Notes: generated by a model from the letters alone, not told the origin. A stretch of 59,695 nt of DNA, filler included, from Sphacelaria rigidula (GCA_964200075.2; 5 parts of 5 records of this genome joined end to end with filler, not necessarily neighbours in it); one strand, 5' to 3'. Numbered from the whole stretch's first letter, positions 1 to 59,695 are shown. Made by a program: numbers and translations.

Positions 1-2728
1 CAAAACCGTATCCATCCACAAACGACCCATTGGCGGAAGTAACACACTTTCCAACACACCCCCCCCCCCCCCCCAGAAGTACCTGGTTTGGGGAGGCAAA
101 ACCTTCACGTAAATCGAAATGAAAAGAGCCGGGCACAACGAGCAGCTGGGAATCCCCACGCTTGGGTTCGTTATCGCTAATGCCGCCCATATGAGGCGCT
201 TCATGCAGCCTGAATTCAAACATCAGGCGCTGTATGACCATTTTTTTCGTGACACCTTTGGGCTGTTTTTTGGGGGGAGGGGGGTGGCTATCGTAGAAAG
301 TATCGTACGCGTTCAAGAATTACCATTGACTACCATTCAGACAGATGCTGTCTGAGGCCACAGGCTACTTTTGTTCGACCGGCCTTCCAGGGAATGAGAC
401 ATTCCTGTTACGTAATTCGAAATAGTTCATGGTGGTGATTGGCCTGCAATATTCACCCATTCTCTTTTCGATACATCTTCATGTCTTCGTGTATGGTACA
501 CACAGACGAGTAATCGCGGATTGTTCGTGAGAGCGTCCTTCGAGCCGCTTCTTGGACGCACAAATTCGTTTGAAATCTTGCTGCAAGCCGCGAGCCCGTG
601 TGTGGGTAGGTCTACTACGCAGTCCTAATTCTCCGCACACAGCTGTACAGAGAAGAAGCTGGAGTTCCGCAGTGTACGTTCATTTATCCGCGTGAAGAAA
701 AATCATACAACGCACAACACAACGACGGTCGTGTAGCATGAAAAAAGAATAAATTATTTTAGCTGCACCGAACACGCACACGCACACCTTGCCTGCCCCC
801 CCCCCCCCTCCCACGTTCATCAACCATCTGACAAAAGCCCTCACACGTAAGCGCGCGCACACACACACACATACACACACATGAATCACACCACATAAAA
901 CACGCACTTTACTCCCACAAAAACACTAATCGAACAATGCTACGAGTATACTGCAGTGTATCACGACACCGGACACCGCAACAGGCCATCCCTCCGTCCA
1001 GCAACATATTGTGCAACCATGTGACGTGTACTGGTCAACTGTCGATAATTGGAAACATATCACTAGAAAAACAAATGACGACCCCGCCCCTACTCCCTCT
1101 TCCCTTCATGCCCTCCCCCCTTCCTTCCTCCCCCTCCGTCACGCGCACGCTTAATTGTTGGTCATGATTCATTATTTTGTTTTGGTTCCATGTTTCTAGA
1201 AGCAACTCGAGCGCTCCTCTCTTGTTCTTTCTTTTTTCGCTAAATTAAATTAAACTGACACCGCGTGAGTACACTGCTAGCGAAAGTAATACAAGAAGAC
1301 AAATAAAACGCGAGAAACTTTCACAAAAAGAGTCCTAGTAGTACAAGACATACAGAATACCTGAAATTGATCTGAACCGACCATTGTCTTGAGTATGGTA
1401 CACATTTATGCACGAATATTTAATATATGCAGCACATGTGAGATTGGTCGGTTTTACGTCGTGACCTTGTCGTGTGCTTACCCATTCCCTCCGTATTCGT
1501 TTATATATACCACGTAAACAGGAATACATAAAATAAATAAATGGTGTACTGATGTGTACATGGCCCTTTGACCTTACCTGTTTCGTTGAGTTTTTTTAAC
1601 CTCCCTTTCTTTAATCTAAGCTTTTTTCTTACCTTAATTTAGACGAAAAAAGAGCCTGCCGGTTTTTGAAAGAAAATGTTGATCTTTTGAAGAACAAAAC
1701 AACGTTTGATTCTCGGGGGAAAAGAGGGAAACATGCTGATTGCTTTTTCCCGTATGTTTTTAGAGTGAGTTAGTGGATAAAAAAAAAAAATGCTCGTTTT
1801 CCCCCTTTTTCTTGTCATCTTCGCCCTTCCAAGCTTGTGCGTTTGCGCCAAGGGGGGCAGCATGCACAAGGTGTTTCTGTTCAGTCGCACTCGAAGCAGA
1901 GGCAGTCCTCCGGCAGCCCTTTGCGGGCGCAGAAGTCATCACAGTCCGTCTGGCAGAAACGGCACCTGGGGTACGCACAGCAGTATTCGAAGAGGCAACA
2001 TATCGTTGTTGATAGAGACACAAAATATCGTTGATTATCGGCGTACGTGCGGTGCATTACATACGTAAGTCCTTGTCGTCTTCCATTTCGTGTGCGGTTA
2101 CGCGCAGAACTGCATGTGTTCACATTTCCCATCAGCCAATTCTGAATCTGCCCTTGTGTGTGTAAGAGAGAGAGAGAGAGAGAGAGAGCTCTGTCTCGTG
2201 TAAGGACTAGCATGGACGGTATCGAAAAAATGACAGTACACCTGTGACCAGGGGGTCGAGAGATCGGACTACTATGCGGAAATAATGATCATGGTCGTTT
2301 GACTACAGTAGTAATGACAGCGAGAAAAAAAGCGTTTACGAGTATACAATACTTGGTGAAACTGTGTATTTCTGTCGCACTAGCTAGCTACTAGTGAGCG
2401 TTCATCGTCCCGCACGTCAATGTAGCGTTGCCAATTGCCATCGGGAAGCACATAAAATGTTCCAAAACAATACCTTGAGATATCGAGACTCTTCAGGTTT
2501 TGAAACGTATATATATATATATAGAAATATAGAACTCGAGGAAGCTACTTTTCATATGTTTTCTTGGCGTCTCTCTTAAATTTTTCGTTCTGGCGATAGT
2601 CCAGTTTATTGCGTTTGTTTTTGTGATTAGTCTGGAGTCTCAGAAAAAGGAATGACGAGGGCTCCATGTCTTCTAAGGAATAGCAAGGGTGGTATTGGAG
2701 AGACTTGCCTACCTCAGTGAGCACGTAT

Positions 2729-2990
2729 TGAACAATGCTACGGTAGGGGTGCAATTTTTTCGCGAAACTTTGTCTGGTTTGGGGACTCCTAACGAATTCA
2801 GACGCACAAAAAATATGGGTCAGGGCATCCCCGTTTGCAGATTTATTCGGGATATCCCCAGCACATTGGAATAGTAACCTTGGCGTACTCTGGCATATTT
2901 CCATAGGTCGTGTTTTGGATCAGATTAAGGGCTCCTAATAACTCTAACCTCAGAAATTATTTGTGTACCCCTACCGTAGCATCACTCTAT
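2729..2990. mobile_element. MITE inserted into an AAT-tailed retroposon copy
   Basis: Inverted termini ATGCTACGGTAGGGGT (2737) and ACCCCTACCGTAGCAT (~2967). The host element resumes on both sides (2673-2726 and 2990-3030). Confidence 0.65.
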
Positions 2991-3825
2991 TCGAGAGATC
3001 GGACTAGTGTGCGGAAATAAAAATAATCATAATATACTTTACAGTGGAAAATGTGTTGCATCAGGACGTTCGGGGTCCAGGATGATGGAATCACCAAGAG
3101 CTACACAGAAGAACCATGGACCTGACAATTCTAGATATAACAAAAGATAAAAAAAAAAAATTATGACGAAAGTTTTGTATGGTAATGAAGACAAAGAAAA
3201 AAAAAGTGTTCGGAATCGTGGAAAAATAGTATCCCTCAACGACGCCCCCGAAGGAACCTTTTAGGGAAGTGGAGGTTTAACCAACCCGTTGGGGGTCTTC
3301 AGTTTGAAAGTTGAAGGATCGACTCCGCGAGGTTGTGGAAAAATTTTCCAGGGACATCTGTAGAACCGACCTCGACATCTACCGGTATGATTTGGTCCAG
3401 GTATGCTAGCGGCATATGTCGCACTTTTTTTTTTCCCTCGGACCGCCCTGGAACGTACGTTTGAGAGGTGTCATATTTCACGATTCCGAAGCCGATTTTT
3501 TCATTTACATCGTTTCTACACAATTTTTATGATCCCGTTTTTTCGAAAAACCCTGTCATACTTTATGTTTTCGCCTGTCTCTCTTCCTTTGCAAGAAAAA
3601 ATGTCTCGGGAAAGTTAACGCCTTAGCTCTCTCAGTGATTTGTTTTCACTGTAGATATATCTTCTTGTTTTTTTCTTCATTCAAATGGTATTGCTTCTTT
3701 GTTTTTATTGTCGTGGAACACCATTGTTCATTGTACGAGCAGGGATATACTACTTGGTGATTATTGATCTCGGATAAGCTTCAAGACGGTTGGTCCCGAC
3801 TTGTCATGTACATGAGTTTTTAATT

Positions 3826-4320
3826 TGATTGATTGATTGATTGTCGCACTATAACGGACCCCCCAGGGGCCCAGCCGTGGTCTCATCATAGACGCTCCCA
3901 AGAAAAACAAAACTGAAACACTCGCTGAAATAAAAAGAAGGAAGAGAAAAAAAAAAAGAGTCGAACAGAACGACACGGTAGACTAAAATGTAAAAGAAAA
4001 AAAGATTAATAAGAAAAAAAAGTCAACAAGAGCAGAGCACAGAAAGAAATGGCCGACCTAAAACGAACATTAAGCGAGGAAAATATTTCGTATTTCGCAT
4101 TTACTGAGCAGTGGATTCAATCACTGGTTGCTAACCAACGTATAAATAGGTTATTGAAGAACTCGAAGACAGACGACGGGCTGCGAGTGTTCCCGATGAT
4201 CCAGTGCTAGGTAAATGGGGATGCAAGGTAGATATGGACCAGGAGAGACTGTGACGACGGCTGGGTCCCTGGGGGGTCAGTTAAAGTGCGACGATCAATC
4301 AAATCAAAATGAAATCAAAG
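3826..4320. repeat. Two inverted copies of a ~60-bp (CAAT)n-tailed retroposon end
   Basis: ACGGCTGGG(C/T)CCCTGGGGGGTC.GTTA.AGTGCGAC.ATCAATCAA at 3826-3885 (-) and 4250-4320 (+). Confidence 0.6.
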
Positions 4321-4694
4321 AGGCAGGGAGGGGGAGGGAGGAGATGGGTTCAATGTCAACATAATGTGAAACTCGTATACACGAGCACAGCAAGTCTGTC
4401 ACCTGTACCGACCGCGTTTCCACGCAGATTGAGAGCGACTGAATTCTCTGGGGAGAATCGAGTCTCTCGGATTCTACTTGTCGGGTGTTTCTTTGGTTGC
4501 TCGATTGGTTTGGTTACCTCCCGTAAACTTGCATCGCCACGCCATCTAGCCGTGGTTCACCCCAGCTACGTGTGCCCCAGGACCACGACAAAAAACACGA
4601 AAACTGTTGGGGGGTGGAATGGTGAGGGAAACCAACTCTTTTAGCACTCGTCTTGTCCAATTCGAATCTCTCAGAAACTTGCTTTAGCACTTAC

Positions 4695-6602
4695 CCATCT
4701 AGGCCGTAGGCTTTGCACCAGGGACCGCCCATGGCGATACAGCTCTCCTCGCATGTCATACCTCGCCCGGTAACCTCCAGGAGTCCGAGCTCAGTCGGAG
4801 GAATCTGCAGAAAAAATATCCACGGGAGTTATAGAGGGAGCAACGTTTGTATGCCTATGTTTGGTGCCAAAGCTGATGGACGCTTGGACGCACCGGTAAC
4901 ATCAATACAGTTACGTAAGATATTAAAAACACTCGCAAGGCGTGTGGATGGTGTCTGGAACCTGCTGCAACAGAGCTGCCGGGTAGCCTTTACGCTTGGT
5001 CACAAGGCCAGCTCAATTACACCCCAATCAACACTATCGGATGGAAAATGACGATATTTGCATGTTGCACACCTGCTACGCAAACCTGTTTCTCACGCAC
5101 CGTCTCAGATGGTACTGTGCCCTGACTCAACTGAAAGATGTCGCTCCATTCATACAAAAGTCCAGATATGTGCATACATATGATCTCCCCCCCAAAAAAA
5201 CAAATGATCCGTAGTTTTAGGGAATCAACCTATATCTGCCACGGTTCATGCTCGGAGCTTTGGTATTATCGCGAATCGGGTCAACAGGCCCGCACCGCGC
5301 CGACTCTCGTCAAACGTTTGTACTACATGCGAAGCTCTTCACACTTTTTATGTACAAGCTACAACGAGCTAATCGTCTATTCGCAAGTGATGAGGAGTTC
5401 ATTCACGTTTCTGTTCGACCCTCTGATCGCCAGCGTTCAACCGGCACCATCTTCACTGAAAAAACACAACGCCACGGACCCAAATAACCAACCCACCCTG
5501 ACGGCCAAGGGGTGAACACACATGTGCACGCGCATAGACGCCGGCATACAGGAACAAAAACAAAATCTCATCTCCGCCACCTCGCTCGCCAATCCATGCC
5601 CGTTGAAGGCTTGGCGTCGGTTGGCAACGACGCTGAAAAACAATCAACTCACTGCGTACGCTAGGCAATCGGGTTACCGTTACGTTTCTCGCCTGCGTAT
5701 TTAAGCGGTAACCATAATGGTGAGTTGGATCATATTGTGCGGGGTGAGAGAACCTCGACTCCGCGCGAAGGGGATGATCGTAGTACGTAGTGTCGAAACG
5801 GTGAGACATTCATTCGGCAGAGTGCAGCCCGTGGCTGTCTCTAGAAGTGGCGATACCAGACAATGAAGCAACCACTTCGAGGCTGTCATCAATACGCAAA
5901 ATAATTAGTACGCTTTGGGCCGGGCAATCTCAGCGGGATGCAGTTCCCCCCTGCTGCAACTCGCCAAACACATCACGGGGCTTCGCGCCCGGTGATTGCG
6001 AGCTTGGTCCGGCAAAAACCTCGCGTATTTTGTGCCGGCTTTGTAAGGATGCAAGATCAACGGTCATGTGACCACGCCATGCAAGATCATGAGTACACCC
6101 CGCCTCGCCCATCCATTGACCCACCTGATCGTAGCACGACTGCGTATCCCCAGGGGTACACTCCACAAACGGCATGCCATCATCCAGTAAAGCCTGCGTC
6201 GGCGCAGCCGTAAACTCTGGGTAGATCCCTCGTCCTCTCCTCCCCAGCATTGTGGGCGATGCCGTGAACTCCGCACCCCCGCGGTCCCTCATGCCCACAG
6301 TAGGAGCAGCAGTATCGAAGAACCCGCCTCTGGAGGATGACGTAGGGGCCGCCGACTCGAACATTCCTTCCTCAGACACGGCCGTGGGCATCATGGTCAT
6401 CGCCGGGGCTAAGGTTTTGAAGCCCTTGCCGTCATTGGGGCCGCGGGGGTCGGACAACACGGTGGGGGACGGCGTTACCGCAGCGCTGGGCGGGACGGTG
6501 GGCGGGGCCTGCGTGGGGTGGGGGGGGCACTTGACGCAAGAGCTGCAGTTGTCTAGGCCGTCGCCGCACACAGACATGCAGTCCCGTGTGCACATGCGGC
6601 AT
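4695..6602 (-). CDS. Partial multi-exon gene: Cys-rich protein with Pro/Thr-rich (TAAPT-type) linker, probably secreted or cell-surface
   Basis: Exon 6602-6125 (cag| ... CRMCTRDCMSVCGDGLDNCSSCVKC, then PTQAPPT/TAAPT repeats, CTPGDTQSCYDQ|gtgggt) joins in phase 0 to exon 4804-4695 (ttttttctgcag|IPPTELGLLEVTGRGMTCEESCIAMGGPWCKAYGLDG|gtaagt). Flanking exons could not be identified reliably. Confidence 0.7.
5608..6110 (+). mobile_element. About 500-bp family-A retroposon copy ending GATCATGAGTACACCCC
   Basis: Continuous similarity to the reverse complement of 7020-7535. The 3' ~110 nt recur at 11778-11822, 23781-23821, 24763-24868, 35925-35970, 36322-36450, 36452-36565, 38230-38330 and 53568-53665. 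Confidence 0.8.
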
Positions 6603-6699
6603 CTGATTTACGGATGCGTATGAAGGGGCAAAAGGGAGGGAGGGAGGGTAGGGGGGGGGGGGGTCGGGGGGTGTTTCTATTGTTCATTGCTATGCCGCT

Positions 6700-6964
6700 G
6701 CGACCCGGTGGTGTAATGGTCCAACTGTCGCCATTGGGGTGGAGAGAACGAGGGTTCGATTGCCGATGCGTCGGGTTTTTTTTCTTCGCAGTGTATGATT
6801 TCCACCGTGGAAAGCGTGAGAACGTGAGTAAGTAGAGCGGGAGTGCTGACCCAATCCGCGAGACCAAAATGTAAGGCACGTACCGGGGGAGAAATGGGTT
6901 GATCCCTTGAGACCACTGACTCATCCCGAGGAAGGGGGAGGGTTCAAAGTGCGAGGAAAAAAAA
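6700..6964 (+). mobile_element. tRNA-derived SINE
   Basis: A box TGGTGTAATGG, B box GGTTCGATTGC, T run, conserved body GCGGGAGTGCTGACCCAATCC and A-rich tail. Second copy at 14341-14617. Confidence 0.75.
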
Positions 6965-7019
6965 TAGTTTGACCATTGAACACGCATCTCTTTCGAGAAG
7001 GAGGAGGGCGCGGGGGCGG

Positions 7020-7535
7020 GGGGAGGGGGGGGAAGGGTACTCATGGTCATGCATGCCATCATCATGAGACCATTGACCGCCCATCCCTACAAAGCCGGGA
7101 CGCAGCACGCCGGGGTTTCGCCGGACCAGGCTCGCACTCAATCACCAAGTGCGAAGCGCCGTGGTGTGTTCGGCGAGTCGCATAGGGTGTGAGCTGCATC
7201 ATACTTAGCTGGTTCGGCTCGAAGCCTCCTGACTATCTTGCAATTGGATGACATCCTACGATGACTTGCTTCATTTTCTGGTATCGCCACTTCCAGAGAC
7301 ATCCACGGCTTATACACTGCCTCATGGGTGTGTCACCATTTAAACACTAAGTAGTACGATCATCCCCATTTTGCGGAGTTGAGATTCTCTCACACCGGAC
7401 GGCATGATCTAGCTCGACCACCATCATGGTTACCGAAAAAAAACGCATGCGCGCAAAAACAATCGTTAAGCTGGTTGCCTAGCTGACGCAGTGAGTGGCG
7501 TGTTTGACGGCGTCATCGCCAACCGACGCAAACCC
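7020..7535 (-). mobile_element. About 500-bp family-A retroposon copy (inverted partner of 5608-6110)
   Basis: Reverse-complement match over the whole length. Terminates in a G-rich run at ~7000-7037. Confidence 0.8.
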
Positions 7536-7827
7536 CATCGGGGGTCCGTACCTACAGAGCCATGATGGAGCACGCCGGCTTCTCGCCGGACCAGGTTGTA
7601 CGCGGCGGGGGGGTTGATGTAATTGATTGATATGAAATGTTGACATTTCTTGATTTGCGTTTTATTTCGATTTTTGTTTCTTATATTGTTGTGTCCTGAT
7701 TTTTTTTCTCAATTCGGTCGAGTGGTTGAGTTTTGATTAACTCGATTTCTATTTCATTTTATTTTGACTTGATTTTTTGTCTGAATGCTGGATCCAATAA
7801 GATTATTCAGTGACAAAGTTGAGTGAC

Positions 7828-7880
7828 ATGATCCGATCCGATTCGATTCGATTCGATTCGATTTGATATGATATGATCCG
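7828..7880. repeat. (GATTC/GATCC/GATAT)n pentamer array
   Basis: Direct reading. Confidence 0.85.
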
Positions 7881-9636
7881 CTTCCATTTATGTCGAATTG
7901 AGTGAATGGTTGATTGCCTCCGATTGACAGAAGGGGAGGTGGAAGGGGGGGTGAGCGTACACGTGTACGTGTGTGTTTTCTGGTTTTCAACAACACATGG
8001 AGCAACTACGTGCTGAACAGCACCGAACTTACCCGGTAAGAATCACGTCAGCAACAAACTCCGGTCAAATTCGGGGATGGGCAAGGAATAGAGCGTGAGA
8101 GATCGGGCCGGTCTAATGATCCAGTACTATTTCCTCTCTAAATATAAGAAAGAAGATACTCATAGTTCGGGTGAGGGTGGGATATAAGGGTTGAACCCTG
8201 GGCCCAAAACAGGGGTTTGTACTGGCTGGTCAGTTCTGTGCCCCTAGACAATTATTTCTGTAAGCTTTGATCAATTGACCGATTGATTGATTGTTGGGTC
8301 GTCTCACAAGATCCGCTCTGCTGTGAAATCAACCGGTGGGTGTAAAAAACAAAAATAAATCGATGATGAAGGGTAGGAACTAAGAAGCTTACAGAAGAAC
8401 TCAAGATCGGAAGCAAAAAGCGGCCGACAAACCTTCAGGGCATGCTTTCGGTACATCGACGGGCTCTGCAGCAGCCGCAACATCTGGGGCGTGCAAAATC
8501 GCAAATCGCGCTTGCCGAGGGCACGTATTCTTCGACCAGCGTTGCTTTAAACTATCCACCTAGCGGCCGAAAGCTTTGGGCGCTCCGGGAAAGTGCGAGG
8601 AGGAAGTAGTTGACCAGGTAGCCACCGGTGTGTGGAGAGGAGGAGCGTGGGATTGGATACCAGCAAAAGGGGTTCTTCTGGTGAGGGTAAATATTGCAGG
8701 ATTTGTAGCGAGTCAGGTCGCCATTTCCGGGAGGACGATGTAACACCCCTATTTAGCGCCGCGAGGAGATAAGAAGCCGCCGGAGATAGTAGCCTTCACC
8801 CGAGGAAGTAGGGTTGGAGCCTCGACAAAACATTATTGGAGTAGCCGAACGTCTCCTCCGGCTCTTTTGCTGTACGCTTGGGCCTGATCGTTTTTGTTTG
8901 TTTGTTCGTTTGTTTGTTTGCTTGTTTGTTTTTCACATTCGAGTCTTTGTTCAGCTTTGGCGTGTATGTCTTAGCCCACTATTATGTCGTCGTTCTGTTC
9001 GACTTTTTCTGTTCCTCTTTTTTTTTTCTTCGGCGAGTGTTTTCAGTCTTGGTTTGTCTTGGGTACGCCTATCATATGAAGAATGACCACGGCTGAATCC
9101 CTTGAGGGTCAATTAAAGTACGACAACCATTCAAATGAGATCAAGTTCTATCGCGGCTGCTTTTCGAACAGATGTCTTCAGTGTTTTCTGTTCCGAACTT
9201 TTCGCCCCATGCTCGGGTTGGTTGGTTTTCGGTGTTGGATTAGGTCCATCGTTCTCTTTTCTCGTTGATCCTTTGCTATCGAATTCTATATTTGTCATTC
9301 GACCTGGTGGCTTTGTTGGCCGATCGCGAGATATATTTACCCAGATATCCATCATTTATACATCATGTATATGCGAATTGAAGGGGGACAACTGCTTTTA
9401 TTTCCTGAAAGGGTATTTTTTTTTTCAGTTGGTTAAGCGTTGACGTACTGTACACGAGTCCTTTTCGTCTCTTTGCGGCGGTTATTCGTAGAACTACATG
9501 TTGACGTAATTTCCATCAGCCTGTTCTGAGTCTGCCATTGTCAAAACTAAATGTGTGGTGGTAGCAATGATAACGACGATATAATAAGGATAATAACAAC
9601 CATATAATAAGGATAATAACAACCATATAATAAGGA

Positions 9637-9668
9637 CAACAACAACAACAACAACAACAACAACGACG

Positions 9669-9741
<73 letters not shown>
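9637..9741. repeat. (AAC)n microsatellite
   Basis: Direct reading. Preceded by a duplicated ~24-nt ATAATAAGGATAATAACAACCATAT unit. Confidence 0.95.
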
Positions 9742-9742
<1 letters not shown>

Positions 9743-9854
9743 ATCAATAGTAATGGTGAGCAATATTAATTAATAGTTGCACAAGAAACAGATAATAATT
9801 TCATAAGCTGCACAAACGTTTGCACGCCATCGTCTTGCACAAACACCGTCGTGG

Positions 9855-10620
9855 CTTAGACCCACTTTTATGGCAACGAATCTCCATTTGTACAAATGTG
9901 TGGATTTCAGCCCGTCTACAGGCGACTTTCTCCCGTAGATTGATTTTTTCGGACCCCAGTCTGTTGGGCAATGTTTTTCGCTTAGCTGTGAGCAAACCAA
10001 GCCAATTCTCCGATTCTCTGGACGTTGACTTTTGGTATAACACCTTTCTGCCCAAACCGGGACACTCCCGCACCTCCCTCGATTTTTTTGAAAAAATCGG
10101 GGGAGATGCGGGAGTGTCCCGATTTCAGTAGATAGACGGGGTTTTTTTGTCCTTTATTATCTTCTCTCTTCCTTTCTTTCAGTGTATACTTCTGACAGAT
10201 CTGGCGTTTGTTGTTTGTTCGTTCGTTTTTTCTTTCTTTATTTTCTCTCCCCATTGAACTCGGGGGAGCTACTTCTCACCGGTTTTCGTGGCGTCGATCT
10301 TCTTATTTTTTCTTCATTTGGGTAATGTGTCTGGTAAGGAGTAGCAGGGACGGTATTGGAAAGGCTAGCCTACGTCTGTGACCACGGGTGCGCGAGATCG
10401 GACTAATGTGCGGAAATTAGAATGATAATACATAATGAGATGATGTATCGAAAGTCAACACCCAGGAAATCGGAGAATTGATCTGGTTTGCTTACAGCCA
10501 GCCGAAAAACACTGTCCAACGGACTGGGGTCCGAAAAATCAATCCACGGGAGAAAATCGCCCGTAGGCGGGCGGAAATCCTCATATTTGTGCAAATCGAG
10601 ATTCGTTGCCATAAAAGGGG
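9855..10620. repeat. About 175-bp inverted repeats (9855-10038 and 10446-10620) enclosing a hairpin and a retroposon end
   Basis: CTTTTATGGCAACGAATC...GTTGACTTT versus AAAGTCAAC...GATTCGTTGCCATAAAAG. The same terminus recurs at ~12073-12101. Confidence 0.7.
10334..10430 (+). mobile_element. About 95-bp retroposon 3' end with (AAT)-like tail
   Basis: GTAAGGAGTAGCAGGGACGGTATTGGAAAGG...GAGATCGGACTAATGTGCGGAAAT. Copies at 2200-2290 (+), 2673-3030 (+, split), 37185-37282 (-) and 58700-58797 (-). Confidence 0.7.
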
Positions 10621-11861
10621 GGTCTTCACCAACTCCTCCCTCACTAGACTATCATTTGGATAATGACCCTGGTTCGAACTTAATCCTTATCTTGTGGCGG
10701 CGGGGGGGGGGGGGGGGGGAAAAATTTATGTGTTCGTAATTTTACCCATCGGGCCCGAAAATGCCGCCCCACCCCCCCCCCCCCCCCNNNNNNNNNNCTA
10801 TTGCGTTTGTTGTTTGGGTGTGGTGTGGGTGCGTGTTTTGGTCGTTGTGGTGGGGGGGGGGGGGGGGGGGGGGAGGTGAAATATTTATGTGTTCGTAATC
10901 TTACCCATCGAGCCCGAAAATGTCGCACCACACCCCCCCCGCGCCCTCGCTGAGGCATGAGGATGTGCAGTACATATCGAACCCCTGGACAATGACAAGT
11001 AAATCAGACGGAGGGATGTGGGCGTAGGATGGCAAGGGAAGAAGGGTCAAGGAGTCACGACATACATGTTGGTGTACTTGATATTCTTAATTCTTGATGT
11101 GCTTGATGTTGTTAGTGTGCCACATGATGTCAGCGCTGTTCACAGATTCCCTAGCAATTCTGTTGCCGTGGCTGCGGCCGACGGCCGAATGATCTCAGTT
11201 TATATGTATATATATACTCTTGGATACCATGTTAGTGCAGGATATGAAAACTCGCCCGAGAAACGAGAAACTTTCTAGCTGGTCTAGTCTGTTCTGCTCT
11301 GTGGTTATTCACCTATTTCCACGGTCCCTGCACCGACCTGTTGGGAGGTTTTTGCTCACGGCCGGTACTAGATCCTCACCTCAACGTGTTTTTATTTTCC
11401 TTTCTCTTCTTGTTCTCTACAGTTTTTTGCCGTCGGGATTTTTCCCATTTTCTGTCTTTCTCTCGAGTTTCCTTCAGCGAGTGTTCCAAATCCACTTATC
11501 CCGAGCAAGTCTTTTCGGTGGCTCACGTCACGTGAAATTCCGAAGAACGCAATGCTATGCGGCACGCATCGCGGTAGGTATCTATCGTATGCTTAGGGGT
11601 CCACCAAGCACTGTTCCGATCGTAATTGTGGCGGCTTTCCGACTTCCTGGCTGACTTCCTTAGTGACTCCCTTAGTGACTCCCTTACTGACAAAAACAAC
11701 AAAGACGCCTTCTTTCCCCCCAAAGGTGAGACGACAGAGGCGGGGCGGCGGCCGAGGGGGGGGGGGTGGGTAGGGGGTGGTCATGATCATGCATGCCATA
11801 GTCGTAGGACCATTGACCTCGGGGGTGGGGGGGGAATCTGCATATGCGCTGCTTATGCTTC

Positions 11862-11961
11862 NNNNNNNNNNNNNNNNNNNNNNNNNNNNNNNNNNNNNNN
11901 NNNNNTTAATTAATTAANNNNNNNNNNNNNNNNNNNNNNNNNNNNNNNNNNNNNNNNNNNN
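11862..11961. other. Artificial scaffold linker (N44-TTAATTAATTAA-N44)
   Basis: 100-nt N block with a central all-frame stop linker. Identical linkers at 23822-23921, 35781-35880 and 47739-47838. Confidence 0.97.
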
Positions 11962-13862
11962 ACCACACTCATGCGAAAAATGACCGTCTGTGCCATAAAA
12001 TGGTCACCCCGATTATGAGTACACGAATTTGAGTCCCCCGGATTTTTTCAAAATCAGGGTAAAAAAAATTCGGGATTCGTTTGCCATAAAAGTGGGTCTT
12101 AGCAACCGTGTAGCTTTTGTTTCGAGGTTTGTTAGCTTTTTGACCACCAGGTTGGGCAATTTGTCATTTGGGTCTTTCAGCCACTTCTGGTAGTGAAAAG
12201 AATGCGGAATAAGGAACACTTGACCCTCCCTGGCGGTGAAACGGTTGGATATCGGGTGTGTAAGGGGGGTAGCAACAGAACGAATATAGCAACCTTGGCC
12301 GAGTAGGCTATACTCAATTACGGGGAATTTTGAAAGTCGTATTTTGAGCACTCAAATTGGGGTGGGGTGTTAAGAGTCCTATCCAAAAAAATAACTGGAA
12401 AACGACCTCTAACACCCTAAGTGCGACTTCCGAAATGCCAATCGAGTATGACCCACTCGATCTGCCCTTCTGACCTATTAATAGAGAGCTAGTTGACAGC
12501 GAAGATTCAAACCTAGCCTGTTGTTCTTCCAAACAATAAAAAAACGTTCGCCAGAGCAACAGCAGAGCATCTACCCCAGATGGAGCTCAAGCAGCGTACA
12601 TTTGCGGTGACCTGGAATCTTACCATCGTACAGTAATCTGTACCCTTTTTAGTCCGGTAATAGGTTCAGGGGTAAACCTGGCCGGTTGTGTTGTACTACA
12701 ACTACAACTACAGTACTACTACTATTCTACAAGCGCACGCATGGCATTGACCGCGCCTCCTACATGGAATGTGCAAACTGTCACGGGATGCAACGAAATA
12801 GAGTTGATTGAGGATGCGTGTGGAGACGGGAGCATGGAGGCGGGCGGGGGGAGGGGTGGGTATAGGATAACGCAAGGTGATGCGATGCTGCACCGCGGTA
12901 CAACGAAGAAGTAAAGAAGCATGCCCAACTGACTGCACGTGTTTTTGAGCAGTGTGCAACTTGGCCTCTCTTTGCTCGTTCTTGTTATGATGCACTTTTT
13001 GTTTGTTTCAGCGTGTGCAGTGTACAGCACAAGACAGAACTGCTTCGTCCGCACTCGGACGGGCCCGTTTGTCTTCCGCAACATCGCAGCGTGTCATGAA
13101 CCCAGCAGCTTAACACATAAAATACAGAACACGGAAGGTCCAAGAGCATGTTCTCCTGCCTACAACTGTCTGTCTGCAGTACAGTCAGGTTCGATCGCCA
13201 TTCCCCCGCTGTGATATCGCCTCTGGTCATCATCACCGGAATTTTCGACACAACGTGCGGCTTCCACGTGTTTCGCTGGGCGTGTGCGTGCCGACACATT
13301 GCCGTTGCTACCATGATGGGCATTACCGCGAGAAACGGTCACGAGCACCATGCATACCGATGACATAGAAATATTCGTACTTCCCGCTGTTAGCCCTCAG
13401 ACAGCGAGCCATCTGAGGCGGGTAAACAAGACGAGAGAGTACAGTTCTTTGCGTTGACGCAAAAAATGACTGGTACCAAAGTACTGTGTTGTAGTGGGTG
13501 AAGGGATCACTGTTGTCCGTCACGTCGCGCAAGAAACGAGAGCTAGTTCATGACGGCACAGGACATCCCCAGCGCATCACCATTTGCTCAGCTGTTCATT
13601 TATCTGCTTGGGTACCGCGTACTGCATGCGCAAACACCGACCGATACTAGCTGTCGACGGTGTGCGCTTGCATAGCACTCGTTGACTCGACGGGGTAGGG
13701 TGATATTACATGTGACAATGTTGCAGAGACCGTCTATCAATAATAGCAATAAATGGATGTACGAAGGCGTACACACAGACAACGTTACAGTAGTCTCTCC
13801 CATAGTATACCGTATGCACTCTCGTCAGTCCGTAGCGAAGGAAATGCTGATCCAATGCGCAG

Positions 13863-14003
13863 CTCCACCGAACAAGTCACCAACGGTATCAACACGACGA
13901 GAATATCCTGGAATTGTCGGCGTGCATGGTACAGCAGCTGTACAAGCTGGCGAGGGCGTACGCGCCGCGCCAGATTTGGATGCCCCGTGCGCGGTCATAC
14001 GAA
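13863..14003 (+). CDS. Isolated candidate exon of an unknown protein
   Basis: ctgat...cag acceptor and GAA|gtacgt donor enclose 47 open codons with coding-like GC3 (LHRTSHQRYQHDENILELSACMVQQLYKLARAYAPRQIWMPRARSYE). No family recognised. Confidence 0.4.
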
Positions 14004-14340
14004 GTACGTACAGTACTGCAAGCGAGAGCACGTAGACTGCACGCAGAGATGGGGGGGGGGGGGGGGGGAAACCAAGGAAAAGCCTGTCCGGAAAAAGGGC
14101 CCGGGGTGGGGGGTTGTCGGTGTGCTCTGCCTANNNNNNNNNNTCGTCTTGCGCGCCTGGCGCTGGCTAGGGTCGGCGCTGGCGTGGGGGGGGGGGGGGT
14201 CGCGGTTGCAATCAAGGTAAAGCCTGTACCGGAAAAGGGCCCAGGGTGCGGTGCTGTCAGTGTGCTCTGCCTATACATCACCGCTGCGGGGTAGAGTGAG
14301 GATGATGAGTATTTTGCGAAAGAGGCCAAATACACCCTGC

Positions 14341-14617
14341 GGCGCCCCGGTGGTATGATGGTGCGACTGGTGCCATAAGGGTTGAGAGGACGTGGGTTCG
14401 ATTCCCGATATGTTGGGTTTTTTCATCGAAGTAGCTGAGGGGGTGACTAAACAAAAAGAGGTTGATTGAGTTTGTTTGACGGGACTTGACGCGGTGCGGG
14501 AGTGCTGACCCAATCCACGAGACGAAAATCCAAGCATACACCGGGGAGAGATGGTTTCATCCCTTGAGAACACGGGTTCGTTCCGAAGACGGGAAGGGGT
14601 GCAAAGTGTGACAAAAG
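14341..14617 (+). mobile_element. tRNA-derived SINE (same family as 6700-6964)
   Basis: CCCGGTGGTATGATGG ... GGGTTCGATTCCC head and the shared GGGAGTGCTGACCCAATCC...CCCTTGAGA body. Confidence 0.75.
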
Positions 14618-16959
14618 AGGCCTCCAGCTTGAGGGTGGGGGGCAAGGATTCGTGCTGGACGCTCGCAAACCAAGACAAGGACCACTTGTGCGTGTAGGAC
14701 TTGAAAACAGAGAAATATATTTTTTATTTTTTTGGCAATTGATTTTCAGTGCAGAGTAGGGACTAGAGGCGATACAGTCAGTGCATGCGTACAGTGAATA
14801 TAAACTACAGTACAGTAGACAATGCTGAAGAGTAGTCTCCAGCACAGTCCTCTGACAAAAGTACAGTCGGTTCTTGTCCTTCAATACGTTACTTCGAGAC
14901 CGGAGACAACAAGAGTACAGGCACAACCTTTCTGTAGTACCAGAGTACAGTCAGTACTTTACAGTACTGTCCCGAGTACAACGCACAGGCAGAAAATCCA
15001 TTGCGGTGGTTTCCCCTGAGGCATCGCTTATACGTACAGTACATAGATCAAGATAGCATTAAAAAAAAGTACAACACGCATCATTACGCCACCACACAAG
15101 CACACGCACACGTCCAATAAACCTGCAGCGGAACACCCACACGCATCCCCATAGCTTTTGTCTTTGGTCTTCGAAGTCACATACCGACTTTCAAAACAGG
15201 CAAGCAAGTCAAATACAACAATGCAAAAGAGAGACGGAGCGCAGATCATCATTTTTAATACTACAGGCGCATCGTAACGAAAAATCAATCAAACACGCTC
15301 CCCGGAAAAACAAATCAAAAGAAAATCATCACACCTCCAAATTTTGAAGAGAAGCAGAGTTGCGCGTCATCCTCATCGGAGGCGAGGTAGCAGTAGCCGC
15401 CGAAGCCAAGCTTCTCCCTCCAGCACCGTGCATCATTAGCGCGCCGCCAAATCGTTGGACCTCCAATAATCCACCCTCCCGCCCCCGGTGCCCACTCCCA
15501 CCCTCCCCTACTACTGTACACACCTAGTACCCAGAAGGGCAGACAGGCCGTTTTTATTTTTGTGCAACCTGCTTCTCCGCACCAGCTCGAGCCAAACACT
15601 TCCTTGTTTTCCGCGTTTCGTGTATTTGTGTTATCCCTGTCAAACTTGTGAGCTTACTCTGTGTAGAAAGGCTTTGAACTCTGCCTGTTTCTGTCTCATT
15701 CCCTGCTCTGCGCAGCACCCTTCGTGGAATTCAAGGTTGCCAACGTACAACACCGTACTGCACTAGGCAGAGCTGGAGCTGTGAAGAAAAGGCTGCAATG
15801 CAAACACAACACTAATTTCCCGCATTGTGTCTCGAGAAAAACGCCTCCCGGGTTCGGAGTAAAGGAGTACGACAAAGTGTACTGAACACAGAGCGGTAAA
15901 GACAAAGGGTTTGTTGGATTGCAGTAGGCACCGAGTTACCGGACAGTACAGTCAGTGGAATCCCGTGTTGTAGCTTTCTTGCCTGTGTTTTGGATGTTAT
16001 GAGTTACTTTGCCCACGCGAGGTGGAAGTAGTAACATGCGCCTTATCCGCTTCCGTGCTGAGATTCGAAGACGATATAGCCGGTTAGTTGCAAACAGTTA
16101 CTACTGTACTAGTGTACTGTTGTCGCTCAGAACCCTCCAGGTTACTGTATTTGCACTCGGATGTTCACTGGCAAATAGACAGTTCCTTGACCGCGAACAG
16201 GTCGAGGGCGCTGTGCAGAGTCCATGGCCTATTAGATATGCCTTAGATGCTTCAGTCGTGAAGTAAAAGCCGAATGCTAGAAACTTGATGCTGCACCTCT
16301 TACGTGTCAGCCAACTTCCGAGATCCCTTGAACCTACTCGTACTTCCCAACGGCAAAACACACATGCCACGAGCCGTTTCATCGGCTGGTGTACCCCCAG
16401 TAACTCTCGAGTCGAATGCGAGAGAAGGCTACGACTTTTCTGCGCTAGATACCCTTTCACACGTCATCGCTGTGTCGAGTGGGCCTAGCACATGAAACGA
16501 TATCGATCAAAATCAGCGCTGAGTGTAGTCGACGGTGATATTTGCAGTCGCACGGCTTCCGCGGCGACTGCCACGTGGTTGTAGTTCGAGATCACATCTA
16601 AGTGAACACGCCAATAGTCATCCCTTGTTGCTTCTTGCTCCGTCGAAACTACTTCCAAAGCTCACGTAGTACAGAGAACAAAGCGTGCCACAGCACGCCG
16701 AGAACTGTCAAGTATGCCCCCGACAGCATGTATGACAAATATGCATACACAAACGTACAGCAAACAATAAACGCCGCAATCACAGCATCGCTACAACAGC
16801 GGTACAGACGGTGTTGTCGCATTTTTTCTGGGCGCCGGTCTACACCTTTCGGTATTTGTGGGCGCACCAGCTGGGGTCACACAGGAGCAAAGTCAACACA
16901 GGAGTTTTTCGTTTTTGTTTTGTTTCAGTAATCCACCTTCCTTTTGCGGTGCTTGCCTT

Positions 16960-17155
16960 TTATTTTTTATCGCAAGGGGGGTTTAGCAGTCCCTTTCCTT
17001 CGTCGACCATGAAGTCGAATGTTGTGTACCCACGACATAGTTGCTCTTGACTGTAGGGCATGAGAAAAAATCCCAGATCGCTCCGAGATTCGAACCCACA
17101 ACCCGACCATCATCAGGGTTCGAGGTTACCAACTGAGCCACCGGAGCGACCGGTC
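16960..17155 (-). mobile_element. tRNA-like SINE head plus short body
   Basis: Minus strand GTCGCTCCGGTGGCTCAGTTGGTAA...GGGTTCGAATCTCGGAGCGATC: A and B boxes and an acceptor-like stem, but no canonical anticodon arm. A-rich end near 16960. Confidence 0.6.
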
Positions 17156-17413
17156 CATAGTGCAGAGCAATGAACTGTACGGCACTAATCGCTCTGCATC
17201 TTGCCATCGAAATCGCAAGCGAAATCGCATTACCAGAAAAGATGTTAGCACGACACGAGACGAGAGCCGCAGGAAAACCCATGGCTCAAAACACCATACA
17301 TGTACCGTAGGGCATCATGGGTTAACAAGGTTACAACAGTACAGTAGTCTTATGAAAGAACGCCCGATATATTAGCAGCCAAGCCCAATGCAGACACCCA
17401 TGCCATCCTTATC

Positions 17414-19743
17414 CTACAACACCGCGCCCCCACACCGTGATCCCGAAACGTATTCATCAAATCCTGGCCAAAGCCACACGGGCGTGGGCGGTGCTCTTCC
17501 CTCTCCGGGTACCACAGCATCTAAGTCGTGCGCTGCATCCATAACATCCAACAACCCAATCGATCCCTCGTCCCCTGTCCTCTCCCATCTCCGCCCCACA
17601 GCAGCAGTCACTCCGATAGCCTTGTTTGACAAATTCGCAGCGCTCAGCTTCTGATCAAGACTCGACACAGCGGGGTCGTCCATGTCGAACGGCCGAAGAA
17701 ATGGACCCCTCGAAACCTCAAACGCCTCCTGCACCAACGCCGCCGCCGCCGCCCCCGAAGCATTTTCCATCCTGGTAGCGTCGCTACCGCGGCAGCCAGC
17801 TGCATCATCTTTCATTCGTGATCCACAGCCGAGATTAAATGCCGTGTCTTCGTGCCTCCAAAGCTCTTGCGCCCGGCTGACACTCGCGGTGCCCCATTCT
17901 ACCGGAAAATCTAAGGGCTCTCCGGTGGCTAGCTCAAATCGAACTGCGTCGGGTGTGATGCCGTCGGAAACGGCGGAGGCAGTGGAAGCCACGCCGGTCG
18001 GGGCTGCAGAGAAGGCTGAAGTGTGAAAGGACCCTCCCTTCATCTCTCGAAGCTCTCTCTTGGTCTTTTTCTCAGGATTTTTCTTGAGGTGCCGCTTAGT
18101 AAGAGATACGGGTACCACCGGGGGTGGTAAGATTCCGAACTAGAACGTGCAATTCAGGAAAACGAGGGGATAGCGAGCGCAAGGGTTGCGGCGGGTGCAA
18201 GTGCAGGTGGTGGATTCGCTGCTGGATTGTCGCATATTAACTCACCCATCGAAAAGCCAGCCGTGTTCACAGAGCGAGGTCCTTAGGACACATGTACGGA
18301 AACACTGGCTGATGGCAACCCGAGCAAAAAAAGCAAGAATGAAAAAAGTAAAAGAATCAAGTGTTGAAACAAACAGAAAAGGCTGACGGACGCCAGGCAA
18401 ATGAAATAGTACCGGTCCTGGGCAAAACCCGAACAACCATCTATCAGCGCTTCAAGTGGGAAGGCTATGCAATTGGTAAACTCGTGGAACCAGGATGCGA
18501 CTCCGCTACCTGGGACCACAAGACACTAGGCATGGACTCTCGCTCGCCGTCCCCACTCGCCAACCCCATAAGACGGAGGCATAACAATCCATACAGTACC
18601 GCGAGATTAGATCATGAAACAACAGGAGAGAAGAGCAAAAGGAAGGAAAGTGATCCAGAAACCCAGAACCAGAATATGGCATGCACAGACAGTGAGTGGA
18701 CATAGCTCCAACTGCGGAGCAGAGCTGAGGACGGAAGCTGGCAACAACAGTATCATGGGATGAGACGAGGGTATAACCTGCCGTGTAAACTCCCGTTTTG
18801 CCCTCACCCCTAGTTAGGGACAAATGGGACGACGCTCGGTCATTTCCGACTTGAATTGCTCACAGGCTGTTTGTGGACTAGGCAAAACTGATCATGCTGT
18901 CATTCTTTGGCACGGGGGAAGGTAAAAACAACTTCAGGATGATGGCTCTTAATTCCAAAACACCTCCCCTACACAGCCCGATCCATGCATCGGCGAGTGA
19001 AAGGGTAAACATATAAACGAAGCCACGTCAGACGAAGTCTTGCGAGCCGGGCGGAGGCAGTACTGTATGCTTGTGTGACACAGCCTGTATTTGCACTGGC
19101 TAATCAAACATATTTTGTTGACTGCTCGGTTGAGAATCCGGCTGTGGCCAATACAGAAGCACTGGCTGGAGAGAGCCTCAGTAAGACAACGGAAAAGGAC
19201 AAAAACAAAGTAGCAGAGGAAAACAGTGACAAAATAATGATCAAATAAACTGACGACAGCGGTCGGGTTAACAATGATGGCCAGGCATATCCCCGACAGG
19301 GCTTTTCACGTGTGGCCAAACAGCGAGGAAAATGGTGGGAGCACGGTGATAAATCATTCGGGAAATAGTATTAACAAGAACCGTACGGCGTACATTAACC
19401 GTCTGATGGGGAAGTTATCTGCATGTAATGACGTTTTGGCATTAAAAGCAATAATATTGAATTGATATGTAGAGAGCGTTAAAACTGTACTGCCGGGCCT
19501 AGTGGTTCATTCGCAATCAGTCAAATGAGGCGAAGTCGAACGTAATGCACCGACCCCAGACTCCGGCCTCTCTTTCTCCCAGAATCCTTGGCAGCTATGC
19601 CTGCTGTCACACACCTGACCAAGGAGCCAGGCTACTCTGTCGCTGGGCTTAGCTCCGACTCCGATCCAGTATCGGACTCTGTCCACCTTGAAAGTTACTT
19701 CCTTAATGCCGGCCTTGTTTGCCATGGGGTTATATGTGCCAAC
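17414..19743 (-). CDS. rps16: Nuclear-encoded mitochondrial ribosomal protein S16 (3' part) with long C-terminal extension
   Basis: Exon 19743-19615 (cag|VGTYNPMANKAGIKEVTFKVDRVRYWIGVGAKPSDRVAWLLGQ|gtgtgt) is the conserved S16 core (GTYNP ... RVRYWIGVGAxPSDRVAxLL). It joins in phase 0 to exon 18139-17414 (ctag|FGILPPPVVP...GGAVL*). The N-terminal exon was not found in this scaffold. Confidence 0.88.
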
Positions 19744-20274
19744 CTGTCCGGGGAGCGAACATGAAAATGACAGAAGGGAAGGGAAAAGAAGCATATCGTG
19801 GCTGATTTATGCAAAATGACGAAAGAGCCATATCATGTCAACGATTCTACAAGTCCGCTGCGAATATTGCGGCCTCGGTCTGAAGCGTCCCCACCCAGTT
19901 GTGACCAAGCGGTGAATTCACGACAGGCGCTTGTGGCAATTTGTTCTTCCTTAATCCAGGTATCCATTCACTTGAAAAAAAATATGCGTGATCTAGATGG
20001 ACTACCCGCACCGCGATCAAAGGGTCAAGAAGCAGATAACTCGCCCCCGCAGGGAAGGAGTCAGTTTAACCCTGTGACGCCAAAAACGGGCAAGCTGTTG
20101 AACCAATACCACTTTCGCCTCGACAATGAATGCCAAGAACCAGATGACCCACCCTCTTTCAATCAAGCTGCGACAAAAAAAAAAAAAGCTTTTTGGTGAA
20201 TACGAGTAGTAATACCCAAGCAATACCCAATATTTGGGTAGATTTTGGCGACCGGACCATCGCAATACATACAA

Positions 20275-21870
20275 AATTACAAGGTTGTGTTCTGTAGGGT
20301 ACGGTTTTCTGTATACCTGGGGTATATTGCCGGGTATTTACCGTACCCGACAGTGCTGTGACTTCTGTAAGACTTTCATACCCTTACCCGATGGTTCTGT
20401 AATATCTGAAAGCCTCCCGTACCGTTACCGGGGGGAACGTGTACGCTTTTGAAGATACCTGATTGCGGGTACGGTTTTCTGTGCAGCCTGCATACCCTAA
20501 CCGACAGTTTCTGAGAGTTCTGCAAGCCTCCCATATCCTCACCCGACAGTTCTGTGAGTTCTGTAAAGAATGTTCACCTGTACCCGGAGCGCTGTACCCG
20601 TTTTCTGTAAGCCTCCCATACAATATCCAACAAGTTCTGTACTTTCCGTAAGACTTTCATTTCACGTACCCGACTGTTCTGTGAGCTCTGTAAGACTTCC
20701 ATACCCCTACCCGTGGTTAGGGTATACCGTTATAAATATACCCGATTGCAGGTATGAGAACAGGTATAATATGCCTTGGGGAGGTACGGATATAGGTTCA
20801 ATTCAAACACAACCTCATGACCTGAAAATATACCTCCCACCTATCAACCCACCCAACTTCATCATTCAACACTGCACACCAACAACAATGATTCCATGTT
20901 GAAAAGTTCTTCGGTTTGGGATCTGACGGGATACAAGGTACCGCTGAGTGGAAGCACGAAATGTGAGCAGCCATGCAGACCGTCAAGATGGACAAACCCA
21001 GACTCGAGTGATGGCCCGAGCGGGGGCGGTTCATCTGTGCTACCAGAGGATCAAGTAGCAAGAAGCACGTCATCGACGTTGATGATGGTTGTGTCGTGGT
21101 CATCAAACCCCATGCCGTTATCCACATGTACAGCACGGAGTATGAGCTGCCACCGAAAGTCGTCAAGGCCGTCGGTGATTTTGTCGTGGGCCGAAGGGCT
21201 TCCAGAGAACGGGCAGGCGCGAATGCTACTTCATGTCCTCTCTGGGAGTGTATGTGAAGCCGGCAGATGTTGACGATCCCGTGCGCATGTACTACTGCGA
21301 TTGTTCGTGTAGTCTTTCTTCATCAACCCCGTGAAGCCGTTCAGAGTTTCACGAGCTGTCATGTGTATTTCGCCATTGTTATAGTGACGTAGGTCCCACC
21401 GCAGGGGTGATGATAACAACAAGGTCGTGTTTGGTAGGGTACGGTTTTCTGCGAACCCGGGGTATTTTGTCGGGTGTTTACCGTACCCGACAGTGCGGTG
21501 ACTTCTGTAAGACCTCCATACCCTTACCCGATGGTTCTGTAATCTCTGTAAGACCTTCATACCCGTGCCCGATAGTTATGTGGGTTCTGTAAGCCTCCCG
21601 TACCATTACCGGGGGGCACGGGTATACTCTTGATGAGATACCCGGTTGTAGGTGCGGTTTTCGGTGCAACCTCCCTACCCTACCCGAAAGTTTTTGTGAG
21701 TTCTGTAAGCCTCCCATACCCTTACCCGACAGGTCTGTGAGCTCTGCACAGAAACTTTAGCTTGACCCGAGGGGCGGGTATACCCTGAAAGAGTTACCCG
21801 ATTGCCGGTGCCCGTTTTCCGTAAGCCTTCCATACCGTACCCGACAAGTTATGTAATTTCTGTAAGAGTT
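20275..21870 (+). repeat. Two direct copies (20275-20775; 21415-21870 continuing 22134-22210) of an internally repetitive element (TACCCG..GTTCTGT.AG units)
   Basis: Both copies start ACAAGGT.GTGTT..GTAGGGTACGGTTTTCTG and are colinear for about 450 bp. Confidence 0.8.
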
Positions 21871-21871
21871 T

Positions 21872-22133
21872 CACACGTCGGACAGATCATGATCCGTCTA
21901 AAAATGACTCTTTCTCAGTAGTATACTGACCCGGATTATGATCCGGATCATCTTACCCTACTTTTCCATGTTTGTTCCTTACCGCGCCGGACGCCGACCA
22001 CGCCGATTAGCGCAAGGGTTGCGCTTTGGTTTTTCTGACTCCACAGTCACAGATTTCTTGTTTTTGGAGCAACGGATTCGAGACTCTTCTTTGATCAGCT
22101 GTTTCAGAAATATCATCATCTGTCCGACGTGTG
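21872..22133. mobile_element. 262-bp MITE with 8-bp TSD (hAT/P-like)
   Basis: TIR CACACGTCGGACAGAT.ATGAT / ATCAT.ATCTGTCCGACGTGTG, flanked by AAGAGTTT on both sides (21864-21871 and 22134-22141). A second partial copy lies at 36055-36270. Confidence 0.85.
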
Positions 22134-23499
22134 AAGAGTTTCATACCGGTACCCGACAGTTCTATAAGTTCTGCAAGGAATCCAATACCCTACAGAACGT
22201 ACCCGTACCTTGCAGAGAACACAACCTTGGAAGCATCCTCATCACTTGCACGTAAACAAAAATCCTTCCGGACGCCGTCGGCCTCGAAAAAAAGTCCAAT
22301 GGATATCATTGAGGTGAGTCTAAAAACAACCGCGATACAGGTCGAAGAGTTGACCCGCTCCATGCATACCCGGGCGGCTAGTTGGACGCGAAAAAAAAAA
22401 ACAGCCACTTTCTTTCGGGGGATGCGGGGGGGTCGGATTTGTTGTTTTAGGTGGAGAGACAACGCCTAGAAAGGGAAGACTATTGCCAAGCAGATACCTC
22501 GCGTCATGATTATTCGGGCATACATAACCATCAGTGGCATTTTGGCGTCTCCGGAGAACAGTGAAAACCATCGTACCACTCCAACAGTAGCACATGTGCG
22601 TGGCCGGCACAACGCAGCTATTCTCCTTGAGCGGCTGGGCGGCGGGACGTACTTGGCACACGGGGTGTAGGTGCTGTAGGTGGGGCGTGCGGTGCGGTGT
22701 GGTTGGGTAATGCTTTGCTTCTGTGCCTGGCGTTTGCTTAAGACTTCCCACCAGCCCGCACAGCCAACTGAGAAGCAATAATAGCACAAGTTCACATACA
22801 CACAATAAACCCGCAAGGAAGGAATCGCAGCGGTTCCCCTCACAAGTCCGTGCTACCAGAAACTGGATCACGATACGTAGCATTCGGGCCTTCATCGAAA
22901 TGCTTCGAGAACCGCTGTGGATTTGCAAAGGTCTGGCGCGGGTAGCCACCGCCCCAATACAAGTGATATAGTTTTCACAGTGAATTGAACGATGAAAGGG
23001 GGGCGGGAAAGGTGTAATCGCCTCGCTCAACCACGGCGAAATGCTGCTGCACACCTGTCGGCTACAAGTTATTTTGCCCCACCTTCGCACGGCGCCCGTG
23101 TCCGTCTAGCTTTCATGTACGCCTACTAAAAGATCATCGTCCAAAGACAAGCGGGTCTGTCAGCGGACGAAATATCTCGGGAAACAGGATCCAAGTCGTT
23201 CAAACGATCAAGTGAAATGGTCGCAGATGAAAAAATTGCATCGGTCCCCTTGGCGAGAGACTGTGTTTCATCCATGGTTGGATCAGTGGGTTCGACCAGT
23301 GGGGCTTGTCTTACCAAAGATGAAAGACCAAAGCATCTTTCAGAGTAGAAACGACTTCCGCCACTTGCTACTGGGGGCGGGGGGGGGGGGGGGGGCCGTT
23401 TTTGAAGGTTAAAAACCCCCTAAAGAGGGGGTGGAAGGGTGAATCAAAANNNNNNNNNNAACAGAAGAAAAGCAGAACGGGGGAGTGTGGGGGAGGGGG

Positions 23500-23545
<46 letters not shown>

Positions 23546-23821
23546 CCGTCTTTGAAGGTTAAAACCCCGCTAAGGAGAGGTCGGAAGTGTCAATCACAAT
23601 CTACTGCTATCGTAGCTGATGCTAGGCAAAACATTAGTGGACATCATGGCCGACACCACGCGGTAGCTGAGGTCGTATCTTGACCCAATATTTGCAAAAA
23701 TAAGTTCCGAACCGAGTCATTTCGTTTTTTTGTTGCGGGCAGATTTCGGAGTGATGCTACGTCAGGTGGGGGGAGGGGGGGGGGTGTACTCATGATCATG
23801 CATGCCACAGTCATAAGACCA

Positions 23822-23921
23822 NNNNNNNNNNNNNNNNNNNNNNNNNNNNNNNNNNNNNNNNNNNNTTAATTAATTAANNNNNNNNNNNNNNNNNNNNNNN
23901 NNNNNNNNNNNNNNNNNNNNN
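23822..23921. other. Artificial scaffold linker
   Basis: Same N44-TTAATTAATTAA-N44 structure. Confidence 0.97.
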
Positions 23922-24701
23922 AGTGTGAGGAAAGCACTGTTTTAGGCTTGAACCTCATCTCAAAGTTAAACCTCAATTCGCACAATTTGTTGTTACATTT
24001 TCTTGGCCCAAAAAAACACCGTAGAGTTCATTTAAAAAAATAAAAAACGATCGGACATCGTCAAGGGCCCGTACAAATTGAGGTACCTCTACTTATGGGA
24101 CAGGAAGTAGGTGAGCGGAGTCTACTTGTTGACGTAATGTCACAGTTGATCTTATTTTACAGGTAGTACTGAGTTGGTGAGGCAAGCCACCTGGAGAACT
24201 TGAATCGGGGAAGGTGAGTTTGTATTGGTATTGTTTGGCATTGCTGGCACTTATTCGATGGACCGATTCCATGGATCTCAGCAGAAATCCTGGCTTCGAG
24301 GTCTTGTATTCGGTATTTATGTACACATTGCACTTATGATCGATTGTTTTGACGGCCACACCAACTATAATACGAACATAGTATGCATGCAGTGCATGAT
24401 CACAATTTCGAGGCGACTATGTTCCAGCCTGATTCCCGCTGCATTGATGCACACGCACTTGCTTGCACAGAAGTACTAGTACTTCCTCTGTCCCATAAGT
24501 CTGGTCGCGGTTATGTTTATACGAGCCCTTAACCCTTAGACCGCGAGAAGAGTAATCGGGATTGGGTATCGATCGAGCGACAGACAACACCAAGGGGTCA
24601 GAACCTGGGCCGGTACGGTTGCAGGACCCCCGATGTCCGGTTACAGCCCGTAAGTCGTTCGATATTGACGGTGTAAATTAATGATTTTATATTCAGAGTC
24701 T

Positions 24702-24868
24702 GGAGGAGGGCGTACTCATTATTTATTGCTTGCCTTAGTCGTTCGATCATGGTTCGGAGTTTGGGGGTGTACTCATCATGATCATGCATGCCATAGTCAG
24801 AAGACCATTGACCCCGCATCTCTACAAAGCCCGGATGGAGCACGCCGGGTTTTCGCCGGACCAGGCTC
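24702..24868 (-). mobile_element. Adjacent family-A and family-B 3' ends in the same orientation
   Basis: Family A at 24868-24763 ends GAGTACACCCCC. It is followed about 10 nt later by family B at 24752-24702, which ends GAGTACGCCCTCCTCC. Confidence 0.75.
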
Positions 24869-27800
24869 CTCGTGATTTGGGGGGGAAGGGGGAACTTTGA
24901 CCCGATCCCCCAATTTCGGGATTTCAAGTTCACCGCTATAATAAGTCGTTGCAATGAACGAAAAATAATCGGTTTCAACTTAACAGATTTATTCACACGT
25001 ACAACAGTACATAGTGTGGTGTACTGCACCAGTCCGAGAAAACGCCCAACGGGAACTGTGAAAAGTAATGAGATCGAGTGTGATACGTGAAAAATACTAA
25101 AATTTCACAGTTCCAATAATAGTCAGCACAGGACGTGATTGCAACCGATCTGTGCAGCCCCAATCACTCCGCACACTTGCGAAGTGCCGACGAAGAGTCA
25201 GCAGATAGTGGATCGATCATTCATTGCCGTCCTTGCCTCTTCTTCAGAGCTCCAGGTGAGATATATGACGGATATGTGTGTCGACAGAGCTTGACTTGTG
25301 ATAGGGTACTTCGATCGCTGCAGCAGCCTTGAGCGGACTTCCAACCCTTGGTTGTTACAGGGTTGTTACTTTGCTCCGAACGGGCAGTATACACTTCACT
25401 TGGCGTGTCCATTCGAGCGCGTGGCTAACCCAGCATAAAGAGTAGCAGACACTGTGCGCGGTTTGCAATGCTTTGTGGCGTTTTAATATTCTTCGCGCGT
25501 TTGCAGTGTGCCCAAATGGAAATTATGGTATCGTACTGGTTGACAGGGACCGACAATTCATCCCGCTGTTCTCTTGTACTCTGTTTTACTGTCCGTAAGC
25601 GACCTGTTCTTTCTCCGTCTGACTGACACAGACGAACGGTTTGCACGAACATTTCACTTGATACATTAGTACAGTACCGGTGCAGCCAGGGCTGTTGCGA
25701 TCTATTCCAGCTTTGGATTTGCCCCGAACTCTTTTTGTAAGAACGCCAAGCCTGACAGCACTTGTTGGAGATCACGAAACACAGTGCAGCGCGGAGGAGC
25801 GTGGTTGCTTGTACCCCATCCTAGCTTTTCCTGGCTGTATTTGCCCGCGGAGTTCGCATGTTCAACAAGTGCTTCTGTTTTTGCGAATAATTTCTTGGCG
25901 ATCGTTCTCGAGGGCGTTCTTCGCGCTTTCTCCCGCCATTTTTTCGTGATCTATTTTAGCCTAGGGTAGAATGTTGAATGTTGAATATTGAGGGATCAAG
26001 AGTGATCTTTGATCATTCCTTCCGAGCAGCAACAGACAGGTCTATGCTCGTCGACCTCTGTATTCTGAAACCTGTTGTCATCACCGTAGGTTGTCGGCGC
26101 GTTGCCCCCTGCCTTTTTACATGTTTTTTAACCTCTTCACGAGACGGGTCTCTTCCGTTTTACCCCAAATCAGATGGTTCACGACACGCTGTTTTTGTCA
26201 AAGCCTAACGCAGACCCTAGCTCGACACCAACCCACGGCAAACTGAGAACATCGGCCAAGGTGAATTCGTGCAGTGCATCAGGCAAGGTGTGCTATTTGT
26301 TTTGTTGCAAATAAGTCAGAACGCCGCCTGAGTACGCTACGCGAGCGCTTCGGACTACTGCACTGTTGTCTGTGAGCCCTTCAAAGATCTGGATGTGATG
26401 TAGATGAAAATGGTGTATATATTCAACCATCAGATTACTAGATGAACTCCAGATTTCAGCAAGTTTACAGTGTCGTGATGTCATCCGAGCTCGACTGAAG
26501 CACCCCTGAGTCGCGATCACAGCTTCACACTCTGGTGCTGACTGTAGCTCAAACTCTGCCTGATCATGTAGCCGCACTCATTTGTAGCTACAACTCTGTG
26601 TCCTATTTTAGTTGACCGCATTATTCTTCCGTGTGCTACAGTCAGTTGTAGACAAGAAGTGTCTTCAATCACTGTTTTTTCACTGTCTGGATTCGTGCGG
26701 GTCGGTCGAACATGCGACAGTCACTCAGTGATGAAATCAATCAGATAGTTTTGGTTCGTTTAGTTGAGCGCTCGCACAAACACACCTTATGTGTCAATTG
26801 AAACTAATATCGGTTCAGCAGACGGGGGGACACCCCTGGTGGGTCGAAGATTCGAGTAACCCTTCAACGACGAAGAGTTTGTCATCTTTAGCGCTGGAGC
26901 AGTCGTAGACAAAACTCAAATGCGAAATGTGCCGGAGGATAAACCCTTTCAAAAGCAGGTCGGGTAGGGTATAGTATGTACTCTTGAGTACTCGTGTATG
27001 TACCCTAACCCAGTTTTGGGTTATTCGTGTAGTACTTGCTCGAAAGTTCATGTTTAGGCCTCGCGCGAAGTTCCCCAATGCCAGGCCGTGTGTTGACGAA
27101 ACAAGGAAAGTGAGGATGAAATGATGAGTACGATAGTGAAATCACAGTTCACAGGTTCATGATCATAAGAGATCACGCGCCGTTCCAATCTATGCGGAGG
27201 AAGTCCTGATACTGAAAAAGCAGTGCAATGCTGGTGATGGGAATAAAGCTAGCGTGGCTACCGCTGTTGATGGGGAAGCCACCTGTGCACCCCATGAAGA
27301 GCCGAACAGCCCGATCGTGGCAACCATTTTACGTCCCTTTCCCATCCTCATCGGATCGTTCTTCCATTCTCACTTTCTTTTCACCATTTGACCGCGAGGG
27401 TAGATCACCTGGTGAATCGGCATCAATGTTTACTTCAAGGAAGCTCGGGCGGTGCATCCTATCCCCCTTGCCCCCCCCCCCACCCCCCCCCCTGGCGGCT
27501 GTGCCGCCGCGGTCGCCCCGGCCCCTCNNNNNNNNNNCCCTGTGAATTGCCCCCATTTTTTTTTTCCAGGAGGCCCGGGGGGGGCCCCCCTCCCCCCCCC
27601 CCCCCCCCCCCCCCCCGCCCCCTTCGTGGTATTGGCTTGTTGTTGTCAGTAGCCCATAGGTTTGTAATTTATTTCGGCACCTGATCATACTGCAATGGTA
27701 TTCATAATTTGTTCGTGCTCTTGTGGCTACGTGTTTCTTTTCTGTGTTGTGTACTCGACTAGGCAATGTCGAAGGTAAGCACTCTCCCTGTGTTAAAGGC

Positions 27801-28177
27801 CCTCGGTCCCTGTAGTAGGCCACGTTGAAAGTCTGCAGATAGAATGGGAGGGGCGATGTCTTTCCTTGGTCTCTTGAGTCGCACAACTGGTTCATCACGC
27901 ATGAACACTCCACACACACGTGCACCTGAGGGTATGGGAGAATGAAGGTATTTGAGTGCGGTTTGCTCGACTGGGCAAGCACGTTCTTATTTTCACGCAC
28001 GGCACTGTTGTCAGATCAAGCAGAAAGCCAAGCTCGCACAGTGATATTGCGTACCCCAACAGACCGTTTGACCCCCCCGGACTGACGAAGTTGTCCCGTG
28101 TTCCGTTTCGTTTGTTTTTCATCGCCACAGGAGACACAAACGAACGCGCGCCCGCACGCACACACAGAACAAACACC

Positions 28178-31100
28178 ATGCTGTGGCTTGTCAACATTGT
28201 CGCCTTCCTCATCAACGCCGTCATCGTCGGACTCAGCACGCTGGGAGTGTGGGGAGAAACGAACGCCACCGTTTCTGACGACAATCCTACGCTGGTCACG
28301 CCGGCCAGGTACGTGAAGCGGCGCTGAAAATACTCTCTTTTATTGTACGCGTAGGGCCTCCCAACATTGCATGAGGTCGGTGATCGTTTTGTTGCCTTTT
28401 GTGGACGAAGATACGCGTTCTACCCCGTAAGACACTCGTGGTGTGGTTGATATCCCTTTTCCCCGACGCCCTTCGCACAAAAGAGTATGGATCATCTTCG
28501 GCAAGTGCTAGCCTGCCAGCCCTTTGCTACTTCGACATGTCCTCCATTTTTGCAACGGATCTAGACAGCGAAATACAAACGACAGTCCGTGTCCGGTGTA
28601 TTTTCCGTACGTGCAGCCTACACTTCGTACGACTGTGTCGCGGGTGACGTATTGATGCCTCGCGATCTGCCTGCCCAACCTTGCGCGTCGTCGTATTTTG
28701 TTGTTCAATCTCCAACAGCTATGCCTTTTCAATCTGGGGCGTCATCTTCCTGAGCGAGCTGATTTTCGTCATATGGCAGGCGCTTTCTAGGAATCGGGAC
28801 TCGGATATTATTACGAAGGGCATCGGGTTCTGGTTCGCGGCGGCATGCATATTTCAGGTATGCCTGCATCGAATGACGGACTACTCATGTGTCGGGTTCG
28901 TGGAGACAAATTTTGCAGCCATAGCAACAACAGCCTCTGAAGCGTGGATAAGGACTTTAGCAGCCCGCGAAAAAGTCCATCAACCATACTTACGAGTACA
29001 TTGAACAATGCACAGAATGAGCGTAGATGCGATTGAGAGTAAGAAGCGGTCAATTAAGGAATGAATCGTTTCAGTTCCGAAATGATCCTCCGCAACGCCC
29101 GATATGCATTCTGTAGTAGCTCGCCACTGAAGCCCTTGGTATCCCCGAGTAGGATACCGACGTGTTGCTGGAAGCACACGCCAGCGTTTCAAGCGAAGAA
29201 TGGCACACACAGAGTGAAAGAATGGTCAAGTTAACGCGAATGATATAACCCACTCTCAATCAACACCCTACTCTCAATCTACGAAGACATTGTTATCGAT
29301 TGATGGATTGTCGCATGCTCACTTCTCCGCTACGAAGTCAGCGCTCATCATGAACAGACGTACCCAACTCGGAAACCTGTGAACACGACGAGCTGGGCCA
29401 GCAGTAAATCCCGCATTCGCTTCCCCCACCACAACTTCTCAAGCTTCCCAAATCAGAGCGACTCGAGCATATCGCTGTGAACTGCAGACCAACCTGGTAA
29501 CACACGGCACCGCCGCTAGTCGATTGACGCAGTATTGGCTGTGATGTTGTTCTGCATTGAGTACCGGGTACGTCTCCTGTCGTTGCCTGACAGCATGTCT
29601 GGAGACGTCTCGTTTCACAAAATGCGGTGGAATTGCGATAGACAGTTGCACCGCATAGGCACAGGAACACCCGATATGCGCAGGCAAGAGCACACTGGTG
29701 TTGCTGCAAGATGGCATCAAGCTCGTCAACAGCTCTATCATGCAAGAGGAACTCCGAGCCGACTGTTGTATATGACCGTACGAGGGAGAAGTACAACTTG
29801 TAACCGCGCTAGACCTCCCCCCCGAAGCAAGACCGTCACCAAAATATCGAGACCCTTTGCAACCTGGGAGGTACCAGAGATTATGCACGATTACATCATG
29901 CACAAAAAATTGGTCATGTTGGCATTCAAACTCATGACCTCTGTAATTGGAGGCTGTTGTATCACGTTGACCAGCGAGGCGCAACCGTGTCGCATGAAAA
30001 GTGAGACGCGATGCCCAATTTGAGGCATTCTTGGCCGAAACTTCACCAGGATGTCCTTGACGCGAGTGCCCATAACCCACTGGTAGTTGCAGCCGTTATT
30101 ATTATTTTTTTCACGAAGTTGTAGCATTTTCGCTGATTTTGCTGAAACTTCAACTCGCTGTAACTTCCTGTTTTTTTTTTTTCACCTTTGCATCCCTCAC
30201 AGGGTTGCGCGAGTTGATGATAAACATGCCGTGTCAACAATTTAGGGGATAACTCTTCGAATTACCAATCGCATCTCCTTTATTCATTCAAAGATCACTG
30301 TCAGCTGGCCCAGCTCGTAGCTAAAGGGGAGCCCTGAAGTGAGGCAAGAAAAGGGAGGGAAGGGGAAGGGGGGGGGGGGGGGGGGGCAGAGCTGATGCTG
30401 GCGCCAGTTTGGGAACCGCCACGAGCTAAGCCAGCCTAAAAGCTCACATTCGTAGCTCTCTATGACTTTCCAAGTTCAACGAATTAACCGAATGTAAGCA
30501 CATCCATGTGAACTGCAGCCGATCCCGCCGCTGAAACGCTTCAGCCCTGCATGGTTGACCACATCCTGATAATGTCGTCGAGTACAGACTGCATCCCAAT
30601 TCGTCTCTCTCTGACACCTTGTTCTTCCCATTCTTGTCTTGTACTTTTGTGTAGAGTCCATTCTTGTGTTCCCACAGCCGCAAATCCACTGGTTGATACA
30701 ATATGGAATACACTGCCGAATTAGGAAAATGTGTAGCCACCGTTTCACATGGACCTTCTTGACATTAGTGTCTAACCCCGACTTGATGTTCCGTAGTATT
30801 CTCTCTTCTCGTTGAGGCATGGGAACTTTGATAATGATCAGATTTGTTCACCTGCGCTTTCTCTTTTTTTCTTGAAACGTACCCTACCCGCCGGCGTATT
30901 GATCGTATAAATCTTGTGTAAAAGAGTGTAGAGGTGATCCGTGCAAAACTGGTTGAACAAGGACGGCGCTCTCGTTTAGCCCACGAGTAAATCCTGGCGA
31001 TCAACGGGATCGATCGTACAGTACCCGCGATCTCACTTGCGCGTTGAGATACAAGAGATGGAATGCACGGCCCAATTTGAGGGATCTCGGACCGACGCTT

Positions 31101-33451
31101 CACACGTACCTGCTACGCGTCAGTACGCATAAATGCATGGAAGTACAGTACAGTAGCTAAAGATATATATATATATATATTGAGCCATGACACTGTTTTT
31201 TTCTCCAGATTCTTCCACTGGCTTTAATTTACACTTTTCTCTTTTTTTCCTAGTGACTGCTCCTATACGTTTGTGCGCATTGACGAAGTAAATCCAATCT
31301 CAAGAACTTCATGTTCTGGCTACTCCTATATACGGGCCGTGCAAAACTGGCTCAGCTTGTATAGCGGGATGCCCAAGAAAAAGGCCCAGACAGGTTCTTG
31401 CCACAAGCCGTAGAAGGAGCAAGACTTGGCCGAAGGGATTAAAATGAATCGTGTCTGCCCTCGTGTTTGTGCCATGAACCCGTGAACCCGCGAGAATCTA
31501 GTTTGCCGCCGCTGTACTTACTGTTGCGTCTCCTCACACGAATGCATTCTCTCTTCATACAATATATGCGCTGGGAGTTGCGGAGTGTCGTACAGGTACC
31601 GCCTCGAGTGTAGCCCCACAACCATTACTCGCAGGCTCGTGGAATATGCTAATTTTTAATGTCGTTGGTGCATTTTTCCCAGTACGATTCATCCGGCGTA
31701 TGGATATCCTAATTTTAATCGTCGTACATCCCGCCTAGTTTCACCAAGGTATTGATCCATCTTAAGCACGTATTGATCCATGTTGAGCACTGCAGAATCT
31801 CCCTCCTCCTTGCCCCCCCCCCCAAAAAACAAACAAACAAACACGTACAGGCAGCATGGAGCATCGTTTTTGCCCAAGAAGAGCTCGTGGCGTCGGCGGT
31901 CATCCTCTTGCTCATCGCATTTTGCCTCGCCATGGCGGTGGTGGGTCTTGCTCCCTACAAGCGTGAGAAGACGCTCTTATTTTGCTCTGTCGAATTCTGG
32001 ACGGTGCACTTCCCCATTGGACTGCACGGCGGTTGGGTCCTGGCAGGTAAGCGACTGCGCTGAGGCGTTGACATTCTGAACGAGATAGTATGATGGTCTG
32101 GTTCCGATGGGGTCAGCTCGATAGCCGTTTTTTGCTAGCGGCGGTGTCGGATTACACGGCGGGTGCTCGGTGTCGAAGTAGATACGACACACGAACAGAG
32201 GATTGAACGAGAAAAGCATATGAATGCCTTCCAATACCCGTCTACCTCAGGGTGCTCTCCTTTTATTACCAAAATTGGAACATTTGATACTTTTTAGGAT
32301 GGTTGTTATGTCAACACCAGGCACGGCTCAGTCGCATAATCTCATGTTCATAGTAGTTTCACCAGACCACTTCATGTACCATGAGTCCCGTGTTGAGCTC
32401 GTTGTTCGGTTCATTTTTTTGTTTTCTTGGTTTGTTCGTGGTTTGAGTTTTATTCTTAAGTGGTACCTGTCTCGCCTGTGTGGAGGCCGTGGCTGAGAGT
32501 TCTTGCTCAAATAGTGCGGTGGAAGAAATTGCCAAGTCAGCTTTGACGCCATTTTTTCTTGTGTCTTGCTCTTGTTGTTTATCTCCCTCGCGGCTATCTT
32601 GTCTGAAGCCATGCTGCAGGGGTGGATCATTTATTTTTTGTTGTACTGCTGTCATGATTTTTTACGGTTTTCATCGGCACCTTGTTGGTGTTTTTACTCT
32701 TTGCCTCCTTCCTTTTTCTTGGATTCATGTATATGTTCCGCCTAGTTTGCCCATCGTTGTCATCTACCATTGTCGTGTATCGTTGCTGTTGTTCGTTGTT
32801 CCGTTTGTCCTGTCTCTATTTCTTCGTCGCTTCCTTTTCTCGAGCTTACTTTAACGAGTGCTCTCGCTTGTTGACCTTGAGCACGTTCATCATGTGGATA
32901 ATAACCATGGCAAGCTCCCTCGGGGATCAGTTATTGCGCGACAATGTATCACTCGATCATTCGATTATTCAACGCACGAAACACCCCTCTCCATCGCCCG
33001 TTCGTGGCCGCATCGCGCAGCCTCTCTGGTGAACATCAACGTCGCGCTCGACGACCCGAGCCTCACCGCACAGGTCGCCGGACTAGTCCTCACAGTCGTG
33101 GCCGCCTCCGTCGGAGCCACACTCGCGGCAGTAGTGTTCTACGACCAAGTCTACCTGCTCTCCATCGCATGGGCACTCGCCGCGGTCGCTTCAAAAGAAG
33201 ACGACCGCACCACTCTGCTCGGAGCCGAGATATCGGACGGTGTGCATGACGGGATCACGGGCTTGTGGATCGCCCTGCTCGTGCTGGGTGCGATCACCGC
33301 TCTCGCCGGTATGGTAATGGGGAGGGGCGGTGGTGGCACCGACGCGGGGTACAGTGGGAGGCCCGCGTGGAGCCATGGAGGAAGGAAGCCGCACAGGAAC
33401 GCCAACGATGGGCCACAGACCGATGTAACCTCCGCTATTTACCACGCATAA
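28178..33451 (+). CDS. TspO/MBR-like (tryptophan-rich sensory protein-related) multi-pass membrane protein, about 298 aa, 4 exons
   Basis: Exons 28178-28308, 28719-28857, 31851-32046 and 33021-33451, with GT-AG introns in matching phases (2, 0, 1). Motifs TLVTPASYAFSIWGVIF, WSIVFAQE, FPIGLHGGWVLAASLVNIN and YLLSIAWALAAV, plus multiple hydrophobic helices. The start ATG could be preceded by an upstream exon. Confidence 0.85.
29022..29284. mobile_element. About 260-bp MITE-like repeat with GATTGAGAGTA termini
   Basis: Inverted-orientation copy at 48378-48652 (shared CCTACTC.GGGATA.C.AGGGC.TCAGTGGC.AGCTACTACA.AA.GCATATCGG core). Confidence 0.7.
29389..30317. mobile_element. Non-autonomous DNA transposon with TIR CGAGCTGGGCCAGC (Tc1/mariner-like)
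   Basis: The same TIR bounds 30422-31359, 45710-46299, ~49812-49917, 54958-56485 (TA on both sides) and 35674-end of scaffold. Internal blocks are shared with 45710-46299. Confidence 0.75.
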
Positions 33452-35780
33452 AGAGAATGAGTGGCTTCATTGCGCTACGGCTGCGTGTTTTCGTTTGCGC
33501 GGAACGATTGCGTCTACATCATGCTCTCGAAAGGTGCGATACAACGCCCCCCCCCGCTCCATGAGGGTGACGCGGTTTACGGTGGCGAGATGGTGACGCG
33601 TAAACAAGGAGAAAAGTGATGATGAAGTTGCGACATGGAGTGGCTTCCACTCCCTCGTGCAGGCCCCCTGTAGGTATCGAAAGGAATGACGGTGGGTGTG
33701 GGGGAATGTAACAGGACTGAAGCAAGTGCAACTAGGGTGGGAGACCGTGGTGCACAGTAGTAAGTTTGGGAGGTTGGTTCGCCGGGTGAATTATCTTGGG
33801 TGTTTCTAGAAGTTATACGGTGTCGTTAGGGGCAATAGAGTGGCGATGGCGTTCGCGAGGTTGTGATGGCGGGGGTCAATGGGGAACCAAGAGGTCGTCA
33901 TTTTTGGCAGCTGTTCTTGCTGATGCGACCTTACTGTATTATGGCTCAGTATTGCTCATTTTCCCCACCCAGATGTATACGCTGGGATGCGGAGTTGGAA
34001 ACTCCCGCTCCGTGCCGGTGTGCTGTATGTAGGTCAAGGATGAGAGATGAGCTATCTGACGATTTTCATGTGTAAGTGTTTTTTGGTGTTCAGGATAAGT
34101 GGTGGGTATTGTGTTACCTCGATGATTGCGGCGTATTCGCCTGTTGTGAAAATCGGACAAAAGTTGCAATATGTCCATACTTCACGCAGTACTTTTTGTG
34201 TCTACTGCAACTGTTGACCATGTTTTGTTCAGGGTGTGAAACATTTAGCACCGTAGGGGAAGCACCAGGAACCGCGATCAAGTGGTGACGACTCAGGGGA
34301 TATTCTGTATTTCCCCACGTATTTACAACATTTTTTTCTTGTTCCCACACGAATTGCCGTGTAATTATTTCGCCTGCGCAATATGACACAAATCATACAG
34401 CGTCGGCAGCGAGGGGACTGTTTTAACGACTCCGAACGTGCCAGCGGTGGTCGGGCGTTTCAGATTTTATTTTTAGCGCCACTCTTGGCGGGTGAAGGGA
34501 CATTTGGGTCGATACTTCCGCATGTTTGTACGATTTGGTTGGGATTTGTGGATTCGTTCGAGTCAATCATGCACCGTTACCGTGCAGCACAACAACTTTC
34601 TTGTGATTAGAGCATGTATAGCTGTTTTTTTTTCGGTGTGTGGCCAGCATGACTGTTGGTAATAACTCGTGACTGGAGAACGTTTTGACAAAACCTGGCG
34701 GATCGAAGATTACGATGATATTCTGTGTAGGGGGTTGTTCATCTTGCAAGTTGTCCGAAGGTTCTTGAATTACCGCTGGGAGTTGGGTCTTTCAATCAGG
34801 GAGCTGACGGCATAACCGCTTCCGGAAGTGTACACGGACGTGTATGTGGTGTGCGGTGAGCCTGCAGAGGCACAGGGGCTGCCGCGTCTAGTTGGTTGTT
34901 GATTCAACTTGTCGTTCTTGTGTTGGTAGCGCCTTGGGCACCGACAGTGAACATGAGTTCGCCTGATCGATCTGTTTTTCCTCTTCTTGAGAAATAATAA
35001 ATGTATTCAAAACGAAAAATCATCGCGCGCATCGATCGCTTTTTTATCGTTTTTTTTTTTCCGGTCAGCGATTGCGCACATCCACCACGCTAGGAAGTTA
35101 GCTCACGATAATACTGTACGGGTCACGTGCTGAGGGTTGGTGATCCCTGAGGAGAGCTCACGACCATGTTATTATTTGTCTCGGAAACTACACGTAGAAG
35201 TACTTTGTATGAGGCACACACACAAACACACATTCACACACCCTCGCGCGCGTCTTACCCCCCCCCCCCCCCCCCTCTGCAGGACAGACAACAGGTTAGG
35301 ATCGTTTTGTATGCCACAGTCATATTATTTGCGGTGAAAACACTGGAAGCGAGAATACACGTTTCCCGCCAGTACTAACCTGCATCTCGTGTTGAATTTG
35401 TCGCAAAACGGTGTTGCTGCCTTCTTTTAGGTGCTTGCATGGATACGAACGATCGAATCAACCTGCATTCTTTTGCGACCGAGGTAGAGTTGTGAGTCGG
35501 AATCAACAAGCGATACATTGTAATGACCGCCGGCGAGCCGAACGAGCATGATGAATGATCGAGGGCAGCTGGGGAAGGTCACTGGCCAAGCTCTAATGCC
35601 CCCCCGCCCCCGGCTGTAAAAGGCAGGCTGAATTTTTTTTTTGTGTAATGTATGGAAGAAACGTGAAGAGCTACGAGCTGGGCCAGCCTAAAAACGGATT
35701 TGAGCTCTAAAAGCAATATCTCATCGACCCAGACGAGTTGGGCCGTGACCCGCATATCGTATTAATCGTCTAACCAAGGG

Positions 35781-35880
35781 NNNNNNNNNNNNNNNNNNNN
35801 NNNNNNNNNNNNNNNNNNNNNNNNTTAATTAATTAANNNNNNNNNNNNNNNNNNNNNNNNNNNNNNNNNNNNNNNNNNNN
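35781..35880. other. Artificial scaffold linker
   Basis: Same N44-TTAATTAATTAA-N44 structure. Confidence 0.97.
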
Positions 35881-36321
35881 GCGTGCGCCTCCCCCCCATT
35901 GTAGGGTGGCGGGGGTTAACGTTCCATGACTATAGCATGCATTATCTGGAGTTCCCCCCCCCCCCCCCCTCTTCCCTCCTTTTTTCTCTTGATTCAGTTC
36001 ATGGCCATCTCGAGCACTGGCTTTCGAACTTGCGACTATAATAGCAATACATTCACACGTGGGACAGATCATCACCTGTCTGAAACAACTGAATGAAAAA
36101 GACTCTGGAATCTGTTGATCTAGAAGCACAAAATGCGTGACCGCGGAGTCAGGAAAAAGCCAAAGCCCAACCTTTGCGCAACTCGGCGTGATCAGCGTCC
36201 GGCGCTGTAAGGAGCAAGCGTGGAAAGGGGGGTCCAAGCGATCCGGATCAGCATACTGAGGAGAAGTAATTCGCACGAAAACTTTTAGTCACATTTCATC
36301 TCCCCCCCATTCCCCCCTGTC

Positions 36322-36565
36322 GCGCTTGGTGATTGTGTGCGAGCCTGGTCCGGCGAAAACCCAGCGTGCGGCCGCCCCGACTTTGTAGGGATGCGGGGTC
36401 AATGGTATTGTGACCCCGGTATGCATGATCATGAGCAACCCCACCCCCCACGCGAGCCTGGTCCGGCGAAAACCCGGTGTGCTATGTCCCGGCTTTTTAG
36501 GGATGCGACGTCAACGGCCATATGACTACGGCGTGCAAGATCGTGAGTCCCCTCCCTCCCCGCAC
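36322..36565 (+). mobile_element. Two head-to-tail family-A 3' ends
   Basis: GAGCCTGGTCCGGCGAAAACCC...GATC(A/G)TGAG+C-run occurs twice. The second copy starts immediately after the C tail of the first. Confidence 0.8.
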
Positions 36566-37110
36566 CCCGTTCATTGTCCCCTGTTACACGTGGAAATTGT
36601 ACGTTACCATGCCGTTCATCCACATCCACATGGACTTGATTACCATCTCAACTTACGCAGAGCTTGCCTCAATCCGTATCTTACACTACCCCACCCGCAT
36701 CGCGGGAATCGAGCAGTTTTCCCCGCCCCACACAATCAGGGGCACCTTCGTATCGTTGGTGTTACGCCATTTTAGATTTATGTTGTCCCGAAGCAGCGGA
36801 AGTCTCTCGCTCGCTCATGTTTTTCCCGCCGTCATTCTCAAGTCCAACCCGTTACGCAGATGTGTAGTACTATGCGATAGGAATGCGTCGTATACGATTC
36901 CCGTGTCACACACGTTTTGAGACTCGAAAAACTCACGACTCGGGACGGGGGGGGGGGGGGGGGGGGGGGGAAGGGAGGGGGGCGGGAGGGGGCTCCGTTG
37001 TTCTTTTTTTTTTTTTCTTTTCTTTGCTTNNNNNNNNNNTGGGGTGGGGTCTGCATGGCGTGCCGCGCTAGGTGCGGGCTGGACGTGTCTGGGTTGGGGG
37101 GGGGGGGGGG

Positions 37111-37150
<40 letters not shown>

Positions 37151-37811
37151 CTATTAGAGAAGGCAAGGGGCAGCTACAGTGCTTATTTATTGTTATTTTT
37201 TCCGCACATTAGTTCGATCTCTCGAACCCGTGGTCGCAGACGTGGGCTGGTCTTTCCGACGTTGTCCCTACTATTCCTTACAAGACATGGTCCTCATGAT
37301 TTTATGCTAACACAGTTGTACAGAGTCACGTAACGAAAACTGTCGTCAGTGTTCATGTTGCCCAGTAGCCTCGGTCTTATTCCTCTGTGCAACTGTCTTG
37401 ACATGTGATGATTGCCGAACTCATCGGGAATCTCGAGATGAAAGATGCCACATATATTTTGTTGAAGACGAAAACTGGATGATTCACTGCAGTGGTTCAG
37501 CGCTCAACGCGTTGACATTCCTGGACACGTTATGATCTCTGGCACTAACCCCGCCGTGGCTTGACCAACCCCTTCCTGGCGAGAGTGCGATTCGGACCGT
37601 GATTCGTACCACAGTCCTCGTGCTTCACCGTTAACCTGTACGGGACTGGGAGGGTGATATACCACGTACCTCTAGACATGGTACGATTAAGATCGGGCGA
37701 TGGTCATGAAGTCTACGGTAACCCTCACCCCTATTTCCGAACTCCGTGTGTCGATGATCCCCTCCCTTCGCCGTGATGCATGAAAACGAATTTCGCGAAC
37801 AAATATTGAAG

Positions 37812-39534
37812 CCGCCCCTGCTTTTGAGGTTCTGGGCACCCTCATCGATCGTCGCGCCAAGGCCGCCACTCCGGCAGGCGCGGGGTTCGCCAACATGTAT
37901 TCGGACGGTGGTCTTGTGGGCGTGATCGGCACCGGGAAGAGCGCGGAGGCCGGCGCTTTGACGCACGCTCTTGCTGCCTGCGTAAAGGTGAGGAGCTGGG
38001 CAGTCGCCATTGTGGTGTTGTTGAACCCCTCATGCACGCAAGATGCAAGCTCCCCCCTCCCCCCCCCCCTCCCTCCCCAATCATGCACGACGTGTGTTTT
38101 ATTGAGTTCTTCTCACGTTTTCATGTGTGCATGTCCTGGTATGGTCGAGGCTTGTTCTGATCTCCAATTCAGTCAGTTTTGGCGTGAGCGTCCCTTGAGG
38201 GACCGAAACCTAGCCCTCCACCCTCTCCCCCGAAAACCTAGCGCGCTCCGTCCCGGCCTTGTAGGGATGCGAGGTCAAATGGCCTCATGACTACGGCATA
38301 CAAGTTCACGAGTACACCCTCCCACCCCGTCCCCTCCATTTACGATGCTGTCTTAACCCTGAGTTGTTGCGTGATCTGTTTGTAGTCAACCTGCCCCTCC
38401 GTCTGTCTCCCCCCCCGGCATCGGTAGGGACTGGTCGCAGGCCCCTCAGCAGCAGAGCTTGATGCTGCCGTGGCAGCAGCGAAGGTAGCACGCCATCTCA
38501 GCATGGAGACGCCGTCCGATGCCTTGAAGGCCATGGTCGGCGGTGCCTCGGCCGCCTCTGATTTGGACGCAGTAACAGCAGCTGACGTGAAGGCGGCTGC
38601 CGCGGCGGCGGTGGAGTCGGGTGTGACTGTCGCGGCTGTGGGAAATGTTGGCGAGGTGCGTTTATTTTATTTTTTTGGTGAATGTTTTGATATTTCGTTG
38701 AGATGCTCCCATTGCTTGGGAAAGAAACATTCTGGTTGCCTCGGGCCTGTTTTTCCCCTGCTATTTCGTCTTTTGTGGGGTGTTAGCCGGATTATGTAGC
38801 ATCAGTTGCACGTTGCACGCGTGGTCATCTGCCTGATTTCGGTATCCTTCACAACCTAGGTAGTATGTGGTGAACAGTCGCCATAAAATAATGGTACTGC
38901 GCAAAGTATTGGCTATTTCAACTATTGTCGGCAATACATTTTTTTTTCTGTTGCACCTAATGATCGCATTTTGTCCAGGGTGTGGTACCGTGATATTTGG
39001 AATCGAGTTGTGCAGCGGATACACACATGTGCTGCTCTGCTTGCGCCATCTATCATGCACGGCAGGTTCTTCTCGTCCCTTGACAGTGTGTGGGGTGAAC
39101 GAGCGAGTAGAGGCAGCGGGTACATTCATCGCGCCTGTCCTCAAGGTTACTCTTCCCCTCCCCCCACCTTCTCGCCTTTTTTGTGAGAGTCAGTTTGTTC
39201 GTAATGCTCCAACACAGCACCATGTTTTTCCATGAACAAGAACCGGCATCTTCGCCGCAGGACTGGACACAGTACAGTATGAGAAATACGAAGTAATGCA
39301 TTGGCATGCATGGATCGGAAGGAACTGGGTCGAGGTTTCCAAGTTTCAAGTCGTGAAGCTGACTGCGAACATGTCGAGTCATTTCACACGTCGAATGTGT
39401 CCTCACTATTTGTTCTAACTTCGTGTCAACCGACTGCCTCGGCCCTCCTTGCCTTTCCCGCCGCGGCCGGCAACGCTGTGGCTGTGCTTCCTGTCCAGGT
39501 ACCGCTGAAGGCGGACATCGTTTCCATGCTCTAA
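37812..39534 (+). CDS. C-terminal part of an M16B-family protein (mitochondrial processing peptidase alpha / cytochrome bc1 core protein 2-like)
   Basis: Exons 37812-37987 (APAFEVLGTLI...GFANMYSDGGLVGVIG...ACVK|gtgagg), 38428-38655 (GLVAGPSAAELDAAVAAAK...LDAVTAADVKAAA...TVAAVGNVGE|gtgcg) and 39499-39534 (VPLKADIVSML*), all phase 0. The F..YSD.GL.G, .D.VT.ADVK and AAVGN..EVP motifs are typical of the M16 C-domain. Confidence 0.8.
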
Positions 39535-40686
39535 GCTACAGGAAGGGGAATAATAGGATTTTGGGAAGAGGGGGCGGGGAGGGTGAGATATTTCTCTCTT
39601 CGCGCCGTCGGAGTTTGTGTAGGCTGTTTGTTTGACTTTCCCAACTCTTTCAACTCGAACCTTGAACGCTAAGTGGGGGGCAATGTTTGCATCATTAAAA
39701 GTTCTTGGTGATGCCTCCTTGTACGCGGTGCGTTGGTTGGTGAGGACGAGCGATTGCAGGCCACGTGTCAGGAATTGGTATACTGAGCGTTCCTGGTGTG
39801 CCTTCTGAGGCGCGTTGTTGTGGGTAGGGTCGACATTTCGCAGCGCTACTGGATAGTGCTCGGTCATCTCTTGTTTTCTTGTTTCAACAGAAGCTGCAGT
39901 GGGGCATTTCTCATGGTTTATTAGAGACGTTTACTCTAGCTGTTTGAGGCAACTACAAGCATCAGTACGAGTGTTTTTGCAGGTGACATAATCACATATG
40001 GGACTAATTGGATTAATTCGGCGCGTCGTATATTGCCCCGGTCGTTTTCTCGATCTCTGCGCGTGATCAAAGGTCGGTCGTACTTTAATGCTTGCGCATA
40101 GCAACATACATGACGCGAATGAACGCCGAGGAAAATCCTTTTCGGGGAAGAAGTCAACACCGTTCGGGTACCGTCTGAAACTTCAATAACAGAGTTACAA
40201 GGTAACCGACGAAGCATTGTCTGATCGGTTCTACAGCAGACTCCTACTCACCCTGCTCTCGAGCCATCTTCCTCATACCTTGTGCCGCACAATACTGCTC
40301 AGTGTCCAGATTTTGCCTTCTTCATGCAGTTCTGCCGCCATCGATTGTTGGTGTCTGCTGTTGCCTGTGGACAAGAAACTGTTCCGACATCTGCGCAGAG
40401 CCCCGTACTGGGCACTGATGTCGACGCCTGCCGTGATCGCGGTAACTGCCCAAGAAAAAAGTACAATGAAATAAAGTGATACAAAATCGGACGTAGGGAG
40501 ATACACACGGACGTGGTACAAGATGAAGAAAAAAGTGCTTGCTTCACGAGTTCCGGGGCCGCAAAACGAACATTCGGACTACTGGAGACAACGCGCAACC
40601 TGTCCACTCAAGACGCGAGGCCGAGCAGAAATGGAGCCAAAGTCATGATCCAGAGGTCACCAACCATAGTGAGAATCGTCTAGTAC

Positions 40687-40751
40687 CTCCACAGAACCAC
40701 ATGAACGAATATACTGGGCATAGCGGCAAAAACACCACATGACAGACCATC
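40687..40751 (-). CDS. Candidate exon with a Ulp1/C48-peptidase-like catalytic Cys motif (possibly a pseudogene or transposon-borne)
   Basis: Strong acceptor (ctgat + pyrimidine tract + cag), translation DGLSCGVFAAMPSIFVHVVLW, donor ag|gtacta. Resembles the Q.DG.SCGVF motif. Other exons not established. Confidence 0.3.
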
Positions 40752-40839
40752 CTGGGGGAAGGGAGTAACGGCAGGCAGGGATCAGCAATGAAAAGAAGGA
40801 GACGAGGGGTGGTGGGGGTTTCCATCACCTCATCCATAT

Positions 40840-43800
40840 TCAGTCCGATATATATCTATCTGGCTACACTTTTTGACATCTCCCTCCTGCCCTCCTCAGC
40901 TGCGTTGGTATCTTCAATTTGAATCTCTCTTTGCTTTTCGCCCTGTTGATCCCCCCCCCCCAGCCTGAGCTATCATCACTGTTGTGTTGGTTTGTTGACA
41001 TTCCGTTTGAGCACACGTAGTATTCAGCTTGCCTCCTCGTCCTCGTGTCACGAGGTCATAAGCCGCTCTGCTCCCTGCAGCACGCCCGCGTGCCACCGTG
41101 TACCTTCATCCTTCGCTGCTGAGGGACAGAGAACGCGTTCATAATCGAACATCTGTCGATCGTTGTCCGTAGAGCCATCTGCGGCCCCGAAACTTCAACC
41201 CTCTCTCAGGCACTTCAACCAGTTCTTCTCCGGGCACCCTGGTTCTAAATCCCCCCCCCCCAACAAGAGTTCCGAATGCCACTTGCTTCGGTAGTCGTCC
41301 ATCCGGTTTTCTAGGGCATGGCTCCCGCGAACAGCAGTCGCCGTTGCGGCACGGTGGCTTCAGCACTCTGGCATCCGGTACTGTTGAGCGCCTGGGCGTA
41401 CTACAGCTGTCGGTATGTGCTACTCACCTGGTGGTACCCGATAACTTGCAGGAGGAGCCGGTCGTGGATCTATCTGAGCATCTTGTAGTACTCGCGGCGC
41501 GGGGCCCACGTCATACATCAGTACAGTAGGGCCTCCATCGTCACCGCCTTCAGCAGTCGGACCTTGAGTCTCCAAGGTGCTATCGGTCGGTCAATTAAAT
41601 CCCTGGAGAGCTTCCCGATGCATGCCCACGCTGCTCCGCTCCGGGTGTTGATCTCTTGTGTAAGTTCGCTATCTTCGCTCACGAGCCCGCCCAAGTGTCG
41701 GAACTTGATGGTCTGTGCGTACTTTAAGCCCGATGCTTCGTTGAAAAGTGGCAGGAAAGGTGGCGTTGGTGGCTACCCCTTCTGTGGTGGTTTTCGGATT
41801 CTCGCATCGGAAGAGTCTCCGCGTTCTTCTCCGACACTATCAGTCTAATGGCCCCAAACACGAGTACGATACGATCATCATCGTCGCCAGGCCGTCGGGG
41901 GACCTCGAGACAACGGCGAGCGTCATCGGCATGTAGTGTTCCCCACATCGCTCTCCATACCCCTTTGAGAGGTGTCGCCGCCCCCCTCCTCGTCTACTCG
42001 TTGAGATATACCGTGTTCTTAAGGGTGTTGTCATCCTTGCTGAATTGCACGACAACTATCGCGAGAACCGCAGCGGAAAAAAATTCAACAGCAGAGGACA
42101 TAGCACACATCCTTGTCGCAGTCCCAGTGTGACCTCGAACCACTTCAAGAGCTCCCCGTCGTCGATACGTACGCGGGCCTGCATGCCGCCGTGGAATTGA
42201 CGGATAACTGCCATCACCCCACCCGGAATACCAACTTGAGCCAACTGTTGCCACAGAAGCTCTCGGTCGACCGAATCATAGCCCTTTTGGAGGCCGACGA
42301 AGCACATGCACAGCGAGCGGTATTCTCCGCCGCCGTCCCAGTTCCTGGAGTCGGCGCACTCCAAATAACATATGGATAGTAGATCGATCAGGCCGGAAGC
42401 CTCACTGATCCTTCGGTAGTATCCCGTGGGCTTCGCAGTAGTCGCTGAGGGGGTTGGCCTCTATCTACAGGACTACTTTTTCTGCGTGCGAAGCCAGTGA
42501 GATTCCCCTGTAGTTGTTGGTAATGGTGCGGTCCGATCTCTCGTGGAACACTTTGATGGTTGCATCTTTCCACTCCTGTGGCACCTCACCTCCGTTCCAA
42601 ACCTTCGACGAGAATGGCATGGAATCGTTCGAGGAAGACAAGCTCGGCACGGTCGTCGATCATGATTAGCTCTCCATATAGGGAGGGAGCCGTGTCCCGG
42701 TGCTTTCCAGTTGCGCCCGGACTGCTCGTCTGTCCTTCTTCAGCGTTGCTACCAACCCCGGTACCAAATTCACGGTGGGTGATGCTGCCGGTCGCTACTT
42801 CATCTCCTGGATGATGGCTGGGTTCAGCGTCGGCGATATAATATTGAACAGGGCTCGGACAAGACTCGCCCACCATTTCAGGATCTCGAAAATATTCCAT
42901 AGTTGAACCCCGTTCTCGCCCTTGATGAACTGCTGCCTCCTTGATTGTCTCCCGTGAAGACCCACCGACCTCTTGAGGTGTTGATATGGGTCTCTCATGT
43001 CGTGATACTTGTAGATCGCTTTTGGCCTCACTACACACCTCTACAGGTTCCCATAGACGCCGTCGTCTATCGCTGTATATACTCCCCCGTACACGCGGCT
43101 CTGAGTGCTTCCCACGTTGCTGGGGCCGGGTTGTCCTTTATCAATCGACGTGCCTCTCATCGGTTGGTAAGCGCTGCTTCTACTGTTGCTGTTCTCGTGT
43201 CGGGAATGCCACACCATTCCATGTACGTCGTATCCGTGTCTCTTCCGGGGGTACTGTCAATGCTACTTGTAGGATAGCTGCTTCGGTGAACTCCCTCGCG
43301 GCCGCCGGTGTGGTGATGGGTGATTGACATGCTCGCTCGCCGAGGTTGTGTAGGAACCTCTTGATCACGTGCTCCCGTGCTATTTCGATCTACAGCTGCT
43401 GTCTACTGAATCGCCACTGCTGCGGTATGGTTCGCACAGTACGTGGGTGAGGCGGCCACCGAAGTTGACAGCAGCCACCGTGTTGTGATCCGAGTCACCT
43501 TTGGCCGGAGGTGCGGATTGGGGGTGTTCGACTACGTTGCTCACTCTACCTCGGTGCGCCTGCCGGATGAGTGTGTGGCCTATGCGCTTGAAGTCACTCG
43601 CGCCGTTCCCCACGACACCCTCTCGTATTTTTCCTCCCGTTCGTGCGTTGTCATCCATCAACACATGCACACACCCCTTCGATCGGATCCGCTCTACGGG
43701 ATTGTCAAGCCCATCCTAGAACGCTTCTTCGGTTTTGCCCTTGGCGACGTCGGTTGGAGCATACGCAGTTATAACCTGATCCCTCCGCTTTGCGCCAAAA

Positions 43801-44330
43801 TTTCGAAGCACATTGCCATGAGGCGCTCGTTGATATACTCAGTGGTATAGCTGGCGTTAATGCAAATCGACTCCCTGATGGCTAGTCCCATAACGAAGTG
43901 CCAACCTATTCGCCCCAACAGCAAAAGACTCTGAACCCTGCTTCGGCACAGTTTCTTCGTCCCACCCTCCGTGCCTTTTGCAGTTCTATCGCCGAGATGT
44001 TTAGTCTCGAAGCCTCACAAAAAACGCTGCAGTTTTGTCCCCATCCGTTGATTCCTTTCGCAATGATAGTTCGGACGTTGCAGCGGGAGTTGCCGAGACT
44101 GTTCGAGATCGCCCTGCACGATTTTTAACTTCCCTACGTGGTCTAACCCGGCAGAACGGTTGCCAAGATCGACGGCTATACGAAGCAACGCCGAATACCC
44201 GGGGAAGAGGAACATGGTGACGCGGCGATCCATCGTCGAACCACGTTCAGTCCCAGGGTTTGTCAACCCTAGGCCTGAGGGAGGGTAGTACGAGGATGAG
44301 CCCAGCTATTCGACTGACGGGCTCGGAGGG
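40840..44330 (-). mobile_element. Decayed near full-length non-LTR retrotransposon (APE endonuclease + reverse transcriptase, RTE-like)
   Basis: Frameshifted fragments in the expected order: endonuclease (MDDNARTG, SDHN at ~43380-43670), [20 protein letters not shown] (42465-42650), FVGLQKGYDSVDRELLW...GLRQGCVLCPLLLN (42056-42364), LHADDA (~41930), RLPKQVAFG (~41280). Many stops and frameshifts. Confidence 0.93.
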
Positions 44331-45709
44331 CTAGTTAATGTGATCTACAGGTATTCCAACTAGAGGCGAGGGAGTGGTGTCCGTTGTAACGGTTACAGAC
44401 ACGCCTCCGTGCGCGCCGTGGTTTCACTACCCGGCACGACCCTTGGTTTTTACTCTCTTTATGAGCACAAAAACGAGCTAAGAGCTTATGTGAATCTAGT
44501 GATGAGGCTATGATAACCTCCACCACGAAAGAAAAACTGAATTGCCTCTGGAGTTGTGATCAAGATCCTTGCCGTTCCATGTGTACGGCGTTGGACGTAT
44601 TCCCTCTTGCTATGCTTTTGCTGGTTGGTTGCTGAACACGGTGAGACAATACAGTAGTACGGACTCCCGAACCATGTCGTCATGATAGTATAATGATTGA
44701 TTTCAGTGCACAAACAGCATGGTGTATTCGTGACAGGTTCCGGCATAGTCAACATGGTATATATTAGTCATCACGTATTTGTATGCGCATGATTTGACTC
44801 AACTGGATGCTTGTTCGAGACCACGAGACATATCGCCTTCCTGTACGCCGGTAGCGATGCCTAATGCTGAGAACGTCCCACTCTACCGTCTGTTTGTAAC
44901 AGTTGTAAGTGGCTACCGTAACCAGCAGGCCTCCTCCTAGCGCGGCCCGTCTTTCTCTTCTTCTTCGTCTTTTTTTTTATTTGAGAGCGCTGTAGACTTT
45001 CCGGCTATGTTTGTTAGCCCAGCGCTTGTCTTTTCATCACGGGCAGGTGGACCTTTCCTGCTCTGTCCGACTTTACTCCTCCCTCGCTTCTGGTCTGCCT
45101 AACTACGCGTTGGGCATTCCCTCCATTCCTGTCTAGGCTGTCCCTACTGCGGTTTCCGCTGCTTCACAGCCCCGGGTTCCAGGATGTGGCTTCGGCATGT
45201 AACTTCATGATGCTGCCAAATTCGTTCCGACACTAAGACCACACCAATCTCGCGCTCGCGGTACCTCTTAACTTTAAACGCAGGCCCCCCGGTAATACGA
45301 GGCTCAAGTTCGTGTATCCGCCGTCGTTGGATGGTCTTCGCGTGGTCTGAGATCACTGGCGGACTCCTGCCCACCCCAGTATGGGCAGGTGGGGGGGGGG
45401 GGGGTAGGTCCGGGTTTTTTTTTTTCTTTATTGCTTTCACCTTTGGGATGGTGTCCCCTCGGAGACAGGGACACCTTCAACATTTGGGTGCTCATGACGT
45501 TTCTTCCATACGTTACACAAAACCTTTCACGTATCTTATCCCCTTCCTGTTTCGCCGTCTGTGGCCACCATCTATCTTCTGGTATAGCCATCGTTTTCTC
45601 GCTACTGTCTCATGTATCAAACGATTTTTTCCACCTTCGCTTACTCCCCACATTTCCCCTCTTTAACACGTGCTGTTCCTTCTTGAATAGTTCACGACCT
45701 GCCACTATA

Positions 45710-46299
45710 TGAGCTGGGCCAGCCAAGAGTAGGTGTGAATCTCGCTCGGGCGACGCACGGCGCGATACTAGGAGTTGGACGCTGAAGTTTTGACAGCAGC
45801 TCTTTATGATCAAAATGCAGAAGATCACCTGACCAGCAAAGAAAAAAAGAAGTTATGGGCATTTGAAATTTCAGCAAAATAAGATAATGTCTTTAGCCCA
45901 GGAAAAAAAGGAGAATCTGTAGCTGCTCACGTGAAGTATCAGTTCCTTGGGTGCAGAGGGTCTGCCTGAAATTTCAGCTCAAGAGTCATTGAATTGGGCC
46001 GTGCGTTCAACATTTTTCCGTGACGCTGCTGCCCCCCTATAAATCAAGTGATGGGAGACTCCAATTGTGGAGGCCATGAGTTCGAATCCCGACAGATTAT
46101 CTTTTTTTTCCGTCCGTCGTTACGGTCATACATTATGCAGTACATTTTTTTTCGAGTATTTTCTCCATTCAGCGGCGGTGCCGTGTGTTACCAGGTTGAT
46201 CTACACTTCACGGTGAAATGCTTACATCGGGTTCATTCGGGAAACTGTTAGAGCTGTGGTGTGAGAAAGTTTTAGCCGCTTTTAAGCTGGCCCAGCTCG
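45710..46299. mobile_element. CGAGCTGGGCCAGC-TIR element inserted into the family-B LINE
   Basis: TIRs at both ends. The host reading ESRTH|IVAG is interrupted precisely at this point. Confidence 0.8.
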
Positions 46300-46842
46300 T
46301 GTGAGTTCTACTCTCCATTGCTTTGCGACAGGGCAGTTATGTGCATCTGCTTATTCCTTCTTCCATCCGACCACTGATATACCTCTTTCTGCTCTCCTTT
46401 TTTTTTTTTTGTCAGGTCCAGGTCGCCCACCCGAAATCGCACGTTCAAAATTTTCGCAGAGTCCAGTGGGTCATGCAGATATGTTTTCATCCCTATCCCG
46501 TCTCTTAACCCCCTGCTCATCTTCAGGTGCTCTTGCTCGTCTACTTTTCGTCTTGGTGATTATTTTCCCCCTATCTGCATCAGGTCGCTTATTTTTGTCT
46601 TGCACCTCCCGTATTCCCCTATGTGCATTATGTCGTCTGAGTTTCTTCTACCACGCCTTGCACAATTTCTCGGCTACGCTATCCCGCTTCATTCCAGCCT
46701 GCCCTTTTGTCACTTTCTTCCATATAACCCTGTCACCTATGGCTGGCAACTTCGTTCTTGGCATGCTTTTCATTACGTTATATTATCATTTCAATTTTCT
46801 CAGGTCTCTACTTGTTTCACAAGTAGGACAGATTAGTTCCCT

Positions 46843-47420
46843 GTAGCTCGAGCTAGCTCATTTTTTGCGTAGCTCCCCAGTGAGCTATGAGAGCAATATG
46901 AGCTACGCATGTTTTCCCTGGGTGAGCTACGAGAGCTGTATGAGCTACGAAAGTTTGCCCTACGCGAGCTACCAACCCGTAGCTCATCAGCTCATATTCG
47001 TCCTGGGTGAGCTATGGGAGCTGTATCACGTTTGCCATGGGTGAGCTACCAACCCGTAGCTCATCAGCTCATATTCGTCGTGGGTGAGCTATGAGAGCTG
47101 CATGAGCTACGCATGCTTGCCCTGGATGAGCTATGAGAGATGCATGAGCTACACATGTTTGCCCTGGGTGAGCTACCGGACGTAGTTCATCCGCATATGT
47201 TTGCCCTGGATGAGCTACCAACCCGTAGCTCATTCGCTCGTAAATGTCCTGGGTGAGCTATGAGAGCTGCATAAGCTGCGCAAGTTTGCCCTGGGTGAGC
47301 TATCAACTCGTAGCTCATCAGCTCATATTCGTCCTGGGTGAGCCATCGGACGTAGCTCACACGTACATGTTTGACTACAAGTAGGCTACGGCCCGCAGAT
47401 GAGCTAGCTCATGAGCTGTC
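46843..47420. repeat. Minisatellite of ~42-bp units (TGAGCTA...CCTGGG) bounded by short inverted ends
   Basis: About 12 units of two interleaved types. Ends AGCTCGAGCTAGCTCAT / ATGAGCTAGCTCATGAGCT. Confidence 0.85.
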
Positions 47421-47738
47421 CAACGTGCGATTGTTTCAAGGGGGTACAGTCCCAACTCTGCTCCCAATGATGAATTACTCGCCGTTTTCGAGCATCCAAG
47501 TATTTTATCAGCTGCTAACAGCCGATACTGATTTCTGGGGTTGAAACAAAAAATGAGATTGAAGTCCCATTTCTCCATTGCGGGGAAGATACGAAAGAGT
47601 AACACAGAGCGAAAGTATCTTCCTCCCCACAACTCAACAGGAGGGCTTAACCGTCAGACCGCGAGAGTAGTTCACCCGCTGAATCAGCATCAATATTCAC
47701 GTGGAAAACGTACGCGTGGTCCAGATCGACTACCAACA

Positions 47739-47838
47739 NNNNNNNNNNNNNNNNNNNNNNNNNNNNNNNNNNNNNNNNNNNNTTAATTAATTAANNNNNN
47801 NNNNNNNNNNNNNNNNNNNNNNNNNNNNNNNNNNNNNN
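47739..47838. other. Artificial scaffold linker
   Basis: Same N44-TTAATTAATTAA-N44 structure. Confidence 0.97.
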
Positions 47839-50355
47839 TGCGCCCACATATCCCGAAAAAGGGTAGACTGGCGTCCAGAATAAATGGGACAACACACACA
47901 CACACACACACAATCCGTTCGTTTTGCGCGGTTTCGGTCCAAGCGAATTTGCAAGCCATGAAGACAGGGGACTTCGTGAAGCGGTACGTGTTCACTCGTC
48001 ATAGAGTACGCACAGTTACACTGTTGTGCTGCTGTCTGCATACAGTGTGTCTGAGTTTTTGTGTTTTTCGTATACGAGTAGGATGTGAAAGAAAATCGGG
48101 CATCGTGCAGTACAGACAGCACAGGACTGTCTTTATCCGTCTGTACCCTCTGCAATATTAAAAAGGACTCGAGAAGACGTGCAGTTCTGTACTGCCGGTG
48201 CTGTCATGAGTGTGTACGCAAAGGTCGGCCGCCCATCTCATCACACAGTTCCGTCGCCGATCCCTCTCCCACAAAAGAAGATGCTGGAGTTTTCGCCAAT
48301 AGGAAGGACATTGTACTTCATGCCAAGAGGGTCATAGTGCCGATTCCCGACTACTTCAGCGTATAACAACGTATTGGTGAGATTGAGAGTAGAGCGCTGA
48401 TTGAGAGTGCCTTTGATCGTTCGCTTTACCGTAGCCAATTTTTCATTCCGTGTGTGGTTCTCTTTGCCTCCATCACTAGCGTGTGCTTACAGTTACACGT
48501 CGATGTCCTACTCAGGGATATCGAGGGCCTCAGTGGCAAGCTACTACAAAAAGCATATCGGGTGTCGTTCGGGAGCATTTCGGAATTGAAACGATTCATT
48601 CACTAATTGACCGCTTTTCACTCTCAAGTTATCCTCTACTCTCAATCTCACGAAAATATTGTTGTATGCATCCCTGTGCTCAAGTCGTGCCCTATACTGC
48701 AGGGTCGCGGTGGTAAATGAGAGTGACTTGTGTGAGCCTGCATGTTCCCGTAAACGGGTGGTATCTGGCGTGGTGGTCTGCAGGGTTAGGAGTGAAGTAC
48801 CCCTTCGTGCCTTTCCGCCGCGTGTTTTGGATCGAAAATGCCAACTTTCGGAATGCTTTTCCTCCCGTGCCCGCGCAAATAATTATGAATAATGAGTGAA
48901 GCCAGCTAAGAACATTCATTCTATTATTGATTATTGATGTGGACTAACGGGATCGAAATAATTCGTTGTCATTGCTCTTTCTCGATCGTTTTTTTTTTTT
49001 TTAGGAGACACACCCTCAATCGTAGGTAAACTGGGGCATAAACAACGTTCTTTTTACTCTGCTCATGGTCTTTGCCGCTTACCTAACCCCTCTCGTGTTG
49101 CCAGCATAGCTTCACACTGTCTCGAGTGTTGTTGCGGAACACCAACGCAGAGACATCAGCAGCGTGCAGTAGACTGTTCAGTGGAGAGCGATGGTATGCT
49201 CACTGTTTTCTCTAGTTATATCCAACGAAGATATGCAACATACAACATACGTACTGACTCTGCACGCACTTGACTGCAGGGTAAAAACGGGTCAGGGGTT
49301 CTCGCGGGACTTTTTCCGGCGTATGTTAGTACATCCCCAACATCCACATGTTTACGAAAAAAGGTGTTTGATGTAGTGAGAAAAACAGTCGTTCTGAACC
49401 CTGAAGGTGTCGTACGAGTAGCCCATCTGAGTCCATCTGAGGGGGTTTTGCAGTCCAAGCTTGGTTAACGCCGATCCCGCTGCAATGGAATAGGCGTGAT
49501 GGTTCACTAATGATGGCACCCCTGCGCCTCCAGCTGCACCCTACGAGCGACCCACCCCTGCTTCGCCTCTTTCCCCTGTTCTTGTTTGAATGCACTAGCT
49601 GTAGCCATCAACGCACTTGAGGATGTCTACTGAGTAACGCCGCCGTTGATAATCGGACAAGAAAAATGTGGGGGGAATGCGTTGTTATACGTATGGCAGT
49701 TTTGACACGCTCTCACGCGACGGAATGACACGCAGCCGGTAATCAATACAGTACAAAAACGTTACCGCCCAAGTTGCGCCGATCGAACAGCGGCGAAGCC
49801 GTGCATCACCAGGCTGGGCCGCGGATCACAGCGACATGCTCACATCGGACTGATTCGGGAAACTGAAGAAAAAAAAACGTGCCCCCGGGTTGTACGTTTC
49901 TCGACTGGCCCAGCTCGTAGTATTTCTTTTGTGTTTCGTTTTCCCCTCTTTTTTGTTCAGTTTACCCTGTTTTTGTTGTGGGTCATGACCACGACTATTC
50001 CTCCGGAGTAAGTTAATGTGCGACAATACCTCGAATCAACCAGTGCAACGTACGCTTAGTATATGTATATACGCGTGTGAAACACCCGTTGGCATCACGA
50101 AGATATGTACATGTTTTTTTTTTCTCCAATGTCATATGCGCTTCAAAAAATGTGATCGTTTGATTTCCTGCGGCACCTCCTCCACGGATATCTGCGCTCT
50201 CCTTTTTTGATCGCCGCGATTCGTGTGTGTGTATGTATGTGCCGTGTGCGCTGCTTCCATTCGAACGTCCGTGCGCGTTCGTCCCACGTGGTTGCATGGG
50301 GAACAACGATGGCGACAATGCGTGGATGGATGGACCTTGTCAACTCTGTAAATAG

Positions 50356-53300
50356 TTCGCCCACTACGTGATCTTCTTCATCGCCATCTTCACGGTGCTG
50401 CAGCTCGTTATGCTGGGCGCGTCGACGTACCCCATCAAGTACCGCTGGGATTCTGCGGCCTACAGGAGCGAGGAAGAGGTACGCTGCGACACGCTTCACT
50501 TCAGTACGTGCATGGCACAGCAAATAGTACAGTATGATAGCAGGGAGAAAAACTTAGAAAAAAGGTGGATGTGGAACCTTGACCTCACTGGTGTTGCTAA
50601 TGTTGAACGGTGTGGAACCGCGAAGTGGGGCGTAGTTTTCTTCCTTGATACTTGAGCAAGGGTGGGGTGTGACCTGGGTGGCAGACTGTTGAGTCGACCT
50701 GCACCGGGTACAAAATAGTTGTGTTGTGCCTCTCCAGGGGTCGACGGTGGCTCTTGCTCTGTCGAATCGTTTCTACCGTCGAGATCCTATTGTCCAGCGT
50801 CCCGTAACGTCGGCTGCACAGATGCGAGAAATTCAGGCCTCTCGGGATAGTCCGCGGTTAGACCTGCTCCTCTAACGGTGTCGTGTCAGCTTCATACGTG
50901 GAAAAAAGTAATCGCACCGCACATACACTGTAGTGGCCTCCACATGGGGATATATCTACGTCAACTTACGGGCGATGTGTGTATACTCTGGAACAATTCA
51001 GATATAATCGTCGCGCAGGCGAGGGACGCAGTGTGTACGAAACAGTACGGTGCAGCAGGAAAAGGTCTTACATTACATCGTTTTTGGTACTACTGTACGA
51101 ACTGTTGACCAGCAGACCTTGCCGGACAAGGGCCCGACCTTTATCTCTCTCAGGATCGTTCGCAGTACCGTTGCAACTCTGCTGTGACTCTGCTGTGACG
51201 CTGCTGTGATAGCGCTTTGATACCACCACCGCGCTCCGGTGGTCTCCTTAGTGCAGCTGAAACCAATTACGTCGGGAGCGGTTGCGGGTTGCGGGTTGCG
51301 GGTTGCGGGTTGCGGGTTGCGGGTTGCGGGAAGATAACCTTGTGTTTTTCGTCTGAAAAGAAGTGCAGTGTCAGGTATCCTCCGTTCAAAACGTGGGGAT
51401 GTGAGTACTATTATTTATTTATTTTCCTGTGAAAAAAATCCTTCGGTTTGATTCCTCGACACCAATGACTCGGCCCTAGGAAGGGGAGAGGCTGGAAGTG
51501 TGACTTGGGAGTTGTTTGTTAGTACTCGACCTTTTTTCATTGTAGATATGAATCGTTTGCCCAGCGTCCTCATCTCTGTGTTGCGTATTTAGTCCAGTAC
51601 TAGCGCACATGCACAATGTATCGGGAACGGCCATACCGCGTCGGTAGCGCGACATCCCGTCCGCTCTGTGAAGTTAAGTAGACTTGGGCTACGCTAGCAC
51701 TACGGTGGGGGAACACGTGGGAAGCCTTGGTGCTGTTTCCATTCATGTTTCGTTCGAAGCTGATGTCCCGTTTGTGTTTCAAGCACTCAGCCCCTTACGT
51801 GGCTACCACCCTGCCCCGGCGCTAGTAACCGTGTGTGGGCATATGTAGACAGTATATTATTTTATATTTATTTGCTTGGGACTGAAACAATCTCATGGGT
51901 GCATCACTCACCGACCGAGGTAGAACGGCGAAAGAGTAGCGTCAATGGATGGACCTATCGAGAACGCGAAGGCGTCCGCACATGTGACGCAACTGCTATA
52001 CAATGTGTCTATACTACACACGGTTAACCCTTTGGCCGCGAGGGTAGGTAATCTCTTGAGTCGGCATCAATTTCACTTGAAATATGTATGCATGATCCAG
52101 ATCGACTACCCTCGCGGTCTGAGGGTTAATTGAGAGCACGCTAGTAGTCAGTCAAGTACGTTTTTCGGGTTTGAGTCATTCGATTCTAGTACAGGAAGAG
52201 TAGTAGTGATCGCCAACGACCTCGTCAGAGGCCTTCTCAGCGGCAGGTGAATCTACACAGAAAAACACATGAGCCAACATAAATGCACATATTTTTTGCT
52301 CAAGAACAAGGATGTTGGTTGACAGAGTCTGAACCCCTTGACAGACTGTCAAGCACCAATTGCCTGTCTTGACAGCCTTGACAGGGTAACGCCTGACCAT
52401 ATAGCTGAAACCCGAAACGCCATTTTTTTTGGTTCTAGAGGTCATGCTCTGCAATAGAAATAGCTGGTAAGGGTTTTTATGCTACGGAATTATGCCGCTT
52501 TAACGGAGGGTTATGCTAGCTCAGCCCTGATTATTCTGGCATTATCCTCGTATGCTAATTCGGGCGAAAAAGACGAATTATGCTAGAAAATATGCCGGCA
52601 CCAAGAACTCAGGTCTAGTTCTGTCAAAGGAAAAATAAGGGTTCCACAGAGATGGATAGGCGTTATTTACCCCGGGGACACGGGATGTTTTGTCTTGGCG
52701 ACGCCAAACGCCTTGACAGACAGACTCGACAGCTTGATAGCTTGACGTCAACCGATATCCTTGCTCAAGGATGCAACACGCTTACCAACGAAGGATACGG
52801 CTGCTGTGAAAAGCACGCAAGAGGAGCTGACACAGGAATGCCTTCGTCTAGTTCACCCCCTACCCCGAGCAGCCGGTGGTGATAGCTTACGAAGTAGGTG
52901 GCGTAACGACCATCCATACTTATGTAACGGTGGCCAGTAACTGACTATACTTGGCGCGCGCGAGAACTTCGTTTCTGCTGTACCCTGTGTTTTCAAAGAA
53001 GCCAAACAAGCGCGGATCCGTAGGTGACCATACAACATGCGTGTCGATGAAAAGCGTACTCTGCCTCTTTTCCCACCCAGGCCATTGAGGCCTATTTTGG
53101 CCAGCAGGTGACGGTAGCGATAGCCCCTGTGGCAACAGACCACACGGTACGGTGCTCGTCGTGAAGTATAATATTGTATCGAGTACGTGATAGTCGCAAC
53201 ACATGTCGACGAGCCAGATGTCTGACTACTTTGCCGTCTGTTTTCTGTCATTCGATGTATGATGCATATATTGGTATGTATATATACATTGTACATGACA

Positions 53301-56300
53301 GTGGGTAAGTGTTCATGTTGTCCTCCCCTTCCTCCCAGGTACTGAAAGGCTACACCGAGGCGATAGCAGCAAACCGATGGCACGCTCGAGTACCGTTGCT
53401 TGGGCGGGTGTCGCTCGACTTATTCCATCTGGGAGAGGAGTGGCGCTGGGTGGACTGCGTACAGTTCCACCTGGCGCGTTCGATTTTCATCAGGCAGTTC
53501 GGGTAAATATGTCGAGCGCGGATGAGGGAGGAGTTGCTGGCGTGGTGGGAGGGGGGGGTGGGGGGTGGGGGTATACTCGTAGTATTGCATGTCATAGTCA
53601 TTAGACCGTTGACCTCGTATCCCTACAGGCCGGGGCGGAGTACGCTGGGTTTTCGCCGGACCAGGGGGAGCGGGGGGGGCGGGATGCGATTACGCTTATG
53701 TGTGATTTCGATTTTGATTTGGTTATTATTCGATTGATGGTTACACATATTTATTGGTTCACTTCCAATCCAGCCGTGGTCGCAAGGCAGACAGAAGAAT
53801 ATAGGTGCTTTGGGAGGGGGAGGGGCGTACTCATTTGTTGCTCGCTTCGATCATTTGACCCGTTGACCGCGCATCCCTTTCGAAAGAACAGTGCACCGTT
53901 CCTACTCCTAATAGAGACACCTCTCAATATTTTGGCGCTCATTACGTTTTCTTCCACACATTACACAAGATTGTTTTACAGATCACTTCCCCTTCTTGCC
54001 TCGCCGTCTGTGACAACGCCATCTATCTCCTAGTAAAGCAATCGTCTTCTCGCTACCATCTAAGCTAGTAATCGATTTCTTGCCACCTTCGTCTACTTCC
54101 CACATTTCCCCCTCTTGCGACGCCCCATTACTCGTTGTATAGTTAACGTGCTCCCACTGTATAGGTATACTCTACACAGGGGGGACGGGGGGGGGGGACT
54201 TTTATGAAATGTGTTGGCACTCCGATAGTTCCTGTGATGGAGATNNNNNNNNNNAGCTCACCACTCATTAGGTCGAAATGTACTCGGTCTGAATTGGCAC
54301 GTATTGTAACGTCGTTTCGTTGTCGGGGGGGGGGGGACTTTTATGAAATGTGTTGGCACTCCGATAGTTCCTGTGATGGAGATGTAGCTCAACCCCGAGC
54401 ATAATTATACGTATACGTATGTTTATGTATAGTACATCGAGGAAGTCGTGCTTGTGCTTGCGGTGTGATGAACACAGGTTGAGCAAAGAAAAGCCGTAAT
54501 AGAGAATTCCAGATGACGCTTTTTTGTCATTTCAGTGTGCAAATATCTCAAGATCAGAGCGTAACGAAAATTTATGTCCCCCTCCCTCAAGTGTGGGATC
54601 CCCTCAACTTTTTTTCGATGGTTTGGTTTGTGTTTTATCTGCTGTCTGATCCTGAGATATTTGCCCTCTGAGATAACAAAAACGCGTTTTTAGCGTTCTC
54701 CTAAACTCTCTGATGAATAAATATACGTATAATTGTACAGTGTGAAGCTCAGGAGAGCTCATCGCGCTCCCCTTTTTCCAAGATCGCCCCTCTTCCCCCA
54801 ATTTTTCTGTGTGTTCCCGCCGTCCTGCTGCATCCGTGGTAAAGTATCTGGGGAGAAAAAAACGCATTTCTTTGTTTTTTTGTTTTCTGCCTTTTTCATC
54901 TACCTTGGACCACCAAAATAAGAACAAGAAAAAAAACGAACGTTCACTGGGGTTGTACGAGCTAGGCCAGCCTGAAAATGGATTTAAGCTCTCAAAGCAA
55001 TGAATATCTCATCGACACGGATGAGTTGGGCCATGGTCCGCGTATCGTATCAAGCGGAAGGTGCCCATCTGCCAAAAAAATCTGGGTCAATATTTTCTCG
55101 TTGATTTAACCCCATGTCTAGTGATTCCTATACCGCACGGAGATGGCGTCCACACTAAAATAAGTATGAAACCCAGAACGATACATTCAGTGGATGAAGA
55201 TTTTTGGTGTGGACCTTCCCTGGAGCACGGGGAGACGATAAATACCCTCACCTTCACCTGATTCGCGATCTATCTGGAGATATGGCGCACATAATGTTCC
55301 GTACTAAAATCGATATATTACGAGCAGAGGTACTAGGTGCCCTAAATCTGGATATCACATCTCAGTTTCTGAGAGTTGTGCTATGAAATTTAGTACGGAG
55401 AACCGCTAGTGCATAAATAAATGAAGTATATATAAGACACAGTCGGAGAGTGAGTGTGACTTATCCTACCCGGACGATGGGTGTGTGTAGGTTGTAGCTT
55501 CTCACTCGGTGAAAGGGCACGGGGTGTGCGGAGCCGCGACGTGGACTTGAACAGGACGGACGTTGCAAATCGGTTTGGGTTGAGGTACAGAATGACGGAG
55601 TAGGGGATGTGCCCCCGAGGAAGCATCCCGACAGGGGAGAATGACGCTCCCACACTGGGGATTGGATGATGACAGTCCTAGGGGTGACAGACCCGGGAAG
55701 ACGGTCCGGGTTGACTAGCCCGGGGTTATTAGTAAGCGGGTCGGGTCATACAGAGGTCATAACAACATATAAGCTTTTAGCTTTTTTTTCTTTTTTCCGT
55801 GTTTTAGGGGAGTTCTGAGGAGTATTGAACATTGCTCTTTTAGGCCTTATCTCAATTTTTTGCTCAATTTTTAGAAATATGCTTTGAAACTTGGCATGGA
55901 AAACTACAGAAGCACGCTGAAAAAAAAAACATGGGCCTTCATATATACGTATATATATTGTGAGAGGTTCGGGTGTCCTCGTGGTAAAATAGTTACCATA
56001 CTTGAACGCCCTGAACCAGCGAAAAAATGAATCTGAACCAACCTGACCCATGTTCCTCGGTTCACCATGACCCAGCGAGGTTCCGCACAAAGTTGCAATA
56101 CACAAACACCAAACGTGGGCCGATAAACGACCTGCAAAATATTGTTCCGAATTTCCGCCGCCCCGGGTTTTTAAAGGCGAATTCGCAGTTTCTGTACTTA
56201 GAGTTGGACCCAGAAATTTAGTATAAACAATCAACAGGGTATAAAAAATATATACATGCTGGGTCCCAAAGTTTCTTTTTTATTAGTTAAGGGCAATAAG

Positions 56301-57252
56301 CAGGGTTCAGATTCTGGTAAAATGCCGTTTAATCACAAAAAAAACAATATTCAGGACCCGGCATAGTATACTGTAGTTTTTATGCCCTGTTGATTTTCCA
56401 TACCAATTTTCAGTGTCCAACTCCAAGTAAAAAATTGTGAATTCGCCTGCAAACTACAAATCCGTTTCCAGGCTGGCCCATCCCGTAGCGAAGAATAGTA
56501 GCGGATGAGACGTGCAATATCTTCGCGGCCCCATCAGGAATGCTTGTCGACCGAATTTTTCTTTCTTTCACTCTGTTTGTTTTCTTGTCTTCCTTTCTTC
56601 ATTTTTTTTGTCTCTTCTTATGCCGTTTTCACTTCCTTCCATTTTTGTATTCGTTTGTTCGTTTGTTTGTTTGTTACAGGCGACGCGCCGACTTTGACTT
56701 CGCGCGATACGCGTGCTTGGTGACAGACCGCCTGATCCTGAGCCTAGCCAACCCGCCCTTGAGAAGTTGGATGATGCTCATCGCTTTGCACTGGTTGTGC
56801 TATTTCGTCACCAATACGTTCGAGAGTCTCGAAGGGCGAGTTGTTGTTGTTGTTGTTATTGTTGTTGTTGTTGCTGCTGCTGCTGCTGCTACGGACAGTT
56901 GGTTTTCCATCAAGAAACAGGGGAGAATTGATTGGTTGATCAATTGACTGATAGATTGATTTTCGCACATCCACTCATCGTTTAAGAATTGAGGATGAGT
57001 AAATCATAATTGCAAAGTGCCCGCCTACGCCCCCCCCCCCCCCGGCTTTGGTTAAACGACAAAGGCAAGCAATAAATGAGTACGCTCCCCCCCACCCACC
57101 CTAGTGTCACTCTGTTACTGCAGTCAGCGTGGCGATTCACGTCCGGGAGCACAGAAGTAAATCGCGCGCGACACCCTGATGTACCCTGATGGATTGCTGG
57201 TTCCACCGATGCAAAAAGAACATTGGCCCTTGTATTTATGCATTTATGTATG

Positions 57253-57286
<34 letters not shown>

Positions 57287-58253
57287 TGTATGTATGTATG
57301 TATGTATGTATGTATGTATGTATGTATGTATGGAATTCTTCTATGCAAAGGTGAAGTGGAGAGAAGAATCGTGCGGTGCTAGCCGTGAGTTCATCATCGT
57401 CTTAATCCTGGTACGCGTGGTGATCACCCCTACTGCACATGTGCGGGTTAAATTGAATAGTAATTTCTATATATATATATACTTCGTATATACATACATA
57501 TCTCCTTCGTGCTGCAACTAGTGTCACCCTTTTGTAGGGTGAGTATGAATGAAAACACAAAAACACACACGCCAACAAGCTGTTTTTGTATGTTTGTTCT
57601 TCCGTAGGTTGTCCTACGTGTTCAAACAACACTTGTAAGATTTGGAAAACCGGACAAAACACAAACAATTCATGCCCGGAAGTTATAATAGGCCGCGGTT
57701 GCAGCACGGATATTGGCGCTTCACCTTTTTACTAGTATGCCTTTTGTATACCCCATGGTATATATGTATATATTTGCTAGAATTCCTTTATATACCTCGT
57801 ACGACTACTCGTATGTATTTATTGCTAGTATACTTTTTTTCTCTCAGGTATTCATTTGTGAGCATACCGTTTCTTCACCTCTCATGTTTATGCAACCTTT
57901 CCTTCTCTATACCTCATATATGTATACATTTTTTTTGTCAGAATGAAAAGCGAAGCAGCCAAGTTTTTTTATACGAATGTTCGAACTGTAAAATGAAGTG
58001 GTTCCTTGTACCGTACGCGTCTTGTTTGCTTGTTCGTGTTTGTGTTGTCGTTTTGTGCGTTTCGTGTCTGCAGCCAATTTCTCCAGTATTTGTCCTGGTT
58101 TATATTCGGGTTAATCCTCATGGGCCTCGAGATGGTCCTGCTATTCGCCTGCATGTTGGGCATGCGGCGCATCTGTGTCAAGCTTGGAGCGGACAAGCGC
58201 GACACACGTCGCACCCTGGACAAGGTATTGAAGATGATCTGGGTTGCACCCAG
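50356..58253 (+). CDS. MLO: MLO-family seven-transmembrane protein (internal exons)
   Basis: Exons 50356-50478 (FAHYVIFFIAIFTVLQLVMLG...KYRWD), 53339-53502 (...FHLARSIFIRQFG), 56680-56835 (RRADFDFARYACLVTDRLILSLANPPLRSW) and 58074-58253 (QFLQYLSWFIFGLILM...). Phases are compatible. H.IFF.A.F, F.R.F and FDF..Y followed by W match MLO hallmarks. Confidence 0.75.
51278..51330. repeat. (GCGGGTT)n heptamer array
   Basis: About 7 tandem copies. Confidence 0.9.
52024..52129. mobile_element. 98-bp piggyBac-like MITE with TTAA target duplication
   Basis: TTAA|CCCT...CCGCGAGGGTAG ... CTACCCTCGCGGTCTGAGGG|TTAA. Related ends at 24529, 27384-27440 and 47648-47735. Confidence 0.75.
53812..54177 (-). mobile_element. 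5'-truncated 3' end of family-B LINE with oligo(C) tail
   Basis: Aligns by eye with 45450-45700. Ends ...AAGGGATGCGCGGTCAACGGGTCAAATGATCGAAGCGAGCAACAAATGAGTACGCCCCTCCCCCTCCC and abuts a G run at 54179-54197. Shorter 3'-end copies at 24702-24752 (-) and 57049-57102 (+). Confidence 0.75.
54958..56485. mobile_element. CGAGCTGGGCCAGC-TIR element with nested insertions, in an MLO intron
   Basis: ta|CGAGCTAGGCCAGCCTGAAAATGGATTT ... AAATCCGTTTCCAGGCTGGCCCATCCCG|ta. The left ~95 bp match 35674-35770. Confidence 0.7.
56175..56449. mobile_element. MITE with ~75-95-bp inverted arms
   Basis: AGGCGAATTC.CA..TT..TACTT.GAGTTGGAC ... ATCAACAGGG.ATAAAAA is mirrored at 56355-56449. Confidence 0.7.
57246..57331. 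repeat. (TATG)n microsatellite
   Basis: Direct reading. Confidence 0.95.
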
Positions 58254-59623
58254 GTGAGTTAGTTGAGTACACGAAAGCGAGCGGTATGCTGATTGGTTGA
58301 TTCATGGATACATTGATGGATGCATGGATTGACTGGTGGGCGAATGGATGGGTAGATAAGTTGACTGATTGGTTGATTGATCGAGTGGATCGCTATTTTT
58401 TTGCTTTCAAGATTGTCTGAGGTGGACGTATAACCGATTTGCTGCGAATTCAGCCAGCCGTAATCATGAATTAGACGTACTCGGTTTTTTATTTTCTCGT
58501 TCTTCTTCCGACAATTATTATCAGTATTATTATTATTGTTACTATTCATATTATAACTATTCTATATTCGGATTTTTACATTTCATGTGATTATTTTGAT
58601 CAATGTGATTATGATGATTATAATGATCATTGTGAGTATCAAGATTATACTCCGGAGTATTGATTAGTACGATTATGACTATGATTATGACTATGATTAT
58701 GAGGATGATTATTTGTATTCTTCCCGCACATTAGCCTGATATCTCGAACCCATGGCCACTGACGCAGGCATGCCTTTCCAGTACCGTCCCTTCTACTGCT
58801 TTACATGAGATGGAGCAGTGATTGCTTCTTCTGAGACTCCGACATATAACACAAAAACAACAATGAGTCAGCAATGTCAAGAAACTTGAAGATGAAAGCC
58901 CTCCCCCCAACGTTAATCGGGGTGTGGTGAAACAAGCACATCAGATTTTCCAGTAAAGCAAATAAAGGAAAATGGAGAAGGACGAACAAAAGAATACCAA
59001 GCAAGAGTCAGAGAACACTGTAGAGTACTGTAAAGAAATGTACGTCAACACATGGCCGAACGGACAGTCGAGAAAGAAAGGACAGCAAACACGAGGGAAA
59101 AAGTTCCTTGTCTAGTCTTTTTTTTTTTCTTCAAGTTTTGGCACAACTTCAAACTTTCAACACTCTCTTTCCCCATCCTCGGGACGAGGCTGTGGTCTGT
59201 CTGTCTGGCGTGTCTCGAGGGATCAACCCATCCCTCTAAATCCTCCGGTACACGACTTGCTTTTCTTTTTGTATCGTGGATTCGATTCGATCAGCTCTCC
59301 GGCGACGCACCGCGTCGACTCATGTCCTCATGTTTCCAACGACGGAGATCGGAACAACGTCACCCGGAAAAAAAATACAGCTGCATGCTCCGGGAGACGA
59401 ACTGAGATTATTTCAAGGGCAGGTCGAGTAGAGTATACTCAATTGCGAGGTATTTCAAAAGTCGTACTTGAAGTACACAAACTGGGGGTGGGGTTGTAGG
59501 GATCGCTTTCCAGTTATCTTTCAGGTACGACTCCCAACACTCTACCCTAATTTGAGTACCTCACGTTCGTCTTTCAAAATACCCCGCCATTGAGTATGCT
59601 CTACTCGACCTGCCCTTGGATGA

Positions 59624-59660
<37 letters not shown>

Positions 59661-59695
59661 AAAACCACCCCGCCCGCGCCTCCCTCCCCCACTGC

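Follow-up and report, generated by a model that had tools for sequence, protein, structure and literature searches.

LINEs specific for microsatellites, reportedly described by Kojima and Fujiwara in 2004, belong to other clades, and their targets are di- to tetranucleotide repeats. In stringent LINE/SINE pairs, e.g. UnaL2/UnaSINE1 of the eel, the partner borrows the 3' end of the LINE, and the tail is a short non-poly(A) repeat that is thought to permit slippage or registration at initiation; L1 with Alu/B1 primes at a T-rich nick, by pairing with poly(A) (both as outlined in passages of PMC3747384). In Ectocarpus, according to main-text passages of a recent study (Genome Biol 2025, PMC12477816), the most abundant transposable element family is a ~600-bp non-autonomous element whose 3' end is common with RTE-X LINEs, the pair being RTEX-N1_Ec32 with RTEX-1_Ec32 / RTEX-2_Ec32. 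Here we compare with these systems two retroposon families of Sphacelaria rigidula that end in runs of C.

Two families with a common 3' module and a terminal C run

The window, i.e. the whole stretch of 59,695 nt that was analysed, consists of five ~11.86-kb pieces with artificial N44-TTAATTAATTAA-N44 linkers between them, and the copies of families A and B therefore sample five separate places. An earlier note on this DNA had described two families with a common, fixed 3' terminus and variable 5' truncation, a C run at every 3' end and at many 5' junctions, and a family B body that is a LINE with a Cys/His knuckle, with family A as its partner. Using self-BLAST and a profile search of the shared 3' end with the tail excluded, we confirmed all 14 stretches listed there (10 A and 3 B copies plus the LINE body), and this anatomy was borne out, as detailed below. 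Two further pieces were found, A3 (7536-7601, minus strand) and B5 (6963-6995, minus strand). The tail-free profile gave 14 copies in the window, 13 of which share the fixed 3' terminus, with variable 5' truncation and no terminal repeats. With up to two mismatches allowed, there are 7 occurrences of the motif CATGAGTACRCCCC where 0.70 would be expected, and 0 of 100 shuffles gave as many as 7. The copies are old, with 74-88% mutual identity in self-BLAST, and their points of truncation are defined only to within a few nucleotides; lengths range from 36 to about 500 nt in family A and from 41 to >2200 nt in family B.

Family A is about 500-585 bp in size and has no coding capacity. Copy A1 (5606-6101, plus strand), recovered by both searches, is full-length without the 5' duplicated segment and ends in ...CATGAGTACACCCC; both its termini are fixed by contigs from the organism's sequencing runs that join 6100/6101 straight to 5606/5607. 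A2 (6996-7535, minus) comprises a full-length copy at 7037-7535 and a 37-nt C-rich tail from 7036 down to about 7000. Directly upstream of it lies A3, a partial A 3' region with C7 before it; the A3+A2 composite recurs in other genomic copies (contig joints 7544-7548 to 7085-7089) and may represent one ~585-bp variant. Two 3' ends are cut by the ends of their pieces: A5 (23765-23821, minus; 3' end 23786-23821), which lies at a piece end and has a tail of C10-T-C6, and A7 (35881-35972, plus; 3' end 35881-35953), which lies at a piece start and has a tail of C16. A C7 within A7 (35893-35899) was considered as a junction and rejected as mutated internal sequence. The remaining copies are 5'-truncated, namely A4 (11737-11821, minus; a 44-nt copy at 11778-11821 with a C-rich tail and C8-A-C5 before it), A6 (24769-24868, minus), A8 (36320-36437, plus; C7-ATT-C6 before it), A9 (36453-36549, plus; inserted head-to-tail), A10 (38232-38339, plus; copy at 38232-38317, with similar C-rich sequence on either side) and A11 (53539-53663, minus; copy at 53572-53663, with a 32-nt C-rich tail and a 20-nt C-rich stretch before it). 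No pol III-type head of family A was matched in Rfam over 5500-7700 at E <= 1, ARAGORN found no tRNA, and a window-wide Rfam gathering search returned only a 5S gene elsewhere in the window. As a SINE in the strict sense, family A has the LINE-shared 3' end and lacks the pol III-derived 5' head.

Family B is the 3' part of a LINE that encodes an APE endonuclease together with a reverse transcriptase, and that has a CCHC motif. The endonuclease and reverse transcriptase domains were read from a full-length relative, the 1360-aa LINE protein P0121 (Pfam Exo_endo_phos, 3.4e-12, residues 170-392; RVT_1, 9.8e-31), of which the copies in the window cover only residues 1025-1360; its invariant CCHC residues are C1243, C1245, H1254 and C1259. 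B1 (53812-54177, minus; copy 53827-54162) carries the final ~90 codons of the LINE reading frame, residues 1270-1360 of P0121, with the stop codon TGA within AAATGAGTACG, then a C-rich tail, and C11-GT-C6 upstream. B4 (45391-47620, minus) is a degenerate 3' third of the LINE whose body (45405-47620) aligns to residues 1025-1344 including the CCHC motif; it has a C14 tail (45391-45404) and a minisatellite interruption (46880-47373), and is cut by a piece end at 47738. In both B1 and B4, the frame matches the C-terminal part of P0121 and runs toward the C run, in the orientation that the earlier note had assigned. B2 (24712-24752, minus) and B3 (57030-57102, plus) are family-B 3' ends of 41 nt and 42 nt (57044-57085), the latter with C14 before it and a C-rich tail after it, and B5 is a 33-nt 3' piece without the terminal ~30 nt (92-95% identity to L001, L002 and L005; profile E = 0.001, profile positions 3-26).

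This LINE has relatives in Ectocarpus, where P0123, annotated from that genus, is 70% identical. The same window holds an RTE-clade LINE (45208 to 41003, minus; relative P0009) with APE and reverse transcriptase in a single ORF. Its protein and that of family B are colinear across 834 aa (23% identity, E = 2e-44), which fits a placement of both in one RTE superfamily; this LINE differs from family B in its 3' end and in having no CCHC C-terminal extension. From this colinearity with an RTE-type protein and the statement in the passages of the Ectocarpus paper (PMC12477816) that RTE-X LINEs there have a partner of this kind, we infer that family B is probably a member of RTE-X, a clade within the RTE superfamily. 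The RTE-clade LINE, a single copy in the window, shows a possible C ending of its own, ...GGAAACCCCCACCACCCC, near 40810.

The colinear stretch common to A and B is ~60 nt long and corresponds to the last ~19 codons of the LINE; between A2 and L005, similarity is confined to 64 nt (77% identity, E = 5e-7). The stop codon lies 5 nt ahead of the C run (the L001 frame reads ...RKGCVVNGQMTKASNK, stop TGA, GTACG, C8). There is practically no 3' UTR in the LINE, and because the stop codon is this close to the end, the RNA element recognised by the reverse transcriptase would have to sit within the final ~19 codons. For the shared module, RNAalifold gave a small GGUC/GACY hairpin (consensus energies -4.8 and -11.1 kcal/mol) with 0 compensatory changes, and conservation of an RNA structure was not supported. 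With only the last ~60 nt in common, the comparison supports family A as a non-coding, non-autonomous passenger of the family-B LINE.

Of the profile hits with E <= 0.001, all 13 that extend to the 3' terminus are followed by 12 nt with at least 7 C, against a background of 2.9%; the one remaining hit, B5, is truncated at its 3' end and lacks a tail. Tails in the window are impure, with a C fraction of 0.70-0.94. In three full-length external relatives, the terminal motif TGAGTACG is followed by C8, C10 or C13 and then by unrelated flanks, and the C run is therefore terminal, as the earlier note had supposed, and not internal. Past the run, no similarity was found among the flanks except C runs and one overlapping locus. 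In the three external copies of the LINE, neither the 5' ends nor the target-site duplications (TSDs) proved definable.

Flanks, target-site duplications and abundance

Upstream of the 5'-truncated copies, 10 of 11 have at least 10 C in 20 nt (background 3.6%); B2, with 9 C, falls below this mark. The two full-length A copies have 5' flanks with 6-7 C of 20, which are not strongly C-rich, and flanking by the same simple repeat on both sides is seen for the truncated copies and not for full-length A. The C-rich sense-strand flanks around truncated copies fit priming on G/C tracts. Candidate TSDs that start at or include Cs are convincing for only three copies: A1 (13 nt, CTCGCCAATCCAT upstream and CTCGCCCATCCAT downstream, 12/13 matches), A6 (CCCCCAAATCACGA / CCCCCAAACTCCGA, 12/14) and B2 (15 nt, 12/15). 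As a class, TSDs are not separable from the background, because the flanks are all rich in C and low in complexity: same-copy flank alignments of 11 copies have a mean score of 8.68 vs 8.08 across copies (permutation p = 0.21). Several copies lie in or after the tails of others: A9 in that of A8, B2 directly after that of A6 and B5 directly after that of A2, and A6 and B2 have the appearance of two insertions at one C-run site. An A 3' end is joined to an A 5' end, with 3-5 nt between, in 2 of the 12 contig joints listed, and none of the joints listed, from contigs of four runs, skips A1 or A2.

Family A is extremely abundant in the sequencing runs of the organism. With 98,239 contigs from run X1 placed on a 5.5-kb stretch, the summed contig depth over A2 was 1e6-7e6 vs about 68 in single-copy DNA. 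Across its 59.7 kb, the window contains 30 G/C runs that are at least 10 long; 6 of them adjoin a copy of A or B and 24 do not. With only 6/30 long runs adjoining them, the elements do not explain most of the homopolymers, contrary to the suggestion in the earlier note that they may generate or amplify the many such runs in this genome.

How the C runs may have arisen

We consider it likely that an autonomous LINE with APE, reverse transcriptase and a C-terminal CCHC motif in a single ORF, and its passenger A, move by target-primed reverse transcription in which G tracts, paired to the terminal Cs of the RNA, serve as primers. The RNAs of A and B would end in ...GAGUAC(A/G), then Cs. We infer that the endonuclease would nick the opposite strand inside or beside a G tract, and that the exposed 3' oligo(G) would pair with the terminal Cs and prime cDNA synthesis. 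A cut of the second strand about 13-20 nt downstream would leave the C tract doubled, on either side of the insert, and most cDNAs would be 5'-truncated. Existing copies would themselves offer a target in their tails, giving head-to-tail and nested copies. That family A copied exactly the ~60-nt module is 'stringent' 3'-end recognition.

Priming on poly(G/C), as previously proposed, fits the flanks; the other part of that proposal, a separate oligo(C) tail encoded in the RNA, is a candidate only and not proven, because the Cs after the terminus of A1, A6 and A10 can be read wholly as target. In the three copies with a recognisable TSD, the Cs that follow the terminus are possibly target-derived. 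The RNA might carry no C tail, the element ending in ...GAGTAC(A/G) and its endonuclease being site-specific for C/G homopolymer tracts, with later Cs being target DNA and tail length mirroring the tract hit, like in microsatellite-specific LINEs. We regard this as rather unlikely, although the Cs of A1, A6 and A10 are assignable wholly to the candidate TSD, the upstream C tracts of truncated copies (14-20 nt) fall in the same range as the three TSDs (13-15 nt), and the 30 long runs in the window offer many such tracts. The external full-length copies have a clean C8, C10 or C13 and then at once non-C, which has the look of a regulated length and not of chance positions within tracts. Moreover, transcription of any copy in front of a C tract would yield 3' Cs anyway, and this explanation would differ from priming by terminal Cs only in degree.

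The upstream C runs could also be non-templated G added to truncated cDNAs, or template jumps onto C-tailed RNA, which would put them between TSD and element. C runs do abut the truncation point in A4, A10, A11, B1 and B3, and chimeras exist in the A3-A2 joint and in head-to-tail joints of other copies. However, in A6 and B2 the C run is at the distal (5') side of the TSD, which goes on as non-C (AAAYYCMCGA), as target DNA would, and upstream runs are as long as 14-20 nt; we find this origin very improbable. Slighter still is the chance that the link is passive, retroposons accumulating or surviving in C-rich low-complexity DNA or C runs expanding secondarily, with no mechanism behind it. G/C homopolymers are indeed common window-wide, and 24 of the 30 long runs lie away from A/B copies, but a passive link predicts G runs as frequent as C runs, whereas the association is strand- and position-specific, with C on the sense strand, never G, exactly after GAGTAC(A/G) at 13/13 ends and in 3/3 external copies.

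Comparison with known systems

As with UnaL2/UnaSINE1, in so far as the passages cited describe that pair (PMC3747384), A borrows the 3' end of B, and the tail consists of a short repeat and not of poly(A). The A/B pair differs from it in that the repeat unit is the single base C, the module is coding rather than 3' UTR, and a stem-loop is unsupported. Compared with L1/Alu as outlined in the same source, the geometry is alike, in that the candidate TSDs likewise begin with the homopolymer of the tail and the copies show 5' truncation, whereas the homopolymer is C/G and not A/T. Recognition in the A/B pair needs a specific ~60-nt module and is therefore not 'relaxed', unlike that of L1/Alu.

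The likeness to microsatellite-specific LINEs lies in a simple repeat that flanks the insert on both sides and in tandem accumulation. Literature searches found no LINE with a homopolymer C/G target.

The RTEX-N1_Ec32 pair, as the main-text passages of PMC12477816 present it, resembles the A/B pair in combining a LINE with a short partner that has a common 3' end, a 5' region of unknown origin and a very high copy number. Family A, at about 500 bp (about 585 bp with the A3 segment), compares with the ~600 bp of RTEX-N1_Ec32. RTEX-N1 with RTEX-1/2 is the likely counterpart of the A/B pair, the two being likened by description only. A C-run terminus or C-tract preference is absent from the main-text passages of that paper, though it may be mentioned in Fig. 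1C ('terminal motifs') and in Supplementary Material 3. The novelty assumed in the earlier note is therefore narrowed by this published pair: a LINE with a short partner was already known, and relative to the Ectocarpus pair as those passages describe it, what would be new is the C-run ending.

The copies and their C-rich ends

The copies listed in the earlier note are real: with two long family-A copies as self-BLAST queries, every one of those stretches was found, together with a partial copy, A3. The motif CATGAGTACRCCCC, with at most 2 mismatches, occurs 7 times in the window against 0.70 expected, and 0 of 100 shuffles reached 7. We also searched the window with a profile of the 3' module shared by both families, which stops at GAGTAC, so that copies were not picked by their C runs; being built from the same copies, the profile tests for missed copies rather than for independence. 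It returned 14 matches at E ≤ 0.001, 13 of which reach its 3' end. The following 12 nt hold at least 7 C in 13/13 cases (range 7–11), as does 2.9% of random positions on either strand, confirming that 3'-complete copies end in a C-rich tail. The remaining match, B5 (6968–6991 in the profile search), is 3'-truncated and tailless, and B4, which ends in C14, was missed owing to a deletion in the shared module. Tails measure 6–37 nt, and C accounts for 0.70–0.94 of their bases. On the 5' side, at least 10 C were counted in the upstream 20 nt of 10 of the 11 truncated copies (background 3.6%), B2 having 9, and the enrichment is always of C on the sense strand of the element, never of G. The two full-length A copies have 6 and 7 C in this interval.

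Relatives from outside the window place the C run at the very end of the element. Three full-length or nearly full-length LINE loci end in TGAGTACG, followed by C8 and then GCACCTCC... in L001, by C10 and TTATCATCG... in L002, and by C13 and GTTGGGGG... in L005. When the 110 nt after the terminus were compared all-against-all among 14 window copies and these three loci, the matches were confined to C runs and to the A6/B2 pair, which is one locus seen twice. Shared sequence past the C run, which would have made the run internal, was found in none of them, indicating that the run is terminal. The metagenome scan gave four loci, with the 3' end reached in L001 and L002 only; L003 stops at residue 996, and L004, at 37% identity, is a distant relative whose end differs. 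L005 was the sole match in a pattern scan of genome contigs. Viral contigs gave no match to two DNA patterns (the A and B termini) or to the protein query P0009, from an RTE-type LINE. The external loci carry tandem 5' repeats at contig ends.

A LINE and its non-coding partner

The 83-aa frame at 46308–46559 (−) in family B matches one long protein, P0121 (1360 aa), with the Pfam domains Exo_endo_phos (residues 170–392) and RVT_1 (740–989) and a C-terminal extension bearing the invariant residues C1243, C1245, H1254 and C1259. By tblastn, its residues 1025–1344 align to 47620–45445 (−), the match being broken by frame shifts, stop codons and a minisatellite insertion, and residues 1270–1360 align to 54114–53834 (−). 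The minisatellite (46880–47373; units of ~42 and 85 nt, rich in 'GTGAGCTA...') interrupts the coding sequence between P0121 residues 1090 and 1091. Relatives annotated from Ectocarpus sp., P0123 and P0124, show 70% and 47% identity. P0121 is colinear with P0009 over 834 residues (23% identity, E = 2e-44), a sequence relationship that fits the RTE superfamily; RTE-X is the clade having such a partner according to the main text of the Ectocarpus transposable-element paper (PMC12477816). The orientation and the reading as a LINE plus partner given in the earlier note are right.

The LINE protein family ends in ...APSRKG(C/R)V(V/A)NGQMT(K/T)ASNK, and in L001 the codons of this C-terminus are followed by the stop TGA, GTACG and the C run, so that the LINE has practically no 3' UTR. 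As this stop is the TGA within AAATGAGTAC, the ~60 nt common to A and B are the last ~19 LINE codons. An alignment of 15 ends shows the two families to be colinear from AGGGATGCG to GAGTAC, with agreement at 46/59 positions of the consensus lines by hand count. The match between A2 and L005 is limited to 64 nt (77% identity, E = 5e-7), A1 gave only chance-level 16-nt matches to the LINE (E = 0.41), and no similarity of family A to the LINE was found outside the shared module. No covariation was found in the RNA structure of the module. Since the module encodes protein in the LINE but not in the partner, it can mislead gene callers. In the Ectocarpus gene models P0123 and P0125, the C-terminal LINE part is fused to unrelated sequence (a Gypsy-like pol and a long low-complexity protein, respectively), and both are probably artefacts made from LINE fragments.

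The two long family-A copies, A1 (5606–6101) and A2 (7037–7535), are 74% identical over 500 nt, and the other copies are 3' fragments of 36–130 nt. ORFs of at least 90 aa in A1 and A2 have no Pfam match, no tRNA or other small RNA was detectable in the 5' head, and Rfam at a permissive threshold gave only two chance-level matches for A1 and A2. The Ectocarpus authors met the same difficulty in tracing the head of the published partner RTEX-N1_Ec32, as the main text of PMC12477816 relates. We mapped contigs of four sequencing runs on 4000–9500 at 80% likeness; run X1 alone placed 98,239 contigs. Its summed depth, which does not equal copy number, was 1e6–7e6 over A2 and 2e5–3e5 over A1, compared with ~68 in single-copy parts; family A is clearly very abundant. 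The matches listed include contigs in which 6100/6101 is linked to 5606/5607 across 3–5 letters; these represent head-to-tail copies and fix both termini of A1. Other contigs among these matches repeat the A3–A2 junction, so that the usual full-length form may be a variant of ~585 bp in which a segment of the 3' region is duplicated at the 5' end. The contigs break at these repeats, and the matches listed include no joint skipping A1 or A2 and no tail-length differences.

Target sites, nesting and neighbouring features

To look for target-site duplications (TSDs), the 5' flank of each of 11 copies was compared with its own 3' flank and with those of the other copies. Own pairs scored a mean of 8.68 versus 8.08 for cross pairs (permutation p = 0.21); as every flank is C-rich, TSDs are not demonstrable as a class. 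Individual candidates were seen in A1 (CTCGCCAATCCAT / CTCGCCCATCCAT, 12/13 matches), B2 (CCCCCAAACTCCGAA / CCTCCAGACTCTGAA, 12/15) and, by eye, A6 (CCCCCAAATCACGA / CCCCCAAACTCCGA, 12/14), each including a non-homopolymer part. The middle copy of one motif is common to A6 and B2, as though two insertions had struck a single C run at this site. In both, the duplication begins with Cs; in A1, a short C-rich sequence precedes the 13-nt core in both copies. During target-primed reverse transcription (TPRT), a primer strand ending in Gs would pair with the terminal Cs of the RNA, and Cs at the start of the TSD would be as expected. For L002, a first guess at a TSD, CCTTATCA, was rejected, as homology of L005 continues upstream of it.

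The Cs that follow the terminus could come from the target or from the RNA. In A1, A6 and A10, all of them may be target-derived, so the window copies do not prove a separate tail encoded by the RNA; the clean C8–C13 of the external copies argue for such a tail. Four of 16 pieces lie exactly at the end of another copy: A9, B2 and B5 directly follow the tails of A8, A6 and A2, respectively, and A2 follows A3. Such nesting is expected if the tails are themselves targets.

The window consists of five pieces of ~11.86 kb rather than one contiguous locus, with four artificial linkers (N44-TTAATTAATTAA-N44) at 11862–11961, 23822–23921, 35781–35880 and 47739–47838, so that distance and adjacency across them are meaningless. 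Six N10 gaps mostly adjoin G or C runs. Near-identical short segment pairs occur at 54187–54244/54325–54383, 10696–10787/10855–10946, 14051–14068/14186–14199 and 23379–23395/23501–23544; each segment (taken as 54187/54325, 10702/10852, 14051/14186 and 23379/23501) ends in a long G/C run, 110–160 nt apart and beside N10 gaps. They could be genuine tandem copies of additional C-tailed repeats, but were set aside as candidates for such families because the assembly may have duplicated them at homopolymers.

A nearly full-length, degenerate RTE-type LINE with APE and RT lies at 41003–45208 (−), covering residues 1–1197 of P0009 but broken by frame shifts and stop codons. Among named proteins, its RT fragment (42059–42460, −) is best matched by sequences from Ectocarpus sp. 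and Ascophyllum nodosum, which points to a brown alga or a near relative as the source of the window. It starts ~180 nt past the C14 tail of B4, and its ORF ends near 40860, soon after which the sequence reads ...GGAAACCCCCACCACCCC. Judged by these letters, the element, of which the window has a single copy, may end in Cs too. A very high-copy repeat (6690–6950, +; 14339–14611; 51445–51491) has a summed depth of 4e5–1.7e6 in run X1. On the + strand, the first copy has a tRNA-like stretch at its start, followed by T8, and may represent a tRNA-derived SINE; ARAGORN calls no tRNA. At 6831–6837, this copy is without 43 nt present in most genomic copies. The window further holds a full-length 5S rRNA gene (51623–51741, +; Rfam RF00001, 62.8 bits), arrays of a ~41-nt tandem repeat with a consensus like CATACCCTTACCCGACAGTTCTGTGAGTTCTGTAAG... 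(20279–22196, two blocks with 1140 nt between) and the C-terminal half of ribosomal protein S16 (19510–19806, −; Pfam PF00886, 3e-10), in a frame that is probably a host-gene exon.

G/C homopolymers and comparison with known LINEs

In the window, 30 runs of at least 10 nt consist of G or C and 19 of A or T. Only 6 of the 30 belong to A or B elements, namely the tails of A4, A5, A7 and B4 and the 5' flanks of B1 and B3 (9/39 for runs of at least 8 nt). No GAGTAC-like ends were found in the window before the other long G/C runs, and a search for extremely truncated hidden copies before the other long C runs yielded none convincing, 38027–38069 being a doubtful candidate. Only a minor share of the tracts in this sample is therefore accounted for by the two families, and the suggestion that they generate or amplify the many G/C homopolymers of the genome has little or no support here, even though each insertion into a tract would add one.

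A review (PMC3747384) outlines a framework of stringent versus relaxed 3'-end recognition and, in its treatment of the subject, gives the non-poly(A) tails TAA in the I element and TGTAA in UnaL2. The A/B pair very probably corresponds to the published Ectocarpus pair (RTEX-1/2_Ec32 and RTEX-N1_Ec32), leaving less novelty than surmised earlier. Our search on RTE-X in brown algae found PMC12477816 (Genome Biol 2025) only, and that on C-tailed LINEs or homopolymers of brown algae gave no relevant paper. Neither 'homopolymer' nor the whole word 'poly' occurs in the main text of PMC12477816, and one of its two uses of 'tail' is 'tail-to-tail'; terminal motifs are said to appear in its Figure 1C and annotation notes are given in its Supplementary Material 3, and the C terminus may already be stated in either. 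What is new is possibly the combination of a C-run terminus, strand-specific embedding in C tracts and a coding recognition module.

We tentatively put forward, as a somewhat improbable account, a brown-alga LINE lineage in which TPRT would run on C/G instead of the usual A/T. Oligo(G) laid bare within G/C homopolymer tracts would pair with the oligo(C) end of the RNA and serve as primer, and the last 19 codons, in place of a 3' UTR, would contain the RNA recognition module. As the C tract would be duplicated at every insertion, the LINE and its very abundant passenger would drive the spread of G/C homopolymers through brown-alga genomes. G-quadruplexes and i-motifs can arise in long G/C tracts, and in the window assembly gaps adjoin such runs. 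Insertion of a very abundant element into these tracts, with their duplication, would matter for the stability of brown-alga genomes and for the quality of their assembly.

Where a retroposon inserts is decided by the LINE tail and by how this tail pairs with the nicked target. To our knowledge, the LINEs worked out so far nearly all involve short microsatellites or A/T-rich tails. A system based on C/G homopolymers would provide a clean natural contrast to L1 for weighing the endonuclease against primer–template pairing in target choice.
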